The translations under genes and the position numbers were made by a program. The notes beneath the pieces are model-generated. The model was not told the origin of the DNA, searched no databases, and saw only the letters and a list, made by a program, of their open reading frames with translations. Shown piece after piece: positions 1 through 64,000 of a stretch of DNA of 64,000 nucleotides. The stretch comes from a virus. Taxonomy: Duplodnaviria > Heunggongvirae > Uroviricota > Caudoviricetes. The stretch is taken from IMG/VR virus record IMGVR_UViG_2859657292_000001, one strand, 5' to 3'. Positions within the stretch are counted from its first letter, which is position 1. Every line of letters starts with the position of its first letter.

Positions 1-1
1 A

Positions 2-550
2 ATGTCCAAGCTGGTGGAGCGCCGCGACGACGTCCATCGCAAACTGGCAGAGCTGGGCGCGACGAAAGGCGTGGGGAGCTTGTGGATTGTTGAACGACCG
101 TCCGGAAGCATGTCGCCTGCAGATCTGGATCGTATGTTGGGTAGCATGAAAGCAAATGGCATGATCCCCGACATGGTCGTGGTCGACTACGCTGACCTGA
201 TGCGTGCCAGCTACGACCTCCGCGACGACCGCGCCAACATTCGCAGCATCTACACTGACCTGCGTGCGCTGTATGACAAACACAACGTGGCCGGCATCAC
301 TGCATCGCAGACTAACAGGGAAGGTGGCGCTTCTGAGGTGGCCACAATGATGCACGCAGCGGATAACATCGAGAAGGTGCGTATCGCTGACCTCGTTATC
401 ACTATCAACAAAACGGAAGAGGAAGAAGCGAAAGGCGAAGCTCGTCTGTACTTCGCTGGTTCACGTAACCAGAAAGGCGGCGTAAGCATCCGCGTTAAGC
501 AGAACCTTGAACAAATGCGATTCATCGAACGCATCATGGACGTCCTCTAA
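2..550 (+). CDS. Replicative DNA helicase (DnaB-like), C-terminal RecA-fold portion; 5' end lies outside the window
   Basis: ORF track. The translation contains a 'VVVDYADLM' motif (cf. DnaB 'IVDYLQLM') and 'ASQTNRE'. It lies directly upstream of the primase gene. Confidence 0.55.
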   Translation: MSKLVERRDDVHRKLAELGATKGVGSLWIVERPSGSMSPADLDRMLGSMKANGMIPDMVVVDYADLMRASYDLRDDRANIRSIYTDLRALYDKHNVAGITASQTNREGGASEVATMMHAADNIEKVRIADLVITINKTEEEEAKGEARLYFAGSRNQKGGVSIRVKQNLEQMRFIERIMDVL

Positions 551-612
551 AAAAAGAAGGCGTGGGGAAACGCTCTCCACGCCGGTCTCCATAAGAGAAC
601 AAATTTTCTCTT

Positions 613-1824
613 TTGCCAAAGCCACAAAAGAAAAAACACATGAGCCTTTATGGTATTCAAATACCGAGGCTTATCAAGATATTACCTGCAAAAAGTAGGG
701 TTAAGAACGTGAGCGACTTGAAAGAATTACTGACCGAGCTGGATTTTGAACAATGGCTCGATATGGAAGGAATCATCTACCGTCGTGGTGGTGTCAGTAC
801 TCGTGGACGTGAGGTGAATATCAAGGAGTGCCCGGTATGCGGCAGCTCAAACTGGAAGGTTTATTTCAACCTGACCAATGGCGTCGGCAAATGCTTTGCT
901 GGTGATCATCCCGAAGAGATTCAGTTCAACAAGCTGGTCTTCCTCAAGCACTACAGCGGCAAATCCCGTCGCGATTTTGAAGAGTACGTCCAGAACGCGC
1001 TGATCTCACAAGGATGGGCGCCGAAGAAGGAAGAGGTCGTGCTGGCCAGTAAGGTTGAACTCGAAGGGCCAGTAGCTCTCCCGCGCCATTACGAACTCCC
1101 CATTGACGGTCGTCTTCCTGATTATCTGGTGGAGCGCCATATCTCCCCGGAGCTGGCTAAATACTTTGATCTGCGTTACTGCGTCGAAGGCAAGCACGCA
1201 TACGTCGATCCGTACACAGACCAGGTCAAAGGACAGGTGTTTGATATGCGCATCCTGATACCGGTTTACGATCTGGATGGCGTGATGAAGACCTTCCAGG
1301 GGCGCGACATTACCGGTGCAGCAGAACGCCGTTACCTCTTCCCCATGCAGCTGCCGGCGTCGGGTAAGTTTCTCTACAACGGCCACAACGCAGTCGGAAA
1401 ACAAACGGTCGTTGTGTGTGAAGGGACATTTGACGTAATGGGCGTGAAGCGAGCCATCTTCGACGAAGAGACGCTACGGGATTATGTAGAGCCAATTGGC
1501 ACGTTCGGGATGCACTTATCCGGAAATACAACGGAAGATGCAGAAGACCAGCTGGGCGCGTTCCTGACATTGAAGGCCCGTGGCCTGCGCAACGTCATTA
1601 TGATGTGGGATAGCGAAAAGCAAGCGATCCGCAACACGATGTCGGCGGCCAAACGTCTCACCAGCATCGGACTGAATGTCAAAGTGGCCTGTCTGGGCGA
1701 AGAAGGCCTCGACCCCGGCGACGCGACGCCAGAGCAGATACTAAAAGCCTATTATCGTGCCAAGCCGTACTCCAGACAGTTGGAGCTACAAAGCAAGGTA
1801 CTCGGCATTAAAGCTCTTGTATAA
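613..1824 (+). CDS. DNA primase (zinc-finger plus TOPRIM)
   Basis: CPVCGSS..C zinc-ribbon near the N-terminus and a TOPRIM-like 'VVVCEGTFDVMGV' motif. It follows the helicase gene. The start codon is uncertain; an internal Met at ~640 is an alternative. Confidence 0.6.
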   Translation: MPKPQKKKHMSLYGIQIPRLIKILPAKSRVKNVSDLKELLTELDFEQWLDMEGIIYRRGGVSTRGREVNIKECPVCGSSNWKVYFNLTNGVGKCFAGDHPEEIQFNKLVFLKHYSGKSRRDFEEYVQNALISQGWAPKKEEVVLASKVELEGPVALPRHYELPIDGRLPDYLVERHISPELAKYFDLRYCVEGKHAYVDPYTDQVKGQVFDMRILIPVYDLDGVMKTFQGRDITGAAERRYLFPMQLPASGKFLYNGHNAVGKQTVVVCEGTFDVMGVKRAIFDEETLRDYVEPIGTFGMHLSGNTTEDAEDQLGAFLTLKARGLRNVIMMWDSEKQAIRNTMSAAKRLTSIGLNVKVACLGEEGLDPGDATPEQILKAYYRAKPYSRQLELQSKVLGIKALV

Positions 1825-1904
1825 ATTGCACGCCTTTAATGATAAGTAGATACATACTTATTTTTCTGTAAGAATATGCTCGACGAAGGAATTGAGGAAC
1901 CTTT

Positions 1905-2699
1905 ATGAAAGCAGATATTCAGAAGTCCGTTACCGAAATTATCGACAAATCAGGCGTAGAAATTGATACAGAAGAGCGCCAGAAGATTATCGATGAGGCG
2001 ATCCAAACTGCGCTGGAGCACATCGCCACGTCTGTGAGCACCGCACCTCTTGGGGAAGGCTCGAAATACATGCGGGTATGGGTTCGTTTTGGAGAGTCCC
2101 CAGAGCTGCCTGGTGTTAAACAGAAACGCGCGGCATTCGTGGCGTTCACTCGCAAAATGAAGGACGCAACGGTCGAAGTACGTGCCGGTGCATGGTACGA
2201 CGGCCGCGTTGTCTACACCAATCAGGCGGTGTGTGATGAAGGTGAACGATTTGAGGAAATTGTCGACGCAACTCTTCGCGCGATCAAAGGCAGGGCTGGT
2301 GTAGAGGATGATCCGTCTATTGCGGCGTTCCTGAGCATTGTCGAACTGCCTGAAGTTACTGAACGCGTTACCGATCTGACAACACCACCTGGTTTGCTGG
2401 AATTGGTGGTCAGTGGCGATACCAAAAAAGCCGTTGAGCGCATTCGTGAGGTGGAATACGGCATCATCTGCGATATGTGCCGCAGCGACTTAGACCTGGT
2501 GCGCATCATTGTCGACGCGGGTCAGGCATGTGACGGTGTGCTCGCCAGTTTTGCAGGGCAGGTGGCACGCCTGGCCAACGAGCTGCCGATGATTAAACAG
2601 GAGGCAAAATCCTACGCCGTCCACCATGCCAACGATTTACTGGAGCCATACCGGTTCGAAGCCGCTCAGGACAAAATGACTGGCTGGGCGACCTGGTAA
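1905..2699 (+). CDS. Hypothetical protein (264 aa)
   Basis: Long ORF with an upstream RBS-like 'gaggaacctttATG'. No recognisable motif. Confidence 0.4.
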   Translation: MKADIQKSVTEIIDKSGVEIDTEERQKIIDEAIQTALEHIATSVSTAPLGEGSKYMRVWVRFGESPELPGVKQKRAAFVAFTRKMKDATVEVRAGAWYDGRVVYTNQAVCDEGERFEEIVDATLRAIKGRAGVEDDPSIAAFLSIVELPEVTERVTDLTTPPGLLELVVSGDTKKAVERIREVEYGIICDMCRSDLDLVRIIVDAGQACDGVLASFAGQVARLANELPMIKQEAKSYAVHHANDLLEPYRFEAAQDKMTGWATW

Positions 2700-2715
2700 G
2701 CCTCGAAAAACCATT

Positions 2716-2738
2716 TAGCCCCCTGGTGGGGCTTTTTT
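2716..2738 (+). terminator. Rho-independent terminator hairpin (agcccc-ctggt-ggggct) followed by a T-run
   Basis: GC stem followed by TTTTTT, immediately after the stop codon of 1905..2699. Confidence 0.5.
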
Positions 2739-2780
2739 AAACTGCGCTTAATAAGTAAGTACACGACTACGGTTAGAAGC

Positions 2781-3257
2781 ATGTCCACAAGAACAGATTT
2801 GTCGAAAATCCCGTCTATCTCCGGAAACAACGGTTATTCGCTGCGCTGTCCGGAAGTGAAGATCAACGGCCATGAGGCCCATTGCAGCTATACAGTCTGC
2901 CAGCACACCATCCTCGCCTACAAAGAGAAGCGTCTCCCGGCGACATCGTTCCAGTCCTGCGCTGCGGCCATTGCTGCTGGCAAATGCCAGGCGCTGAAGA
3001 TGATGGTCGAAGAGATCCGCAAAGGCGAACAGCTCTACTTCATCGATATGGCTGCGCTTATCAAAGAAGTGGAAGAGCAAAACGACCGCGCCAGAACGCT
3101 TACCCGGAAGCGCAACACCATGACGATTAACAGTCTGGTTAAACGCACGAAGAAAACAGAACCAGCCAAACCCGAAACCACGTCCACCGATTCACTGGCG
3201 CCCGTCACTGACGTGTACGCGGCACTCATTGAAGAAGCAACCAAAGAAAACACATGA
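2781..3257 (+). CDS. Hypothetical protein (158 aa)
   Basis: ORF track; in the same orientation as the surrounding operon. Confidence 0.35.
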   Translation: MSTRTDLSKIPSISGNNGYSLRCPEVKINGHEAHCSYTVCQHTILAYKEKRLPATSFQSCAAAIAAGKCQALKMMVEEIRKGEQLYFIDMAALIKEVEEQNDRARTLTRKRNTMTINSLVKRTKKTEPAKPETTSTDSLAPVTDVYAALIEEATKENT

Positions 3258-3291
3258 AAACTCCCGAGCGACCGATGGAGGTTAAACACTA

Positions 3292-4614
3292 ATGGAAAAA
3301 CTGATCGCCCTAAAGCACAAGCTGGATGCCATAAAAACGATGGGAACCAACGCCAAGAAAGAGGCGCTGGCCAACCTTGATGAATTTGAGCAGAGCATGG
3401 TCTCGCTAATGCTCAACCCATTCATTCGATTCGGTGTGAAGAAGTACAAAGTGGCCGAGCCACTCGATACTTCCGTACCCAGCGACCAGAAGGTAGTCGA
3501 GCTGCTGGAGAAGCTGGCGGCGCGCGAACTGACCGGGAACGCGGCCATTACTGCTGTCGAATCACTTGTTGCCTCAATGTGCGCTGACGGGCAGGACGTG
3601 TTTCGTCGCTTCCTGCTGAAAGATCCGAAAGCCGGCGTCGGCATTAGCCTGTGCAACAAGGTGTTCGAAAACCCAATTCCGAAGTTTGAGGTACAGCTGG
3701 CGTCTCCGTACAAGGAGAAAGGCGACAAATACCCATTTAAACCAAACCCAAAGGCCAAGTGGCCAATGATCGGCAGCCTCAAACTCGATGGTCTCCGGGT
3801 TATCTGCGAAGTCATCGTTGACGAGGAAGAGGTGAACTTCCTGACGCGTACCGGCAATCCGATTACGTCACTCGATCACCTTAAACCGGCCATGCTGGAG
3901 CGTGGCCGGCTCTCCGGTTTCAAGCACATCTTCTTCGATGGTGAGGGTACTGCAGGTGCGTTCAACCAGTCCGTGTCGGCGCTTCGCAAGAAGAACGTGA
4001 CAGCCATTGGTGCCGTTTACCATATCTTCGATTTCTTCTTACCGGAGTGGCGTGCTCAGGCAAAAAGCAAAGAGTACCTGAAGACCGGCATGAAGCTGAA
4101 AGATCGCCTGGCTATGCTGGTGGCGTTATTCCGCAACACTTGCGGGGAAGATTACGCGCAAGATATCCACCTGCATCCGTTCTACATCATCCATAGCCAT
4201 GAAGACTTTATCGAACGCTTCATGAAGCGCCTGGATGAGAATGAAGAGGGGGAGATGGGCAAAGATCCGGATTCTGTTTACGAGTTCAAGCGTACCCGCA
4301 GCTGGTGGAAGCTGAAAGACGAGGATTCCGAAGACGGTGAAATCATCGACTTCGAGCCAGGCGACCCGGACTCTGGCTTTGCGCATACGCTAGGCAAGAT
4401 AGTGATTCGTCTGGAGAACGGCGTCATCGTGCGTGCCAGCGGTATCAAACATAAGTACCTGGATGAGATCTGGAACAATCAGGAGAAATATCGTGGACGC
4501 ATCGTCGAGGTTCACTGCCATGAGAAAACGCCAGACGGTAGCTTACGCCACCCACGTCTGAAGTGGCCGAAATGTCTGCGAGATACCGAAGACCGTATTG
4601 GAGATAAAGACTGA
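3292..4614 (+). CDS. ATP-dependent DNA ligase
   Basis: Adenylation motif I 'SLKLDGLRV' (KxDG), with nucleotidyltransferase and OB-fold C-terminal regions. RBS 'gatggaggttaaacactaATG'. Confidence 0.75.
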   Translation: MEKLIALKHKLDAIKTMGTNAKKEALANLDEFEQSMVSLMLNPFIRFGVKKYKVAEPLDTSVPSDQKVVELLEKLAARELTGNAAITAVESLVASMCADGQDVFRRFLLKDPKAGVGISLCNKVFENPIPKFEVQLASPYKEKGDKYPFKPNPKAKWPMIGSLKLDGLRVICEVIVDEEEVNFLTRTGNPITSLDHLKPAMLERGRLSGFKHIFFDGEGTAGAFNQSVSALRKKNVTAIGAVYHIFDFFLPEWRAQAKSKEYLKTGMKLKDRLAMLVALFRNTCGEDYAQDIHLHPFYIIHSHEDFIERFMKRLDENEEGEMGKDPDSVYEFKRTRSWWKLKDEDSEDGEIIDFEPGDPDSGFAHTLGKIVIRLENGVIVRASGIKHKYLDEIWNNQEKYRGRIVEVHCHEKTPDGSLRHPRLKWPKCLRDTEDRIGDKD

Positions 4615-4790
4615 TGCTCGGCTGGATGATTGTATTTTTGGTCGTCGGCATTGTTATCGGCAGTCTGGTTATGTCCAGCTGCATCAACGATTACGTAAAA
4701 GCCGGTGTCATGCAGAGGCGCGGCCGCATTTACCGCATTGTAGATATCACGTACACACTGAAGGAGATTAAGGATGATCATGTTAAGTAA
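4614..4790 (+). CDS. Small hydrophobic protein (58 aa), unlisted in the ORF track
   Basis: Its ATG overlaps the ligase stop (TGATG). The product begins with the hydrophobic segment MLGWMIVFLVVGIVIGSLVM. Confidence 0.3.
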   Translation: MLGWMIVFLVVGIVIGSLVMSSCINDYVKAGVMQRRGRIYRIVDITYTLKEIKDDHVK

Positions 4791-4986
4791 ACGGGAGAAG
4801 GAAACTCTGCGTGAAATCAGCCAATGGAAAGAGTTCTACGCCAACTGGAAGCCAAAGACCCGCGCCAAACTGGAACGTATGAATCTTGTCGCTAACGTTT
4901 CGCCAAAGGGATGTGTGGAGAACTATCAACTCACTGAAAAAGGACACTCACTGTTGCAGCAATTGACTGAGGCGGTGGCGTTCTGA
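4774..4986 (+). CDS. Hypothetical protein (70 aa)
   Basis: ORF track; its stop overlaps the ATG of the next gene. Confidence 0.35.
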   Translation: MIMLSKREKETLREISQWKEFYANWKPKTRAKLERMNLVANVSPKGCVENYQLTEKGHSLLQQLTEAVAF

Positions 4987-5053
4987 TGATTCCATACATC
5001 TTATTGTCTTTTGCTGGAGGCGTGGCCCTCGGCTTCAGTATCTGTCGCGATCT
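4986..5053 (+). pseudogene. 5' portion of a small membrane-protein gene (about 53 aa when intact) interrupted by the transposon; the 3' portion resumes at 11200..11281
   Basis: Conceptually removing 5054..11199 restores one ORF, MIPYILLSFAGGVALGFSICRDLVRQELKTKTLRIGKRLYRVVHETGVQK. Its start shows ATGA-type coupling with the upstream gene and its stop couples with the next gene. Confidence 0.55.
5049..5053. repeat. 5-bp target-site duplication GATCT, left copy
   Basis: Identical GATCT lies immediately outside both terminal inverted repeats, at 5049..5053 and 11195..11199. Confidence 0.8.
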
Positions 5054-5091
5054 GGGGTCGTCTCAGAAAACGGAAAATAAAGCACGCTAAG
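5054..5091 (+). repeat. Left terminal inverted repeat (38 bp) of the Tn3-family transposon
   Basis: Exact reverse complement of 11157..11194. Confidence 0.9.
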
Positions 5092-5644
5092 CGTGCGTGG
5101 AGGCTGGCACCCAGCGGTACAGCGTCGGAATGGACACGCCGAGGTTCTTGGCCACGTCCTTGGGCGGCACCCCGCTGGCCAGCAGCTTCTTGGCCGACTC
5201 GATCTTGCTGTCGGTCATCTTCGGCTTGCGGCCGCCTTTGCGGCCGAGCTGCTTGGCGACTTCCAGCCCGGCGCGGGTGCGCTCGACGGTCAGCTCGCGC
5301 TCCATTTCGGCAAGGCTCGCCATGACGTGGAAGAAGAACCGCCCGGATGGTGTGCCGGTGTCGATGGAGTCGGTGAGGCTCCTGAACTGGACACCGTGCT
5401 TGTGCAGATCGCCGACCAGATCGACCAGTTGCTTGACCGACCGGCCCAGCCGGTCGAGCTTCCAGACGACCAAAGTATCGCCTTCGCGCAGCATTTCGAG
5501 CGTCTTGGCCAAGCCAGGCCGGTCTGCCCGCGTGCCACTCACCTTGTCCTCGAAGACCTTTTTACATCCGGCCTTGCTCAAGGCTTCGCGTTGCAGCTCC
5601 AGGTTCTGATCCTGCGTCGAGACGCGCGCATAGCCAATCAACAT
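5087..5644 (-). CDS. tnpR: Serine recombinase (resolvase/invertase; Hin/Gin-like catalytic domain plus C-terminal HTH)
   Basis: MLIGYARVSTQDQ N-terminus containing the catalytic Ser, and a '...DTLVVWKLDRLGRS...FRSLTDSIDT...FFFHVMASLAEMERE' core. Its stop codon TAG lies inside the CTAAG end of the IR. Confidence 0.85.
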   Translation of the reverse strand: MLIGYARVSTQDQNLELQREALSKAGCKKVFEDKVSGTRADRPGLAKTLEMLREGDTLVVWKLDRLGRSVKQLVDLVGDLHKHGVQFRSLTDSIDTGTPSGRFFFHVMASLAEMERELTVERTRAGLEVAKQLGRKGGRKPKMTDSKIESAKKLLASGVPPKDVAKNLGVSIPTLYRWVPASTHA

Positions 5645-6198
5645 GGCTTGTCTCGCGCCCGGTCGATGCGTTCCTGCATCGCCTGCATCACTTCTTCGTG
5701 GGTGTACGATCTGGCGGTGGCGTCGGTGGCTTGCCGCAGGGCTTCCTCAACCTCGCGCGTCATCCGCTCGTAATCCTCCGGCCACAGCGCTTGCTCCATG
5801 CGCAGCGACGCCTGACCCAGCAGGTGCAGCAGGCTGAACAGCCGCATGTCGTTGGTGGCGACGATGCGCTCCCGAATCTGCTCCTGAATAGCTTCGCTAG
5901 CCCGATGCGCTTGTGGTGTGGCAGTCCCCTCGTAGTCAGCGGGGAATTCCGCTTCCTCGGCAATCCTTGCCCAGGCGCTGGCCAGCGCCTCGATGGTTGA
6001 CGTGCTCATTTCCGCCGCTCCTGTGCTCTTTGGCGAATCAACCGGCCAAGGGGCCTCGACGCGAAAACCAGCAGCATCACGCCTATCGGATACCAGGTCG
6101 AGAAGACCACCAAGGCATCGAAGGCTGGCCGTCCGGTGTTGGTAGGCAGTACGGCGGTCACAGCCATCAACCCGCCGACCGTCCAGATGATGCGCCAC
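5638..6198 (-). CDS. Hypothetical transposon cargo ORF; its true start may be the internal Met near 6003
   Basis: Its stop overlaps the tnpR start (ATGTTGA). The high-GC background inflates ORF lengths, so the N-terminal extension is doubtful. Confidence 0.25.
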   Translation of the reverse strand: MAHHLDGRRVDGCDRRTAYQHRTASLRCLGGLLDLVSDRRDAAGFRVEAPWPVDSPKSTGAAEMSTSTIEALASAWARIAEEAEFPADYEGTATPQAHRASEAIQEQIRERIVATNDMRLFSLLHLLGQASLRMEQALWPEDYERMTREVEEALRQATDATARSYTHEEVMQAMQERIDRARDKPC

Positions 6199-6518
6199 AC
6201 GTAGGGCATCACGCGGGGCACGTAGCCGTCATCGAAAGCGGTCTGGTAGTAGCGGCGCAGGCCGCGCTCGGCAAGCGCCTGGCGCTGCCGCTCCGACAGC
6301 GCATCCGTCCGGCCATACCAGCGCCGGAATGGTGGACAGCGCAGCAGCAAAGGGGTGAAGAGGATCATCACCGCCACGATCGCGACACCCCACGCCATGA
6401 CGGCGCCGGCATCGGGCCGCTTGGCGTTCTCGATCACGGGCGCGAAGACGCCCGGAGCACCGATCATCCAGAACAGCGCAATGTGCTGATGGAAGGAGAG
6501 CTTCATTTGCTCATCCAC
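6006..6518 (-). CDS. Hypothetical integral membrane protein (170 aa), transposon cargo
   Basis: Several hydrophobic segments. Same strand as neighbouring cargo genes and overlapping their starts and stops. Confidence 0.35.
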   Translation of the reverse strand: MDEQMKLSFHQHIALFWMIGAPGVFAPVIENAKRPDAGAVMAWGVAIVAVMILFTPLLLRCPPFRRWYGRTDALSERQRQALAERGLRRYYQTAFDDGYVPRVMPYVWRIIWTVGGLMAVTAVLPTNTGRPAFDALVVFSTWYPIGVMLLVFASRPLGRLIRQRAQERRK

Positions 6519-6829
6519 TTGCGCAGCAGGCGCTTTTTCAGGGAGGCGCGTTCTTGCGGGTTGCGTCCCTTGTGATTGGCGATGCGATCCGCCGTGGCGG
6601 CCTGGCGCTTGACGGGCCAGTAGGAGCGGCCATCCTTGCCCATCGACCAGACGCTGCTGGCCTGGTTTTCCAGCAGGGGCAGATGGGCGCTCAGGGCTTC
6701 GGGCGACGCGCTGGTCAGCGCCGTGCTCTCACGGGTGCGCCAGCGCTGATGCCAGAGCTTCTTGTCCTCGCGCTCGCTGCCGCAGGTCGTGTGCCCGACG
6801 ATGGGTGTTTTGCGGCGGCTGCGGCTCAT
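6503..6829 (-). CDS. Hypothetical basic protein (108 aa), transposon cargo
   Basis: ORF track only; the high GC content makes this call weak. Confidence 0.2.
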   Translation of the reverse strand: MSRSRRKTPIVGHTTCGSEREDKKLWHQRWRTRESTALTSASPEALSAHLPLLENQASSVWSMGKDGRSYWPVKRQAATADRIANHKGRNPQERASLKKRLLRKWMSK

Positions 6830-7083
6830 AACGTAGTGGTCTCCAAGAACATTCAGGACTGATCCCAGGCGTCGATGGTCAAGACCTGATCGGCAGGACA
6901 GGCGGCTACGCGGTCGGGAACTGGATGGTGTTCAGTCTCATGCCGACCCCATTCGATTGATCGCGTCGCTTGCGGCACGCTGCGACGCAAGGAGGTTTGC
7001 GACCTGGTTTAGCAGCCGTGTCCGCTGCATGTCTGTTACCTATCTCCCCGACCGCTCATTGGACCAACTCCAGAGATTGGGCT

Positions 7084-7440
7084 CTATCGCTCAGCCAATA
7101 CGAAACCGGCATTGGCTGATGCCACAACCGAGACGAACACAAATGGCTCGGTACCTGTATTTCGCGCCCCGTGCACTTGGCCCGGTCTTGCCACGGCTAT
7201 CTCACCTTCCCTGAGGGCACGAACAATCCCATTGCCCTGAAAGTAATCAGCCATTCCCGACAAAACAGTCCACGTGTCTTGGCCGTGAGGATGAATGTGA
7301 GCCGCAATTTCCTGCCCGGGATGGACATGCCAAACCACGATAATTGAGTCTCGGGTTTCAAGCACAACGGAACGAATAGGCTCGCCTTCGGACGGCTGAA
7401 CATACTCGGCTACAGAAAATATTCTCGATTCAACAGTCAT
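7084..7440 (-). CDS. Cupin-domain protein (trimmed to Met74 of the listed ORF)
   Basis: The two-His cupin motif 'HVHPGQEIAAHIHPHGQDTWTVLSG'. Its ATG is embedded in the last codons of hepT (GATGACTGTTGA). Confidence 0.55.
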   Translation of the reverse strand: MTVESRIFSVAEYVQPSEGEPIRSVVLETRDSIIVVWHVHPGQEIAAHIHPHGQDTWTVLSGMADYFQGNGIVRALREGEIAVARPGQVHGARNTGTEPFVFVSVVASANAGFVLAER

Positions 7441-7831
7441 CGGAGATCCCTCTTTCACAGTTGTCGTTACGGTCTTCATCGTCGGCATCCTGACGCACGG
7501 CGGGCAATTGCTGGAGCAACGCCGGCAGCCATTCCTGTACCGTCTCCCACACCACATCGAGGTTGATGTCGAAATAGCCGTGAGCCATGCGATTACGCAT
7601 ATTGCGCATGCTGCGCCACGGCACGTCGGCATGCGCCTGGGTGAACTCGACGTAGCCATCCATCACCTTTGTGGCCGCCTCGCCGATGACGATCAGGCTC
7701 ATGATGACGGCCTGCTGGGTGCGCTTGTCGGCCAAGAAGTCGTCCTTGGCCATCCCTTCCACGAAGCTGCGCGCATCGGTTGCGGCCTGCTGAATGTGGT
7801 CGAGGTAATCGGGCAGGCGGTTCTCGCTCAT
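7430..7831 (-). CDS. hepT: HepT-family toxin (DUF86, nucleotidyltransferase substrate-binding / RNase)
   Basis: The Rx4HxY motif 'RNRMAHGY'. Its size of 133 aa fits the family, and it overlaps the upstream mnt gene by 4 bp. Confidence 0.75.
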   Translation of the reverse strand: MSENRLPDYLDHIQQAATDARSFVEGMAKDDFLADKRTQQAVIMSLIVIGEAATKVMDGYVEFTQAHADVPWRSMRNMRNRMAHGYFDINLDVVWETVQEWLPALLQQLPAVRQDADDEDRNDNCERGISDDC

Positions 7832-8124
7832 ATCGGTTGCGCCTCCGCGAGCACCTTGGCCCGGAACTTCGGCGGCAGGTCGCCGGGAGTCAGCAGATCG
7901 ACGTCAACGCCGAGCAGCGATTTCAGTTCTTCTTCCAAATCGCCCAAGTCCAACAACGTGGCACCGGGCAGCGCATCGACCAACAGGTCGAGGTCGCTGC
8001 CATCCCGGTCGGTGCCATGCAGCACCGAGCCGAAGACGCGCGGGTTCGCGGCGCGAAAGCGGCCTACCGCTTCACGCACTGCGCTTCGCTTCATGTCAAG
8101 CACAACAGACGGTCGCATGCGCAT
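7828..8124 (-). CDS. mnt: MNT-family minimal nucleotidyltransferase antitoxin
   Basis: The 'GSVLHGTDRDGSDLDLLV' motif (GSx10DxD), a size of 98 aa, and a position immediately upstream of hepT in one operon. Confidence 0.75.
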   Translation of the reverse strand: MRMRPSVVLDMKRSAVREAVGRFRAANPRVFGSVLHGTDRDGSDLDLLVDALPGATLLDLGDLEEELKSLLGVDVDLLTPGDLPPKFRAKVLAEAQPI

Positions 8125-8276
8125 CCTTTCTTATCGAAACTCGTTGAGATGATATGCAATCAAGAATAGAATTTCAAGAACTATTTTCGAGAATCGCAAT
8201 GCCTTGATTCCCGTGCCGCGCCGGTTGCCTTGGCGGGCTTGTCACAAACCTACGTTTTCAAGAAGAAGGAAACCGC

Positions 8277-11160
8277 ATGCCCCGCCGTTCGATCCTCTCC
8301 GCCGCCGAGCGCGAAAGCCTGCTGGCGTTGCCGGACACCAAGGATGAGTTGATCCGTCACTACACGTTCAGCGAAAGCGACCTCTCCATCATCCGGCAGC
8401 GGCGCGGCCCGGCCAATCGGCTGGGCTTCGCGGTGCAGCTCTGCTACCTGCGCTTTCCCGGCGTCATCCTTGGCGCTGATGAGCCACCGTTCCCGCCATT
8501 GCTGAGACTGGTCGCCAACCAGCTCAAGGTCGGCATCGAAAGCTGGGACGAGTACGGGCAGCGTGAGCAGACCCGACGCGAGCACCTGGTCGAGCTGCAA
8601 ACGGTGTTCGGCTTCCAGCCGTTCACGATTGGCCACTACCGGCAGGCTGTCCAGTTGCTGACCGAGCTGGCCATGCAAACCGACAAGGGCATCGTGCTGG
8701 CCAGAGCCTTGATCGAGCACCTGCGGCGGCAGTCGGTCATTGTGCCCGCCCTCAACGCCGTCGAGCGGGCGAGCGCCGAAGCGATTACCCGCGCCAACCG
8801 GCGTCTCTACGACGCCTTGGCTGAGCCGCTGACGGACGTGCATCGCCGTCGCCTCGACGATCTGCTCAAGCGCCGCGACAACGGCAAGACGACGTGGCTG
8901 GCCTGGCTGCGGCAATCCCCGGTCAAACCGAACTCGCGGCACATGCTGGAACACATCGAACGCCTCAAGGCGTGGCAGGCGCTCGACCTGCCCTCCGGCA
9001 TCGAGCGGCTGGTTCACCAGAACCGGCTGCTCAAGATCGCCCGCGAGGGCGGCCAGATGACGCCCGCCGACCTGGCGAAGTTCGAGCCGCAGCGGCGTTA
9101 CGCGACCCTGGTGGCGCTCGCCATCGAGGGCATGGCCACCGTCACCGACGAAATCATCGACCTGCATGACCGCATCCTGGGCAAGCTGTTCAATGCCGCC
9201 AAGAACAAGCATCAGCAGCAGTTCCAGGCATCCGGCAAGGCGATCAATGCCAAGGTGCGGCTGTTCGGGCGCATCGGCCAGGCGCTGATCGAGGCCAAGC
9301 AAGCGGGCCGCGATCCGTTCGCCGCCATCGAGGCCGTCATGTCCTGGGATGCTTTCGCCGAGAGCGTCACCGAAGCGCAGCGGCTCGCGCAACCCGAGGA
9401 CTTCGATTTCCTGCACCGCATCGGCGAGAGCTACGCCACGCTGCGCCGCTACGCGCCGGAATTTCTCGACGTGCTCAAGTTGCGGGCCGCGCCCGCCGCC
9501 AAGGACGTACTCGACGCCATCGAGGTGCTGCGCAGCATGAACAGCGACAACGCCCGCAAGGTGCCCACCGACGCGCCGACCGAGTTCATCAAGCCGCGCT
9601 GGCAGAAGCTGGTGATGACCGACACCGGCATCGACCGGCGCTACTACGAACTGTGCGCGCTGTCGGAGCTGAAGAACGCGCTGCGCTCCGGCGACATCTG
9701 GGTGCAAGGCTCGCGCCAGTTCAAGGACTTCGAGGACTACCTGGTGCCGCCCGCGAAATTCGCCAGCCTCAAGCAGGCCAGCGAATTGCCGCTGGCCGTG
9801 GCCACCGATTGCGACCAGTACCTGCATGACCGGCTGACGCTGCTGGAAACGCAGCTCGCCACCGTCAACCGCATGGCGCTGGCCAACGAGCTGCCGGACG
9901 CCATCATCACGGAGTCGGGCCTGAAGATCACGCCGCTCGATGCGGCGGTGCCCGATACCGCACAGGCCCTGATCGACCAGACGGCGATGATCCTACCGCA
10001 CGTCAAGATCACCGAATTGCTGCTGGAGGTAGACGAATGGACGGGCTTCACCCGGCACTTCGCCCACCTGAAGTCAGGCGACCTGGCCAAGGACAAAAAC
10101 CTGTTGCTGACCACGATCCTCGCCGACGCGATCAACCTGGGCCTGACCAAGATGGCGGAATCGTGCCCCGGCACGACCTACGCCAAGCTGGCCTGGCTGC
10201 AAGCCTGGCACATCCGCGACGAAACCTACGGGGCGGCACTGGCCGAGCTGGTCAACGCGCAGTTCCGACATCCCTTCGCCGAGCATTGGGGCGACGGCAC
10301 CACGTCATCGTCGGACGGCCAGAACTTCCGCACCGGCAGCAAGGCCGAGAGCACCGGCCACATCAATCCGAAATACGGCAGCAGCCCAGGGCGGACGTTC
10401 TACACCCATATCTCCGACCAGTACGCGCCGTTCCACACCAAGGTCGTGAACGTCGGCGTGCGCGACTCGACCTACGTGCTCGACGGCCTGCTGTATCACG
10501 AATCCGACCTGCGGATCGAGGAGCACTACACCGACACGGCAGGGTTCACGGACCACGTCTTCGCGTTGATGCACCTGCTGGGCTTCCGCTTCGCCCCGCG
10601 CATTCGTGACCTGGGCGACACCAAGCTCTACATCCCGAAGGGCGATGCCACCTACGAGGCGTTGAAACCGATGATCGGCGGCACGCTCAACATCAAGCAC
10701 GTCCGCGCCCATTGGGATGAAATCCTGCGGATGGCCACCTCGATCAAGCAGGGCACGGCGACGGCCTCGCTGATGCTCAGGAAGCTTGGCAGCTACCCGC
10801 GCCAGAACGGCCTGGCCGTCGCCCTGCGTGAGCTGGGACGCATCGAGCGCACACTGTTCATCCTGGACTGGCTGCAAAGCGTCGAGCTGCGCCGCCGCGT
10901 GCATGCCGGGCTGAACAAAGGCGAGGCGCGCAACGCGCTGGCCCGCGCCGTGTTCTTCAACCGCCTGGGGGAAATCCGCGACCGCAGCTTCGAGCAGCAG
11001 CGCTACCGGGCCACGGTCAAGCCGTCGATGACGGCCTGTTGCAGTACCTGTCGCCGCTCGGCTGGGAGCACATCAACCTGACCGGCGATTACCTCTGGCG
11101 CAGCAGCGCCAAGATCGGCGCGGGCAAGTTCAGGCCGCTACGGCCGCTGCAACCGGCTTA
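8277..11160 (+). pseudogene. tnpA: Tn3-family transposase TnpA with a C-terminal frameshift or internal deletion
   Basis: A 934-aa ORF (8277..11081) whose last 20 or so residues are out-of-frame junk. The +2 frame from about 11013 continues as '...[44 protein letters not shown]' and stops at TAG inside the right IR (11158..11160). Confidence 0.8.
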
Positions 11161-11194
11161 GCGTGCTTTATTTTCCGTTTTCTGAGACGACCCC
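11157..11194 (-). repeat. Right terminal inverted repeat (38 bp)
   Basis: Perfect reverse complement of 5054..5091. Confidence 0.9.
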
Positions 11195-11199
11195 GATCT
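11195..11199. repeat. 5-bp target-site duplication GATCT, right copy
   Basis: Matches 5049..5053. Confidence 0.8.
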
Positions 11200-11281
11200 G
11201 GTCAGGCAGGAACTGAAAACCAAAACGCTTCGCATCGGTAAGCGTCTGTATCGGGTTGTTCACGAGACGGGAGTGCAGAAA
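11200..11281 (+). pseudogene. 3' portion of the transposon-interrupted small membrane-protein gene
   Basis: In-frame continuation of 4986..5053 once the transposon and one TSD copy are removed. It ends with a TGA that overlaps the ATG of the next gene. Confidence 0.5.
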
Positions 11282-11586
11282 TGAGCAATTTGACCTCTTT
11301 CGACTGGTGGCTGGCAACCTACCTCGTGGCGGCCGGCGTCGGATATGCCTTTTACATTGGTCAGTTAATCGTAAAGCTACTGCTGATCAGATTTGCCAGC
11401 CATAAACGCATAGACGACGGTCTGTGGCGCCTGGGTTCTCTGCTGGAGACTCACTACGGCGAACTGAAGGAGAACGAAACTATCACTATCCAAGCGAAGC
11501 GTTTTACGGCCATCATCACGAGAACGCCGGAACAGAAGGTGAGTTTGATCAAAAAGATAGCAACTGAACGAGTAACAGAAAAATAA
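11281..11586 (+). CDS. Hypothetical membrane protein (101 aa)
   Basis: Hydrophobic N-terminus; translationally coupled to the upstream gene. Confidence 0.4.
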   Translation: MSNLTSFDWWLATYLVAAGVGYAFYIGQLIVKLLLIRFASHKRIDDGLWRLGSLLETHYGELKENETITIQAKRFTAIITRTPEQKVSLIKKIATERVTEK

Positions 11587-12335
11587 GTATTTACTTACTT
11601 ATCTATTATGTATAAGGTTCATTTGTTTTCGTTGAGACGCGACTGTTTGAACGTTAAATATAACTGCAAACGAAGATACGTACCTGGCAGTAGCCTAAGA
11701 AGCCAAACACCAGCGAGGTCAGTTTCCAGCCTCGTCACCGAAATGGGACACACTGAGCGAGTGTGATTGCAGAACGCAGGATAGGGCATGTTGCACCACC
11801 CATGCCCTATTCGATGAAGTAACAGGATGGGCGGTTGGTTTTCCTCATTCCATTCCATCATCCCGGTTTCAGCCAGCTGACCGTCCATCCTGTTACGTCA
11901 TTTCCATTACTTATGTCGTTTAATCTTGGGTTAAAAGCGGCGACGTAACCCGGCTGGCTTGGTTAGCCAGCGCACAACGTTGAGGTCACTGTTTTTCTTT
12001 TAATCATACAGGTGATTCCACAGAGCTGTAGTGACTGATCAATATGTTGGGTCGAACATAAATCGGTTCAGTGGCCTCAACGTTGTGAAAGCAGGATTCT
12101 TTAACCCTCTGGTGAAATCATTGTTGCCTATGTAGCCCCTGGTTTCACAACATGGATGATTCCATACATCCAATAAGATCGAAGAATCTGGCGGCCATCA
12201 ACCGCCGAGAAGGATTCCAGATCTTCGCTCTATGTGAGCAAGCCACAAGCCTCGTCTGGCACTAACGTAAAGTGCAAGTTGCGGGAAAGTTCTTGGTTGC
12301 CTGGTTGTCCATGAACAAGTACCGCCGCGAATAAT

Positions 12336-12410
12336 GATGGTGTAGCTCAGTGGTAGAGCGGTTGACTGTTAATCAACTGGTCGGTGGTTCGAGTCCACCC
12401 ACCATCGCCA
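12336..12410 (+). tRNA. tRNA-Asn (anticodon GUU), includes the CCA end
   Basis: Hand-folded cloverleaf. The acceptor stem pairs GATGGTG with CACCATC. The D-arm is GCTC/GAGC and the anticodon stem GTTGA/TCAAC encloses the loop CTGTTAA, giving anticodon GTT. The T-arm is GGTGG-TTCGAGT-CCACC, followed by a G discriminator and CCA. Confidence 0.8.
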
Positions 12411-12566
12411 ACACAGCGCTGAACGGTTTGGAGTTCGCCACCACCGTCCGAACGGAAAGACTCCGCAAATGTCGCCAGACCGTTCAACGCTGTGATAGAC
12501 ACGGCAGACGTTCTTAACCATAGTGCTTCTTAGCATCGTAGTTACACTTTTTTCAGCGCAAAATCC

Positions 12567-12590
12567 AAAGGGGCTTCGGCCCCTTTTTTG
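12567..12590 (+). terminator. Rho-independent terminator (aaaggggc-ttcg-gcccctttttt)
   Basis: Perfect GC hairpin followed by a T-run downstream of the tRNA. Confidence 0.65.
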
Positions 12591-12636
12591 TTGATGGTTC
12601 TCGTCGCTTCCCACTGCTGTAATGCTATTTGTTGCC

Positions 12637-12672
12637 GGAATGAGAGGGTTAATGCTAATGTACGCGTACATT
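12637..12672. promoter_or_regulatory. Perfect 36-bp palindrome GGTTAATGCTAATGTACG|CGTACATTAGCATTAACC, upstream of phoH
   Basis: Exact 18+18 inverted repeat verified by hand. Likely a protein-binding operator or a hairpin. Confidence 0.5.
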
Positions 12673-12827
12673 AGCATTAACCAAGTTTCGATAACCGCGC
12701 AGCAACAGTCTTCCAAAGACTGAAACAATGAGTCTTGAATGTCTCATAAAAATGCAATTGATAAGTAATGACTTACCTATTATTTGTCGGTATAGTTCTT
12801 TCGGTGACTCACTTGAAAGGACTCAAT

Positions 12828-13601
12828 ATGGGAAACAAACGTAAACAGGCGCGTCGCGCAGCTCGTCAGGCACTGAAGTCAAAGCCACGCATCCACGGCT
12901 ACGAAATTGACACAATCATCGTTGACGAGCTGGCTGCCGCCCCTGCTCTGCCTCCGAAACCGAAGCGCGACAACTCTCCTCTCGAAGCGCGAAACGAGGC
13001 CCAGGCCCACTATCTCATCTCCCTCGATACCAAAACGCTAACGTTCGCCACTGGCGAAGCTGGCTGCGGTAAAACGTACCTGGCCGCGGCCGTTGCAGCG
13101 CAGCGTCTACTTAATAAGGAAGTGGACAAGATCATCGTGACTCGTCCGGTATTGCAAGCAGACGAAGATCTGGGCTTCCTTCCGGGCGACATGAGCGAGA
13201 AGTTCGCTCCGTTCTTCCGGCCCGTCTATGACGTGCTACAGAAGCGTCTGGGTGGCTCGTTTCTCGAATACTGCTTAAAGCCAGAGGTGGCCAAAGTGGA
13301 GATTGCCCCCTTCGCTTACATGCGTGGGCGCACTTTCGAAAACGCTGTGGTAATTCTGGATGAAGCTCAAAACGTGACAGCGTCACAAATGAAAATGTTC
13401 CTGACCCGTATGGGAGAAAACGTCACGGTTATCGTTAACGGGGACATCACCCAATGCGATCTTCCTGGCAGCGTCAAATCCGGGCTGGAAGACGCTATGG
13501 AGCGCTTTAAGCCGTCTGAATATGTTGGACGGATCGAGTTCGAGAGCGAGGACTGTGTACGGTCTGAGTTATGCAAAATTGCGCTTGAAGCCTACCAATA
13601 A
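12828..13601 (+). CDS. phoH: PhoH-like ATPase
   Basis: Walker A 'GEAGCGKTYLAAA' plus the PhoH core. The start was moved from the listed 12768 to 'aaaggactcaatATG'. The listed start would read through an upstream regulatory motif. Confidence 0.8.
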   Translation: MGNKRKQARRAARQALKSKPRIHGYEIDTIIVDELAAAPALPPKPKRDNSPLEARNEAQAHYLISLDTKTLTFATGEAGCGKTYLAAAVAAQRLLNKEVDKIIVTRPVLQADEDLGFLPGDMSEKFAPFFRPVYDVLQKRLGGSFLEYCLKPEVAKVEIAPFAYMRGRTFENAVVILDEAQNVTASQMKMFLTRMGENVTVIVNGDITQCDLPGSVKSGLEDAMERFKPSEYVGRIEFESEDCVRSELCKIALEAYQ

Positions 13602-13611
13602 GGAGATAAGC

Positions 13612-13815
13612 GTGACCAAAGAATATCTGCCTCACCAGCAGCGTGTGATAGAGGAACAGGAAGATCTGTCGCGCCGTATTTTCAAGCTGGAGTGCTTCAC
13701 AGCCACCGAGATTTTTAGTCGTCTCCCTCAAGTCGACCGCAACATGCTCATTAAGCAGCTGGACGCGATGAAAGCCTATGAGCTAATTCTTCGTGCCCGA
13801 ATCGCTCGTTTTTAA
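13612..13815 (+). CDS. Hypothetical protein (GTG start after AAGGAG)
   Basis: A strong SD sequence, AAGGAGataagcGTG. The listed 13522 start would overlap phoH. Confidence 0.3.
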   Translation: MTKEYLPHQQRVIEEQEDLSRRIFKLECFTATEIFSRLPQVDRNMLIKQLDAMKAYELILRARIARF

Positions 13816-13830
13816 CGTAAGGAAACCAAA

Positions 13831-14196
13831 ATGACCGATATGGATATCGAAAAAGAGATTGTGGCCAAAGGCAAAACGGCCGCGCGTGTTACCCCGGAAC
13901 GCATTGAAGCTGTTATCTCAGGCGAATTTTACTTTACCGGCGCGGACGGATATCGCAGCTCACCGTTGTGGCTGAAGCAGGAAGAGCCTGAACCGGCCCC
14001 GCAATCACTCGAACTGCTGACATTCTGCGTTCTTGTGCTGGAGAACGGCTACACCGTAACCGGCGAGTCTGCGTGCGCCAGCCCGGAGAACTTTGATCCG
14101 GAGATCGGACGTAAAATTGCACGCCAGAACGCGATTGCCAAAATCTGGCCCCTGGAAGGCTATCTTCTCAAGCAGCAGCTGCACGAGGTGAAGTGA
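13831..14196 (+). CDS. Hypothetical protein (121 aa)
   Basis: RBS 'aaggaaaccaaaATG'; its stop overlaps the next gene's start. Confidence 0.4.
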   Translation: MTDMDIEKEIVAKGKTAARVTPERIEAVISGEFYFTGADGYRSSPLWLKQEEPEPAPQSLELLTFCVLVLENGYTVTGESACASPENFDPEIGRKIARQNAIAKIWPLEGYLLKQQLHEVK

Positions 14197-14441
14197 TGAA
14201 GGTCGTTATCTACGGACGGGATAATTGCTCATACTGCAAACGTGCGGTCGAGCTGGCGAAGCAGCTGCACGGCCACGGCTTTGGCGATTATGAATACATC
14301 GATATTGTGTCTGCCGGGATCGACAAAGAGAAGTTGAGCGACCTGGTTGGCAAGCCGGTGGAGACCATACCGCAGGTGTTCGTAAATGGCGAACCTATCG
14401 GGGGTTATACGGAATTTGCTGCTTTTGCGAGCACCCTGTAA
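14193..14441 (+). CDS. Glutaredoxin (NrdH/T4 glutaredoxin-like)
   Basis: 'VIYGRDNCSYCKRA' CxxC active site; 82 aa. Confidence 0.75.
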   Translation: MMKVVIYGRDNCSYCKRAVELAKQLHGHGFGDYEYIDIVSAGIDKEKLSDLVGKPVETIPQVFVNGEPIGGYTEFAAFASTL

Positions 14442-14448
14442 TACAATA

Positions 14449-14480
14449 CGGCTCCTTTTGGGGCCGTTTCTGTTTGTCGC
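14449..14480 (+). terminator. Probable terminator hairpin after the glutaredoxin gene
   Basis: acggctcc-tttt-ggggccgt imperfect stem followed by T-rich sequence. Confidence 0.35.
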
Positions 14481-14537
14481 AGTTTCAGGGAACGCGTACA
14501 CTTAGTTACGAGCCAGCAAAAAGCAGGCAGATAAATC

Positions 14538-15062
14538 ATGAAAGACTCAATCACCAAAATCGCAATGGTTGTGGCACTGGCACTAAGCAGCCTGTCACAC
14601 GGTTCTTATGCCAAAGATCACACCCATGAACGCAGCGCTATTACTTCAGGGGCGAGCGCACCATCCCTCGCAGAACTGCGCGAAAGTGTGGGTAAAATCC
14701 AGGAAGTTACCGCTGATGGCCGTGAAATTTACGCCAGACTGGATGCGTTGGCAGAACATGATTTTGAGCAGGCAAAGTTTGCCGCAGAAGGCTTACGTGC
14801 TGATGTAATTGGCTCCCTGGCAATTGCCGAGTTCTTATTCCAGGCATTACCAGAGATGTCGATCATCCGGTCTTACGACAAAAACTCCACTGAATACAAG
14901 CTATGCAGGGCTGTCGCTGAGATGCGTCACGGGGCCAAAAATCTCGATAATCTGGTTAATCAGATCCTGACAGTTAGCCCTCTTCGCGAATCAGAAATTA
15001 GCCATGCGGCTCTTGCTGTTCTGGCAGCCAGTGGCACAGAGGCTTCGACCAAATGGCTCTGA
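14538..15062 (+). CDS. Predicted secreted or periplasmic helical protein (174 aa)
   Basis: N-terminal signal-peptide-like segment MKDSITKIAMVVALALSSLSHGSYA. Overlaps the downstream gene by 10 bp. Confidence 0.4.
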   Translation: MKDSITKIAMVVALALSSLSHGSYAKDHTHERSAITSGASAPSLAELRESVGKIQEVTADGREIYARLDALAEHDFEQAKFAAEGLRADVIGSLAIAEFLFQALPEMSIIRSYDKNSTEYKLCRAVAEMRHGAKNLDNLVNQILTVSPLRESEISHAALAVLAASGTEASTKWL

Positions 15063-15469
15063 TTGTCGAGATCAACCCCGATACACGCGCCGCATTTTTA
15101 GACCCCACTTTCAAAAAGTTCCCTGGATTGGAACAGCAGCTCATAGAGGAATTTATTTACTGCAAGGAGCACAACGCCACAACGGATACCTTCGGCAGTG
15201 ACGCCGTCTTCACTTTTCCACCTTATGCCGTAGACGCTCAACTCGCTCGCATCCACATCAAGCTACCCGACGAACAGCCCTGGCCACCTCGCACTCCAGA
15301 TCGGCAGAAGAAGAGTAATACTTATTTAGTTTATGCACAGCATTTGTGGAATCCGGACAGATACTCCATTCTTGCAGTTGTTACCCCAGCACACGATCTC
15401 ATGAGCGCCGCCAACACACAGTTAATCTCCCACTTTTCAGCCTGTGCTGAAGATTTTCACAACCGCTAA
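15053..15469 (+). CDS. YafO-family toxin (ribosome-dependent mRNA interferase family)
   Basis: Recalled alignment to E. coli YafO: 'FI.YK...D.FG.DA...AHIHL' and '.LVY.Q...L.AI..P..H...A..N.Q......AE.F'. Sizes are similar (138 aa against 132 aa). Confidence 0.6.
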   Translation: MALIVEINPDTRAAFLDPTFKKFPGLEQQLIEEFIYCKEHNATTDTFGSDAVFTFPPYAVDAQLARIHIKLPDEQPWPPRTPDRQKKSNTYLVYAQHLWNPDRYSILAVVTPAHDLMSAANTQLISHFSACAEDFHNR

Positions 15470-15510
15470 AATCATCTTGCTTGTTTCTCAGATTTAAAAA
15501 AATCGACTCT

Positions 15511-15545
15511 CAATGATTCCATACCTATTAAGTATGGAATCATTG
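15511..15545. other. Perfect 14-7-14 inverted repeat CAATGATTCCATAC-CTATTAA-GTATGGAATCATTG; candidate core site for the adjacent tyrosine recombinase
   Basis: The lox/dif-like architecture (two inverted 14-bp arms around a 7-bp spacer), 23 bp upstream of the recombinase ORF. Related half-sites ATGATTCCATACATC occur at 4986 and 12155. Confidence 0.45.
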
Positions 15546-15567
15546 TACAAAACAGGCTATTTTATGG

Positions 15568-16749
15568 TTGATCATACAAAAACTTATGCCTAATATACTG
15601 TTTATGCATACAGTAAAAAGGGCTTCACTCAGTGAGTGGACGATGAAAAACACCTTTGATAAAGCACGCGCAGCAGAAAACACCTCTCGGGAAGCCATCG
15701 AGTACCTCGAACGCGCTTCCGGTTTGTCGGCAGTGTCGACCGCCAAATTCGACGGAGACATGTCGTTTTCTTCCGCCTTCATGTTATTCACTCGCTTATC
15801 TTTACTGATAACGAGGCGTCGACCTGAAATAGCCGTTCATTGTGTTTTGATACATGTAATGCCGCATATCTCTGATGTAAAGGTAAGTGATATAAGTAGG
15901 GTCTTGGTCAACCAGCTGGTGAACCCACTGATACTGGAAGGCAAGATCGTCCAGGGCAGACGCGTGTTCTCCCTGATGAAACAGTTCCTGAGCTGGTGCG
16001 CCTTTCAGGGGCTGATTGATACATCACCGTTGAATGATATATCGCTCAATAGAGTTGCCGGTGGCGCAAAGCCAGTGCCGCGCGAACGTAAGCTGACGGA
16101 CGCCGAGGTCTGGGTATTCTGGAACGTCTGGGATTACTTCAATGTGTGCGAAGGCACAAAGTGGGCGGCCAGGCTCTGTCTTGTCGCTGCCAGACGACCC
16201 GATGAAGTGCTCCGGGCCAGAAAGGATGAGTTCAACCTTCAACGTGATGTATGGAATCAAGGTACGCGAAACAAATCGGCCAGACAGCACGCGCTGCCGT
16301 TAAGCCCATTGATGCGTCAATGCGTGGAAGAGTTGTTCGAGTACGGGAAAGACAGCCAGTGGCTCGTTCCTTCGAATAAGAAGAAGGGCGTAGATACGCC
16401 AATGTCTAAGGTGGCCATTGCCCAGGCACTGAGAAGGATACTGGAACGACCTGAGTTGATGGAGGTTGAGTCATTCACCCCACGCGATCTGAGACGTACA
16501 GCGCGTAGTTATTTCCCTGCTCTGGGGATTAATCAGGAGGTGGCCCGTAAGATTATGAACCACAGTCTTGAAGGGATAGATCGCGTCTATGATCGCCACG
16601 ATTATATGGATGAGATGCGAGACGCCTTGAATAACTTCTCAACGTACATCGCATCTATCGTTAATCAAACAGACTTAGACGAGATAGACCACAAATTCAA
16701 GGGAGATCGTCTAGCCACGGAGCTTATTCGTGTAAATTTCTCACAGTGA
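15568..16749 (+). CDS. Tyrosine site-specific recombinase (integrase/resolvase family)
   Basis: C-terminal catalytic motifs '...RDLRRTARSY...HSLEGIDRVYDRHDY' (R..HxxR..Y). The true start may be the internal Met at 15643. Confidence 0.75.
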   Translation: MIIQKLMPNILFMHTVKRASLSEWTMKNTFDKARAAENTSREAIEYLERASGLSAVSTAKFDGDMSFSSAFMLFTRLSLLITRRRPEIAVHCVLIHVMPHISDVKVSDISRVLVNQLVNPLILEGKIVQGRRVFSLMKQFLSWCAFQGLIDTSPLNDISLNRVAGGAKPVPRERKLTDAEVWVFWNVWDYFNVCEGTKWAARLCLVAARRPDEVLRARKDEFNLQRDVWNQGTRNKSARQHALPLSPLMRQCVEELFEYGKDSQWLVPSNKKKGVDTPMSKVAIAQALRRILERPELMEVESFTPRDLRRTARSYFPALGINQEVARKIMNHSLEGIDRVYDRHDYMDEMRDALNNFSTYIASIVNQTDLDEIDHKFKGDRLATELIRVNFSQ

Positions 16750-17127
16750 CTTGATGGCCTCTACCACCTTTTCTGACGCACCCTGTTGACCGTCAAAACG
16801 GTTACGGAACGCTTCTAGAACGAGTTTTTCATCAGCGGAGAGAGGTGCAGTGCCCTCTTCGCGAAAAAACTCAAGCAGCTCAGGATGACGTTCTTCCAGA
16901 ACCATCAGCATCAGTCGAACCGGATCTGCCTCCAGTGCTTCGGCTAAAGCTCGAACCTTATCGACTGGAAGTGGGATTTTGCCGCTTTTGATGAGAGAGA
17001 GGTTGTTGGCGTTCTTGTACCCAACCTCTTTGGCAATGGTAGCCTGACTTTTAGGCGAGATTGTGATTAACGAGTCAATGTAAGCTGCGTAGCGACCTTG
17101 TTTGATCTCTGTTTCGTTGGTAGCCAT
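16741..17127 (-). CDS. XRE-family helix-turn-helix transcriptional regulator (Cro/CI-like)
   Basis: 'TIAKEVGYKNANNLSLIKSGKIPLP' HTH in the N-terminal half. Transcribed convergently with the recombinase gene. Confidence 0.7.
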   Translation of the reverse strand: MATNETEIKQGRYAAYIDSLITISPKSQATIAKEVGYKNANNLSLIKSGKIPLPVDKVRALAEALEADPVRLMLMVLEERHPELLEFFREEGTAPLSADEKLVLEAFRNRFDGQQGASEKVVEAIKSL

Positions 17128-17390
17128 GTAGTGAACCTTGCGTGTTTTGTTTATCTCTGGTAAGTGCTTACTGATATTACAGCAAAGGCCAGGGTTGTAA
17201 AGACTTATCTATTTAATTTCGATAGGCACAAAACCCCGGCATACCGCCATTATACTATGGTTTTTAGGCAATTTGTCACTATTCGCTTACAGAAAAAAGT
17301 AAGACGTATCTGATATAGGTGCATTCCATATTGATACAATAGGTAGTAGTATTGCCGAACTTTCAAATGTGTTCAGTTGGATGATATGAA

Positions 17391-17603
17391 ATGAAAAATA
17401 TAACTTCTAAATTGACCGCCCTTGAGGTTGGACACGCATATGCGATTGGACTAGATGGCGTCGCGACGATCCTGACAGAACTAGAATCTGAAGAGCTTCC
17501 CGTGGAGATGGTTGATACGACGGTTTTCACTTTTGAGCTAAAAAATAAACATTTCACTCTCATCAATACTGGTTGCGGCTCCCTTGCCGTGAGAACCATT
17601 TAA
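17391..17603 (+). CDS. Hypothetical protein (70 aa)
   Basis: ORF track; divergent from the XRE regulator gene. Confidence 0.3.
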   Translation: MKNITSKLTALEVGHAYAIGLDGVATILTELESEELPVEMVDTTVFTFELKNKHFTLINTGCGSLAVRTI

Positions 17604-17712
17604 AACACATTCCTGCCTATAGATGCCTGTACGAACAGCTTAGTTGCCTGTTCGTACAGTGATAAATTACGCACATCAGAAAACAAATTGTTTTAATAAC
17701 AAGGAAATTCTC

Positions 17713-20079
17713 ATGTCCAAAGCCATGACCAGATCTGTGCTGAAAGAGGTACAGGACTTTCGCGACTGCGTAAAACGAGTTGTAGCGATGCTATCAGGCA
17801 AACAGATACCTGTTGCAGAGCGAGGCAATGAAGCATATGTCCGCTACAACCGGCGCGGCGAACCAGTGCTGGTAAACATCCCATCTATACCGGACGACGC
17901 GTCACCAACCCTCATGAACGCAGTACGTGGTTTTCTCGACCATGAGGTAGCCCATATCCTCTTTACTGATCCGAAAGTCGCAATGAAGATGCGCGAGAGA
18001 GGAAAGGCTCCGTCTACCGGGCTTTGGAACGCGCTGGAAGACGTTTTTATTGAACGCAGAATGGGACAGGTATTCAACGGAACTCGTCGCAATTTGCTGG
18101 CCACACAGAACCTGGTGATCGACAAATACTTCAAGGGCAAAGTGTCAGAGGCGGTTTCAATCTGCCACGGCGACCAGCGTGAATTGTTCCTGAAATTCTT
18201 CCTTTGCCCGGTCGTTCGCGCCTGGGATGGCCAAAGCCCTTTCATCGACTTTATGGAAGAACACTGGCACCTCATCGATAAGCCTGTAGCCTTGCTCAAA
18301 GAGCATGGTATCGACGTGGCCGTTCGCAATATGTCGAACACAGAAGACTGCGTGAAGGTCGCAGCTGCTATCGCCCAAATCATGCAGGATATGAAAGACA
18401 AGCCAGAGGGCAAATTACCAGAGCTTAAATCGTCTGCTAGGAAGCCGTCGAAGAGTGAGGACGAGTCAGAGGAAACCCCAGAAGCCGGTGACGAACCGAC
18501 TCATAGTGAATCAGCACCAAAGCGTACCAAAGGCGAAGACGACGACAAGGAAGAGCAAGAAGATGATGCCTCAGAAGAGGAAGAGTCTGGGGATTCTGAT
18601 TTGCCTGAATCAGTAGATAAGGACTTACCTACAGAGGATAAAGAAATTAGTGATACAGAAAGTAAATATACAGAAGCAGGCGAAGAAGAATCAGGAGACA
18701 CCCCAGAATCCGATGATGCCGGCATGGAATCAGGTGATTCTGATGACGAAGGTGGTAGTGATGACACTGGCTCTCCAACGCCTGGTGATGGCATTCGCGA
18801 AGACGCCGATGACTCCGATGGTTATGGCTCTGGCGCCGCTGGCGATAGTGATGGTGATGACGGCGAAGACTCCGATGCCAGTCACGGGGAGTCGGAAGGA
18901 GAAGGCGAAGAGGAAGATGACGCCGCCGATCACACAGACGGCGAAGGTAAAGAAAATGAGGATGCCGCGGAAGCGCCTGAAGACAGTGAGTCAGGCTTTG
19001 TTCCTGCTCCGGATGAAATGACTCTGGAGGACGCACTCAAGGCGCTCGACGAGATGGAAGACGGAACAGGCGAAATGACCGAAGACGCACTGTCGGCCAC
19101 CATCAGCAAAGAGCTTATGAGCACCTCACTTTCTGAGTATCGCCCATACGATCGTTCATACGACTTTATCGGGTTGATTGATGAGGCTGAAGAGCATGTA
19201 AAGCGCACCAGAAAGACGTTTGGCGCAATCCCAATGCACTCACCGGTCGATCGCTACCGCATGGTTCCGGAAGGCAGAAGGCTCTTTGAACTGAAAATCG
19301 AAAAACATCTGTCAGCAGGCGTTTCTTCGACTCTGGCCAAAGACCTGGAGCGAGCTATCGCCAGCCGCAATCGAGTCCAGTTTATCCCAGGCCAGAGACG
19401 TGGACGGATACATGGCGCGAACCTGTATCGTCTGGCAATGAACGACGACCGCGTGTTCCGCAAGAAAGAAGACCACAGAGCGGTGAACGCGTGCGTCCAG
19501 CAGGTGATCGACTTGTCCGGCTCAATGGGCGGCAGGAAGATTCAACTGGCACTCGCCAGCGCCTACACCATTGCGGATGCTCTGGATCGTATCAATGTGC
19601 CTAACATCATCACCGGCTTTACCACGTTTGGTAGCCCAGATTATGAAACCATGTCGAAGCGCGGGTTTACTCGTTTCGAGGCGCTAATGCTGCCCATTAT
19701 CAAAAACTGGAATGAGAAAGCCAACTCTCCAGAGATCCGCGCCCGCATGGGCTGCGTGTGTGAGACGTTCCCCCTGCTCAATAACGTCGATGGTGAGAGC
19801 GTCGCGCAGCTGGCGACTCTGTTTGCAGGGCGAATGGAGGACAAGAAGATCATGCTGGTTATGAGCGACGGGGCGCCATGTGCTGCAGGCGATGGGTTCC
19901 ATCAGCATTTGCGAACCGTCACCAAAGAAATTGAGACGTTGAGTGACATCGATTTGATGGCTATCGGCGTTCTGACCGACGCACCACGGCGTTACTACAA
20001 AAATTACGCACTGGTAAACAGCGTAGAAGAGTTAGGGCCGTCAGTCGTCACAGAGCTATCTCGTATCATTCTTGGGTAA
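17713..20079 (+). CDS. CobT-like vWA-domain protein with a very long D/E/S-rich low-complexity linker
   Basis: C-terminal MIDAS motif 'DLSGSMGG'. About 180 aa of acidic low-complexity sequence sits at 18440..18990. The start was moved to the Met after RBS 'aaggaaattctcATG', because the listed 17644 start overlaps the palindromic motif. Confidence 0.65.
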   Translation: MSKAMTRSVLKEVQDFRDCVKRVVAMLSGKQIPVAERGNEAYVRYNRRGEPVLVNIPSIPDDASPTLMNAVRGFLDHEVAHILFTDPKVAMKMRERGKAPSTGLWNALEDVFIERRMGQVFNGTRRNLLATQNLVIDKYFKGKVSEAVSICHGDQRELFLKFFLCPVVRAWDGQSPFIDFMEEHWHLIDKPVALLKEHGIDVAVRNMSNTEDCVKVAAAIAQIMQDMKDKPEGKLPELKSSARKPSKSEDESEETPEAGDEPTHSESAPKRTKGEDDDKEEQEDDASEEEESGDSDLPESVDKDLPTEDKEISDTESKYTEAGEEESGDTPESDDAGMESGDSDDEGGSDDTGSPTPGDGIREDADDSDGYGSGAAGDSDGDDGEDSDASHGESEGEGEEEDDAADHTDGEGKENEDAAEAPEDSESGFVPAPDEMTLEDALKALDEMEDGTGEMTEDALSATISKELMSTSLSEYRPYDRSYDFIGLIDEAEEHVKRTRKTFGAIPMHSPVDRYRMVPEGRRLFELKIEKHLSAGVSSTLAKDLERAIASRNRVQFIPGQRRGRIHGANLYRLAMNDDRVFRKKEDHRAVNACVQQVIDLSGSMGGRKIQLALASAYTIADALDRINVPNIITGFTTFGSPDYETMSKRGFTRFEALMLPIIKNWNEKANSPEIRARMGCVCETFPLLNNVDGESVAQLATLFAGRMEDKKIMLVMSDGAPCAAGDGFHQHLRTVTKEIETLSDIDLMAIGVLTDAPRRYYKNYALVNSVEELGPSVVTELSRIILG

Positions 20080-20175
20080 TTGGTTTACCCGTAAAAATAA
20101 GTAATCACTTACTATACAGCCTAATATATTTATATAAGATATACCCCACGAACGACAAACAGTAAGGAAAAACAC

Positions 20176-21411
20176 ATGACCGCTACTGCACTACAGCAAG
20201 AAGAACATTTGCCAGAAGCCATCGTCTGCAAGTGGTGTGGCAAATCCTTTCATTACCTGAAATCCCATATCTCTATGGGCCGCTGCGAGAACATTCCTGA
20301 GTCCGCGAAAGGTCTGGACGTGGACGAGGTGGTGAAAATGTACACTACTGCGTTTCCGGATGAACCAACGATCTCTCGCACGGCACTGGCCAAACTCAAT
20401 GAGAAGCGTGCCGAAAAGCATTCAGGTGAAGGAAAAGTGGCGGACATTAGCGCACATCCGGGCTACGCAGGAACGGTCGAATACAAGACCGAACTGGTGG
20501 CCGCGCACGAGCTGCTTGGCGTAACGATCAAAGAGCTGGGAACGCCACGCGGAAAACCACTACAGGTGACAGTCAACGTCAACACGCCATATCCGGAGTT
20601 CGTACCGGAAGCGAAGAAGAACTATGTGTATGGCGACTTCGACCTGATTAAAGACATCTTCATGATGCTGGAAATCGGAATCCCAGGCTATCTCTGGGGT
20701 CATGCAGGAACCGGTAAATCTTCTCTTCCTACGCAGCTATGCGCCCTGCTGAATCGACCACTGATCCGCGCCCAGCATACGGCGTCTATGGAAGAAGCAC
20801 ACGTTACAGGCCAGATCCTCGCTCGCGATGGCTCCACCTACTTCGAGCCTGGTTTGCTGGCGCTGGCGATGAAAAATGGCTGGGTGTACCTCGCTGATGA
20901 ATATGACTTCGCGTTCCCGCAGATTCTGGGTGTGTACCAGCCAGTTCTTGAAGGAGAACCGCTGATCATCAAAGAGGCAACTCCGGACTGGCGCCGTATC
21001 ACTCCGCATAAACGCTTTGCCTTCATTGGCACTGGCAACACTAACGGCTCTGGCGACGAAACGGGTCTCTATCAAGGAACGAACATCCAGAACGCGGCGA
21101 ACTTCTCGCGCTTCGGCATTGTTTCGAACGTGAAGTACATGAGCACTAAGGCTGAAGTCAACATGCTGGCTGAGGCTGGCGTCATCCGCGAATACGCCGA
21201 GAAGATGGTGAAATTCGCGAATCTTGTCCGTGAAGGTTATGAACAGCATCTGATCAGCCAGCCAATCGGCCCTCGCGAGCTGCTGCTGTCCGCAAAAATC
21301 GGAATGATGCGCGGTGATTTCTCTGCCGGCATCGAAAAGTCGTTTATCAATAAACTTCCATCCACGTCTGCACAGGCAGCGCGTGAAGTGGTTCAGAAGA
21401 TCTTCGGTTAA
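20176..21411 (+). CDS. CobS/MoxR-like AAA+ ATPase
   Basis: Walker A 'GHAGTGKSSL' and Walker B 'VYLADEYDF'. Adjacent to the vWA partner gene, which is the canonical CobST or MoxR-vWA pairing. Confidence 0.7.
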   Translation: MTATALQQEEHLPEAIVCKWCGKSFHYLKSHISMGRCENIPESAKGLDVDEVVKMYTTAFPDEPTISRTALAKLNEKRAEKHSGEGKVADISAHPGYAGTVEYKTELVAAHELLGVTIKELGTPRGKPLQVTVNVNTPYPEFVPEAKKNYVYGDFDLIKDIFMMLEIGIPGYLWGHAGTGKSSLPTQLCALLNRPLIRAQHTASMEEAHVTGQILARDGSTYFEPGLLALAMKNGWVYLADEYDFAFPQILGVYQPVLEGEPLIIKEATPDWRRITPHKRFAFIGTGNTNGSGDETGLYQGTNIQNAANFSRFGIVSNVKYMSTKAEVNMLAEAGVIREYAEKMVKFANLVREGYEQHLISQPIGPRELLLSAKIGMMRGDFSAGIEKSFINKLPSTSAQAAREVVQKIFG

Positions 21412-21413
21412 TC

Positions 21414-21617
21414 GTGCGTAAAGGATGTTTCGGCTCTCTTATCGCAGCGTCTGAAACTGGCCGGGCTTGTCTGGCGTGTCCGGATAGGCCCGAGTGCCAC
21501 CAGTCAGCCAAAGAGGTTGCGATTTCGATGTATGGGAAGTTCGTTGGCTTCCCCAATGACAAAATCAAGAAAACCAGAAAGGTAAAAACACATGAAGGCT
21601 CTGATGGTCAGAACTGA
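21414..21617 (+). CDS. Small Cys-rich protein (67 aa)
   Basis: Possible zinc-ribbon 'CLACPDRPEC'. Overlaps the dnaE start. Confidence 0.3.
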   Translation: MRKGCFGSLIAASETGRACLACPDRPECHQSAKEVAISMYGKFVGFPNDKIKKTRKVKTHEGSDGQN

Positions 21618-23955
21618 CTTCTCCCTGGGAGAGTCGGCTCTAAAAGCAGAAAACGCGGTGAAAATCGCGAGAGACGCTGGCTACACCGCTGTCATTTCCG
21701 CTGACAGCATGAACATTGCCAGTGTGATCCCCCTGCAGCGTGCCGCTGGCGACGACATGGCGGTTATTTGTGGTGTTAAGCTGAATGTTGTCGACGATCC
21801 GACATACGAGCACCGCGCCCGCCTTGCGAAAGAGTCAGGGGGATGTATGGAATCATTGGTACGTGATCGCAGCTACTGCTTCACGGCACTGATAAAGAAT
21901 GAGCAAGGTTATCGCGACGTGTGCGAACTGATGACCTTAGCCAACAAGCGCGAGCAATTCTACTTTGTCCCGCGTCTGGCGCTTGACCAGCTGGCGGCCG
22001 CATATGCCAAAGGCAACATCATCCTGCTGACGTCTGACATTGGCAGTGTATTCCAGCGCCAGGACTTCGCAAAGATTATCGGGACGCTGGTCACAGCTGG
22101 AGGACGCGATAACTTCTACAGCGTGGTTTATCCGCACCCTACCCCATTCTACGACCAGATTAACGTCCGGGCGATGAAAGTGGCGAGCGCACTGAAAATA
22201 GAGCCAGTGGCGTTCTACCCCGCTTATTACGAAGCGGTCGACGACGCTGACATTAAAGACATTGCGCACATGGTTACGAACAACATCAAAATCGATCAGC
22301 CGCATCGTCTGCGTATTCCCCACCAGCGAGATAACGCCGTTAATGGTCGCCGCCATCTCCTTGAAGCGCTGAAAGCCTTCTCCGTTCGAATGGATGTGCC
22401 GGTAACAGCTGCAATGGCCTCAACAACGCAGGACACCATTATTGAAGCCTGCACATGGCGCTGGCATGAATTGCCACCAGCACTGCCCAAGATGGCAGAC
22501 GACGAGCCTGCAACGCTGATGAAGCTGGCTGTCGCGGGGCTGCGTAAGCGTCTTACTACCAAAGAGTTTGGCTACACACCACCGGCTTCTGAGCACCGTG
22601 TGTATGTTGATCGCCTGAAGTACGAAATGGACACACTGACCCGCCTGGGCTTCTGTGGTTACTTCCTGATGGTGCGCGACCTGATGAATCACAGCCGTGA
22701 AACTGGCATTCCTGTCGGGCCAGGTCGTGGTTCCTCTGCCGGTTCTCTGGTGGCGTGGTGTATAGGCATAACCAACGTCGATCCTATCCGTCACGGTCTT
22801 CTGTTTGAGCGTTTCATCAACCCTGAACGTCTCGACTTACCGGATGCGGATCTGGACTTCAGCCAGGCACGTCGTCATGAGGTGATCGAGTATCTGAATG
22901 AACGCTATGGCGAAGATTACGTTGCCGGTATTCCGAACTTCACCTATCTGGGCGCCGCTTCTGCGCTGCGTGACACTGCGCGTATTTACGGTGTCGACGC
23001 TGCGGATATGGCGGTATCCAAAGAGTTCAAGAATCTGGAAGACGATAGCCTGTCTCTGGAAGAGCTGCGCGAGCAACTGGCCAGCCTGGACAAATACGCC
23101 ACGAAATACCCGGAAGCGTTCAAAGCGGCGTGTAAGCTGCAAAGCCTGATGCGTGGTTTTGGTCGTCACGCTGCGGGGATGATCGTCGCTGGTGTTCCAT
23201 TGGTAGAGCGCACGCCCGTCGAGCTGCGTGGCAATGCTCGCTGTATTGCGTTCGATAAACGTTACTGCGAGGCGATGGGGCTGATTAAGCTGGACGTTCT
23301 CGGTCTGGCAACGCTCGATCTGCTGGATAGCGCGAAACGCTACATCAAAGAGAGTACCGGGGAAGACATCAACCTCGACGCCATTCCACTCGACGACCGC
23401 AAAGTTCTGGATGGTTTCGCAGCTGGCTACACACAGGGCGTCTTCCAGCTGGAATCTGGCCCAATGCGCAAGCTGCTTAAAGATCTGGGTAGCGGTATCG
23501 AGCCAATGAGCTTTAAAACGGTTGTCGCGACCACCGCGCTCTTCCGCCCCGGCCCCATCCAGTCAGGCATGTTGGATGACTACGTTTCTGTGGCCAAAGG
23601 CTTCATGCCACCACATTCCATTCACCCACGTCTTGAGGAAACAACCAAAGAAACTAACGGCGTTTTGCTCTACCAAGAGCAAATTATGAAAAGCTCTCGT
23701 GTACTCGCTGGATTCTCTATGGCAGAGGCTGATGCTCTGCGTTCCGCTATCGGTAAAAAGAATATGGAAAAAATGAAAACGATCGGCGGAGATTTTGTAG
23801 AACGCGCTCAAGCAGGCTGGGTGACACTGTCACTTGAAAATGGAAGCACAGTAGAAGTTCATAAAAAAGCCAAGCTGATGTGCTCTGACGGCAAGCGCAG
23901 AACCTATGACGAAGCGATACGAGACAACGCTGATATTGTTGATTTTGGAGTTTGA
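21592..23955 (+). CDS. dnaE: DNA polymerase III alpha subunit, N-terminal fragment (PHP plus polymerase core)
   Basis: PHP-domain N-terminus and the 'GPGRGSSAGSLVAWCIGITNVDPI' and 'FERFINPER' palm motifs. Ends 'GKKNMEKMKTIGGDFVERAQAG...' at the position where E. coli DnaE continues into the 'FNKSHS' region. Confidence 0.8.
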   Translation: MKALMVRTDFSLGESALKAENAVKIARDAGYTAVISADSMNIASVIPLQRAAGDDMAVICGVKLNVVDDPTYEHRARLAKESGGCMESLVRDRSYCFTALIKNEQGYRDVCELMTLANKREQFYFVPRLALDQLAAAYAKGNIILLTSDIGSVFQRQDFAKIIGTLVTAGGRDNFYSVVYPHPTPFYDQINVRAMKVASALKIEPVAFYPAYYEAVDDADIKDIAHMVTNNIKIDQPHRLRIPHQRDNAVNGRRHLLEALKAFSVRMDVPVTAAMASTTQDTIIEACTWRWHELPPALPKMADDEPATLMKLAVAGLRKRLTTKEFGYTPPASEHRVYVDRLKYEMDTLTRLGFCGYFLMVRDLMNHSRETGIPVGPGRGSSAGSLVAWCIGITNVDPIRHGLLFERFINPERLDLPDADLDFSQARRHEVIEYLNERYGEDYVAGIPNFTYLGAASALRDTARIYGVDAADMAVSKEFKNLEDDSLSLEELREQLASLDKYATKYPEAFKAACKLQSLMRGFGRHAAGMIVAGVPLVERTPVELRGNARCIAFDKRYCEAMGLIKLDVLGLATLDLLDSAKRYIKESTGEDINLDAIPLDDRKVLDGFAAGYTQGVFQLESGPMRKLLKDLGSGIEPMSFKTVVATTALFRPGPIQSGMLDDYVSVAKGFMPPHSIHPRLEETTKETNGVLLYQEQIMKSSRVLAGFSMAEADALRSAIGKKNMEKMKTIGGDFVERAQAGWVTLSLENGSTVEVHKKAKLMCSDGKRRTYDEAIRDNADIVDFGV

Positions 23956-24653
23956 CGGTGGAAGAAGTTTGGAAATCTATTCCTGAATTTGAAGGTTATT
24001 ATGAAGCATCCAGTTTGGGGCGCATTCGTTCGTTGGATGTTATCCAAACAAGCCCCAAAGGTGTCAAATGGGTAAAAAAAGGTCAAATACTTAAACCTCG
24101 TGTAATCAATGCCTTTGGACATCTGGGGGTGAAACTAAGCGTTAAGGGAATCAAATGCGACCGAACAGTTCATTATCTTGTTGCGACAGCGTTCCACGGA
24201 GAACGGCCAGAAGGCTTGCTTATTCGTCATCTTGACGGAGACCCAACAAACAATGCGCCCTGCAATCTCGCATATGGCACTCAAGTCGACAACATGGCTG
24301 ACGCCATTGCACACGATACCGTAGAGTTTGGCGAGAGGCGCTATAACGCCAAGCTGACCAACGAAGTAGTCATTGCTATTCGCATTAAAAAGTCCAAAGG
24401 CGCGCTGAACAAAGAGTTGGCGGCCGAATATGGCTTAACTGAGCTTTACATTCACCATATCGTCACCGGAAAGAAATGGGCACGAGTTGGCGGGCCGATC
24501 GCTCTTTCAAGAGCATCCAAAAAGCTGGATGCCGAAACGAGAGCTGAGGTGGTTGCATTGCGCAAGGCTGGCGCAACCTATGAAAAGCTGCGAGAAAAAT
24601 TCGGCATATCTAACACACAAATCGCAAATATCTTAAAAAAAGCAAGCATTTGA
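23952..24653 (+). CDS. HNH homing endonuclease (NUMOD4 N-terminus plus HNH plus AP2/NUMOD1-like HTH repeats)
   Basis: 'WKSIPEFEGYYEASSLGRIRS' (NUMOD4) and 'HLDGDPTNNAPCNLA' (HNH). Inserted exactly between the two dnaE fragments. Confidence 0.8.
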   Translation: MTVEEVWKSIPEFEGYYEASSLGRIRSLDVIQTSPKGVKWVKKGQILKPRVINAFGHLGVKLSVKGIKCDRTVHYLVATAFHGERPEGLLIRHLDGDPTNNAPCNLAYGTQVDNMADAIAHDTVEFGERRYNAKLTNEVVIAIRIKKSKGALNKELAAEYGLTELYIHHIVTGKKWARVGGPIALSRASKKLDAETRAEVVALRKAGATYEKLREKFGISNTQIANILKKASI

Positions 24654-24672
24654 AGTTAACGACGGGGAAAAA

Positions 24673-25842
24673 ATGAAAATTGCCAAAGTTATTTCCGAGC
24701 AGGAGGGTCTTAGCGCTGAGAAGGCCCAGGAAATATGGGACGCCTTTGAAAAGTTCGGTGGCTATGCCTTTAACAAATCGCACTCTGTTGCTTATTCTTT
24801 AATCAGCTATCAGTCTATGTGGTTAAAGACACACTACCCTGCTGAGTTCTTCGCTGCTGCGCTCACCATTCTGGGCGAGGATAAGCACCATGGGCTGGTT
24901 AAGGATGCGCTGACCTATGGCATTCGCGTATTGCCACCAGACGTTAACGTGTCATCTAACCGAATTGAGATCCGCACGCTGGAAGACGGCAGCCAGGTTC
25001 TGTATGCGCCCTTCTCTGCTGTGAAAGGCTGCTCTGAGAATGGTTGCCAGGCCATCATGAGAGCGCGTGAGAAAGTTGGCGGCAAATTCGAGTCACTTGA
25101 GCAATTTGAGGAAGCGGTCGAGAAGCGTGCGTGCAACAGCCGGGTACGCGAGTCACTGCAAAAAGTAGGTGCGTTCGCATCGATTGAGCCTGGCAGTCTG
25201 CCAGCGACAGATCCGGAACGACTGCGCGACCAGGCAGAGTTGATGGGCAATCTGGTGATCGACGCTGTAAAAGCCTCTCGACCGTTCGAGATGAACCCTA
25301 AGCGCTCTGCTGAAGTGAATGTACTGATGACTCGCATGGCGGCTGAAATGGGTCTGGGAGACGACCTGATCCGCCCAAGCATTGGCATTAAGCCGAAAAT
25401 CATGGTCATTCTGGACAACGCGAACGGCAATGATGGGCGTACCGGTTACTTCATGGAGAACGGCTACGACGACTTTAAAGCGAAGTTGCTTACTGCAGGC
25501 GATCTGCGCATGGGCGATCTCTACGTCACCGGCGTGTGCAAAAAGGTGAAGGACAAAGAGAAGGACTACACCAAAGACGAGATCGGTCAGTTCACCGACT
25601 TTATGCGTGAAGAGATCAATCTGGTGCGTCCGACCTATGTGCTGACGTGTGGCAGCCGGGCGACGTCACTCTTCAACAACAAGAGCAAACCATCCGACCT
25701 GGTTGGACGCAAAGAGTATCTGCCAGAGCTGGATGTGACCGTTTTCTACGGATTTAACCCAAACATTTTGTACTTTCGCCCAGAAGAAGGCGAAAAGCTG
25801 GAAGCAATTCTGGCAGAGGTAGCGGAGACTATTAGCAAATGA
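24673..25842 (+). CDS. dnaE: DNA polymerase III alpha subunit, C-terminal fragment
   Basis: 'FEKFGGYAFNKSHSVAYSLISYQSMWLKTHYPAEFFAAAL' matches the DnaE finger/HhH region. It has its own RBS, 'gacggggaaaaaATG'. Confidence 0.75.
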   Translation: MKIAKVISEQEGLSAEKAQEIWDAFEKFGGYAFNKSHSVAYSLISYQSMWLKTHYPAEFFAAALTILGEDKHHGLVKDALTYGIRVLPPDVNVSSNRIEIRTLEDGSQVLYAPFSAVKGCSENGCQAIMRAREKVGGKFESLEQFEEAVEKRACNSRVRESLQKVGAFASIEPGSLPATDPERLRDQAELMGNLVIDAVKASRPFEMNPKRSAEVNVLMTRMAAEMGLGDDLIRPSIGIKPKIMVILDNANGNDGRTGYFMENGYDDFKAKLLTAGDLRMGDLYVTGVCKKVKDKEKDYTKDEIGQFTDFMREEINLVRPTYVLTCGSRATSLFNNKSKPSDLVGRKEYLPELDVTVFYGFNPNILYFRPEEGEKLEAILAEVAETISK

Positions 25843-26282
25843 ATAAAGAGAACACCATGAACGAGGCACAGAAGATTGCACAAGCGCTGGCGGCTATCCC
25901 AGCAGATTTTCGGGATAAGGCAGTTGCAGCCACCATGCGGTCGCAGTTCTGGGAAATCATCGACTGCCCGGTCACGTTAGATCTGGCGCTGGCGTTCGCC
26001 GGGCTGGATGGCGCCGATAAAGTCAGTCGTCTGCGTAAATGTGCCAGAGCGCTGGCGCTCAAAACGCAAGATCCGAAGGCGTGCCAGTATCTGCTGGAGA
26101 TCTACGAATCGGATAACCCAGAGGAACAGCTGGAGGCGTTCAAAGTGTTCCGCAATCGGCTGGTACTGAAGGTGGCCAAAGAGTTTATGGAAGTGAACAA
26201 GATTGGCGATGTGAGACAGTACAGGCTGAAGCGCCAGACCAGAGTCACGCTATCCAATATTTTTGGTAAGAAAGTCGCTTAA
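25839..26282 (+). CDS. Hypothetical protein (147 aa)
   Basis: Translationally coupled to the upstream gene (ATGA overlap). Confidence 0.4.
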   Translation: MNKENTMNEAQKIAQALAAIPADFRDKAVAATMRSQFWEIIDCPVTLDLALAFAGLDGADKVSRLRKCARALALKTQDPKACQYLLEIYESDNPEEQLEAFKVFRNRLVLKVAKEFMEVNKIGDVRQYRLKRQTRVTLSNIFGKKVA

Positions 26283-26313
26283 TGAAATGGCCCGATTCTT
26301 TCGGGCATTTTCA

Positions 26314-27237
26314 TTAATAGTTATATATGTTATTTCTTATGATCTCTTGAATTTGCACATTGACGGGGAAACAGCTTTCCATTTCATCTTTAAAAATAGA
26401 ACTCTCACCTCTAAAGTGATATGCCAAATTTGAGAAGTAATCTAGCAGTCGGTCTAAATGAAGATCACATAGTTCCATATATTCCTGAACTACAGGGTAT
26501 TGCATGACAAGTAGTTTATTATCAGTTTTAAGTCTTAAAAATTCATCATAGTCATTAAGCAATCTATTCAAGGAATGAGGATAGGTCTCCCAGGCAACAG
26601 GGAATTTAAAATCCTCTTCCGGCAAACCTGATTCTTCAATTTCTTCATTTACTTCGTTAATGACTTTCATAAGTTCATGTTTTGAACTCGTTGCCATCTC
26701 AACAACTTCCTTGTCAAGCTCGGTCATCCATAGCTTCGACCAATCCTGCTTGTGCATTGGACGAAGACGATGCTTGTGCGATTCAAAGATAATATTAGTT
26801 TTTGAATCCTTATTTTTTCGTGCCTTCTCAGAATAGTTATCAAGGCTTTCACTATCTAAATGACGCCAGTATATTTCAGGCTCATCTTTAATATTCATTT
26901 CATTAAGACTTACAAGCACAATTACTACCGGCTCATGTTGAGAACTCCAATAGCCAAGGTTATCAAGACCAACTCTAACACTTAAACTTTCTTCCATCTG
27001 TCTTGAGGTAGTTTTAACCTGAACAGAAATAAAAGCCCCTGTTGATTTGGTGTCATCTGCAAACATTTCAACCTGAGCATCAATTCCCATGTCAACACTC
27101 AATAGTCGACAAGGCCAGCCAAAGTATCGTGATATCCAGTAGGCGAATAAATACTCCCCGGCATGTCCGTAGGCACTGGATTTTGGGTAAATCATCGCCT
27201 CTTTTGGTGACTGGTTGTTTGTCTTTGGTGATTTCAT
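26314..27237 (-). CDS. AT-rich accessory gene encoding a PD-(D/E)xK-like (DUF4365-like) putative nuclease domain plus an uncharacterised C-terminal domain (308 aa)
   Basis: 'VDMGIDAQVEMF...GAFISVQVKTT' gives a D...(E/Q)xK arrangement. RBS AAGGAattaaaaATG. GC is about 35% against about 50% in the flanks. The listed ORF 26314..27783 was trimmed because its N-terminal 182 aa overlap a better gene on the + strand. Confidence 0.5.
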   Translation of the reverse strand: MKSPKTNNQSPKEAMIYPKSSAYGHAGEYLFAYWISRYFGWPCRLLSVDMGIDAQVEMFADDTKSTGAFISVQVKTTSRQMEESLSVRVGLDNLGYWSSQHEPVVIVLVSLNEMNIKDEPEIYWRHLDSESLDNYSEKARKNKDSKTNIIFESHKHRLRPMHKQDWSKLWMTELDKEVVEMATSSKHELMKVINEVNEEIEESGLPEEDFKFPVAWETYPHSLNRLLNDYDEFLRLKTDNKLLVMQYPVVQEYMELCDLHLDRLLDYFSNLAYHFRGESSIFKDEMESCFPVNVQIQEIIRNNIYNY

Positions 27238-27363
27238 TTTTAATTCCTTGTTAAAACTCAATCTTCCCCTTTCGCCCCAAAAATGTCTACCGCCAATCAT
27301 GGCAGTAACCCTCCATTTGTTTGATATAATCAGATACATAAAAGTAAGCTGGAACCTATCAAT

Positions 27364-27795
27364 ATGAACACCGATATCTACGAAAAAATCATGTCCGACC
27401 TGGAGTTCGACCGCGACAATCTGGAGGAAGTCTGGCGTCAGCAACCGCGCCTGTTGATGGAGTACGGCTCTAAGCTGGCGCGGGCAGAACGCGAAGTCGC
27501 AGATGCAAAACTCTCCCTCGATGCGATTGAGGCGAAAATCTACGACAATGAGCGTAAGAACCTGAGTATGAACGGCATTAAGTTCAATGAATCCGTACTG
27601 GAGGCGAAGGTTAGAACCAACCCGCAATACCTCGCGAAGCGCCAGAAACTCGACGATGCCCGGCACATTGCAGATCTGTACAAGCACGCTGTAGCCGCCT
27701 TCTCCCACCGCCGCGACATGATTGTCCAGGCGTCCAAAATGGCTATCGTGGAGATTGAACGTTTGGGCGCCGAACGTTTCCACTCTCCCCGTTAA
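27364..27795 (+). CDS. Hypothetical protein (143 aa)
   Basis: ORF with phage-like GC content, upstream of the SSB gene. Its position beside SSB is the only reason to suspect a recombination-mediator role. Confidence 0.4.
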   Translation: MNTDIYEKIMSDLEFDRDNLEEVWRQQPRLLMEYGSKLARAEREVADAKLSLDAIEAKIYDNERKNLSMNGIKFNESVLEAKVRTNPQYLAKRQKLDDARHIADLYKHAVAAFSHRRDMIVQASKMAIVEIERLGAERFHSPR

Positions 27796-27914
27796 TTTAT
27801 GCTAGATCGTAAGTAAGTACTGATCTATCATTCTTCTCGCTCGAAAGAGCCACGAATAAACGAACGCCCAACGCGCATAGCGCCAATGGCCACAATCACA
27901 ACAAGGAGAAATAC

Positions 27915-28943
27915 ATGTCTAAGTCATTACTTGATCTGCTTAACAAGACCCGTGGCGATATTGCTTCTAAACGTGGCAATAACGTTGATTTGACCCGTCT
28001 GAAAGACGGCAATAACTATCTGCGCATTTTTCCGAACAAGGACGACCCGAATGGCGTGTTCTTCCAGACTTTCGGTATGCACTACGTTAAGCATCAGAAT
28101 GAGGAAGGCAAAGATGTAACCACCGCCTACATCTGCGAACAGCACACCCACGGCCACGCTTGCCAGCTGTGTGAGATGGTTATGGAAGGTCGTGCTCGCT
28201 TTAAGGGCAACAAAGCGATGGAAGAGCGCATTAACAGTATGCGTGCTACACCTCGTTATCTGGTCAACGGTGTTCTGTCTGCGCGTGAAGACTTTGCGGA
28301 CGCAGAGAAATGCCAACTGATTGAGCTGCCGTCTACGGTCTTCGACGATATCTGCAAAGTGATGTCCGAAGATATTGCGGATGATATCGGCAACCCACTG
28401 AGCAAAGAAGAAGGCTATGCGTTCCTGATTAAGCGTACCGGTTCCGGTCGTGACACCAAGTACGACGTATCCCCGAAACGTAAAGTCTACAAAGGCGACA
28501 TTCCTGAGAAGCTCTGGACTACCCAACACGATCTGATCGCATACGCGAACCAGGCTGACGAAACCCGTCTGCTGTCTACGGCTCGCACTATGGGTCGTCT
28601 GATTGGTATCGCGGCTCCGGCAGCAACAATGTCCTCTCCGGCCATTTCTTCCGCTGCAAAATCAGCCGCTGCTGAACTGCCAGGTTTTGGCTCTATCACT
28701 GGTCATACGGAAGGCGCAGCCGCTGTCGCTACAGCACACACTCCGGCTCCAGAGTCCACCAGCCTGGTTGATGAAGAGATCCTGCGTGCCGCTGAAGCTG
28801 AGTTCAAACCGGAAACTAAACCGGAAGAAGTTAAAGCTCCGGAAGCCGCCGCAGCTGCAAGTGCTTCAGCATCAGCTGCCGCTGCATCTGAACCAGCTGA
28901 CGAAGGTCTCGACGACCTGCTGGCTGAACTGGACGCTCTGTAA
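27915..28943 (+). CDS. Single-stranded DNA-binding protein (T4 gp32-like)
   Basis: Cys/His cluster 'CEQHTHGHACQLC', an Ala-rich linker and an acidic C-terminal tail 'EGLDDLLAELDAL'. RBS 'aaggagaaatacATG'. Confidence 0.55.
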   Translation: MSKSLLDLLNKTRGDIASKRGNNVDLTRLKDGNNYLRIFPNKDDPNGVFFQTFGMHYVKHQNEEGKDVTTAYICEQHTHGHACQLCEMVMEGRARFKGNKAMEERINSMRATPRYLVNGVLSAREDFADAEKCQLIELPSTVFDDICKVMSEDIADDIGNPLSKEEGYAFLIKRTGSGRDTKYDVSPKRKVYKGDIPEKLWTTQHDLIAYANQADETRLLSTARTMGRLIGIAAPAATMSSPAISSAAKSAAAELPGFGSITGHTEGAAAVATAHTPAPESTSLVDEEILRAAEAEFKPETKPEEVKAPEAAAAASASASAAAASEPADEGLDDLLAELDAL

Positions 28944-28952
28944 TCCCATAAC

Positions 28953-29948
28953 GTGACCAGTAAGGCGTCTACGGACGCCTTACTTTTTGGAAGGAGTGTA
29001 CCGGTGAATTATCTCTTTGTGGACGGTAACAGCCTGGGCTATTACCACCAGCAATCCGACAAATTACACAACGGCGAGATGGAAGTTCAGGCGGCTTTTG
29101 GCTTCGTGAAGAACGTTCGTCGTTACGCCTCAATTCTCCATGCCCGGCCAATGATCTTGTGGGATGGATTCAGCGACAAACGTCGCGACTTCTACCTGGA
29201 GTACAAAGCGAATCGCGATGACGACCCGGATATGAAGAAGATGAAAGAAGGCTTCGACATCCAGAAGCCGTACATCTTGAAAATGATGACCGCGCTGGGC
29301 GTTAACCAACTCATTGCAAAGGACGCAGAAGCGGACGACCTGGCTGGAATGCTGGTCTCTCGCCTGGCTCCGCAGCCGACCGTCGATCACATCTACCTGC
29401 TGACGGGCGATGGCGACTGGCTCCAATTGGTTCGCGAGAATGTGAGCTGGGTAAGCCTGCGTGAAGATGCCAAGCACAAGCAGGTGAACTTCGAACAGTT
29501 CGCAGAGCTGACAGGTCTGCCAACACCACGCGCGTTTCTGGAAGCGAAAGCGTTGCAGGGCGATAACTCGGACAACATCAAAGGCGTCGGCGGCATTGGT
29601 GATGGTGGCGCGAAAGAGCTGCTTCATGAGTGGGGAAGCGTGGCCGCAATGGTACGCGGCATTAACGACGGCTCCATTGTCATCAATAAGGGTCGCTATA
29701 AGACGGCATTCAACAAGCTGGCAAAGAACGCCTTCAACGAGAAGACGGGCTGCCGGATGCTCGAAGCCTTTAAGCGCAACATGATGCTGATGAACCTTAT
29801 CGACACAAAATTCCCACCCAGCGAAATCGAGTCGATTAAAGGCGCACGCGACATGAATGCCTTCGAACAGATGTGTTACGAGCTGAATTTCCGGTCGTTC
29901 CTGGAAGATCTGGAAGTGTTTGTTCTGCCATTTGAGAGGTACTGCTGA
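28953..29948 (+). CDS. Flap endonuclease / 5'-3' exonuclease (T4 RNase H-like)
   Basis: 'SDKRRDFYLEYKANR' (cf. T4 Rnh 'SGYWRRDFAYYYKKNR'), 'EADDLAG' and 'LTGDGDWLQL'. Confidence 0.8.
   Translation: MTSKASTDALLFGRSVPVNYLFVDGNSLGYYHQQSDKLHNGEMEVQAAFGFVKNVRRYASILHARPMILWDGFSDKRRDFYLEYKANRDDDPDMKKMKEGFDIQKPYILKMMTALGVNQLIAKDAEADDLAGMLVSRLAPQPTVDHIYLLTGDGDWLQLVRENVSWVSLREDAKHKQVNFEQFAELTGLPTPRAFLEAKALQGDNSDNIKGVGGIGDGGAKELLHEWGSVAAMVRGINDGSIVINKGRYKTAFNKLAKNAFNEKTGCRMLEAFKRNMMLMNLIDTKFPPSEIESIKGARDMNAFEQMCYELNFRSFLEDLEVFVLPFERYC
28959..28988 (+). terminator. Terminator hairpin gtaaGGCGTCtacgGACGCCttac followed by a T-run
   Basis: The same stem family recurs at 31299..31326 and 32437..32462. Confidence 0.5.
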
Positions 29949-30214
29949 TGCTTAAATCCATCATTAATGGCGGGGCAACTACGCCAACCATGCTGGCTAA
30001 AGAGATTGTCTTCTGCCACGGCGAGCACGCTGTGGTGGCGCTGCCGAACATTCTGGGCGCTGCTGGCATTTCTGCTACTGAGCGTGAGTTCGCGCTGGTC
30101 AGCGAGCAGGTCGTGAAGATCATCGCTCGCGTCGCCAAACACCTGAATCACGACGCAATCAAGTTTGACGAAGCTGCTGCTTCGAAGCGAATCAACGAAT
30201 CAAAAGGAGCCTAA
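29948..30214 (+). CDS. Hypothetical protein (88 aa)
   Basis: ORF track; coupled to its neighbours. Confidence 0.35.
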   Translation: MLKSIINGGATTPTMLAKEIVFCHGEHAVVALPNILGAAGISATEREFALVSEQVVKIIARVAKHLNHDAIKFDEAAASKRINESKGA

Positions 30215-30216
30215 TC

Positions 30217-31293
30217 ATGGCAAAAGGCAAATCCGCATTGGCACTGGCGCTGAAAAAGAAAATCGGCAGTAATGACGAGATCCAAAAGGTCTCCCACTGG
30301 ATTGATTCCGGTTTCCCGCCACTGAACAAAGCTATTTCAGGTCGTTATGACGGTGGCTTCCCATCAGGGCGTATCGTTGAGATTTTCGGGCCACCAAGCG
30401 CCGGTAAAACCTTTTTGGCGACGGCTGCGATGGTATCAGCACAGAAACAGGATGGTCTGGCCGTGTTCCTTGACCACGAAAACAGTTTCGACGTTGGTCT
30501 GGCGGTAGCGAACGGACTGAACGCCGACGAAGACGACGGTCAGTGGGTTTACAAACAGCCGGATACCTTCGAAGACTCGGTAGAGCTGATCGGCACAATC
30601 CTCAAACTGGTACGCGACGAAGAGCTTATCCCGGAAACAGCCCCTATCTGCATCGTTGCCGACTCTCTGGCGTCGATGGTTCCGAACTCGAAGGCTGAGA
30701 AGTTCGACAAGATGGCAGAAGGCACTGCGAAGGACAAAGATCAGCTGAACATGAACGACAACACGGCGCTGGCGCGCGCGACTAGTGCGAACTTCCCTAC
30801 TCTGGCGCTTTGGGCGCGTAAGTACAACGCGTGCATCATCTTCTTGAACCAGGTACGTACCAAAATTGGCGTGATGTTTGGCGATCCGACTACGTCTCCG
30901 GGTGGCGACTCTCCGAAGTTCTACGCGTCGGTGCGCATTCGTCTGGGCGCATCCGTTATGAAAGATGGCAAAGAGAAGATCGGACAGGACGTTGGCGCCG
31001 AGTGCATTAAAAACAAAGTCGCACCTCCGTTTGGCAAATGCTCATGGAAATTCTACTTCGACCCGACTCGCGGGCTGGACGTCATCGAATCGCTGGTTGA
31101 GTACATGCTGGAGGAAGGATACCTGCCCAAGAACGCCAGCGGACGTGTGGAAATTGGCGATAAGAAATACACCAAATCGCAGATCGTCGAGATGTACCGC
31201 GAGAAGCCACTTCCGGAAATCATCGCAGCACTCCAGGCGATAGACGAACGGCGAGCGAAAGAGTCGTCCCCAGCAGAGACAGAAGAAGCGTAA
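30217..31293 (+). CDS. RecA/UvsX-family recombinase
   Basis: Walker A 'GRIVEIFGPPSAGKTFLA' and the RecA core; 358 aa. Confidence 0.75.
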   Translation: MAKGKSALALALKKKIGSNDEIQKVSHWIDSGFPPLNKAISGRYDGGFPSGRIVEIFGPPSAGKTFLATAAMVSAQKQDGLAVFLDHENSFDVGLAVANGLNADEDDGQWVYKQPDTFEDSVELIGTILKLVRDEELIPETAPICIVADSLASMVPNSKAEKFDKMAEGTAKDKDQLNMNDNTALARATSANFPTLALWARKYNACIIFLNQVRTKIGVMFGDPTTSPGGDSPKFYASVRIRLGASVMKDGKEKIGQDVGAECIKNKVAPPFGKCSWKFYFDPTRGLDVIESLVEYMLEEGYLPKNASGRVEIGDKKYTKSQIVEMYREKPLPEIIAALQAIDERRAKESSPAETEEA

Positions 31294-31298
31294 TCACA

Positions 31299-31326
31299 AG
31301 GCGTCCGTTGGACGCCTTTTTTATAC
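31299..31326 (+). terminator. Terminator hairpin GGCGTCC-gttg-GGACGCC followed by TTTTTT
   Basis: Perfect 7-bp GC stem followed by a T-run. Confidence 0.6.
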
Positions 31327-31384
31327 TTGAAAATATATAAGTACTTACTTATCATTTCTACACCAAAACGACAAAAGGAAACAC

Positions 31385-31585
31385 ATGATCAAGGGTTATC
31401 TCATGGCTGTTTCAGCGGTGATATCAGTCTTCTTTATCTACGGTTTACTGGTTCCATCGCTTATCTCAGCTAAAAGCGATCTGGCCTTATTTATCGGACT
31501 TGCCATCGCTGTAGTCTTCCCGGTTGCCTTGTTAAAAGCTGGCCGCAGGTATATCAACTCACTCAATAAAACTAAGGAGATGTAA
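31385..31585 (+). CDS. Small membrane protein (66 aa)
   Basis: Two hydrophobic segments; RBS 'aaaggaaacacATG'. Confidence 0.35.
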   Translation: MIKGYLMAVSAVISVFFIYGLLVPSLISAKSDLALFIGLAIAVVFPVALLKAGRRYINSLNKTKEM

Positions 31586-31588
31586 GTA

Positions 31589-32419
31589 ATGAAGAAAGGT
31601 TTACTGGCGGTGGCTTTGGCTGCTATTTGCACAATGGGTCTGACCGGCTGCGATCGCGTGGAACCGGGATACGTTGGCATTAAGGTAAACAAATTGGGTG
31701 AAGACAAAGGTATCGGTGAAGTTGTCGGCGTTGGCCGTCAGTGGACTGGTCTGAATACCGAGCTGTACACTTTCCCCACTTTCAAACAGATGAAAACCTA
31801 CGATGAGCCGTTCACATTCCAGATGAGCGACGGTACAGCCATCGGCCACAAAATTGGTGTGGCATATCTGGTTAATCGCGACAAAGTAACTACAGTATTC
31901 CAGACCTATCGCAAAGGTGTTGATGACATTACCGACACTGATCTGCGCCAGAAGATTGCGGACTCACTGAACCGTCTGGCCAGCCGCATGACTACCGACA
32001 CGTTCATCGACGGTGGCAAGGCGTCTCTGCTCGACAATGCGCTGAAAGACATTCAGGCAGAAATGTCACCGGTAGGTATTGAGGTTATTAGCCTGTCATG
32101 GGTGGGCAAACCAGACTACCCGGACACTGTCATCGAATCTATCAATGCCAAAGTGACCGCGAACCAGAAAACGCTCCAGCGCCAGCAGGAAGTTGAGCAG
32201 CGCAAGGCAGAAGCGAACATGCTGCGTGAACAAGCCGAAGGTGAAGCCGACGCTATCCGCAAGCGTGCTCAAGCAGAAGCTGATGCCATCAAGTTGCGCG
32301 GTGAAGCATTACGTCAGAACCCGAACGTCATGGAGCTGGAAGCCATCAACAAATGGAATGGTCAGTTGCCTCAGTACATGACTGAAGGGGCTAATACTCC
32401 GTTTATCGCGTTGAAGTAA
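31589..32419 (+). CDS. SPFH/band-7 (prohibitin/HflC-like) domain lipoprotein
   Basis: Lipobox 'LTGC', then an SPFH-like core followed by a coiled-coil 'QRQQEVEQRKAEANMLREQAEGEADAIRKRAQAEADAIK'. Confidence 0.6.
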   Translation: MKKGLLAVALAAICTMGLTGCDRVEPGYVGIKVNKLGEDKGIGEVVGVGRQWTGLNTELYTFPTFKQMKTYDEPFTFQMSDGTAIGHKIGVAYLVNRDKVTTVFQTYRKGVDDITDTDLRQKIADSLNRLASRMTTDTFIDGGKASLLDNALKDIQAEMSPVGIEVISLSWVGKPDYPDTVIESINAKVTANQKTLQRQQEVEQRKAEANMLREQAEGEADAIRKRAQAEADAIKLRGEALRQNPNVMELEAINKWNGQLPQYMTEGANTPFIALK

Positions 32420-32436
32420 CAGCCTTTTCAAAGATA

Positions 32437-32462
32437 CGGCGTCCACTTGGACGCCTTTTTTA
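32437..32462 (+). terminator. Terminator hairpin GGCGTCC-acttg-GGACGCC followed by TTTTTT
   Basis: Same stem family as 31299..31326. Confidence 0.6.
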
Positions 32463-32581
32463 TTTCCGTATTATCACCAACAAGAAAACAAATTGGTTAC
32501 TAATACGGAATTACCATCCGTAGAAGTACAAAGTGACAACGCCACATAGTTGTTCGGCAACGGATGAGAAGGAGATCGGGA

Positions 32582-32953
32582 ATGAAAAATTACAGCGAGA
32601 TGACGGACTTTGAGATTAACTGCCTAGTCGCGGAAGCCACCGGCCATCGACCGCTTATCTCACAATATGGCTGGAAAGGCTCACAGGAAGGCGATTACAC
32701 CGCAGTAGTCGCCATCGGCCCGAACGGAGCCGGAACCTTCGACTGGTGTAACGATCCGGAAGATGCGTGGGACATTATTTACCGACACAGAATCGGCGTA
32801 ATCCCCGCCAGACAGCCAGGTGAGTGGAGAGCGGCCCACAGAAAGGTGGATAGCTCAACGCCACAACATCTGATCCAGAACCCTAACCCTTTCAGAGCGG
32901 CAATGACCGTGTTCCTTTTAATGCAGGAGAAAAAGCGTGAAGAAACTGTATGA
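32582..32953 (+). CDS. Hypothetical protein (123 aa)
   Basis: Start chosen at 'aggagatcgggaATG', downstream of an AAACAAATTGG motif. Confidence 0.35.
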   Translation: MKNYSEMTDFEINCLVAEATGHRPLISQYGWKGSQEGDYTAVVAIGPNGAGTFDWCNDPEDAWDIIYRHRIGVIPARQPGEWRAAHRKVDSSTPQHLIQNPNPFRAAMTVFLLMQEKKREETV

Positions 32954-33347
32954 CGCGGCCAACGCTGCGCTGGATGTCGTGGATACCGAAATTGCCCAGG
33001 GCTTCCCGGAGCCAGAATGGGCGACGCAGCTGCGTGAGGCAATTGCAGAGATGAACTCACCGGAACCTTCAGAAGATGAAGCCGACTGGCAGCGTTTCAT
33101 CAGAATGTACGCGGAAGAGATTGGCCCGACGCCAACCGCTGAACAGGCCATGCTGCTCAAGTACTTCAAGGAGGCTGGAGAGAATCTGCCGGTTGATGAT
33201 ACACCGCACTGGTTTCACGCCGCCTGGCGTAAGTTCGACGTGATCTACACCCGCGGTCTGGGAAGCAAAGATATGGTCGTCTGGCATCTGATGCACATTG
33301 ATAAAGCTGTAGACCGCACGCTGGAGAAGTTCTTTCCTCCAGCCTGA
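32937..33347 (+). CDS. Hypothetical protein (136 aa)
   Basis: ORF track. Confidence 0.4.
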   Translation: MKKLYDAANAALDVVDTEIAQGFPEPEWATQLREAIAEMNSPEPSEDEADWQRFIRMYAEEIGPTPTAEQAMLLKYFKEAGENLPVDDTPHWFHAAWRKFDVIYTRGLGSKDMVVWHLMHIDKAVDRTLEKFFPPA

Positions 33348-33415
33348 ACACAATGATTGTGCGCCGCATGGCGCACATTAATATAAATAAGTACTTACCA
33401 ACAAGGAGAAATCAC

Positions 33416-33691
33416 ATGAAGATTTTGGTTCGCATTTCAGCCAGCACCGACTATGACGTTTACCCGTTGTTCATGGTCAAGAGTGATGGGCTGAACGATG
33501 AAGAAATTCAATCGGCAATTGAGCGCAATCTCGTTGAGTACACTGGCATGGATGCAGATTCTGTGTATGTCGATGATGACGGTGTTTGTTGGCACAACGG
33601 TAGTTGCTGGTACGTCGACGACACGATGCCGGTAAGCGATGAAGACGCGGCTCATCTTGAGCGTATCTTAGGCATCAGCACTTTTGAGTGA
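33416..33691 (+). CDS. Hypothetical protein (91 aa, internal Met of the listed ORF)
   Basis: RBS 'aaggagaaatcacATG'. Confidence 0.35.
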   Translation: MKILVRISASTDYDVYPLFMVKSDGLNDEEIQSAIERNLVEYTGMDADSVYVDDDGVCWHNGSCWYVDDTMPVSDEDAAHLERILGISTFE

Positions 33692-33731
33692 TATTTACAG
33701 CAAAAAATGTATAAGTTAGTATCTACCTATC

Positions 33732-33911
33732 ATGAAAACTGTATTAGACACTTTATTACTTATTGTCTCGATAGCTTTTGTGCTCGATTGCATCTTCACC
33801 GGAGCAATCCGTAAGGCGCTGGCGCCTGTTAATGGCGCGATGGTTAATGCGCTGGCCGTAGTGCTAGTATTCGACTCAGCATTCGGCGTTATCAAAGGAG
33901 TCGTGGCATGA
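33732..33911 (+). CDS. Small hydrophobic protein (59 aa), unlisted in the ORF track
   Basis: MKTVLDTLLLIVSIAFVLDCIFTG...; its stop overlaps the next gene's ATG. Confidence 0.3.
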   Translation: MKTVLDTLLLIVSIAFVLDCIFTGAIRKALAPVNGAMVNALAVVLVFDSAFGVIKGVVA

Positions 33912-34243
33912 AGAAACTAGCCCTGGCTCTGGCGCTGCTCTCCCTCCCTGTATACGCGGACACGCACGTCTATGAGTGTGAGATGTCAGTGGCCGAAGTG
34001 AAAAACGACGTGATCCGCAATGTCGTCAAAGCCAGCTACGGCGCGATGGTTGTGGACAGCGGCGAACAGTTTTATGTTGTGCGCGATGATCGCGTCCTGT
34101 CTTCCCCCTATCTCACCAAACGTAACGGCAAACTGTCTGGCGTGGGTGAAGATAAGTTCGTTTACAACAAATCAGGTGATGTCTACGGCGTTCACGCGAA
34201 GAACGCCAGCTACCTTTTCGATGACTGCAAGGAGGTTGGTTGA
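33908..34243 (+). CDS. Secreted protein (111 aa) with a signal peptide
   Basis: MKKLALALALLSLPVYA signal peptide. Confidence 0.4.
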   Translation: MKKLALALALLSLPVYADTHVYECEMSVAEVKNDVIRNVVKASYGAMVVDSGEQFYVVRDDRVLSSPYLTKRNGKLSGVGEDKFVYNKSGDVYGVHAKNASYLFDDCKEVG

Positions 34244-34455
34244 TGGCGGTTACACTGGCAGGTCTGGAAATCGAAAAAACAAGCGGCTACTGGCGTGCCA
34301 AAGGGTTTAAGCAACCCGGCGTGCTGGAGCGACTGGAACGTGAGGACGGTGTCATTGTCCACCAGCGTCGCGAATGGCGCATGTACGATCCGGAAACAGG
34401 TAAGCTCACGACGAAGGCCGGGACACTCTGGGGTCTGCTGAAGAAAATCCACTGA
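34240..34455 (+). CDS. Hypothetical protein (71 aa)
   Basis: ORF track; coupled to the upstream gene. Confidence 0.3.
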   Translation: MMAVTLAGLEIEKTSGYWRAKGFKQPGVLERLEREDGVIVHQRREWRMYDPETGKLTTKAGTLWGLLKKIH

Positions 34456-34461
34456 CAACCC

Positions 34462-35020
34462 TAACCACTGCGGTGAGTAGCCAGCTCACCGCGTGCGTAT
34501 CCGGCCCATAACCACTGTAGTGAGTAAAACGCCTGCCGTGACATCCGGTATCCACTGTAGTGAGTAAAGTGGCGATTATCGACGTCGCTATCCACTGTAG
34601 GGAGTAAACAGGCGTTCATCCGCAGCAAACAACCACTATAGAGAGTGATGGAATGCGTTCTCCAGCGGGTATCCACTATGGAGAGTAAACCTTCACTGTT
34701 TTCAGCGGATATCTACTCACTACAGTGGTTAGCAAATCCGGCCAACCGATTCTGCTCTCCACAGTGGATAACCAATAACGACGGGAACAACGATAACCAC
34801 TATAGAGAGTGGATTTAACAAGATACCCAGTGACCACTAACCTCGCAGCCCTTGTTTCATCTGGGTTTGTAACCACTAACATTTATTTCGTTATTTGAGC
34901 GCTACTACCTACAGTGGTTACTCTTCGGTTGTTGTTACTCACTACAGTGGATAGCGGATTTCAGATAAACAAAAGGCTCACTACAGTGGATAGTGAGCCT
35001 TTCTACTCTCTACAGTGGTT
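34462..35020. repeat. Iteron array of about 13 copies of a 15-19 bp unit (consensus (A/T)(A/T)CCACTGTAGTGAGTA) in both orientations, downstream of repA; incA-like copy-control locus
   Basis: Visible repeats include aaCCACTGTAGTGAGTAaa, atCCACTGTAGGGAGTAaa, aaCCACTATAGAGAGTG and tACTCACTACAGTGGtt. Spacing is irregular. Confidence 0.75.
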
Positions 35021-35023
35021 GGG

Positions 35024-36088
35024 CTATTTGCGAGCTTTTGCCTTGCGTAGCTCTTCGAGAATCGCCAGTTCTTCCTTGCTCAACATGACCATCTCACCGT
35101 CTTTTTCTTCAGGAACAACATCGATGATGTCCTCCTGATCATCACCAGGCAAGCTATCTTCCTGCTCTTCTGGTTCTTCCGGCGCAGCTTTAGCTGGTGG
35201 CAATGCCGGGCGTAACTTCGGCCGCCTATAGTGGATGATGAAGTAGACCGAGCTGCCGCGCTTCACTTCGGTGTAATCGAGATAGCCGATCTCCCGCAGC
35301 TGCTCCATCGCCTTCCTGACTGTCGCGTTCTGGGTAATGGTGCGGCTGGTTAAGTTAAGTCTGGCGCGTAAGCGAGCCAACGAGATTGGTGCCGGGTCAG
35401 GTGGCAAACTTTCGATGAAGGTGTAGAGCGCCTGCGCGGATTCTTTTCTGGAGAGTTCGTTAATTGCCCGGAGTTGCAGAAGAACCTTTTTGTCGAACTG
35501 GTAAAGTTCGAAAATCTTAGGATCAGCCTGCAGCGAGACCGTGTCGTTCTTTGTGCTGTACTTTGCTGTCTGCACAAGGTGCGTCACGTAATACTCATCA
35601 GAGCCTTTACTGCGGAATGAGATAGTGTTTGTGGCAATACGAGTTAGAGAACTGTCCAGGCGCTTGCGTAACTTCGCGGACGATCTGGCCGTTGGTATGC
35701 CACAGAGCCTGACGAACTCGACGAACGGTAATGTGACAGTGTCGCCAACAACCTTGTGCTTGGCGAACGCGTGGATGATGCCTACCCACGTTTTGAAGTC
35801 GTTATCCATATCCAGACGAACGCCGGAGATCCTTATGTCCTCGTACCCTTCGGCTTTGGCCAGAGACAGCTGTTTGAGTTCAGCAGAGGCGTCCATAGAG
35901 ACCATTTGCCCCTTTCTGCCCCTGGCGGTCGATTTCAGCGTCGGAACGAAGAGACCAAGACGCATCAGAGCAACGGGCTGAACTGTGTTGTTGGTGTTAG
36001 GAACTAACGTAACAACTTCACCGGTCTTTTTGTCTGTTTCTGAGAATGCTTCAACGATCGCTATGTTTTTATTGCCGTTTTCGCTCAT
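35024..36088 (-). CDS. repA: Plasmid replication initiator RepA (RepFIB/P1 RepA family)
   Basis: A 354-aa initiator flanked on both sides by iterons. Acidic C-terminal tail. RBS 'aagagatacttggaATG' on the minus strand. Confidence 0.8.
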
Positions 36089-36099
36089 TCCAAGTATCT

Positions 36100-36380
36100 C
36101 TTTTTATTCGACCGCTTTGGTGGCCTTTACTGATTACAGTGGATAGTAGCACTCATCGCAGCGGTTATCCTACCGCCTATAGTGGTTTTTCTACTCTCTA
36201 CAGTGGTTGGTTTACTCTTCATAGTGGCTGATCTTCTCTCTATAGTGGATATCGATCCCCTCTAAAGCCATGTGTCACAACGGTTTGCGGGGTGCGGGGA
36301 TCTTTTTGGGTCTTTGTGGGTCTCTTTGGTTCTCTTTGGGATCTGAATTACTGGATCGGGCCTGTGTATAAAAATCAGGT
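36100..36380. repeat. Origin-like module upstream of repA: five iterons (36131..36252) followed by a GATC-rich direct-repeat block (GGATCT and GGGTCTnTTTGG repeats)
   Basis: The iteron core CTACAGTGG / CATAGTGG is repeated. GATCT occurs several times within 36296..36360. Confidence 0.65.
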
Positions 36381-36524
36381 AATTGCAAAACCAGCTATCA
36401 CTCCCCTTCTGGGGATAATGTGTGGTCGAAACAAACACGCCTGAACGCAAAACTTCCAACATCTCTATGAATATCAGCCACCTGCGTAGAAAAACAGGCA
36501 CTGAGTTATCCAGTAAAGACAATG

Positions 36525-36770
36525 TCTCCTACTCACTACAGTGGATACCCACCACTCTCCAGAGAGGTTGTTTTGCTCTTCATAGCGGTTATTATGCTCT
36601 CTACAGAGGTTACTTTCCTCCCCATAGTGGATAGTAACCCCCTCTCAGGCCAGTAACCGCAACGGCTGGAGACGATCGGGGATCTCTTTTGATCTTCTGT
36701 AGGATCTCTCTGGGGATCTAATTATTGGATCGGTCCTGTGAATAATGGGTATAAGTAAAACAGGCATTTG
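36525..36770. repeat. Second, duplicated origin-like module (iterons 36531..36635 plus a GATC-rich block 36674..36760)
   Basis: Near-copy of the 36100..36380 organisation. For example 'ggggatctcttttgatcttctgtaggatctctctggggatctaattattggatcggtcctgtg' closely matches 36296..36365. Confidence 0.55.
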
Positions 36771-36831
36771 CAAACATCGGTGCGCCTTGTCAGTTATCGT
36801 TGCCCCGGACAAAACTATTTGAATAAGAATT

Positions 36832-37476
36832 ATGGATCTCAAACGCACGCGCTGGGTTCGCCGTCTTGAAGATGGCTCCTACACCATTGAATCGAACACT
36901 AGCCTGAACAAACAGAAGTTGCTCTGCGACCTGTGCGGCATTGCGTCGAAGTGCCCGATTAACGAAACCAGGCTCAAACTCCACGACGCCGGTGCGCACT
37001 TCCACCTGAACAGCTGCATACGTTACGTGCCACTGCTGGCATTTCGTAAACCGATCATCGGATTAGACGCTCCCTACTTCAACACACTCCGCTCTGGTGT
37101 AACATGGCGAGACCGTGTCGAACCTGGCAAGCTCGTTTGTCTGGTTGAGGCTGATACTGGAAATATCATCCGGTTCGGGAGAGTCGATAAGGTCTACTCC
37201 GGCCCGGTGGATGAGATGCTGCGGAAACACAGCCGGTTTAACCATCTCTGCATGGGTGGAGAGAAGATCGAGAAGGTTGGCGAAGTGATCCGCAAATCCT
37301 ACGGACACTTCCTGAACGACGACAGCCTTCTTACGGCCATCTACATTCGCCATGTCGATCGGGAGTTCGATACGGAGTATCACAGTGCTGAAGAGTTGAA
37401 TCTTGTCGACCCTCGCCCAAAAGCTGGGGTAATCGACATCAGCGTAGCGCGTCAGAAGCCCCCTGAGACGTTTTAA
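36832..37476 (+). CDS. Hypothetical protein (214 aa)
   Basis: ORF track. Confidence 0.4.
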   Translation: MDLKRTRWVRRLEDGSYTIESNTSLNKQKLLCDLCGIASKCPINETRLKLHDAGAHFHLNSCIRYVPLLAFRKPIIGLDAPYFNTLRSGVTWRDRVEPGKLVCLVEADTGNIIRFGRVDKVYSGPVDEMLRKHSRFNHLCMGGEKIEKVGEVIRKSYGHFLNDDSLLTAIYIRHVDREFDTEYHSAEELNLVDPRPKAGVIDISVARQKPPETF

Positions 37477-37551
37477 ACGTAAACTCATGGTTTTACCGGG
37501 GCATAAAATATGGTGTCTTAGAAAGACACTGAGAGCTTTAGGGATTAATAC

Positions 37552-38046
37552 ATGAGTGAATTTTATTCTAGGGCAGCAACTGTGGCAGACATGCCATTTA
37601 TCATGAGTGAGTTCGAAGACGGCGCACGCAAGGGTCACTTCTACGAAGAGATCCTCACATCAAAGGGGGGTAAAACCTTTGAGAAGCAGACCAGGCTGGC
37701 CATCCAGACGAACGAGCAGGGCCAATACTCCGGGCATTATATCTACATCCTGCTGCGCCGTTCTGATGACAAAAAAGCAGGGCTAATCTGGTTCTGTGCC
37801 GCACTCTATCCAACCGGTGCGCCACGACTTGAACTCCGTGCCGTCAGTATCGTCAAAGAGCTGCGCGGGAAAGGCTATGGGTCAATGCTGGTGTCCGACA
37901 TGATCGATTCAAACCCGAGCCAGCCGATGATGGCGAAGTGCTACGTCAAATCCTCGCAAATGGCCGACATGCTAAAACGCAGAGGTTTTCACCTTTTCGA
38001 CACGTCACCCAAAGGCACGCAGATGCTGTTTCGCGATCCAAAGTAA
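37552..38046 (+). CDS. GNAT-family N-acetyltransferase
   Basis: 'AVSIVKELRGKGYGSMLV' acetyl-CoA-binding motif (R/Q-x-x-G-x-G/A). Confidence 0.5.
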   Translation: MSEFYSRAATVADMPFIMSEFEDGARKGHFYEEILTSKGGKTFEKQTRLAIQTNEQGQYSGHYIYILLRRSDDKKAGLIWFCAALYPTGAPRLELRAVSIVKELRGKGYGSMLVSDMIDSNPSQPMMAKCYVKSSQMADMLKRRGFHLFDTSPKGTQMLFRDPK

Positions 38047-38047
38047 A

Positions 38048-38069
38048 AAGCACCCCATATGAGGTGCTT
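38048..38069. terminator. Bidirectional terminator hairpin (aagcacc-ccatatg-aggtgctt) between convergent genes
   Basis: Perfect 7-bp stem between the GNAT gene (+) and the lipoprotein gene (-). Confidence 0.5.
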
Positions 38070-38077
38070 CTGAAGAA

Positions 38078-38581
38078 TTAATCGCAAGTTGTTTTGCCAG
38101 TGCCGTCTGGGTATACGATGGATTCGCACGACTTGCCGTTCAAGAAGCTGTAGCTGCGAATAGTGCCGTCAGGATCGCGTTCTGTGTAGGACTCCAGCTT
38201 CTTCGGATCAGCGTTCTTACGGCGCACTTCTTTCAGCTCATATTGGGCCTTGTACATCTCCTTGTAGGCTTCCTCTATGCGCTTCATCTTGATCTCCTTT
38301 GCCTCTTTGCTACCGAGATAAGCGGCCATTTCAAGATCACAGTTGAAACGGATTTTTGGGAATGAAGGCGCGTATTTACCCATGACTTTGGTTAAATCAT
38401 TGTCGTTGGAGACATAATAGGCATGGCTTCCACACAATTTGTCGGCTCTGTCTTGGGCAATAGCTACGCTTGAAGTGGAATAAATATCAACGTACCCGCC
38501 AGCTAGCTTTTCATCTTGAGGCGGCTTTGGCACGCATCCGATCAGAGCAATGGCCATCGTCCCTATAATTACGCGTTTCAC
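38078..38581 (-). CDS. Lipoprotein (167 aa)
   Basis: MKRVIIGTMAIALIGC lipobox. Lower GC than the flanks. Confidence 0.45.
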   Translation of the reverse strand: MKRVIIGTMAIALIGCVPKPPQDEKLAGGYVDIYSTSSVAIAQDRADKLCGSHAYYVSNDNDLTKVMGKYAPSFPKIRFNCDLEMAAYLGSKEAKEIKMKRIEEAYKEMYKAQYELKEVRRKNADPKKLESYTERDPDGTIRSYSFLNGKSCESIVYPDGTGKTTCD

Positions 38582-38809
38582 CGTCCGTTCTCCTTTTTCG
38601 TTTAGTTGTCATCAATGAGTGACTGCGATTATAGAGTGGCTTGTAACATTTAGAAATCTATGCCGCTTCATAAAATAGGTATTCACTTACTTATATATTT
38701 TGTCATAATCGTGTCCCCGTAGATTTTCTTCTGTGCCGTGTTGTCTGGGTTGATCGCCTCTCAAGCACGCTTAACATCTGTATCAAAATAACCACAAAGG
38801 AAAAGACAC

Positions 38810-39895
38810 ATGACATTGCCATACGGGGTGATATCAGATCCCCATTATCATCGTTGGGATGCTTTTGCGACAACAAACGCTGACGGGCTGAACTCTCGAC
38901 TGGAGATCCAACTGGACGCCACGAAAGAAGCAGCCAAAGCCATGAAAGCTGCGGGCTGTAAGTACATGCTGGTGGCTGGTGATACTTTCCATGTTCGTGG
39001 TGCTATATCACCTTCCGTCCTGCATTTCGTGACCGAAACTTACGAGTGGATCATCAAAGAGTTGGGCCTCGAAGTGGTTATGCTGGCCGGCAACCACGAC
39101 CTCGAAACCAACGATTCCGTATACAGCGCCAATGCAGCGGCCTCTCTGCGCTCAATCGGTGTGGAAATCGTCTGCGGCAAACGTCCTCACTCCATCAAAA
39201 TGGGCGACGTTACCGTCCATCTGATTAGCTGGCGCAATAACCACGCAGAGCTTATCAGCGACCTCAAAACACTGCGTTCCGGGCTGGATGGCGACAACCA
39301 CGATGTCGTTGTGCATACCTCAATCAACAAAGCGATCCCCACCATGCCTGATGTCGGCATCGACGCACAGGAACTGAAAGATATCGGCTTCCGTTTGTTG
39401 CTGTCCGGACACTACCACAACCACAAAGAAGTGCTGCCTGGAGTGGTTAGCATCGGGGCGCTGACGCACCAGAATTGGGGCGATGTTGGCTCGCTGGCTG
39501 GCTTTATGATCGTCAACCCTGACGGCACATTCACCCACCACGAAACCTCCGCACCCAAGTTCGTCAACCTTGAGGACGATGTGGAAGACGACCAAATTCG
39601 CGGTAACTACGTGCGCTTCCGTGCCTTTGTGGAGAGCGATGAAGAGGGCATCAAAATCCAGAACGTCCTGAAAACAATGGGCGCGAAGGGTGTCGTCTGC
39701 AACTTCATCCGCAAGGCATCGATGATGGAAGGCACTGCCAGTACTGCGGAGACCAGCAAAATAGACAGCCTGGGAGAGTCCGTCGCGGCGTACTGCAAGA
39801 TCGTTCACGACACTGACGGCGGTTTCGACCTGAGCAAGCTGGACATGCTGTGTCAGGAGATCCTGACCGAAGCGGAGAGTGCGGAGGCAATGTGA
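38810..39895 (+). CDS. sbcD: SbcD/Mre11-family nuclease (T4 gp47-like)
   Basis: Calcineurin-like phosphoesterase motifs 'GDTFHVRG' and 'LAGNHD'. Adjacent to the Rad50-like ATPase gene. Confidence 0.8.
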   Translation: MTLPYGVISDPHYHRWDAFATTNADGLNSRLEIQLDATKEAAKAMKAAGCKYMLVAGDTFHVRGAISPSVLHFVTETYEWIIKELGLEVVMLAGNHDLETNDSVYSANAAASLRSIGVEIVCGKRPHSIKMGDVTVHLISWRNNHAELISDLKTLRSGLDGDNHDVVVHTSINKAIPTMPDVGIDAQELKDIGFRLLLSGHYHNHKEVLPGVVSIGALTHQNWGDVGSLAGFMIVNPDGTFTHHETSAPKFVNLEDDVEDDQIRGNYVRFRAFVESDEEGIKIQNVLKTMGAKGVVCNFIRKASMMEGTASTAETSKIDSLGESVAAYCKIVHDTDGGFDLSKLDMLCQEILTEAESAEAM

Positions 39896-39936
39896 GTACC
39901 AGCCATTCTGGGAGCTTTCGGGACTTCATCTCCACG

Positions 39937-40128
39937 ATGAAAAGACTTGAACGAGGCCAGACGGTGATGTTCCACAAGCCCTACCCACCCAACGGAAACC
40001 CTGTGGCGTTTTATCTGGGAAGACTGAGCAAACAAGGCGTACTGAAACGCCGATCTTTCCCAGCCCACACGGAGTTTCAACTGCGAAAAGGCCAGCATTT
40101 GAATCAAAAAGTTAGAGGCATTGTATGA
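39937..40128 (+). CDS. Small hypothetical protein between sbcD and sbcC
   Basis: Internal Met of the listed ORF 39850..40128; the start is uncertain. Confidence 0.25.
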   Translation: MKRLERGQTVMFHKPYPPNGNPVAFYLGRLSKQGVLKRRSFPAHTEFQLRKGQHLNQKVRGIV

Positions 40129-42041
40129 AATTTCTAAAGCTCCAGGTTGAGAACTTCATGGCGTTAGCCAGCGCCGAAGTTGAGTTAGACCAACGCGGTC
40201 TGGTGCTCATTCAGGGTGTTAACAGTGGCGACTCTTCCGCTGCCAGCAATGGCGCGGGCAAATCGACTTTGATGAACAGCCTGATGTGGTGTCTGTATGG
40301 CGAAACTGCGCATGGCGTCAAAGGTGACGACGTGCTCTCTACAGGCCACGAGAAAAACTGTCGCGTGATGGTGACTGTTGAGGATGAAGGAAAGCGTTAC
40401 GCCATCATTCGCCACCGCAAACACAAAGAGTTCAAGAACCGGCTGATCGTCCGTGGCGAAGACGGTGATATGACCAAAGGCAAAGACACACTGACGCAGG
40501 AGTTCGTTGAACGCCTGATTGGTGCATCGAAAGAGGTGTTCATGGCGTCCATCTACGCCAGTCAGGAAGCAATGCCAGATCTGCCTGGTATGTCCGATAA
40601 GAACCTCAAAACCATCGTTGAAGAAGCCGCTGGCGTCGACCGGTTAACGCGAGCCTATGCCATTGCTCGCGAGCGTGCTAATGCAGCTGCCGCACGCATG
40701 GATGTTACCAAATCCAAAATGGACGCCTGTCTCACGCTTATCGAGACCGCGCAGTCAGAGATTGAGGCGGCCAAAGCGTCCTCTGATAGTTGGGAACGCG
40801 ATCGCGGCGAACGTCTGGACAAGGCCCGCGTCGATTTGGCTGGCGCGGAGGTAACGCTGTCTGAAGTCGTGATGGAAATTCGCTCGCTGCCGGAACAGAT
40901 CCGGGATACGGAAAACGCGATTGCTGGCGAACGCAGCAAGCTGGCCTCCAAAGAAGAGCATGACGCCAAACTGCTGAAGGTGCGCGGTGCGATTACGGAG
41001 ATCCGCTCAAGCATCCGCACTTCAGAAGCGGCACAGAACGAGTCGATGAACCGTGCTCGCTCGTTTAAAACCAAAGCAGAAGAGGTCAGCACAAAGGTCG
41101 GAGCACCTTGTGTTACGTGCGGAAAGCCCTACTGCGAAGAAGATTTGTCCACCGTGAAGGAGAGTTTCATTGAACAAGCGCGTAATGAGATCGGCCAGGC
41201 GCAGGCATCAGCAGCGGCAGTGGCTCAACACAAAGCTCGTCTTGAGAAAGCGCTCGGCATCGAGTCTGCACTGGTCGCAGCCACACCCGACGTCTCAGAA
41301 ATCATCGCCAGAATCGAACGTCTGACCAATGAGTTAAGTGCATTACGCCATCGCGAACGTGAGGTCGCGGCCGTCGAAGCGATGGTGGCGCGGGCGCGTA
41401 CTGACGTGAATCGCATCATGGCAGAGGTAAACCCATTTCTGGCTGTCATTAAGCGCCATGAAGACAACCTGGCTGCCAATAAATCTAATCATGCAGTACT
41501 TAAAAAAGAGTTAAAAAGCATTCAGGAACAGGCTCTGTTGCTGGAGAAAGCTCGCCAGGTTTACTCCCCAGCTGGCGTGCGTTCACACATCCTGACTTCT
41601 GTTACGCCTTTCCTGAACATCAGGACTGCGGAGTATCTCAACACGCTGTCGGACGGCAATATCGTTGCCGAATGGTCGACAATGGAGACAACGAAGAAAG
41701 GCGAGTATCGCGACAAATTCAATATCAGCGTGACCAAAACAGGTTCCAGCAAATCCTTCCAGACGTTGTCTGGTGGTGAGAAGCGTAAGGTACGCATTGC
41801 GTGCTCTCTTGCCTTGCAGGATCTGGTTGCCAGTCGTGCCAGTAAGAATATCGAGCTGTTTATCGGGGATGAAATTGACGACGCGCTCGACACTGCCGGT
41901 CTGGAGCGTCTCATGGGGATTCTGGAAGCCAAAGCGCGTGAACGCGGCACAGTGATGATCATTTCCCACAAAGAGATGAAATCGTGGTTCCGGGAAACCA
42001 TCACAGTCGAAGTCAAAGAGGGTCGCAGCTATGTCGTTTAA
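40125..42041 (+). CDS. sbcC: SbcC/Rad50-family ATPase (T4 gp46-like)
   Basis: Walker A 'ASNGAGKST', zinc-hook 'CVTCGKPYC', the ABC signature 'LSGGEKRKV' and Walker B 'FIGDEIDDALD'. Confidence 0.8.
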   Translation: MKFLKLQVENFMALASAEVELDQRGLVLIQGVNSGDSSAASNGAGKSTLMNSLMWCLYGETAHGVKGDDVLSTGHEKNCRVMVTVEDEGKRYAIIRHRKHKEFKNRLIVRGEDGDMTKGKDTLTQEFVERLIGASKEVFMASIYASQEAMPDLPGMSDKNLKTIVEEAAGVDRLTRAYAIARERANAAAARMDVTKSKMDACLTLIETAQSEIEAAKASSDSWERDRGERLDKARVDLAGAEVTLSEVVMEIRSLPEQIRDTENAIAGERSKLASKEEHDAKLLKVRGAITEIRSSIRTSEAAQNESMNRARSFKTKAEEVSTKVGAPCVTCGKPYCEEDLSTVKESFIEQARNEIGQAQASAAAVAQHKARLEKALGIESALVAATPDVSEIIARIERLTNELSALRHREREVAAVEAMVARARTDVNRIMAEVNPFLAVIKRHEDNLAANKSNHAVLKKELKSIQEQALLLEKARQVYSPAGVRSHILTSVTPFLNIRTAEYLNTLSDGNIVAEWSTMETTKKGEYRDKFNISVTKTGSSKSFQTLSGGEKRKVRIACSLALQDLVASRASKNIELFIGDEIDDALDTAGLERLMGILEAKARERGTVMIISHKEMKSWFRETITVEVKEGRSYVV

Positions 42042-42777
42042 CTTGAGCCGAACGCAGTTTTTGCAGATGTTTGCCGTGATGCAGTCTATAAAGCTGATAA
42101 ACCACCATACGGCAAAAGCAGCTGCGCCTGCACTTTTGTGGAAAAACGAAAACATCAATGACGACCAGTTCTCGGTATTAACCAGTCTGTTGTCATCGAC
42201 TCCGTTGATGCCGAGTTTGTCTATGCTGCCGTCAGGAAGCACTGCGCCGATCCTTATTAATCCATTTACGGAAGGTGGATATCTCCCACATTCTGGGCCG
42301 GGGTTCGTTGTGATTCCTGAAACCGGAACGCTGAACATCCAAGAAAATGCGCTCTTCAATGCGATGGAGACGCACATCAGCACCGCATTCACTAATCTGA
42401 TTCGACACGCTAACGCACGCGCAGATCACGTTGCAATGCCGGGTGCTGCCTTCGCCAGCTTCTCTGTTGACTATGATCGGCACGCGCCAATCTCAAAGCG
42501 GGCGAAACTTTGCTTTTACGAGGAGGGATGTGAAGTAGCGGTTATTGAAGTTCTTCTCCCCCATGTATTCAGCGCGAATGAAACGGCTGCACGCCATCTG
42601 ATCGACATCATGCGACATTTCATCGGTCAGAGCATGATTGATGCAGACATTGCGGCAGGCGTTCTAACCAACGATAGCATTCATGTTGTTAGCGACATTC
42701 CGAAGCCGCCAACTCGCGAGCCGGAGAAGACACTTGAACAGAAACTAATGGAATGCCCAACCTGGGCTACGTGGTAA
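42031..42777 (+). CDS. Hypothetical protein (248 aa)
   Basis: ORF track; coupled to its neighbours. Confidence 0.4.
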   Translation: MSFNLSRTQFLQMFAVMQSIKLINHHTAKAAAPALLWKNENINDDQFSVLTSLLSSTPLMPSLSMLPSGSTAPILINPFTEGGYLPHSGPGFVVIPETGTLNIQENALFNAMETHISTAFTNLIRHANARADHVAMPGAAFASFSVDYDRHAPISKRAKLCFYEEGCEVAVIEVLLPHVFSANETAARHLIDIMRHFIGQSMIDADIAAGVLTNDSIHVVSDIPKPPTREPEKTLEQKLMECPTWATW

Positions 42778-43358
42778 GGAGACGAAAAATGAGTAAAACC
42801 ATTCGTGTGGTCGGCGTCGACCCTTCAATGAGCAACTTTGGCCTGGCGATTGGCACGCTGGATCTGGAAACGGATAAGCTGGACATTCATGGCCTGACAT
42901 TGGTGGAAACCAAAGCAGGCGGCAACAAGAAGACCGTTCGCGTAAACAGCGACGATCTGCGCCGCGCCAACGAAATCTGGCGTACAGCCAAGCCCATAAT
43001 CGAACAGGCCCATATGGTGTTTTGTGAACTTCCGGTTGGTAGCCAGTCCAGTCGCGCACAAACCTCATACGGCATCTGCATTGGCGTACTGGCGTGCGTG
43101 GATAAGCCACTGATACAGGTCACGCCAAACGAGATTAAGCACTATGTCGGGAATAAGCTGACCACGTCGAAGGAAGAGATCATTCAGTGGGCTACGCAGA
43201 AGCAGCCAAACGCCCCGTGGTTGCGCCGGAAGCAATCTGGCAAGGAAGTGCTGGTGAATAAAAACGAGCACCTTGCGGACGCTGTCGCGTCGATTTACAC
43301 CGGTATGCAAACTGATCAATTCCGTCAGGTTCGCGATGTTCTTGCAGGAATTTTATAA
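42753..43358 (+). CDS. RuvC-like Holliday-junction resolvase
   Basis: 'VVGVDPS' (cf. RuvC 'LGIDPG'), 'FCELP' and 'EHLADAVASIYTG' (cf. RuvC 'ADAADALAIAITH') acidic catalytic residues. Confidence 0.6.
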   Translation: MPNLGYVVRRRKMSKTIRVVGVDPSMSNFGLAIGTLDLETDKLDIHGLTLVETKAGGNKKTVRVNSDDLRRANEIWRTAKPIIEQAHMVFCELPVGSQSSRAQTSYGICIGVLACVDKPLIQVTPNEIKHYVGNKLTTSKEEIIQWATQKQPNAPWLRRKQSGKEVLVNKNEHLADAVASIYTGMQTDQFRQVRDVLAGIL

Positions 43359-43395
43359 GTCGGTAATTGATAGGTAAGTGCTTATCTATTAACAT

Positions 43396-43424
43396 GAGGC
43401 CACTATATTTAGTGGCCTTTTTTA
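43396..43424 (+). terminator. Terminator hairpin (aggccactatatttagtggcc followed by tttttt)
   Basis: Perfect stem followed by a T-run, just upstream of nrdA. Confidence 0.55.
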
Positions 43425-43435
43425 TTGGGTGATAC

Positions 43436-45751
43436 ATGATAAGCATCGTAAAACGTAACGGTTCCACAGAGCCGTTGTCAGAGGAAAAATACAACCGCGT
43501 TGTGATGTGGGGAGTCGAAAACATTCGCAACGTTAGCGCGTCTGCTGTCGCTATGGGCGCCGCTGCCAGCATTTTCGACGGAATGACCACCTGCCAGCTG
43601 CATGAAGCGCTGGTGAAGTCCGCTGCCGATCTGATCTCTCCGGAAACCCCGAACTACTCGCAGGTTGCCGCGCGACTGAGCCTGTTCAAGATCCGCAAGG
43701 ACGCCTTCGGGCAGTATGACTACCCGAATTTCTACAATCACATCGTCAGCAACGTCAACCGTGGCGTTTACGATGAAGACCTTCTCAAGTACTACTCTCA
43801 GGAAGAAATTGCCGAGCTGGGCGTGTACATCAAGCCTAAGCGCGACGAATACTTCGGCTATGCCGCCACCGTGCAGCTGGCGAGCAAGTATCTCGTTCAA
43901 AACCGTGTAACTGGCGCTATCTACGAAGGGCCACAGCAACTCTATATGCTGGTCGGCATGTGCCTGTTCCAGAATTGGGAAGATGGCTGCGTTGGTAAGA
44001 CGCGTCTGGAGATGGTTAAAGGCTTCTACGATGTGACCAGTACATTCAAGCTGTCTCTGCCAACGCCAATTATGGCCGGCGTGCGCACCCCTACTCGTCA
44101 GTTCTCCAGCTGCGTGCTGATTGAAGCTGCTGATAGTCTGAAAGGGATTAGCGCTGCGTCTTCCGCAATCATTGACTACGTGTCACGTCGCGCGGGCATT
44201 GGTATTGGCTTTGGGCGTCTGCGTGCGCTGGGAAGTGAGATCCGCAATGGCGAGGCCACCCACACTGGCGTTATTCCATTCCTGAAACACTTCCAGACGG
44301 CGGTGAAATCCTGCTCTCAGGGCGGTGTTCGCGGCGGCGCTGCTACAGCGTTCTATCCGATCTGGCACTTGGAAGTAGAAAGCCTGCTGGTGCTGAAAAA
44401 CAACCGTGGCATTGAAGAGAACCGCGTTCGTCATCTCGACTATGGAGTGATGATTAACCGTCTGATGTATCGCCGCCTGGTGCGCAACGAAAACATTACG
44501 CTGTTCAGCCCACACGATGTGCCGGGCCTGTACGACGCGTTCTTTGTTGATCAGGACAAGTTCGAAGAGCTGTACCTGAAGTACGAAGCCGACGAGAGCA
44601 TCCGTAAGAAATCTATCCCGGCCGTCGATCTGTTCTCTACGCTGATGCAGGAGCGTGCCTCTACTGGTCGTGTTTACATTGCCAACGTCGACCACATGAA
44701 CGATCACGGCGCATTCGTTCCGGAAATTGCACCGGTACACCAGTCCAATCTCTGCATGGAGATCACGCTACCGACCAAGCCACTGGCGTTCACTGACGAT
44801 CCGAACGGGGAAATCGCGCTTTGCACTCTGTCTGCGTTTAACCTGGGCGCGATCCGCACGTTGGACTCACTGAAAGACGTGGCGTTCTACGCTGTGGCGG
44901 CACTGGACTCTCTGCTCGACTATCAGGACTACCCGATGGCTGCTGCAGAAATCCCGGCTAAAGCACGTCGTAGCCTGGGCATTGGCGTGACCAACTTTGC
45001 CTACTATCTGGCGAAGAACGGCTTTAACTACTCTGACGCTGCGGGCAACCAGCTGGTGCATGAGACCTTCGAAGCCATTCAGTACTACCTGCTCGATGCG
45101 AGCTGCCGACTGGCCGAAGCGAAAGGTGCATGTGACTGGTTCTCCCACACCAAATATGCACAGGGCCAGCTGCCAGTCGACCACTATCGCAAAACGCTGG
45201 ATACCAACCCGGAGACCTCTTTCGAGCTGAAAATGCCGTGGGAAGAGCTGCGTGGACGTATCCGTGAGCATGGTCTGCGTAACTCCACTCTGACCGCTCA
45301 AATGCCGTGCGAGACGTCCAGTCAGATCACCAACTCCACCAATGGTATTGAGCCGCCCCGCGGCCCGGTGTCAGTGAAGTCTTCCAAAGACGGCATCGTG
45401 AAGATGGTCGTTCCGGACTTCGCGCAACTGAAAGACCAGTACGAGTACCTGTGGGATATGCCTGATAACCGCGGCTATCTGACTAAGGTGGCCATCATTC
45501 AGAAGTTCTTCGATCAGGCCATCTCTGCGAACACCAACTACGACCCGACTCGCTTCCCTGGCGACAAGGTTCCAATGATGAAGCTGCTGGAAGATCTGCT
45601 GTTTGCGTATCAGCAAGGTGTGAAGACGCTTTATTACCACAACACGCGTGATGGCGCTGGTAAGCGTGATGACGACGATCAGGTGTCAGAACCTTCCGCT
45701 GCGGAGGTTGTTGAGCCAGAAGATGAGTGCGATGGCGCGTGCAAAATCTGA
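43436..45751 (+). CDS. nrdA: Ribonucleotide reductase class Ia large subunit
   Basis: ATP-cone N-terminus, catalytic 'SNLCMEITLP' and a C-terminal cysteine tail. 771 aa. Confidence 0.85.
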   Translation: MISIVKRNGSTEPLSEEKYNRVVMWGVENIRNVSASAVAMGAAASIFDGMTTCQLHEALVKSAADLISPETPNYSQVAARLSLFKIRKDAFGQYDYPNFYNHIVSNVNRGVYDEDLLKYYSQEEIAELGVYIKPKRDEYFGYAATVQLASKYLVQNRVTGAIYEGPQQLYMLVGMCLFQNWEDGCVGKTRLEMVKGFYDVTSTFKLSLPTPIMAGVRTPTRQFSSCVLIEAADSLKGISAASSAIIDYVSRRAGIGIGFGRLRALGSEIRNGEATHTGVIPFLKHFQTAVKSCSQGGVRGGAATAFYPIWHLEVESLLVLKNNRGIEENRVRHLDYGVMINRLMYRRLVRNENITLFSPHDVPGLYDAFFVDQDKFEELYLKYEADESIRKKSIPAVDLFSTLMQERASTGRVYIANVDHMNDHGAFVPEIAPVHQSNLCMEITLPTKPLAFTDDPNGEIALCTLSAFNLGAIRTLDSLKDVAFYAVAALDSLLDYQDYPMAAAEIPAKARRSLGIGVTNFAYYLAKNGFNYSDAAGNQLVHETFEAIQYYLLDASCRLAEAKGACDWFSHTKYAQGQLPVDHYRKTLDTNPETSFELKMPWEELRGRIREHGLRNSTLTAQMPCETSSQITNSTNGIEPPRGPVSVKSSKDGIVKMVVPDFAQLKDQYEYLWDMPDNRGYLTKVAIIQKFFDQAISANTNYDPTRFPGDKVPMMKLLEDLLFAYQQGVKTLYYHNTRDGAGKRDDDDQVSEPSAAEVVEPEDECDGACKI

Positions 45752-45858
45752 TGAGCGTGGGGAGAAATCCCCACCTTTTCATTGAGTTGAGTACCTTGTT
45801 TAAACCAATAAGATAACAATTTGTTTAAAGCCACTCGATAACATTCAGAGGGAAACAC

Positions 45859-47001
45859 ATGACTTATTCTACTTTCCGTTTGGGCGCTAACGACGCAACG
45901 AAGGAACCTATGTTCCTCGGCCAGTCTGTCAACGTAGCACGCTACGATCAGCAAAAGTACCGTGACTTCGAAAAGCTGATTGAGAAACAACTCTCGTTCT
46001 TCTGGCGCCCTGAAGAAGTCGACATTACCACTGACCGCATCGACTTCAATACCAAGCTGCAAGAGCACGAACGCCATATTTTTCTGAGCAACCTGCGTTA
46101 CCAGACGCTGTTGGATTCCGTTCAGGGTCGCAGTCCAAACGCAACACTACTGCCGCTGATCTCCATTCCTGAGCTGGAGACATGGGTTGAGACCTGGTCG
46201 TTCTCTGAGACGATTCACAGCCGCAGCTATACCCACATTATCCGCGGTATGGTGGATGACCCGAGCATCGTTTTCGACGGCATCGTCACGGACGAAGAGA
46301 TCATCAGCCGGGCTGTAAGCATCTCAAGCGAATATGACAGACTGTACGAAATGACCTGCGCACGCCAGCATCTTGGCGAAGACGAATTTGAACGGCTGTA
46401 TGTCAGCGAGTTTGATGGCAAGCCCTACCCTCTCCAGCGCCAGCTGTTCCGAACACTGGTGTCGGTGAATGCACTGGAGGCGATTCGCTTCTACGTGAGC
46501 TTTGCGTGTACGTTCGCCTTTGGTGAGCGGAAGCTGCTGGAGGGCAACACAAAGATCATGCGCTTCATCGCGCGCGACGAGGCTCTGCATTGCGAAGGTA
46601 CTGAACGCATGATCCGCTTTATGCGTACCGGTCGTGAAGGTCTGATGTGGAAGATGATTGCCGCAGAAGAAGAGAGCTTCATCTATCAGACCATGATGGA
46701 TGTGGCCGGGCAGGAAATGCGCTGGGCTGACTATCTGTTTAAAGACGGCTCAATGATTGGCTTGAATGCCGACATCCTCAAAAGCTATGTGAAATACCGC
46801 ACCAACCTGGCAATGCGTCGTCTTGGGCTGCGACCGCTGTTCCCGGAAATCAAAGACGATCCACTGGTATGGATGAACAAATGGCTGCTGTCAGACACCC
46901 TGCAGATCGCTCCGCAGGAAGCTGAACAAAGCAACTACCTCGTCGGCCAGATTGACTCCGCCGTCGATCGCACCGGCCTGAGCCAGTTCGCAGACCTTTA
47001 A
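45859..47001 (+). CDS. nrdB: Ribonucleotide reductase class Ia small subunit
   Basis: Di-iron and radical-site motif '[14 protein letters not shown]'. 380 aa. RBS 'agggaaacacATG'. Confidence 0.85.
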
Positions 47002-47083
47002 GCCGAGTTTAACCACTTTGTGACCTGGCGCTGCTGGGTCACAATTGACGCATCAAATGAAGTCCAAAGGAAAGAAAGAAGAC

Positions 47084-47953
47084 ATGAAATTTACGAAACT
47101 GACCGATCATCTGAAACTTGCCGCAGACAAACTCGTGGGATTTAAGCCAGAGCCTTACGAGTTGAATCCTGGTTTTGGCAAGGCAACGGAAAGCATCTAC
47201 TTGATGGTTGACCAGTTCCACACACTGTTTCAGCACCCACGCCGTGCCATTCCAGATCCGGCATTACTGCGTCTGCGTGCCAAGCTGATCCACGAAGAAG
47301 CTGTTACCGAGGGCATCCCGGCAGCCAAAAATGGGGATATGACGGCGCTGCTGGACGCGATGGCGGACTTCCTTTACGTGGGCGTCGGCACAATGGTGGC
47401 CATCAAAGGCGGCATCTCTACGGGCATGAGTTACTACACCCAAGAGCAGAGTGTTGATCGCTTCATCCACACCATCATGGTTCCGGTCAACACGGTCTTT
47501 GACGATATGGCCATCCCGTTTGAAGAAGCAAAAGAAGCTGCATTAATGCTGAATGCGCTGGCTGACAAACTCGAAGCGAAGCCGATAAGCGATTCCGAAT
47601 TGGTGCAGGAGCTGCGCCGCGTGATGAACAAAATCTACGTTGCCTGCATGATGACCTACCGCCTGGCTGATTTTCTCGGTATCGATATTGTTGAGCTGGT
47701 GGCAGAAATCCACCGTTCCAACATGACCAAGCTGTGGCCGGCTGACGCCGAAGAGCGTCGTGTGGCGGTAGAGAATTGCAAATACGACAAGGAAGACCTG
47801 GGCTTCCGCCATGCTGAAGGGACTGACATGATGATTGGCTTCAGAATTTCTGATGGCAAGATCCTCAAATCCCCAACCTACAGCGATGTGGATCTGACTC
47901 GCTTTGTTGAGAAGGCAAAATCCTCATCTCTTTACGAGATGGTAAAAAAATAA
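47084..47953 (+). CDS. Putative all-alpha NTP pyrophosphohydrolase (MazG/dUTPase-like); start chosen after RBS AAGGAAAG
   Basis: Acidic-helix pattern '...IHEEAVTEG...DMTALLDAMADFLYVGVG'. Location within the nrd/thy cluster. This call is weak. Confidence 0.35.
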   Translation: MKFTKLTDHLKLAADKLVGFKPEPYELNPGFGKATESIYLMVDQFHTLFQHPRRAIPDPALLRLRAKLIHEEAVTEGIPAAKNGDMTALLDAMADFLYVGVGTMVAIKGGISTGMSYYTQEQSVDRFIHTIMVPVNTVFDDMAIPFEEAKEAALMLNALADKLEAKPISDSELVQELRRVMNKIYVACMMTYRLADFLGIDIVELVAEIHRSNMTKLWPADAEERRVAVENCKYDKEDLGFRHAEGTDMMIGFRISDGKILKSPTYSDVDLTRFVEKAKSSSLYEMVKK

Positions 47954-48027
47954 TTGTAAGTATATACTTATCATTATATATTGCCTTGGCGTGTTTTATT
48001 GTCCAAGTTCTTAATTGCTCATTGCAA

Positions 48028-48052
48028 TGGTGGCCTAAGAGCCACCATTTTT
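48028..48052 (+). terminator. Terminator hairpin (tggtggc-ctaaga-gccacca followed by tttttttt)
   Basis: Perfect stem followed by a T8 run. Confidence 0.55.
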
Positions 48053-48130
48053 TTTACTCCCCTCCTAGCCTTACACACTTCTGACAGATAAACTTGTATA
48101 AAATAATATGTATGTACTTACTTATCTTGT

Positions 48131-49246
48131 GTGAGGTTGATTTTGTCTATCCTACTGAATCGAGACTTTACGAACGGTCAGTTTGCCAGTGGTTCGTATG
48201 CCAAAGTGGTTGAAACGGTGCTCAACACTGGCGTTCACGCGGGTGATCGCACCGGAACCGGCACAAAAAGCGTTTCATATGTCCCTTCCTACTACATGCT
48301 GACGGGCGGCTCTGTTCCACTTATCTCCGGAAAAGCCGTCAATCTGAAGCCGTTACTGGTTGAGCTGGAGTGGTATCTCAAAGGAACGGGCAACATCCAG
48401 TTCCTGAAAGACAATGGCGTCAAAATCTGGGATGCCTGGGCTGATGAAAATGGCGATTTAGGCCCGGTCTATGGCAAGCAATGGCGTCGGTGGGAAGACA
48501 CCCGCATCGTGAACCATAACGAGTATTTGAGCAAAATCGACACGTTCCGTGAGCGCGGATACAAGGTCGAGGGGTATCTGGGCGTAAGTGAAGATCGCGT
48601 TGTGTTGTCCCGTGAAATCGACCAGCTACAGCGTATCGTTCACACGCTTCGCACCAACCCGACAGATCGTCGCAACCTGCTGAATGCCTGGAATGTTGGC
48701 GAACTGGAAGACATGAAGCTGCCGCCATGCCATTTCGTGTTTTCACTGTGGAGTCGCGAGCTGGACTTTGAGACCCGACTGACGATGGCCACCGACATTG
48801 GCATTCAGCACAACCGCCACGGCCACGAGTCCATTTACACCCAGATGCTGTGTCTTCTGGAAAGAGATGGCGGCATTACTGAGAACATGCTGGACGAGCT
48901 GGGCATCCCGAAACGCATTCTGAACTCATGCCTGGTGCAGCGCAGCGTCGATACCTTTGTTGGTATGCCGTTCAACATCGCCGGTTACGGCATTCTCACC
49001 CACTTCCTCGCGAAGATCACCGGCCACATGGCTGGCGCATTCGTGCATTTTGGCTTTGACGTTCATCTCTACGACAACCACATGGAAGGCGTTGAGGAAC
49101 TGATGAAGCGCGAGCCGCCCAAAGAGTCCGACCCGGTTGTCATCTTCCCGCATGAATGGGCCGAACTGGACGACTTCAAATGGGAAGGTGTGCAGGTGTG
49201 CGGCTACAGCCCTCTTCCGTGGATCAAGGTTCCAGTGGCGGTGTGA
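48131..49246 (+). CDS. thyA: Thymidylate synthase with an internal insertion of about 60 aa
   Basis: 'DRTGTGT', 'IWDAWADENGDLGPVYGKQWRRW' and 'LPPCHFVF', with a C-terminus almost colinear with E. coli ThyA. Probable GTG start. The insertion lies after the catalytic Cys region. Confidence 0.8.
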   Translation: MRLILSILLNRDFTNGQFASGSYAKVVETVLNTGVHAGDRTGTGTKSVSYVPSYYMLTGGSVPLISGKAVNLKPLLVELEWYLKGTGNIQFLKDNGVKIWDAWADENGDLGPVYGKQWRRWEDTRIVNHNEYLSKIDTFRERGYKVEGYLGVSEDRVVLSREIDQLQRIVHTLRTNPTDRRNLLNAWNVGELEDMKLPPCHFVFSLWSRELDFETRLTMATDIGIQHNRHGHESIYTQMLCLLERDGGITENMLDELGIPKRILNSCLVQRSVDTFVGMPFNIAGYGILTHFLAKITGHMAGAFVHFGFDVHLYDNHMEGVEELMKREPPKESDPVVIFPHEWAELDDFKWEGVQVCGYSPLPWIKVPVAV

Positions 49247-49247
49247 T

Positions 49248-49661
49248 ATGGCCAGAGGGATGTATGTGTTGTGTGAAATTGAAGGTGTGCTGGCGAGAGC
49301 CAGCCATCGCAAAGCAGTGCCTGATGCGGATGCAGGCGCTCTCATTGCCGGTGATGAACTCATCTTTCCCACCAGCCGCATGTTGCGTGGTTTTGCTCGC
49401 TCCGGTGCTGAAGTGGTGCTTATCAGTAGTCGTCCGGAAGCGCTCGAAGGCCCAACCAAACGCTGGCTGAAGGACTTCGGCATTGATTATGACTGGCTCC
49501 ACCTGGTTCCGCGCGGTGTCAGTTTTGAAACCCATATCAAGCGCACGCTGGCAGAGCACAAAGGCGACTTACTTATCGCCGCACTGGTTCATGATCCGCG
49601 TCTGCGTTCTACGCTGGCAGACTCTCACCAGCGACCAACCATCTATGAGGTAAGCCAATGA
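49248..49661 (+). CDS. Hypothetical protein (138 aa); possibly HAD-like
   Basis: Begins at the ATG overlapping the thyA stop (TGATATG). The listed 49137 start lies inside thyA. Confidence 0.35.
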   Translation: MARGMYVLCEIEGVLARASHRKAVPDADAGALIAGDELIFPTSRMLRGFARSGAEVVLISSRPEALEGPTKRWLKDFGIDYDWLHLVPRGVSFETHIKRTLAEHKGDLLIAALVHDPRLRSTLADSHQRPTIYEVSQ

Positions 49662-50134
49662 AGATGATTGCAGCTGTTGGCCGCAACTATGAAATCGGCA
49701 TTGGCAACGAACTTCCCTGGCGTTGCCCGACCGATCTGAAACTGTTCAAACAACTCACCAAAAACGCCACTGTCGTGATGGGACGCAAGACGATGGAAAG
49801 TCTCAAGCGCCCGCTGCCAGAGCGCCATAACCTCGTTTTGACGCGCTCTCGTGGTTATATCCCCAATGGGTTCTACCCCGCTGGCATCGATGACGTTTTG
49901 AGACTACCAGATCCGGTATGGGTGATTGGTGGCGGGCAGATTTACTCGCTCTTTATGCCACACGTAGAAGAGATCTGGCTGTCGCATATTGGCGTGGATG
50001 TGCCGGGCGCGGATGCGTTCTTCCCGGCGCCAATGATGCGTTCTTTAGGGTTCGTACCAGTCGAAACGGCTTATACCCAACGTGCAAATGAGGATGAGCC
50101 TGGCTTTTTGCAGATCGTATACAGAAGGTCGTAA
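49658..50134 (+). CDS. folA: Dihydrofolate reductase
   Basis: 'MIAAVGRNYEIGIGNELPW' and 'VIGGGQIY' motifs. 158 aa. Confidence 0.8.
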   Translation: MKMIAAVGRNYEIGIGNELPWRCPTDLKLFKQLTKNATVVMGRKTMESLKRPLPERHNLVLTRSRGYIPNGFYPAGIDDVLRLPDPVWVIGGGQIYSLFMPHVEEIWLSHIGVDVPGADAFFPAPMMRSLGFVPVETAYTQRANEDEPGFLQIVYRRS

Positions 50135-50778
50135 TGGATTACCGGATTGGAATCACTGGGGCACAGGGCAGTGGAAAAACAACCCTGGCAAGGTACATCG
50201 ATGCGCATTATGGCATTCCGTATGTGGACGCCGGCGTTGGCAAGCTGATGAGCGGTCTGGGGGTGAAGGTTGGCGAGCGTTTGCCCCTTTACGAACGTCT
50301 TCAGGTTCAGATGGAGATTGCCAGACACATCGAGATGATCACCCGCGGCGTTGAAGGTTTTGTTATCGACCGCACGCCAGCCGATGTCATGGCTTATACG
50401 CTAGACCTGGTCGGTCAGACAAACGAAGACCGCTGCATCGAGCTGGCTCTCGACATTGAGCAGTTTTGCCACAAAGCGGCTATTTCCAACTTCAATGCTA
50501 TCGCGGGTCTTCGCCCGGGCGTTGAGCTTTCCAGCAAAGATCTCGCGCGTCCCCAGCGAGGATCGCTTGACCGTCTCTATGTTGCTCGAATCGATGCACT
50601 TATGTGCGGTGAGCTGACGAAAATCAACACCCTTCCCCAAACCGGCGATCTGCAGGTGTTCGTTATCTCTGAAAAGTGTCGCACGGTTGAAGCGCGAGCC
50701 AGATCGGTATTGCGAGTGCTGGACAGAGCCGCTGAAAACATTGAGCGCCGTATAACAGGACGAGTGACCTTCCACTGA
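50134..50778 (+). CDS. P-loop nucleoside/nucleotide kinase (dNMP kinase-like)
   Basis: 'IGITGAQGSGKTTLARYI' Walker A at the extreme N-terminus. Confidence 0.5.
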   Translation: MDYRIGITGAQGSGKTTLARYIDAHYGIPYVDAGVGKLMSGLGVKVGERLPLYERLQVQMEIARHIEMITRGVEGFVIDRTPADVMAYTLDLVGQTNEDRCIELALDIEQFCHKAAISNFNAIAGLRPGVELSSKDLARPQRGSLDRLYVARIDALMCGELTKINTLPQTGDLQVFVISEKCRTVEARARSVLRVLDRAAENIERRITGRVTFH

Positions 50779-50841
50779 ATATTGCTCCCCTGTTGGGCAG
50801 TGTGACAATAAGACACGCGAAATGAATCGAGGAAAAACAGA

Positions 50842-51261
50842 ATGATAGACGAACTTCCCCTCTCGGATGAATTAGATCGTAAAGCGATTGAAGCATTGAT
50901 CCGCATTGCTGACGAACAATCCCGCTCTTTGATGAGTGAACGTGAAGCAGGTCTGGCTATCCGCGCAGTGTTTGAGTCCGTTCAAGGGCTTGTTGGGGAA
51001 GAGGTTGGCGAAGCCATCAATGTGGCGATGTCGCAGTTCAATGGCGGCACCAAGCGCCCTCTGTTTCCTATGCACCTCAAACTCTCAGGCGGTACGGTTC
51101 TGTACGTGTCCGTCTGTCTGGAGACCAACCAAATCCAGATCCTCAACACATCAACGGGCGAATGGCGCGAGCCGGTCGTCTGCGAAAGTGGCGAGGACGC
51201 ACTGAAAAAGGCTGCTCAGTTTGTGCGTGGCGCACTGCTGAAAGGCGCGAAGAAGCTGTAA
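50842..51261 (+). CDS. Hypothetical protein (139 aa)
   Basis: ORF track. Confidence 0.35.
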   Translation: MIDELPLSDELDRKAIEALIRIADEQSRSLMSEREAGLAIRAVFESVQGLVGEEVGEAINVAMSQFNGGTKRPLFPMHLKLSGGTVLYVSVCLETNQIQILNTSTGEWREPVVCESGEDALKKAAQFVRGALLKGAKKL

Positions 51262-51270
51262 GGAGTACCA

Positions 51271-51813
51271 ATGACCACGATTGTCGGTGGCGTCGATATT
51301 GAGTCCACAGGGCTGGACTTCACATCCGGCCACAAAATTATCGAAATCGCGATAACCCGTTATGAACTGGAAACCCAGAAGCACATCGACAGCCTTGAGA
51401 TGCGCTTCAACCCGCGTCGCAGTATCGATCCGAAGGCGCAGGCAGTACATGGTATTTCGCTGGAAGATCTGGCAGCAGAACCGCTACTGGCTGATCACGC
51501 AGGCAAGATTGCTGCATATATGGGTGCATGTAGCGCGTTAGTTGCCCATAACGGAGAGGCTTTTGACCTTCCGTTCATTCGCCACGAGTTCGACAGCTAT
51601 GGGGTGAAATTGCCGGATATCCCTCTGGTTGACACTATGCTAGATGGGCTGTGGGCTACCGAAGATGGGAAGCGTCCACGCCTAGAAGAGCTGGCGTTCT
51701 CACTTGGCTTCACTTACGACCGTGAGAAGGCCCACAGTGCCCTCTACGATACTGAGCTGATGATGCAATGTTTTTTCAAAGCTCGGGAAAAATATGGTTT
51801 TTTCGATTTTTAA
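51271..51813 (+). CDS. DnaQ-like 3'-5' exonuclease (DEDDh; Pol III epsilon-like)
   Basis: Exo I 'GVDIESTGLD' and Exo III 'HSALYDTELM'. Confidence 0.7.
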   Translation: MTTIVGGVDIESTGLDFTSGHKIIEIAITRYELETQKHIDSLEMRFNPRRSIDPKAQAVHGISLEDLAAEPLLADHAGKIAAYMGACSALVAHNGEAFDLPFIRHEFDSYGVKLPDIPLVDTMLDGLWATEDGKRPRLEELAFSLGFTYDREKAHSALYDTELMMQCFFKAREKYGFFDF

Positions 51814-51851
51814 TTTAATAAGCGGTGCAATAAATTGCACCGCTTAACTTT

Positions 51852-52967
51852 TTAAAATGAAACTTTTGCCTTCAGTAACTTGGCTGCCATTTCAAAATCA
51901 ATTTCTCCGGTTTTAGACTCTGTTGCGAGCTTGTACAGAACCAGAACGTATGTATCACCCAGGACTTTTGTGATTGCACTTGCCGTTGTTGCAGAAATCG
52001 CCCCTCCAACGAGGCTTCCTACACCAGGTATCATCTTTAATAGCCCTGTGACAATTGTTCGTCCTAAAAAAACTGCACCACCAGCACCTATTAAAGACGT
52101 TACCATTGTTGTTAATGCCGCTTTAGATACATCCATTCCAAAGGTATAACTGATTTTTGCAATCATTGTGACTTGAATTGGCACTAAGGTAAATGCATCT
52201 GAAAATGGAACTGGGGTTGCTGCGGCCGCACCTGCGAGGACTGTTGCGGCAATAACCTCTTTACTAGCTTGCTCTTTTTTTATATCCAATGCTTTTTTGT
52301 TCTTAATTGAAAGAGCATTGGAAAATGCCTTTTTTTGTGCTTCTGGAATAACCTCATACGATGTTTGGATTAAATCATCTATGCCTCTAACCTTTCTTTT
52401 TCCTATGATTTCATCTGGTTCATCTTCATCATAAATCGTTTCTTCAATCGCACGAGTTAGACAGACTGCATGGCTATAGTTTTTAAATGCAATCTCAACT
52501 TCTTTCGCAAATTCATTGTTTTTGAAGCTGTTTGTTTTTGTTAGTACTACTATAACCGGTATTCCTTTACTTATCAAAAACTTGGCTATGTTTAGTTCAG
52601 CTTTTTCATAACGTTGACCGGTGTCATTAATACATAGCCAAGCGAGATGGACGTAATTCTCTGATTCTTCACTATTGTTATGTTCGTTTATGTAATTTTC
52701 AATGTTTAATCTGGTTTTATCGTAATCCGCGACTTCCAGTCCCTGAGTATCAATGATTTGTAATGGGACGCCTTCTTTCTTAATTACTTTTATATTTTCT
52801 GTTACAGGGCGGCCTACCCCAGTTCTCGCAAAGTCTCCACGAAATACACTATTAATGAGAGAACTTTTTCCTACACCAGTCTTTCCTATCACGATGATGT
52901 TAGCTATCGGCATATCTTTTACTGCATCGTTCAAAATGGCATTTACATCAATGTTCACATTAATCAC
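51852..52967 (-). CDS. AT-rich accessory gene encoding a GTP-binding protein (MMR_HSR1-like G domain) with a C-terminal glycine-zipper hydrophobic domain
   Basis: G1 'GKTGVGKSS', G3 'DTQG' and G4-like 'TKTN'. The C-terminus has hydrophobic GxxxG-rich stretches such as 'LIGAGGAVFLG' and 'IPGVGSLVGGAISATTASAI'. GC is about 38-40%. Confidence 0.6.
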   Translation of the reverse strand: MINVNIDVNAILNDAVKDMPIANIIVIGKTGVGKSSLINSVFRGDFARTGVGRPVTENIKVIKKEGVPLQIIDTQGLEVADYDKTRLNIENYINEHNNSEESENYVHLAWLCINDTGQRYEKAELNIAKFLISKGIPVIVVLTKTNSFKNNEFAKEVEIAFKNYSHAVCLTRAIEETIYDEDEPDEIIGKRKVRGIDDLIQTSYEVIPEAQKKAFSNALSIKNKKALDIKKEQASKEVIAATVLAGAAAATPVPFSDAFTLVPIQVTMIAKISYTFGMDVSKAALTTMVTSLIGAGGAVFLGRTIVTGLLKMIPGVGSLVGGAISATTASAITKVLGDTYVLVLYKLATESKTGEIDFEMAAKLLKAKVSF

Positions 52968-53168
52968 TCCTTTAGCAGAAGCCTCTCATCATAGCGGCTG
53001 ATTTTACATTTGGAAATCATATGAGGTTTGGATGAAAAAAAATCTTCAAAAGCGTGAGGTAATTTATTGTAATTACCTGAATTTATTCGTTTTCTACCTG
53101 ATAGGTTTTGCCAGAATACGCTCAACCAAAACGCGGAAACGCACCAACGAAAACATAAGGAGTTAAAA

Positions 53169-54011
53169 ATGAGCGCAGTTACAAACACTGTTAAAAACGA
53201 TGACCTGGACGAACTGACTGCAATGTTGCAATCTCTCGACGAACCAGTGCAGAAAGCTGCGAAAATGAGCGGTGTCGACGAGATCGACGATCTTCTCTCT
53301 GGTCTGGATGATGCAATCGCAAAACCAGTCGAGGCGGTGGCGGATGAAGTCATGAATGCCAGCTCTACCGGCGATCTGAGTAGCGTTCTGGAAGAGCTTG
53401 AGATTGAGCACGAATCGGTGAAGGTCGAGGAACCAGAGCGTGACCTTGTTGCGGAGATAGTGAACGAGCCAGCGCCTGAACTTGACGCTCGAAGTACTGA
53501 GACTACCGGTACAGATCCAACCCCTTTACCTTCAGTGGCGTCAGAGCCTAAACCTGAAGAAGAGCAGCCAAAACGCCAGAAGGCAAAATCAGAGCGTACC
53601 CCGGCCAAACCTCGCTTCACGCTGGAAGGTAAGGACGAATCGTTCTATGCGACAGCCGGTCTGGAAAGTGAGAGCTTTACTGCCGCATTCGAAGGGGCGC
53701 CAGTCAAAGCGAAAGACAAGATCTTAAACCTTTTGAACTGGTTTAGTGGTGGGCCGCAAATCAGCGTCTACACGGTAATCGCAATGCGCCATATCCTTGA
53801 CGCGAACACGGCGACCAGCAATAGCATTAAACTGGCGCTAATGAGCAACCCGGAGAAACCATATCCGCTCAACACCGCTTCGACTCAGGCTGGCCAGATG
53901 ATGGCTGTGTTTCCAGCTACTGGCATTGCCACCAGGGAAGGTGGAAATCTAACCCTTAATAAAGAGTCGCCGATCGTCAAAAAATTCATAGCGGAGTATT
54001 CCATTGGATGA
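53169..54011 (+). CDS. Hypothetical protein with a strongly acidic N-terminal half (280 aa)
   Basis: D/E-rich N-terminus of about 150 aa with a conserved-looking C-terminal domain. Divergent from the GTPase gene. Confidence 0.4.
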   Translation: MSAVTNTVKNDDLDELTAMLQSLDEPVQKAAKMSGVDEIDDLLSGLDDAIAKPVEAVADEVMNASSTGDLSSVLEELEIEHESVKVEEPERDLVAEIVNEPAPELDARSTETTGTDPTPLPSVASEPKPEEEQPKRQKAKSERTPAKPRFTLEGKDESFYATAGLESESFTAAFEGAPVKAKDKILNLLNWFSGGPQISVYTVIAMRHILDANTATSNSIKLALMSNPEKPYPLNTASTQAGQMMAVFPATGIATREGGNLTLNKESPIVKKFIAEYSIG

Positions 54012-54196
54012 TGTTCCCCTACCCGATCTAAAGCCCCCTGACAGCTTTAGGACGCTGGGTAAGCTCATTGCATACCCAGCATCGATAAAACGCGCCAGAG
54101 AGCTTCCCGTTTGCGAATCTGGCGCGTTCTTCTTTGTTTGCTATCCGTTTGATTAAATGAAAAAATAGGTAAGTATTTACCTATCAGAGCAAGATA

Positions 54197-54790
54197 ATGA
54201 TCGCAGCCGAAAAAATCAAAAAGCGAGAGCGTGATGCCTCTCTTCGCGACCTTTGGCGCACACCGCAGTGGTTGTTTGTCGCCATCCAACGTTACATAGG
54301 CGTAAAGTTCGATGTGGACGTCGCCTGCAACAAAGATAACGCTCTCCTGCCGAACTTTATCGGTGTTGAGCGTGATGCGCTCAAGTGCAGCTGGGGAGAA
54401 CCTGGCACTGTGGCGTTCCTTAACCCGCCCTACTCCAAAATCACCCCCTGGATAGACGCAGCCATCCGCGAGCAGGCGCGTGGAGTGACGACGGTCATGT
54501 TGATACCACAATCCCTCGATACGCAGTGGTACGAGCGTGCGGCTGAATGCGCCAACGAAACCGTCATCTTGTCTGGCGGCCGCGTGGCGTTCGTTGAGCC
54601 AGATGTTGAACTTGGGCTGGTGGAGGTGAACATCAACCCTGGTGGCAGCATGTTGCTTATCTTCCGTGGCTACTGTCAGGAAGCTGGGCACACCATCAGC
54701 AAGATACCGCTGGCGGTGATGAAAAAGCTGGGTGGTTATGATCCTGCCAATGTTGTCAGGAAGAAGAGACCACGTAAAAAGGCAGCGTAA
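54197..54790 (+). CDS. Phage N6-adenine DNA methyltransferase (Dam-like, NPPY class)
   Basis: 'FLNPPYSKITPW' catalytic motif. 197 aa. Confidence 0.65.
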   Translation: MIAAEKIKKRERDASLRDLWRTPQWLFVAIQRYIGVKFDVDVACNKDNALLPNFIGVERDALKCSWGEPGTVAFLNPPYSKITPWIDAAIREQARGVTTVMLIPQSLDTQWYERAAECANETVILSGGRVAFVEPDVELGLVEVNINPGGSMLLIFRGYCQEAGHTISKIPLAVMKKLGGYDPANVVRKKRPRKKAA

Positions 54791-54992
54791 ACACCAGTCT
54801 GGGAGTTAGTTTGAGAACCTGCTTCCGTATATATAAATAACTAAGTACTAATTATTAATATATACAGACGCAGGCTTTTTAAGACGTGATTTCCAAACAA
54901 CTCCCAGACCGTTTTACACCTCCAGAACCCACTGGAACCCCTCTTCAGACGCTCTAGAATCGATTTTATGAACCACAGTAAGGAAAACTATC

Positions 54993-55229
54993 ATGGTATA
55001 CCCGACGAACGTCGTAGCGCTCGTTGAGAGCGATTTTCTGGCCAAAGTGCGCGACATGATGAAAGATCGCGATAAGGCTTTCAGTCTCTACGAATGGTCG
55101 CTCAAATGTCTTCATTCAGGCGAGCACAAAGAGCTGGTGGAGCAGCTGTTATGGGAACTCATCAATGAGGTGTTTGCCCTGAACGTCCAGCTTCATGGTC
55201 GAGAAAATAATCAATCGAATAATCGGTAA
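54993..55229 (+). CDS. Hypothetical protein (78 aa)
   Basis: RBS 'aaggaaaactatcATG'. Confidence 0.3.
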   Translation: MVYPTNVVALVESDFLAKVRDMMKDRDKAFSLYEWSLKCLHSGEHKELVEQLLWELINEVFALNVQLHGRENNQSNNR

Positions 55230-55815
55230 GTACTTACCATTTAAAACGCAGATCGCCAGTGATAAAATCTACCCGCTTTCCGGATTGATTCCGGCAGCTC
55301 GACCTGATGGGTGGGGGATAGCGTCACTGGCGTCAGGTTTAAAAAAGCTCACTACCAGCGTAGAACCGGCACCGTTTAGGGGTTGGGGAAGGGGGAACCA
55401 AAGTGAGCAGAGAGAAGGGTCACTTTATGATTGTCGAGTCTGGAGTGTTTCGAGAGGTTGAATCCAGTACTCCCCTTCATAAAGGGTGGGAAGATCTCGG
55501 TTCTGGGGTGCTGTCATCCATAACTTCCCAAGCCTAAGCTGGCAGTAGACTTAGGTCATAACTTTTCAGGTTATGTAACGACCAGGTTGGTGAGGAAATT
55601 TTGTACTCACCTCCCTGGGAAAGTATTACCTGAAAAGACAACCTCTCACTTCGTTCGAGGTGAACTTCACTCACTTCGTTCGTTCAGTTCAGGTTTTATT
55701 AAAACCTGTTCTGGGAAGTAAGTTTTTCTTTTCTAAAAATTTTTAATATTTACACGCACGCGTGCGCACACGCGCGAGGAAAAAAATCGTCGTGGCGCGC
55801 GATTCTGGAGCCAAA

Positions 55816-56412
55816 ATGACGACCAAGACCCCAGCCCGGCAACATACTGGCTGCCGCACGAAGTCCAAAGCCAGATACCAAACCCACCAGCAATCCCGTA
55901 CCAACTTCAAAACCCCCGTAGTCGAGTTCAATCCCCAGCTCAAAACCGTAAAAGTATTCAGTGATGGCTCTTGCCTCAAAAATCCGGGCGGGCCGGGCGG
56001 TTACGGCATCGTTCTCCAGTATCGAGGCGAAGAGCGCGAGCTTTCTGAGGGCTTCCACAGCACGACCAACAATCGGATGTAGATGATGGGCGCCCTGATT
56101 GCGCTGGAGCGTCTGAAGTACCCCTGCAACGTGATCCTGCATTCCGACAGCCAGTATTTAAAAAACGGCATGACGCTCTGGATGAAAGGCTGGAAGCGTA
56201 ACGGATGGATCACGTCTGAGAAGAAGCCAGTCAAAAACGTCGATCTCTGGAAACGTCTCGATTCGGCCGCCAGCCGTCACAATGTCCGCTGGAAGTGGGT
56301 TAAAGGTCATGCCGGTCATCGCGAGAACGAAATGTGTGACCGCCTGGCGAAGATCGCCGCCTACTCCGCAGCTGATATGCCTCACAAGCGTGACATTGGA
56401 TTTTTGTCATAA
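55816..56412 (+). pseudogene. rnhA: RNase HI gene interrupted by an in-frame amber codon at 56080..56082
   Basis: '[42 protein letters not shown]' then TAG then '[11 protein letters not shown]...[39 protein letters not shown]...[17 protein letters not shown]' is colinear with E. coli RNase HI. E. coli has '...NNRMELMAA...' at the stop position. Confidence 0.7.
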
Positions 56413-56565
56413 AATGATAAGTAAGTATTTACCTATCATTTTAAATCAGGTATCTTACCGTTCGTCAGGATGACGAAGTATCGGTAGGTACTGTTCCAGG
56501 ATGGAACGCCAAAAGGCGGCTGGCTTGGCCAGCCGCAACTCTTTCTGACACTGAATGGAATCCAA

Positions 56566-57060
56566 ATGGCACGTCAAACGCCTTTCACTTCTTTCAATAA
56601 ACGTCCCCGTTCAATTCGCCTGGTTCTGGCCGAGCTGTTTAGCGGTCGTGTTTCTGCACGCCTTGCGGAACTGGAAGAACGAGTGTTTGAGCTGGAGAAG
56701 CGCATTGATGCGCAAGCTACCGCCATAGCAAATCTGGGTGCGACAGTAGGCATGGGGAAGGTGCGTGATTCCGTCGCCTCTCGTGTGTTGCGTGAATCCC
56801 AAGCACACAAGGACAGTTCTCATGGAAAATTTTCAACGAAATCGACTGAAGCCAATGGCCTACGGAGTAATTTTAGCAACCCTGGCAGCGGTAGCCGTGC
56901 CAGCCGGTCAGAGTCTGTTGATACCGGACACAACTACTTCCACCACAACCTTGCAGACGACACCCCTGCCAGAACGACCTCCTGTCTCTCTGGATGGGAT
57001 GCTGCTGGACACGATTCTAGCTCGACCTGCAACTCCGGATCTTCCTTCTGCTGTGACTGA
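56566..57060 (+). CDS. Hypothetical protein; N-terminal coiled-coil, S/T-rich low-complexity tail; a +1-frame ORF (56822..57073) overlaps it
   Basis: ORF track. The boundaries and reading frame are uncertain. Confidence 0.25.
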   Translation: MARQTPFTSFNKRPRSIRLVLAELFSGRVSARLAELEERVFELEKRIDAQATAIANLGATVGMGKVRDSVASRVLRESQAHKDSSHGKFSTKSTEANGLRSNFSNPGSGSRASRSESVDTGHNYFHHNLADDTPARTTSCLSGWDAAGHDSSSTCNSGSSFCCD

Positions 57061-57228
57061 GGCTATTGCATGAAATGGAGCTTCCTCAATACCCTAATAA
57101 TATGGATTGAATATTGTATTTTACTTATGACGGCTGGACTTTGTAATTTGTTTTTTATTGAGTTTTCATCTTCGTAAAACTTTCGATAAAAACGCAGGCT
57201 ATAATATCTTATTAGCCTGCGTTGTGAT

Positions 57229-59298
57229 TTACTTACACTTGTTATTTAAATAGCTTCTAATATATAGATCAAGCAACTTGCTTAGCTGTTTGTTAACTTC
57301 ATCATGTTTTTGAGGGCTACGCATTTTAGAAAGATGTCGCTCAAGAAATTTTGAAGGCAACTTTATAACCAATTTGTTATGGTTGTCATAAAGTTCTTTT
57401 ACCCAGATTAGCTCTTTATGTTTTTCTAAGTTTTCAGAGTGATCCCTATTTATAATGAAAGCTAGCCTACCATAATCTTTAAATAAATATGAATTTACTT
57501 GTCTATATTCATCAGCACCTAACGTTTTGTAGTTTTTGATTTCGAATACAACTTGTCGAGATTGGTAATCAGTCAATATCCTTTTCCAGACAGGTGTGTC
57601 GGCAAGGTTTGTTGCAATAATGTCTCGCTGCTGTAGACCATTTTTGTTTGAATGGAGTTCAATATTGGTCAAATTCGTCGCAAACAATATTTTAATAGCT
57701 TTCAAAGCCCATGCTTCAAAATCAACAGCCCCTTCCTTACCTTCTGGGATATTATTTAATTCTTGAAGAAGAGCACCGATCCGTTGTTTTCGTTGTTCTT
57801 CTGATACGGAGCTAACTTCGATATCGTATTCATCGTGGATATCGTCAGCTGTTTCAGGAGTAATGTCTGACTCATGAACACTTAATGCAAGCCAATAGCA
57901 AGGATGTAGCAGAAGCTTGGAGCCTGGTGTAAACTCTTTTTCTGGTTCTTTTCCATCATGACAAAACACATATGATGAGGACTGCTGATTGTATAATCCA
58001 AAAAAACCAACACTATACAAACGTTGGATCACCTGAACAGGACCTTCAAACAAAAGGATGTCCTGTAATTTCATTTTGTCATTAACTTCTTTTATATCAA
58101 ATGCTTGGCTTATTATTTCAGAGGCTTCCGCGATGGTAAAATCTGGTCTTTTATTGCCAAAAAGCGATGTAAATATATCTAGTGCAGGGAATACATTTTC
58201 ATATTCTTTTAGTAAGTCGTTAAGCCTGTTTTGAGATATTGTGTTTGCAGTGGCTTTTATGTCATCAATTATTATTTTTGTGCGATCGTGAGTTGCGGCC
58301 CTCAGGAAAGCATCATTTAATAATACCAAAATATCTCTCGGTCTATATAATGTAAGCTTAAGTGCTTCTTTAAAACCCGTATTTGACTGTAATTCATTAG
58401 CGGTGTACGCATTCCAAACTCGCGTGTTATTTTCTATGGTTGAGTTAAATGCAACTCTCATTCTGTTACAAACCAAATTGAAGAGATTGTATTCGTCCCA
58501 ATGTAATCTTAATACCTGTCCTTCAATGTTTCTGGTAAAATCAGGGTCCATTTTAGATATGGCTCTATGGATATTGTCTCTAACGAAAGCAAATGCGATA
58601 ACTTTTTCTTGCAAATTTTGTTTTATATCAATAACAGACTGAATGAAACCGTCAACGATAGCAACCCCTAAATCATCTGGAGTGTATCCTTCATCTAGCC
58701 TGTCAGCAAAAATAACGAATTGATGGTTTGATTTTGAAATAGCTTCGAATAAAACCTCTTCTAGTAAATCTAATTCAAAATTATCTGATAAATCTGATAT
58801 TCTTGTAGCCGGTTTAACATCTTTTCCAGTATCAAGGATAGATATTAATTTTTTCCTTATTTTACCACTTATGTTTTGTCTTTTAGCTCCCCAAGATAAT
58901 AAGTGTTTCTCTACACTTTTATAGTCTAGATCATTTTTCATCCTATAGTGGCTTGCTATTTCGGAAAGTAATTCCATATAAATCGCATAGCGCCAAGCTA
59001 GTTTGCTTCCGGCTTTAATATGCAAATAATTTTCACCGAAAAGTGAGACAACATCTCTTAGACCAATAATTTGTTCTTCAATAGGGCTAATGGTCATCAC
59101 ATGCGTTTTAGGTTTTGCGTGCCAATGTTTTGACAGCATATGCACTAATGCACTTTTGCCAGTGCCTCTGCGACCTACAACTATGCATCGATCATACGAC
59201 TCTAAAAGAGCTTTATAATCAGTTGTTTGCCAGAATGAGGCTTCAAGCATTTTGGCATCGTGTTCTGCTCTGATATCCCCTAGAACGTTACCTTTCAT
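57229..59298 (-). CDS. AT-rich accessory gene encoding a 689-aa P-loop NTPase with a C-terminal PD-(D/E)xK-like nuclease-type domain
   Basis: Walker A 'GRRGTGKSAL', Walker B-like 'VIFADRLDEGY', a 'YRPRDILVLLNDAF' sensor-like segment and a C-terminal 'QQRDIIATN...RQVVFEIKNYK' (D...ExK). GC is about 33%. The gene stands alone. Confidence 0.55.
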   Translation of the reverse strand: MKGNVLGDIRAEHDAKMLEASFWQTTDYKALLESYDRCIVVGRRGTGKSALVHMLSKHWHAKPKTHVMTISPIEEQIIGLRDVVSLFGENYLHIKAGSKLAWRYAIYMELLSEIASHYRMKNDLDYKSVEKHLLSWGAKRQNISGKIRKKLISILDTGKDVKPATRISDLSDNFELDLLEEVLFEAISKSNHQFVIFADRLDEGYTPDDLGVAIVDGFIQSVIDIKQNLQEKVIAFAFVRDNIHRAISKMDPDFTRNIEGQVLRLHWDEYNLFNLVCNRMRVAFNSTIENNTRVWNAYTANELQSNTGFKEALKLTLYRPRDILVLLNDAFLRAATHDRTKIIIDDIKATANTISQNRLNDLLKEYENVFPALDIFTSLFGNKRPDFTIAEASEIISQAFDIKEVNDKMKLQDILLFEGPVQVIQRLYSVGFFGLYNQQSSSYVFCHDGKEPEKEFTPGSKLLLHPCYWLALSVHESDITPETADDIHDEYDIEVSSVSEEQRKQRIGALLQELNNIPEGKEGAVDFEAWALKAIKILFATNLTNIELHSNKNGLQQRDIIATNLADTPVWKRILTDYQSRQVVFEIKNYKTLGADEYRQVNSYLFKDYGRLAFIINRDHSENLEKHKELIWVKELYDNHNKLVIKLPSKFLERHLSKMRSPQKHDEVNKQLSKLLDLYIRSYLNNKCK

Positions 59299-59687
59299 GT
59301 ATTACCCTTTTAGCGTTAAAAGGAGGGGGCAATGGCCTTTGTAGACTTGAGTTCCATTTGCCTGATGCCATCCTCATCAAACTTCTTCCGTTTTCCCGAA
59401 GAGGGGGGAGATTAATGTATCATTTTTAACGGGTTACACAAGAATATGACTTCTTAATCTAGGAGCTGAGCGTTCTTCAGGAAAAAAATAAGCATGAATG
59501 ACAGCGGTTGTAGCCTTAGATTTTAAGGTGGTTACGTTCTTAATTTATTGAATTACCAATTAACTTTGAACACTATCAATTTAGCGTCTCTAAGCGTCTC
59601 TACAACCCCTGTGAATACTGCTTTTACGCCTTTTCAACTTTGGGGAAATAACACCAATAAGAAAACAATTTGTTTAATAGTGTGATC

Positions 59688-61373
59688 ATGAATACAGCCC
59701 TTTCCATCATTGACGCTATCACCCCAAACACTGATATCGACTACCGGCAGGAAATGAACGTCATCCACGAAATTGTGGCCGAGTGCGAGAAAGAGATCGC
59801 ATTCATGCATCAGGTTCACGACTTCGTTTATGGCGACGAACGCCACAACATGATTAACCGCCTGCTGCGACTCAACCACCGGCCGGATGACGAGCGCACA
59901 CGCTTTAACAGAGCCTGGCTGGACAAGGTCGACCTTGAATGGGTGAAACAGAATATCTGGGCCGAGTACTGGAAGAAGGTCACGGATATGACAAACGTTC
60001 TGCTGATCATGCCAGCTTCCCGCCGCGACGAGTGGCGTGAGCAGTTTATCGAGGGCAAGCAGGAGACCATCAGGACTGACAGAACCGGCTACCAGATGAA
60101 GGTTAAGGAGTTCGTTGGTGTGCCGGAGTTCAAAGCAGAAACGGTCATCCCAACGATGCTCAATCTGCTGAATGACAGGCACAAATATCTCTCTGAGCGC
60201 GTGTATGGCTTGTTTAAAGCGCTGAGTCCTGCCCACAAGACCAATAAGACGAACGGCTTTAGCGAGCGTCTGATCATCGCCAACTGCATTTCCGAGTTCT
60301 GGCGGGACAGCGTCAGCGTGAACTACCGGAAAGAGGACTACATCGACGACCTGCGCGTCATGCTTCATTTCTTAGCACACAAAGAGTTCATCACCATCAA
60401 CCGCACAACTGAGATGCTTTCAGCTGCGTACCGGGCAAACGACTGCCAGACCGGTGACTGGATGAATGTCGACGGAAACCTGATGCGCGTGAAGATGTTC
60501 AAGAACGGCAACGTTCACTTTGAAATACATCCTGACGTGGCCTGGAAGCTGAATGAGGTGCTGGCTTACAGTATGCCTGCAGCAATCCCGGCGCCATGCC
60601 GTACTGCACCCAAAACACGGGCACCAAAAGAGTTCGGGTTAATCCAGAAGACGATCTCCGAGCCGGTTCGTACTGCGCTGCGCGACGGGCGATTCAGCAA
60701 AGACAAAGGCGTCTGGTACTTCTCTGATTCCAACCTACAGAAGTCACAGGTGGAAGAGCTTGAGCGCACACTGAACTTCATTGGCGGCGTGCAGGAGAAA
60801 AAGCACTGGCAGTTCCCGTATGAGATCGGCCATACGCTCAATACGATTGTGGCCACCGGCTTAATACCGGATACAAAATCACACCAGTTCTACCCTACCC
60901 CACGTTTGATAGCGGAGTACGTTGCCAGAGCCATCGAGCTGAAGCCAGGTGAGAAGCTGCTGGAGCCTGAAGCCGGGCGCGGAGATCTGCTGGCCTGCAT
61001 CGACGCCAATCCGGAAGACGTTACCTGCATAGAAGTCGCACCTCTCTTCGCTGATATCCTGCTTGGCAAGGGGTACACAAATACGGTCTGCTGCGACTTC
61101 ATGAAGTGGTCTGAGGACAACGCAGGTTATCAGTTCGACAAAATCGTCATGAACCCGCCCTACTCTCTTGGCCGTCACAGAGAGCATACGCTGGCCGCGC
61201 TGGAGCATCTTAAAGTCGGCGGGCGACTGGTGGCTGTACTGCCGGGTGATGCGCCAGTTCTGAACTGGGTGTCGCTGGATAATTACGTTTATGCCAAAGG
61301 GAAGTCGTTTACTGACGAGTTTGAAGACACCGGAATCACTGTCAGCGTATACGTTTTCAAACGTGTAAAATGA
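59688..61373 (+). CDS. DNA methyltransferase (NPPY class) with a long N-terminal accessory domain
   Basis: 'KIVMNPPYSLGRH' near the C-terminus and an SAM-binding-like 'LLEPEAGRGDL'. The start was taken at the second Met, because the AAACAATTTGTTT motif overlaps the listed 59670 start. Confidence 0.6.
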   Translation: MNTALSIIDAITPNTDIDYRQEMNVIHEIVAECEKEIAFMHQVHDFVYGDERHNMINRLLRLNHRPDDERTRFNRAWLDKVDLEWVKQNIWAEYWKKVTDMTNVLLIMPASRRDEWREQFIEGKQETIRTDRTGYQMKVKEFVGVPEFKAETVIPTMLNLLNDRHKYLSERVYGLFKALSPAHKTNKTNGFSERLIIANCISEFWRDSVSVNYRKEDYIDDLRVMLHFLAHKEFITINRTTEMLSAAYRANDCQTGDWMNVDGNLMRVKMFKNGNVHFEIHPDVAWKLNEVLAYSMPAAIPAPCRTAPKTRAPKEFGLIQKTISEPVRTALRDGRFSKDKGVWYFSDSNLQKSQVEELERTLNFIGGVQEKKHWQFPYEIGHTLNTIVATGLIPDTKSHQFYPTPRLIAEYVARAIELKPGEKLLEPEAGRGDLLACIDANPEDVTCIEVAPLFADILLGKGYTNTVCCDFMKWSEDNAGYQFDKIVMNPPYSLGRHREHTLAALEHLKVGGRLVAVLPGDAPVLNWVSLDNYVYAKGKSFTDEFEDTGITVSVYVFKRVK

Positions 61374-61431
61374 TAGGTAAATGCTTACCTAATTTATGTA
61401 AGAATAGAGCCACTTTATCAGAGGTAAACAC

Positions 61432-62121
61432 ATGAGCGAAAAATCGAGAATTACATTCGCCAGCGTTGATCAGGCGAAGCTGCCATTTAATTTAGTGCTA
61501 CAGGGGAACGCAGGAAAGCCTGCCGGAACCATCAAAATCGACAAGGATCTTGTGACGTTCGAAGGTAACTTTGATGAATCGGCGCAGGTTTTTATCGAAT
61601 ATCTGGCACGCCGTTGGAGCCAGCAGTGGAGAGACCTAGAGAAACGCGCCAATGAGTTTGACCGGTTCATGGGCGCAATGGACACAGCAAAAGAGGCTCT
61701 GGCTGCCGGCACTCCGTTAGATCTGGAGTCGCTTTTCAAAGGAGAGATGGCCTCTGCGATGTTCGCCACCATGTTCGCAGGTGAGTTCGTCCGCAGCGGC
61801 GCCAGAAATTACCTTGAGCTGGGGTACAACGTTCCTGAAATGGGCGAGTTTACCGTCACCATCCAGCGCAAAGAAGGTAAGACGCCAGGCGAACGTATCG
61901 CTGAACTTGAGGCCGTTGTGGATCAGCGTAACGGCGAGTGCGTCCGTTTGATCAACGAACGTGATGCGCTGCGCGAAGAGCAGCTAAACAAAGGCTCGAA
62001 CACACGCGCGGCCGCAGACATCTACTTCCAGTTGGTTGAGGAATGCCAGATCCCGCCAGGCGGCTCTTTGGTTGAGTACGTTCGCGAATTGCAGGATAAA
62101 GCAGAGAGGTGCGCGGCATGA
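61432..62121 (+). CDS. Hypothetical protein (229 aa)
   Basis: ORF track. Confidence 0.4.
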   Translation: MSEKSRITFASVDQAKLPFNLVLQGNAGKPAGTIKIDKDLVTFEGNFDESAQVFIEYLARRWSQQWRDLEKRANEFDRFMGAMDTAKEALAAGTPLDLESLFKGEMASAMFATMFAGEFVRSGARNYLELGYNVPEMGEFTVTIQRKEGKTPGERIAELEAVVDQRNGECVRLINERDALREEQLNKGSNTRAAADIYFQLVEECQIPPGGSLVEYVRELQDKAERCAA

Positions 62122-62399
62122 ATGACCTGCTTGTCGAGCGAGTCTCCGCTTTTGTTAAGTCCCCGCTGGACAATCCTCTCACCCGCGGTAAGCAGATGGA
62201 GCTGGCAAGGTGGTTTCTGCATATCCATGAGCAGATGGAAGTTTTTAAACAGTTGCCGGATCTGCCCATTACAGACGGCCATGTTCAGCAGGTGATTAAC
62301 AGTCATGAAAAAGGCTGGGCGATGATTGTGCCGTGCAAAATTACCTACGAGCTGGCTAAGGAAGTGCAGGCTAACAGAGCAAGGAGTAAGGAAGAGTAA
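62109..62399 (+). CDS. Hypothetical protein (96 aa)
   Basis: Overlaps the upstream gene's stop. Confidence 0.35.
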   Translation: MRGMNDLLVERVSAFVKSPLDNPLTRGKQMELARWFLHIHEQMEVFKQLPDLPITDGHVQQVINSHEKGWAMIVPCKITYELAKEVQANRARSKEE

Positions 62400-62407
62400 C
62401 TATAAAG

Positions 62408-62773
62408 TTGGGTAATGCCGTTTCGCTGTTTTTTACAGCATTACTGGAAGGTTTCAATTATCGCTTTTGTCCGGTCTGGGATAATGCGCTGGATACGCTT
62501 ATTGAGGAAGGAACGCTGCTTGAGGTGCGAAATGGGATCGCGCTGTTTGAGCGTGACGCCCAGCTATATGAAGTGTTCGTCGGGGCTGGCTTCAACCACT
62601 TTGGGCATCTTATTAGCTTGAATACCAAAGCCATCGACGAGAGCGTCATGCGCCGTCCGTCGTTCCGTGTAATGGATAAGCTGCAACGTCATGTAAATGC
62701 CGAATTACTCCGCGTAGCCAAAGAAAAAGAACGAGAGCTACAGGCGATGATTGGATCGCTTATCGCTGAGTAA
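62408..62773 (+). CDS. Hypothetical protein (121 aa)
   Basis: ORF track. Confidence 0.35.
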   Translation: MGNAVSLFFTALLEGFNYRFCPVWDNALDTLIEEGTLLEVRNGIALFERDAQLYEVFVGAGFNHFGHLISLNTKAIDESVMRRPSFRVMDKLQRHVNAELLRVAKEKERELQAMIGSLIAE

Positions 62774-62864
62774 ATGAAGGCCGCTATTGTGGCCTTTAAC
62801 AATTTGTTTTCTACCTTTTCTTATCTGTGAAAATAACTACATCCAGAAAACAACGGAGTTAAGA

Positions 62865-63506
62865 ATGTCCCGTATTTCCAAAGCCCATATGTTTGCCGCT
62901 GGCGCTCATGGCGGCGTTGGCCAGAAAAGAAAATATACCGGTGAAGACTACATCAACCACCCGGTTGCTGTCCGCGAGATTGTTGCCTGGCATGGTGGAA
63001 CCGTAGAGATGCAGATCGCGGCGCTTCTGCATGATGTGGTTGAAGACACCCATGTCACCATAGAGATGGTTCGTGAGCACTTCGGTGAGCGCGTAGCCGA
63101 AATGGTTCTGGCTCTTACCAACATTGCCAGACCAGAAGACGGCAATCGAATACAGCGTTTCATCATCAACGTCCGGGAGCTGCAGCAAAGCCTCGACATG
63201 CAGACGCGCATGATCAAGCTGGCTGACCTGCTGGACAATACCTCTTCTATTGTGAGTCGCGACCCTGAGTTTTCAGCCATCTACCTCGCAGAGAAAGAGC
63301 TGATGCTGGCCGTACTCTTTGACGGCAAGGAGATTGGTGCCGATGCCGGTGTTGTCGAGTACCTGGAGAAAAAAGGCATAGAGCATTCGTTGCTGATAAA
63401 CGCCCGGGCGATGGTGACGAAAGGCATTGCCAGTCTGCAACCGGTACACACCAAACGTTATGAAAAACACAAAGCGCTGATCTGGGGCGCGTGGGAGGCT
63501 GCATGA
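62865..63506 (+). CDS. HD-domain phosphohydrolase resembling small alarmone ((p)ppGpp) hydrolases of the RelA/SpoT family
   Basis: 'AHGGVGQKRKYTGEDYINHPVAVREIV...AALLHDVVEDT' matches the SpoT/Mesh1 HD signature (H..GQ.R.....Y..HP..VA....AALLHD..ED). Start taken at RBS 'acggagttaagaATG'. Confidence 0.55.
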   Translation: MSRISKAHMFAAGAHGGVGQKRKYTGEDYINHPVAVREIVAWHGGTVEMQIAALLHDVVEDTHVTIEMVREHFGERVAEMVLALTNIARPEDGNRIQRFIINVRELQQSLDMQTRMIKLADLLDNTSSIVSRDPEFSAIYLAEKELMLAVLFDGKEIGADAGVVEYLEKKGIEHSLLINARAMVTKGIASLQPVHTKRYEKHKALIWGAWEAA

Positions 63507-64000
63507 AGGTCGAAAAAATAGATGTTCTTTCCTTTGTGCTGACGGATTTGGAGCGTCTCGACCCGGTACGCGTAATGATTGAAAACTACGAGCCTGGCAA
63601 GGGAAGAGTCACCATCACCTGCTATGGGAAAGCGTGGACTGCTGCCTGGTTCGCGATGGGCGGTGACGATGTGCAGACGTTTATTAACAGAGTGAGCAAA
63701 GATTATTTGATTGGTTGCCTCGACCCTCAACTGCTGAGTACGGTCGACGATGACAACGACGCAAACGTGCTTTTCGTCAAATCCGAAATCATAAAGTTGC
63801 GCAGGGAGAGAGAAATCGACGCAGAACAGGCCCGCAATATGTGGGACGAGGCAGAAAACGCTGATGACGTAAAAGAAAGCTGCTGCTGTTTCGGTGTCGG
63901 CAACGAACTGCTGAGTCTGTTTGGTGACGATCCGTGGTATGCCGGTTGGCCAACGGTGCCAAACCCCAGATACCAATACCTGGAACGTATCGTGAACGCG
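63503..64000 (+). CDS. Hypothetical protein, 3' end outside the window
   Basis: Open frame from the ATG overlapping the upstream stop through to the window end. Confidence 0.3.
   Translation, partial: MKVEKIDVLSFVLTDLERLDPVRVMIENYEPGKGRVTITCYGKAWTAAWFAMGGDDVQTFINRVSKDYLIGCLDPQLLSTVDDDNDANVLFVKSEIIKLRREREIDAEQARNMWDEAENADDVKESCCCFGVGNELLSLFGDDPWYAGWPTVPNPRYQYLERIVNA

Follow-up and report, generated by a model that had tools for sequence, protein, structure and literature searches.

Palindromic sites in an SSU5-like phage-plasmid

The window, that is, the whole stretch of 64,000 nucleotides that was analysed, belongs to an SSU5-like phage-plasmid and is 100% identical to the Enterobacter plasmid CP027605.1, which has a full size of 118 kb and carries blaTEM-1 on a Tn3 family element. 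SSU5-like phage-plasmids are frequent in clinical Enterobacterales, with resistance genes aboard.

A family of recurrent palindromes had been noticed at 19 places in the first-pass annotation of this DNA, and all 19 were confirmed as members of one motif family. Scored with a symmetrised 20-bp PWM, they reached 11.8-28.8 bits, and the weak members among them were those at 2751 (11.8 bits), 54833 (14.4 bits) and 17156 (15.3 bits). The places were right, but several coordinates were shifted by 1-8 bases (48098..48120 becomes 48106..48125, and 33387..33399 becomes 33383..33402), and the description of at least 19 copies, all intergenic, had missed a copy inside a cobT-like gene. The sites in the window are as follows.

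1842..1861, site ATAAGTAGATACATACTTAT, with the primase gene on one side and 1905..2699 on the other; 23.0 bits; orthologues at SSU5 38178 and Cyrano 34730
2751..2770, weak site, left half alone intact (ATAAGTAAGTACACGACTAC), directly 3' of a terminator-like hairpin; 11.8 bits; 4/10 arm pairs complementary; SSU5 orthologue at 39087
11583..11602, site ATAAGTATTTACTTACTTAT, at the stop codon of 11281..11586, with a tRNA-Asn region downstream; 26.1 bits; orthologues at SSU5 41773 and Cyrano 38252
12761..12780, site ATAAGTAATGACTTACCTAT, 5' of phoH, the annotated phoH start (12768) lying within it; 24.0 bits
17156..17175, weak core-only copy GGTAAGTGCTTAC, overlapping +1 of the predicted XRE promoter; 15.3 bits
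17193..17212, faint and doubtful second copy, overlapping the -35 of the XRE promoter; 6.6 bits only
18613..18632, intragenic copy in the cobT-like gene; 17.9 bits; SSU5 orthologue at 43661 with 20.8 bits
20097..20116, site between cobT-like and cobS-like genes; 17.1 bits; orthologues at SSU5 45124 and Cyrano 45280
27809..27828, site 5' of the gp32-like SSB gene (27915); 20.6 bits; orthologues at SSU5 52175 and Cyrano 52659
31333..31352, site 3' of a terminator, the sole copy within a full sigma-70-like promoter (TTGAAA-17-TATCAT, promoter scan); 25.5 bits
33383..33402, site adjoining the ribosome-binding site of 33416..33691, 13 nt from the ATG; 22.9 bits; present in SSU5, none above threshold in Cyrano
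33711..33730, site 1 nt from the annotated ATG of 33732..33911; 20.5 bits; orthologues in SSU5 and Cyrano
38675..38694, site 5' of an sbcD-like gene; 23.9 bits; orthologues at SSU5 63080 and Cyrano 63199
43370..43389, site followed by a terminator-like hairpin and then nrdA; 25.9 bits; orthologues in SSU5 and Cyrano
47952..47971, site at the stop codon of 47084..47953, with a terminator downstream; 18.1 bits
48106..48125, site 3' of the terminator that follows the 47952 site, 5 nt from the annotated thyX start; 26.2 bits
54165..54184, near-perfect palindrome ATAGGTAAGTATTTACCTAT, the start of a dam-like methylase gene lying 12 nt on; 28.8 bits; 9/10 arm pairs complementary
54833..54852, weak copy; 14.4 bits; orthologues likewise weak
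55222..55241, site GGTAAGTACTTACC with a perfect core, an exact match to GTAAG-N2-6-CTTAC; 22.1 bits
56417..56436, best copy, within the 26-bp palindrome ATGATAAGTAAGTATTTACCTATCAT (56414..56439); 28.7 bits
61373..61392, site at the stop codon of a DUF4942 methylase gene, with the next gene 39 nt on; 23.2 bits

Sequence and distribution of the motif

The motif unit is a 20-bp imperfect palindrome, ATAAGTAAGT followed by ACTTACYTAT, in which G5, T6 and A7 and T14, A15 and C16 are near-invariant, and its information content is confined to these 20 bp and a weak symmetric extension to 26 bp. The core proposed earlier, GTAAG-N2-6-CTTAC, occurs exactly at only three places, one of them intragenic. 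The TATCAT at the end of the right arm, which had been read as -10-like, is the mirror image of the ATGATA at the left end and hence part of the palindrome. The flanks are symmetric (left ATG/AAA mirrors right CAT/TTT), with counts of A-rich left versus T-rich right flanks of 13 and 11, 15 and 9, and 8 and 9 in three genomes, and the palindrome, being two-fold symmetric and non-directional, carries no orientation signal.

The 20-mer consensus with up to three mismatches was found seven times, against 0.00 expected from 100 dinucleotide-preserving shuffles. Relative to shuffled intergenic sequence, the comparison named in the first-pass annotation, the motif was likewise enriched, with 14-15 intergenic matches observed against 0.02-0.2 when each intergenic segment was shuffled with its mononucleotide composition kept. 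Of the 20 window matches that score at least 12 bits, 17 are intergenic, the non-coding share of the window being just 12.6%, and across the whole plasmid 25 of 28 sites lie in non-coding DNA (19.7% by annotation; binomial P=4e-15). Nine further copies are located in the structural and tail region of CP027605, outside the window. Sites are found both before and after terminators, and their distance to start codons ranges from 1 to about 130 nt or more, the earlier figure of 10-70 bp being true of about half of them.

Conservation of the sites among related elements

The motif was compared in CP027605, SSU5, Cyrano, Acinetobacter pAYP-A2, Sinorhizobium pLM21S1, Rhizobium phage RHph_N1_10 and the lytic BUCTxx99. 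The number of copies per genome was 28 in CP027605, 26-27 in SSU5, 24-27 in Cyrano, at least 22 in pAYP-A2, 38 in pLM21S1 and 40 in RHph_N1_10. Between the window and Cyrano, the sites are 86% identical and their flanks 67-70%, and for 17 of the 19 window sites Cyrano has an orthologue. The same syntenic positions are occupied in SSU5, Cyrano, pAYP-A2, pLM21S1 and RHph_N1_10, with small sequence shifts between lineages, and they are also kept in L040; the shared places include the terminase-portal junction, the positions before and after the capsid gene, the position before the major tail gene and the junction of tail genes M and L. The proteins of the relatives sharing these positions are only 27-57% identical and their G+C ranges from 41% to 63%. 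Judged from these genome comparisons, the palindromic sites are under selection.

The sister host genera Sinorhizobium (pLM21S1) and Rhizobium (RHph_N1_10) have different motif variants, and GTAG replaces GTAA within an enterobacterial-like subclade (G+C 47-49%; hosts not identified), indicating that the binding factor is probably phage-encoded and not host-encoded. A conserved promoter-like element precedes at least 10 of the pLM21S1 palindromes, at a distance of 0, 3 or 7 nt, an arrangement that shows the palindrome, at the predicted transcription start, to be separate from the promoter-like element.

SSU5, which is described as virulent (PMC5427195), has neither the XRE gene nor an integrase and retains all palindromic sites. 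In BUCTxx99, a strictly lytic relative, no motif, no repeated 11-mers and no XRE homologue were found, though both ParB_N proteins, the helicase and a set of 29 core proteins are retained. XRE homologues in the phage collection were confined to SSU5-like and RHph-like phages, and the presence of the motif tracks that of an XRE homologue across five lineages. When the CP027605 proteins were filtered for occurrence in all three distant genomes with the motif and for absence from BUCTxx99, just four remained: the XRE protein, a ParA-like ATPase, a structural protein and a mobile HNH endonuclease. The XRE protein is the only transcription-factor-like protein matching the presence/absence pattern of the motif.

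The XRE-family protein and its promoter

The candidate repressor and its predicted promoter lie on the minus strand.

16741..17127, minus strand, XRE-family HTH protein of 128 aa, candidate repressor (AVO85390.1), with a weak HTH_31 match and assignment to PHROG 8 'transcriptional regulator'
17174..17201, minus strand, predicted sigma-70 promoter of the XRE gene (TTTACA-16-TAATAT, consensus scan)

The match to Pfam HTH_31 scored 18.1 bits, under the 27-bit cut-off, and that to PHROG 8 had E=1.8e-11. The AF2 model comprises a five-helix HTH (helices at 12-80, recognition helix 41-47) and a helical C-terminal part, and a Foldseek search with it gave weak matches to Stl, C.AhdI, ClgR and lambda cI, with E of 6e-3 or higher. 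The protein is 66-67% identical to CYRAN_45 of Cyrano, which was named 'putative repressor' and is expressed in the LF82 lysogen (PMC9928086). Expression of CYRAN_45 in a lysogen, together with SSU5 being lytic yet site-bearing, fits the lifestyle expected of an XRE repressor.

The first-pass annotation had placed a motif copy in the upstream region of the XRE gene itself, and such a copy is present at 17156..17175, a weak one at +1 of the predicted promoter, conserved in Cyrano within a 75-bp conserved block. Among 80 IMG/VR loci retrieved, the promoter and the weak +1 copy were found in all nine enterobacterial-type loci displayed (9/9), with a 17-nt spacer by eye. A copy at the XRE promoter or upstream of the gene occurs in every clade and always scores below the consensus, with about 15 bits against 20-29 in the enterobacterial genomes, 17.7-19.8 against 26-29 in the Rhizobium phages, 16.8 in pLM21S1 and 14.8 in pAYP-A2. 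Autoregulation of the XRE gene through this weak copy in its own promoter thus looks conserved. Two observations speak against the XRE protein as the repressor. In the gap between the XRE gene and the divergent gene at 17391 of the window, no strong copy lies over any obvious rightward early promoter, and the XRE gene of the Rhizobium and Sinorhizobium members has the same orientation as the lytic genes.

Variation in the protein was compared with variation in the motif. The recognition helix LSLIK pairs with GTAA and LSNIK with GTAG (G at position 8 in 16/20 half-sites), and the turn residues K-N or N go with the GTAAG core and T-Q with a relaxed core. A counter-example is the pair pLM21S1 and RHph, with almost identical recognition helices (NMITMLK and NMVTMIK, respectively) and different motifs. 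The link between the XRE protein and the motif is probable from co-occurrence, position and two or three covariation events, the last being confounded with phylogeny.

Proposed mechanism and alternative explanations

The palindromes are probably dispersed operators of one phage-encoded dimeric DNA-binding protein, the 128-aa XRE protein being the most likely candidate. In the plasmid-prophage state, it would occupy about 28 sites at the boundaries of lytic genes for replication, nucleotide metabolism, head and tail, and would silence them by sitting on or beside promoters and transcription starts, or as a block to read-through RNA polymerase. The weaker core-only copy at +1 of the XRE promoter would limit XRE synthesis. 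We infer that the XRE protein is the binder, that binding represses and that the copies outside promoters are roadblocks. Of the two halves of the earlier proposal, a promoter or operator consensus for a single regulator, the operator half is supported by the symmetry, the syntenic conservation, the co-occurrence with XRE and the copy at the XRE promoter. As counterpoints to the XRE model, 20-26 bp is a long site for one XRE dimer, copies just 5' of terminators (those that follow the capsid gene, 43370 and 47952) have no obvious role, and the ParA-like ATPase matches the XRE protein in phyletic pattern, so that some partner in plasmid lifestyle could bind.

The promoter half, in which the palindrome would be part of a phage-specific promoter or an activator site needed for lytic-gene transcription, is unlikely. 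Sites do precede many genes, often right after terminators (2751, 31333, 33383, 48106 and 54165), their A/T-rich flanks resemble a -10 element, site 31333 lies within TTGAAA-17-TATCAT, and a promoter-like element adjoins many pLM21S1 copies. However, the spacing to that element varies (0, 3 or 7 nt), no -35/-10 was found at a constant offset from the palindromes, and the flanks are symmetric, not directional. A consensus scan found 12 sigma-70-like promoters in 19 kb against 16.3 in shuffles, and the only ones touching a palindrome were 31327-31355, 33694-33722 and the XRE promoter, that is, an overlap at 2-3 sites. Some copies lie 1-13 nt from start codons and others directly 5' of terminators. 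Furthermore, BUCTxx99 is lytic and expresses the orthologous gene set without the motif, SSU5 grows lytically without XRE, and the sigma factor of the distant relatives has no homologue detectable by tblastn in the SSU5-like plasmid. Another explanation is binding by a plasmid-maintenance protein with segregation and/or silencing by spreading as its function, the candidates being the protein that partners the ParA-like ATPase and a ParB_N protein with a KorB-like action or a dispersed centromere. It would agree with the ParA-like ATPase sharing the phyletic pattern of the motif, SSU5 included, and with two conserved ParB_N proteins whose divergent promoter region holds a weak copy; KorB on RK2 and the N15 centromeres are known cases of palindromic sites that are dispersed. 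We nevertheless give this explanation a low probability, since both ParB_N proteins are present in the motif-less BUCTxx99 and the region 5' of parA, the expected place of a centromere or operator, has no copy in either CP027605 or RHph. The ParA partner is a 119-aa protein without a Pfam match in the enterobacterial genomes and a ParG-like RHH protein in RHph, and the lack of detected similarity between clades fits poorly with a near-invariant motif core.

A hairpin function at the RNA or single-strand level (in termination, processing or mRNA stabilisation, or as a translational operator by the ribosome-binding site) could account for the many copies adjoining Shine-Dalgarno sequences and for RHph 14755, 87490 and 90972, which lie in longer GC-rich inverted repeats or before T runs, but it is very improbable and is contradicted by the covariation test. 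No compensatory changes were found, the halves of the palindrome vary independently, and Watson-Crick arm pairs numbered 197 in CP027605 and 283 in RHph_N1_10 against 197.5 and 291.9 expected under independence. In RHph_N1_10, about half of the sites have mismatches at positions 3/18, 5/16 and 7/14, and A:C mismatches in the arms are as frequent as G:T on the transcribed strand; the conserved feature is the sequence rather than the pairing. Intergenic DNA is somewhat AT-rich (56% A+T), which would be a point for a chance product of such DNA or a mobile short repeat (REP- or MITE-like), an explanation of negligible probability. It is refuted by the shuffle controls (0-0.2 matches against 14-15 observed) and by the syntenic conservation, with 17/19 sites shared with Cyrano and orthologous positions kept at 27-57% protein identity, and the AT-rich accessory genes of the window contain no strong copy.

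With the XRE protein as the repressor, the operator and its candidate binder would define a regulon of about 28 sites and account simply for the lytic growth of SSU5, and they offer an experimental handle on immunity and induction; the motif provides a sequence signature for detecting a wider supergroup from Acinetobacter to Rhizobium. More tentatively, and as a possibility we rate below even chances, the XRE protein and the palindrome may form an ancient immunity system of a supergroup of ~110-kb phage-plasmids in Enterobacterales, Acinetobacter and Rhizobiaceae, in which the core GTAAG..CTTAC stayed almost constant over 41-63% G+C, most copies are symmetric roadblocks at gene boundaries, cross-immunity exists, and SSU5 is an escapee. 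If so, conserved specificity would let a resident element confer cross-immunity to, or incompatibility with, phage-plasmids of other genera, and lytic phages of the SSU5 type would be simple repressor-deletion escapees.

Comparison with known dispersed-operator systems

In the literature searched, no description of this palindrome-repressor system was found. The CIRs of phage phiC31 reportedly are palindromic operators tied to repressor autoregulation, with well-conserved intergenic copies throughout the genome, and the palindromes described here are similarly present at the repressor gene and in many intergenic regions (25/28 non-coding). The CIRs are ~17 bp long and belong to a Streptomyces phage whose repressor has several isoforms; they differ from the present sites in size, host and repressor. 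P1 is a plasmid prophage in which the master repressor C1 controls many operons through operators scattered over a ~100-kb genome, and it shares with the present element the dispersed operators for many separate operons. The P1 operators are asymmetric 17-mers, C1 is not of the XRE type, and control of the late structural genes is indirect, by way of Lpa-dependent late promoters; the comparison with P1 showed no sequence relation. KorA and KorB of RK2 act on short palindromic operators, 7-12 repeats around the plasmid, and both systems have repeated palindromes at variable distances from promoters. KorB differs in being a ParB-family protein, and here the ParB_N proteins do not track the distribution of the motif.

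The stoperators and operators of the Cluster A mycobacteriophage repressor (L5 gp71, Bxb1 gp69) likewise occur in tens of copies genome-wide, mostly in short intergenic gaps by starts and stops (PMC6550527). In both cases only some copies lie in promoters, one copy is upstream of the repressor gene, and the motif drifts with the repressor between lineages, and many Cluster A members are also extrachromosomal (parABS) prophages. The natural lytic Cluster A derivatives D29 and MissWhite have lost the repressor by deletion and kept the sites (PMC6550527), and SSU5, lytic without XRE but with sites, parallels them. Stoperators differ in being 13-14 bp long, without dyad symmetry and oriented with transcription (PMC6550527), whereas the sites here are 20-26 bp palindromes without orientation, and the hosts here are Proteobacteria. 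In the present case, binding and roadblock action are only proposed; if the proposal is true, the roadblock palindromes would be a Gram-negative counterpart of the mycobacteriophage stoperators, and the case would join the few dispersed-operator immunity systems known so far as a palindromic example from Proteobacteria.

The palindrome in the window and the whole plasmid

The window corresponds, with 100% identity, to positions 14295-78294 of CP027605.1, a 118,226-bp IncFIB plasmid from a strain of the Enterobacter cloacae complex. Since its cobT-dnaE region is ~95% identical to Salmonella phage SSU5, the window is the half of an SSU5-like phage-plasmid that serves replication and nucleotide metabolism. 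Nearly all of its backbone genes are on the + strand, and a Tn3-family transposon inserted at ~5.0-11.1 kb splits the backbone between 4986 and 11281. Just beyond the window edge is a second Tn3 element, which carries blaTEM-1. The main features of the window are listed below.

Features of the window
~5000-11100: foreign insert with recombinase, transposase fragment, nucleotidyltransferase/DUF86 pair and Tn3-family transposase; zero palindrome copies inside
12336-12410: tRNA-Asn (GTT), in a 1.1-kb stretch without plasmid annotation, bounded by the palindromes at 11583 and 12761; SSU5 and its relative Cyrano have tRNAs at the same place
16741..17127 (-): XRE-family HTH protein (XRE), 128 aa
21592..23955 and 24673..25842: the two parts of dnaE, equivalent to the single 1172-aa DNA polymerase of SSU5; the second part is annotated 'uracil-DNA glycosylase'
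23952..24653: HNH/NUMOD4-like endonuclease gene between the dnaE halves (21592-25842), an arrangement also found in Acinetobacter plasmid pAYP-A2
26314-27339, 51852-52967 and 57229-59298 (-): AT-rich accessory genes (DUF4365, DUF697, 'HypX') that break the + strand backbone

When the 19 sites listed in the first-pass annotation were aligned on their centres, a 20-bp imperfect palindrome was obtained (left half ATAAGTAAGT, right half ACTTACYTAT), with near-invariant positions G5 T6 A7 and T14 A15 C16 and a weak symmetric extension, ATGATA...TATCAT, to a total of 26 bp. All 19 sites scored 11.8-28.8 bits with the position weight matrix (PWM), indicating that they are indeed one motif family. The core GTAAG-N2-6-CTTAC, by which the family had been defined, has exact matches at only 3 places, and the 20-bp PWM was used in its place; an iterated 26-bp PWM at low threshold drifted to generic AT-rich sequence and was discarded. 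The listed sites are real, with those at 2751, 54833 and 17156 being weak, and one copy at 18613, inside the cobT-like gene, had been missed. The distance from site to next start codon ranges from 1 to >100 nt, whereas mostly 10-70 bp was given earlier.

Motif counts were compared with dinucleotide-preserving shuffles and with shuffles within each intergenic segment. With up to three mismatches, the 20-mer consensus had 7 matches versus 0.00 in the dinucleotide-preserving shuffles, and the enrichment over shuffled intergenic DNA proposed as a check was confirmed, with 14-15 matches observed versus 0.02-0.2 in the within-segment shuffles. In the window, 17 of the 20 matches of at least 12 bits are intergenic, the non-coding share being 12.6%; across the plasmid as a whole, the non-coding 19.7% contains 25 of the 28 sites (P=4e-15). 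Nine more copies were observed outside the window, among the terminase, portal, capsid and tail genes. That the family arose by chance or as a mobile repeat has a negligible probability. Strong copies were absent from the AT-rich minus-strand accessory genes, which argues for the specificity of the motif.

The annotated phoH start (12768) lies inside the palindrome at 12761-12780 and is probably an annotation error, a better-looking start being an ATG that lies ~48 nt past the palindrome and has a ribosome-binding site. The CDS at 2748..3080 (-), which overlaps site 2751 and competes with an ORF at 2781..3257 (+), is probably also an annotation error.

Conservation of the palindrome among related elements

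Copies at orthologous places number 26-27 in SSU5 and 24-27 in Cyrano (~80% nucleotide identity); a comparison of the window with Cyrano gives 86% identity for the sites and 67-70% for the 40-bp flanks. A motif scan of IMG/VR returned 115 loci, mostly SSU5-like; some of them are GC-rich contigs (58-63% G+C) that have this palindrome in matching syntenic places even though their proteins are only 27-57% identical. Among the distant motif bearers, the Sinorhizobium plasmid-prophage pLM21S1 has 38 copies (nTAAGTAA[G/T][T/C]), pAYP-A2 at least 22 (left half ATTAGTAAGC, right half GCTTACTAAT), and Rhizobium phage RHph_N1_10 40 (left half GT[C/A]A[G/A]T[C/A]AAT, right half beginning ATT), of which 38 are in the non-coding 9% of the genome. 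T2, A4, T6 and A8 are common to the motifs of all lineages.

The sister host genera Rhizobium and Sinorhizobium have different motif variants, and an enterobacterial-like subclade, whose hosts were not identified, has GTAG in place of GTAA; therefore, the protein that reads the palindrome is encoded by the element and not by the host. The motif is found together with partition and replication genes. In the strictly lytic Stenotrophomonas phage BUCTxx99, which has synteny and 29 core proteins in common, including both ParB_N proteins and the helicase, zero copies of any motif variant and zero repeated 11-mers were found.

Operator, promoter or RNA element

The first-pass annotation had proposed a promoter or operator consensus for a single regulator; the operator part is favoured here, and the palindrome itself is unlikely to be an activator site or promoter element. 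Information content ends at the palindrome edges and nothing is conserved at -35. The left and right flanks are mirror images, so the TATCAT at the right arm, previously taken as -10-like, is the outer part of the palindrome. Sigma-70-like promoters were not enriched (12 versus 16.3 in shuffles), overlapping copies only at 31333 (TTGAAA-17-TATCAT), 33711 and the XRE gene; thus, neither information content nor the consensus scan supports an in-register sigma-70 promoter. Several copies (33711, 48106, 54165 and 33383) are only 1-13 nt before a start codon, and those at 43370 and 47952 and the post-capsid copies of CP027605 and RHph_N1_10 lie directly upstream of a terminator-like hairpin, a placement that the operator model does not explain. 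An RNA or single-strand hairpin is still more improbable than a promoter, and this reading, together with a terminator or translational operator, was rejected since the arms do not covary. Complementary arm pairs numbered 197 versus 197.5 expected under independence in the 28 CP027605 sites and 283 versus 291.9 in the 40 RHph_N1_10 sites; positions 3/18, 5/16 and 7/14 of the latter each switch between two bases without compensation, and A:C mismatches are as frequent as G:T. Conservation lies in the two half-site sequences, while the arms vary independently, the signature of a dimeric protein on double-stranded DNA.

At RHph_N1_10 14755, 87490 and 90972, the palindrome forms part of an extended GC-rich inverted repeat. 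With the T run that comes after it, the repeat at 90972 resembles a terminator whose upper stem is the palindrome. The operator model leaves this unexplained.

In pLM21S1, a conserved promoter-like element, cTCCaa-N12-GCGCTATAA(A/C), directly precedes at least 10 palindromes with a gap of 0, 3 or 7 nt. This puts the operator at the transcription start, which is why copies often abut ribosome-binding sites, and marks the promoter and the palindrome as distinct elements. Another palindrome family, AAAACAAATTGTTT(A/T)A, is also intergenic; its core has 8 exact copies across the plasmid and, with at most one mismatch, 8 window matches versus 1.5 expected. Copies precede cobT, nrdB, the DUF4942 methylase gene and further genes without the main motif by 20-45 nt, and several copies themselves follow 'aacaccaataaga' or a terminator. 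This family may be a second operator or promoter element.

Positions of the additional elements
pLM21S1 promoter-like element (record positions, early/middle region): 12416, 21799, 26421, 36725, 43586, 51290, 52926; also 17411, 29771, 32635
Second palindrome family (window): 17681-17691, 45816-45826, 59665-59675, 62799-62809
Second palindrome family (CP027605.1): 8471, 79116, 79430, 79861

Candidate binding protein

Of the CP027605 proteins, only four are shared by all three distant motif-bearing genomes yet missing from BUCTxx99, namely XRE, a ParA-like ATPase, the mobile HNH endonuclease in dnaE and one structural protein. XRE homologues occur only in SSU5-like and RHph-like phages of the phage collection, and most of those in the large protein database are on contigs about 100-116 kb long; searches of genome and viral contigs returned only close relatives. 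In every clade, the XRE gene neighbours cobT/cobS. In the window, a core-only copy, GGTAAGyACTTACC, stands at +1 of the gene's predicted promoter (TTTACA-16-TAATAT), in agreement with the upstream copy reported earlier. The same architecture, with a 17-nt spacer by eye, was seen in 9 of 9 enterobacterial-type loci inspected out of 80 fetched, and a sub-consensus copy is also upstream of the gene in the other three clades. Such a weak copy is what would be predicted of a low-affinity autoregulatory operator. The XRE recognition helix co-varies modestly with the motif, and the AF2 model, a five-helix HTH with a helical C-terminal part, weakly resembles Stl, C-proteins, ClgR and lambda cI.

Several observations count against XRE: the covariation comprises few events confounded with phylogeny, the recognition helices of pLM21S1 and RHph_N1_10 are near-identical while their motifs differ, the palindrome is long for one XRE dimer, and no strong copy covers an obvious rightward early promoter beside XRE. 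A different protein of the plasmid lifestyle (for instance, a ParA partner or a KorB-like ParB) is an unlikely alternative. The ParB_N proteins were rejected by phyletic profile, being present in BUCTxx99, which lacks the motif; for a ParA partner or a centromere, no copies are upstream of parA, and no similarity was detected between the partners of the clades. A phage sigma factor was rejected as well, since RHph_N1_10, pLM21S1 and pAYP-A2 encode a sigma-70-family protein (gene between cobS and dnaE) for which tblastn detected no homologue in the SSU5-like plasmid. A Cro-like role for the 70-aa protein encoded divergently from XRE (17391..17603) was dismissed, as this protein is not similar to its syntenic Rhizobium counterpart and lacks a DNA-binding signature. 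The other 'transcriptional regulator', at CP027605.1 87065-87592 outside the window, is a full-length FljA-like phase-1 flagellin repressor (Pfam Flag1_repress, E=4.5e-97), likely a host-manipulating accessory gene, and was rejected as palindrome reader.

Proposed role and comparison with known systems

XRE is the probable binder of the palindromes and would silence lytic genes in the plasmid-prophage state. As a dimer or dimer of dimers, it would act at many points, occluding promoters or transcription starts at some sites and serving as a roadblock at others, and would limit its own synthesis via the weak copy at its own promoter. CYRAN_45, the Cyrano XRE orthologue, is called a 'putative repressor' and belongs to the small set of genes that the LF82 lysogen expresses (PMC9928086). 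Cyrano induction by genotoxic stress has been reported. A LexA-box-like sequence, CTGTTTATGCATACAG, lies at 15598-15613, 30 nt upstream of the integrase gene; with one window match versus 0.92 expected, it is at chance level and only a hint of an induction signal. SSU5 has been described as virulent (PMC5427195). SSU5 is without XRE and integrase and has kept every palindrome site, similar to the lytic Cluster A mycobacteriophages D29 and MissWhite, which are without a repressor (PMC6550527).

No description of the motif was found in the papers searched, and the palindrome system is of interest to phage-plasmid research and directly testable. The conserved inverted repeats of phiC31 are closest to it in form, and the dispersed C1 operators of P1 and the KorA/KorB regulons of RK2 also resemble the network. 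By analogy, the palindromes may work like the stoperator/operator network of Cluster A mycobacteriophages, but they do not belong to the stoperator family, because stoperators are 13-14 bp, asymmetric and oriented (PMC6550527).

Follow-up and report, generated by a model that had tools for sequence, protein, structure and literature searches.

The 64,000-nt window, the whole stretch of DNA analyzed here, spans the half of an SSU5-like phage-plasmid that is devoted to replication and nucleotide metabolism, and contains a copy of the already described transposon ISPa38 (Tn3 family, Tn21 subgroup), an ordinary passenger that is cleanly inserted into a homologue of SSU5_047, splitting this 50-codon gene. 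The tnpA gene of this copy is frameshifted by an 82-bp deletion. We consider it likely (probability about 0.8) that an ISPa38-type copy first suffered the deletion and was then moved, as a non-autonomous element, into the phage-plasmid by a transposase supplied in trans. The ends of the element and its target are arranged as follows:

4986-5053, plus strand: 5' part of the SSU5_047 homologue, 68 bp, the last 5 bp being the left target duplication
5049-5053: left copy of the target-site duplication, GATCT
5054-5092, plus strand: left inverted repeat (IRL), GGGGTCGTCTCAGAAAACGGAAAATAAAGCACGCTAAG(C), 100% complementary to 11156-11194
11156-11194, minus strand: right inverted repeat (IRR), counterpart of IRL
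11195-11199: right copy of the target-site duplication, GATCT
11200-11284, plus strand: 3' part of the SSU5_047 homologue, 85 bp, whose rejoining restores the ORF

Terminal repeats of 38 bp bracketed by GATCT had been noted from the sequence; both are present, the repeats being perfect over 39 nt, one base more than stated. Such a perfect inverted repeat together with a matching 5-mer cannot be due to chance. The repeats delimit an element of 6141 bp (5054-11194) with a GC content of 0.632, compared to 0.501 in the remaining window, in agreement with the contrast of approximately 64% versus 50% described initially, and they have the Tn3-family form (approximately 38 bp, a GGGG start, and an internal TAAG). 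Given these GGGG...TAAG repeats, the 5-bp duplication, the Tn3-type DDE transposase domains, and the serine resolvase, segment 5054-11194 is a Tn3-family transposon, as originally proposed.

Joining 4986-5053 to 11200-11284 produced a 153-bp ORF with 97-98% identity to both SSU5_047, which encodes a predicted small protein of 50 aa (153 bp, 50 codons), and pHCM2 STY_RS25580. The original prediction held that the empty site should read as a single small gene through ...GTCGCGATCTGGTCAGG..., and precisely this 153-bp gene is unbroken in phage SSU5 and pHCM2. The site is likewise uninterrupted in 226 related plasmids, hence the segment was inserted and is not ancestral. The suspected SSU5/pHCM2-like backbone was also recovered: the insertion flanks were 98% identical to pHCM2, identity to SSU5 was 96.5% over 71% of a 25-kb stretch (window 12000-36999), and MOB-suite typed the replicon as IncFIB.

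Between the terminal repeats, the element is organized as follows:

5087-5644, minus strand: tnpR, serine resolvase, 185 aa, intact ORF (Pfam Resolvase E=7e-49, HTH_7 E=9e-9)
5638-6009, minus strand: passenger ORF, 123 aa, a CDS in related records
6006-6506, minus strand: passenger ORF, 166 aa, hydrophobic, a CDS in related records
6503-6829, minus strand: passenger ORF, 108 aa, function unknown, a CDS in related records
7084-7440, minus strand: cupin-domain gene, 118 aa (Pfam Cupin_2 E=5e-13)
7430-7831, minus strand: hepT-like gene, predicted HEPN/DUF86 RNase toxin, 133 aa (Pfam HepT-like E=9e-27)
7828-8124, minus strand: mntA-like gene, predicted nucleotidyltransferase antitoxin, 96-98 aa (Pfam NTP_transf_2 E=4e-9)
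8125-8276: AT-richer spacer between the divergent passenger/tnpR set and tnpA, probable res site and promoter region
8277-11081, plus strand: tnpA, frameshifted Tn3-family DDE transposase, stop at 11079-11081, 934 aa versus 988 aa at full length
11008-11012, plus strand: 82-bp deletion junction, one GGCCA versus two GGCCA 82 bp apart in intact copies
11009-11161, plus strand: 3'-terminal 51 codons of tnpA, orphaned in another frame (GHGQAVDD...RPLQPA, then stop), ending at the TAG in IRR

This gene set (tnpR, three unknown ORFs, the cupin gene, the HepT/MntA pair, and tnpA) is that of ISPa38, for which the description in PMC12466754, where the name 'TnPa38' is proposed, gives 6455 bp, 39-bp repeats, and eight genes. 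ISPa38 and the window copy are alike in repeats, gene set, and gene order (tnpR, three ORFs, cupin, DUF86/HepT, nucleotidyltransferase, and a divergent tnpA). Many plasmid copies were 100% identical across all 6141 bp, and wherever tnpA is intact in such copies it is annotated as 'Tn3-like element ISPa38 family transposase'; the PGAP label of tnpA in the pFBAOT6 and pKOR-ab4d copies is likewise 'ISPa38 family'. The window copy differs from the former by 2 SNPs and 2 indels and from the latter by 2 SNPs and 1 indel, nucleotide identity to these copies being approximately 99.97% outside two indels, while an intact 6223-bp copy is distinguished from it by the 82-bp deletion and 2 SNPs, and nothing else. 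Both SNPs (positions 5717 and 6727) are private relative to the ISPa38 copies. Two pieces of the 6455-bp form are missing from the window copy: 232 bp between the cupin gene and hepT, and the 82 bp of tnpA. ISPa38, the ISfinder name, was first given to this Tn3-family transposon in Pseudomonas aeruginosa. A high-GC donor, part of the original prediction, would be compatible with the base composition and with the Pseudomonas name of the element.

Tn21-type elements ('TnAs3 family', relatives of Tn21 and Tn1696) carry a 38-bp terminal repeat identical in sequence to IRL and encode a TnpA with 93% identity, and the two types have in common the tnpA stop codon within the repeat and the 5-bp duplication. 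In the Tn21 type, however, tnpR lies directly upstream of tnpA and in the same direction, whereas in the window element the two genes sit at opposite ends reading outward, with the passengers between res and tnpR. The cargo also differs.

The element had been described as intact-looking, with both recombination genes terminating at a TAG inside the repeats. For tnpR this is accurate (stop at 5087-5089, within IRL), but the 82-bp deletion became apparent once the window copy was aligned to those of 6223 bp and 6455 bp; it frameshifts tnpA and removes the conserved C-terminal 76 residues. Comparison with the intact protein shows native sequence up to residue 912, followed by 22 out-of-frame residues. 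A full-length transposase of approximately 988 aa with its stop in the inverted repeat is absent from the window copy, the TAG of the right repeat (11159-11161) being reached only by the displaced last 51 codons. The truncated product still matched Pfam DUF4158 and DDE_Tnp_Tn3 (E=2e-134 and 1e-56; profile positions 1-337 of 389 for DDE_Tnp_Tn3), NCBIfam transpos_Tn3 (1212 bits, cut-off 500, positions 2-898 of 954), and the Tn4430 TnpA (PDB 7qd8; E=3e-236). In the alignment with Tn4430 TnpA, the point of frameshift corresponds to S911; E881 and the switch helix (897-908) precede it, and the scaffold helix and C-terminal tail follow. Because the long scaffold helix is removed by the frameshift together with the dimerization tail at the C-terminus, the window element is most likely non-autonomous, its transposase activity presumably lost.

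Across PLSDB, approximately 63 plasmids carried the exact deletion junction and at least 837 the intact junction at ≥99% identity. All 9 plasmids with an occupied SSU5-type site harbored the deleted form and none the intact form. The deleted form also occurs in Klebsiella IncF plasmids, where it lies in the ars operon at the arsH position with a clean duplication, TGACG, and two more distinct right-end junctions were seen. Complete deleted copies with their own clean 5-bp duplications are thus present at two or more different sites. Among the ISPa38-like copies with 5-bp duplications that PMC12466754 lists for K. pneumoniae plasmids is that of FDAARGOS_1306; its plasmid unnamed1 (NZ_CP070089.1, Klebsiella IncFIB/IncFII) carries the 6141-bp deleted variant with 2 bases different, likewise flanked by a clean duplication but in the ars site (TGACG) of a conjugative plasmid rather than in a phage-plasmid. 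The passages of that paper on these copies make no mention of the tnpA frameshift.

Clean 5-bp duplications flank the deleted variant at two or more sites and are most simply explained by a deletion that preceded transposition, with mobilization probably occurring in trans. The 82 bp between the GGCCA microhomologies would have been lost before insertion, shifting the tnpA frame after residue 912, and the transposase would have been supplied by an element recognizing the same repeat, plausibly one of the Tn21 type in the same cell or ISPa38 in its intact form. A Tn21-type helper is proposed because these elements share the exact 38-bp ends; tnpA genes with 80-95% identity occur on thousands of Enterobacterales plasmids. 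Counting against such a helper, just one further Tn3-family transposase was seen on the window's own plasmid, and it is of the Tn3/Tn2 type. Entry, by Tn3-type replicative transposition, would have taken place in a phage-plasmid ancestral to a small SSU5-like clade of Enterobacter/Citrobacter: the 3' repeat ends would be joined by the transposase to the target, cut with a 5-bp stagger, replication would generate a cointegrate, and TnpR would separate it at res, leaving a single copy with GATCT on both sides and a split SSU5_047 homologue. Chances are about even that the deleted ISPa38 derivative is a successful non-autonomous element in its own right, transposed repeatedly by the transposase of common Tn21-type transposons. 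If so, its targets include the phage-plasmid gene, the Klebsiella ars operon, and two or more further junctions.

It is considerably less probable that an intact, autonomous ISPa38-type element was inserted and later underwent the deletion in place, with the Klebsiella deletion arising independently or being copied by recombination. Replication slippage can recur between repeats such as the two 5-bp GGCCA copies, and the more numerous intact copies could serve as recombination partners. Furthermore, apart from the deletion, the copies that carry it at different sites share no linking SNP, which counts against their single origin. Nevertheless, in a GC-rich element of 6 kb, identical deletions would not be expected to arise repeatedly from a microhomology of just 5 bp; the exact junction recurs in approximately 63 plasmids, located at two or more complete sites plus several other junctions, and no occupied SSU5-type site retains the intact form. 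A still more doubtful explanation is that the 934-aa transposase remains active and the element autonomous despite the frameshift. The retention of the DDE triad, all four DNA-binding domains, the main dimerization domain, and the switch helix counts against a non-autonomous element mobilized in trans, and an active enzyme would also fit the clean duplications that flank the deleted variant at two or more sites. The lost segment is, however, strongly conserved between ISPa38-type TnpA and Tn4430 TnpA; the scaffold region is described as one of the most conserved in Tn3-family transposases, and the C-terminal tail forms the second dimer interface, holds the dimer closed around the target, and makes contact with cis-DNA (PMC9579193). 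It is less likely that both parts are dispensable in vivo. In most RefSeq records, PGAP also treats tnpA as pseudogenic, judging by its absence from those gene tables. Finally, that the segment is ancestral to the phage-plasmid lineage, or was gained by IS26-mediated or homologous recombination as might be suspected from the many other copies in IS26/IS4321-rich resistance regions where recombination dominates, has practically no probability and is refuted by the empty-site alignment: the boundaries lie exactly at the two inverted repeats, with the 5-bp duplication flanking them, IS26 is absent at both ends, and excising the element with one GATCT restores the target ORF.

The notion, voiced in the original prediction, that transposons are uncommon in packaged genomes is outdated for phage-plasmids. 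In SSU5-like phage-plasmids, all resistance-gene insertions were found in one locus, with PhoH and DNA ligase named among its neighboring genes in a figure legend, and transposon-bearing elements were detected in virions after induction (Pfeifer et al. 2022, PMC9600943). The window shares this backbone family and its insertion, in the ligase-phoH region, matches that locus. Unlike the published elements, it carries no resistance gene but only a toxin-antitoxin pair and cryptic ORFs, and the reported packaging concerns related E. cloacae SSU5-like elements rather than the window's plasmid (PMC9600943).

No resolvase subsites of res were recognized in the two spacers of the element. Two relatives nevertheless carry res-hunting elements, a tniA/B/Q transposon and a class 1 integron, at exactly window position 8217(-8221), and res is therefore probably located in the 8125-8276 spacer.

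Toxin-antitoxin cargo, as anticipated, is represented by a pair of the HepT/MntA type. The hepT-like product scored 93.6 bits against Pfam HepT-like (cut-off 23.5) and the mntA-like product 37.1 bits against NTP_transf_2 (cut-off 21), while the NCBIfam equivalogs HepT_toxin (37 bits) and MntA_antitoxin (36 bits) were below their cut-off of 60. Read in translation, the Rx4H motif is RNRMAH and the GSX10DXD motif is GSVLHGTDRDGSDLD, and the mntA-like gene lies upstream of the hepT-like gene with a 4-bp overlap. Assuming that the predicted pair is active, it may provide the phage-plasmid with a post-segregational-killing or stress function. Together with the cupin gene and the three unknown ORFs, its reading frames are unbroken. 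Neither the 123-aa nor the 166-aa ORF had a Pfam or NCBIfam match. The two private SNPs both alter passenger proteins, giving T98 in place of N in the 123-aa ORF (5717) and S35 in place of R in the 108-aa ORF (6727) relative to other copies.

The element, 6141 bp at window positions 5054-11194, is delimited by perfect inverted repeats at 5054-5092 and 11156-11194, which at 39 nt exceed the 38 nt originally stated by one base, and the repeats are bracketed by the 5-bp direct repeat GATCT at 5049-5053 and 11195-11199. The reported GC contrast was likewise recovered, at 0.632 for the element and 0.501 elsewhere in the window. Cutting out 5054-11199 and joining the flanks yielded a 153-bp ORF, MIPYILLSFAGGVALGFSICRDLVRQELKTKTLRIGKRLYRVVHETGVQK, 97-98% identical to its unbroken counterparts SSU5_047 in phage SSU5 and STY_RS25580 in the S. 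Typhi CT18 plasmid pHCM2. The empty site foreseen in the original prediction is exactly ...GTCGCGATCTGGTCAGG... in SSU5, while the pHCM2 site is one base off GTCGCGATCTGGTCAGG (GACCT instead of GATCT). In PLSDB, the empty site was in one piece in 226 of 239 matching plasmids, and the GATCT site was occupied in only nine. With the target gene uninterrupted in SSU5, pHCM2, and these plasmids, the element is inserted, not ancestral; exact restoration of the empty site rules out both an ancestral segment and acquisition by recombination. Both the feature and the boundaries first reported for it are confirmed.

Genes of the element (window coordinates)
5087-5644, minus strand: tnpR, serine resolvase
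three ORFs without family match
cupin gene
HepT-like HEPN gene with an Rx4H motif
MntA-like nucleotidyltransferase gene with a GSX10DXD motif, overlapping the HepT-like gene
8277-11081, divergent: Tn3-type tnpA with DUF4158 and DDE_Tnp_Tn3 domains

All 6141 bp were 100% identical to many plasmid copies in Klebsiella, Enterobacter, Citrobacter, Serratia, and Raoultella, and where tnpA is intact PGAP labels it 'Tn3-like element ISPa38 family transposase'. A 2025 paper (PMC12466754) gives ISPa38 a length of 6455 bp, repeats of 39 bp, eight genes, and a putative res site, proposes the name TnPa38 for it, and reports ISPa38-like copies with 5-bp duplications from K. pneumoniae plasmids, including that of FDAARGOS_1306, which was among the copies compared here. 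The element is therefore of the ISPa38 type and was already known. Tn1403, described only as a Tn1013 relative with a different cargo module, was considered as a name and not used, and the repeat sequence as a literature query matched only a paper on an unrelated Ralstonia transposon.

The element was first described as intact-looking, with both recombinase and transposase genes terminating in TAG inside the repeats. This holds for tnpR, whose TAG (5087-5089) lies within the left repeat, but not for tnpA, which is frameshifted: its ORF stops at 11079-11081, and the right-repeat TAG (11159-11161) is reached only by a 51-codon tnpA remnant in another frame. Alignment with the copies on pKOR-ab4d (6223 bp) and pFBAOT6 (6455 bp) located an 82-bp deletion at 11008. 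The intact copies read ...CTACCG GGCCA GCGGCC...TTGCGT GGCCA CGGTCA... across this stretch and the window copy retains a single GGCCA; judged by this pattern, the loss, whose length is no multiple of three, is a microhomology deletion. The window TnpA follows the intact 988-aa protein through A912 and then continues for 22 residues out of frame. When the intact TnpA was aligned to the solved Tn4430 TnpA (E=3e-236), the break fell at the position of Tn4430 S911, such that the catalytic triad (Tn4430 D679, D751, and E881) and the switch helix (897-908) are kept and the long scaffold helix and C-terminal tail are missing. Conservation within Tn3-family transposases is among the strongest in the scaffold region, and the tail forms a second dimerisation interface that also contacts cis-DNA (PMC9579193). 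From its sequence, the window transposase is most likely inactive, and the element is probably non-autonomous. Annotators and surveys should not count this widespread, tnpA-broken 6141-bp variant as an active transposon. Beyond this correction, what the analysis adds is a name for the element and a confirmed empty site.

Besides the deletion, the window copy differed by two non-synonymous SNPs in unknown ORFs (5717 and 6727), and a 232-bp segment at 7460 was present only in pFBAOT6. Within the element, window position 7460/7461 is a hotspot of recombination or indels: the extra 232 bp of the 6455-bp form alters the HepT C-terminus (128 aa vs 133 aa), and in the copy on NZ_AP025794.1 (23000-32000, hereafter L006) 7461-8106, comprising hepT and mntA, is replaced by ~115 bp.

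To follow the deletion, we scanned PLSDB with a 49-bp probe that seeds only on the deletion junction. The exact junction was found in ~63 plasmids, and the intact junction, at ≥99% identity, in at least 837. Scans of one genome per species and of IMG/VR each returned no match to the exact deletion junction. All nine SSU5-like plasmids with an occupied GATCT site carried the deleted form, and none the intact form. A complete deleted form, differing from the window copy only by the two SNPs, also occurred in Klebsiella IncFIB/IncFII plasmids, where it lies within the ars operon at the expected place of arsH and is flanked by a clean duplication, TGACG. Two more right-end junctions of the deleted form, AACCC... 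and TTTCT..., were recovered. The arsC-arsH spacer of related plasmids (NZ_CP029143.1) holds an intact 6223-bp copy, flanked by a duplication of its own, TTGAT; the ars operon of related Klebsiella IncF plasmids has thus been hit twice, the intact copy of NZ_CP029143.1 and the deleted copies lying ~400 bp apart.

Beyond the two complete sites, copies with the deletion junction were mostly IS-cut fragments. Six further junction-bearing plasmids sampled for complete copies all held fragments and yielded no new duplication; IS26 or IS6100 had cut the element, and its right repeat contained IS4321 or IS5075. Among the mostly fragmented copies examined individually (L007, L008, and L020-L025), the left part was truncated by IS26 or IS6100 in most, and many of those from Klebsiella and Serratia had IS4321 or IS5075 in the terminal repeats, L008 in both. 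A second ISPa38-type element was found at a different site, adjoining phoH, in the other SSU5-like plasmids NZ_AP025794.1, CP021897.1, CP074286.1, OW849307.1, OW849523.1, NZ_AP025769.1, and NZ_CP019891.1. Detail for these phoH-adjoining copies comes from NZ_AP025794.1 alone, where the element lacks the hepT/mntA pair, carries a class 1 integron (dfrA15, qacEdelta1, and sul1) and IS6100, and has a ~2.1-kb internal deletion in tnpA that leaves the 82-bp segment in place.

The most economical history of the deleted copies is a single deletion event, after which the defective element would have transposed further. Close relatives within the Tn21 subgroup are able to complement one another in trans. 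A Tn21-type element such as the 'TnAs3 family' element could have supplied transposase in this manner; in a direct comparison its terminal 38 bp were exactly the same, its TnpA was 93% identical, and tnpA genes 80-95% identical to that of the window occur in thousands of Enterobacterales plasmids. On these similarities, a Tn21-type source of transposase is plausible. Because only the deletion links the deleted copies, with no SNP besides it tying them together, recurrent deletion or gene conversion may alternatively have produced deleted copies at different sites, or the truncated TnpA may retain residual activity. We put at about even odds that the variant is a defective derivative repeatedly mobilised in trans or, less likely, that the C-terminal tail of TnpA is dispensable. 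Given clean duplications at several sites, the 6141-bp variant is a convenient natural test case both for trans-mobilisation in the Tn21 subgroup and for the need for the tail.

Resolvase-binding subsites and inverted repeats were sought in the spacers 6830-7083 and 8125-8276 and nothing convincing was recognised, hence the position of res was deduced only from insertions of res-hunting elements in relatives. The res sites of Tn21-type carriers are a documented target of Tn5053/Tn402-family elements (PMC7765201). Two relatives each have a res-hunting element in the mntA-tnpA spacer, precisely at window position 8217(-8221). In NZ_CP010386.1 (L009), which shares the GATCT site and the 82-bp deletion with the window, a tniA/B/Q transposon is inserted at L009 position 3411/3412; in NZ_AP025794.1, the class 1 integron (L006 positions 2134 and 7467) has flanks that overlap by 5 bp. 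These insertions indicate that res probably adjoins tnpA within the mntA-tnpA spacer. As in Tn3, tnpA and tnpR are divergent; unlike Tn3, the element would then have six passenger genes between res and tnpR, with tnpR at the far end of the leftward gene set.

Over its first 17,194 bases, the window was identical to CP027605.1, a 118,226-bp IncFIB plasmid from an Enterobacter cloacae complex strain. Window 12000-36999 matched phage SSU5 at 96.5% identity over 71% of its length and, by its annotation, covers the half of an SSU5-like phage-plasmid that serves replication and nucleotide metabolism. The ligase gene and phoH bound the region of the insertion. In SSU5-like phage-plasmids, insertions of resistance genes cluster at a single locus, with PhoH and DNA ligase among its neighbours according to a figure legend, and part of them adjoin Tn3-like transposases (Pfeifer et al., PMC9600943). 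Location and kind of the insertion are therefore those expected for the family; transposon, insertion hotspot, and phage-plasmid family were all known already. Its importance is limited, as one more documented cryptic Tn3-family transposon with a toxin-antitoxin pair in the SSU5-like ligase-phoH insertion locus.

In principle, a phage-plasmid is transferable by infection, and mitomycin C induction has yielded virions containing E. cloacae SSU5-like elements that bear transposon and integron regions (PMC9600943). At 118.2 kb, the CP027605.1 plasmid is ~15 kb larger than the SSU5 genome (103.3 kb), which puts its capacity for packaging in question. The ISPa38-type element was found in no record of the phage collection. 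The exact left junction (flank and IRL) occurred in two IMG/VR contigs, IMGVR_UViG_2675903385_000002 and IMGVR_UViG_2671180246_000001, both of which end within the repeat and are uninformative on deletion or packaging; that they stop within ~100-200 bp of the junction suggests draft assemblies broken at the repeated transposon.

Another Tn3-family transposase of the host plasmid, of the Tn3/Tn2 type, is encoded at CP027605.1 10759-13764, ~0.5 kb before the window begins. A tRNA-Asn (GTT) gene at window 12336-12410, 1.1 kb to the right of the insertion, has the same relative position in SSU5. Two backbone accessory genes are oriented against their neighbours, one annotated as a DUF4365 domain protein (window ~26300-27350; record 40608-41633) and the other as 'HypX' (window ~57200-59300; record 71523-73592).
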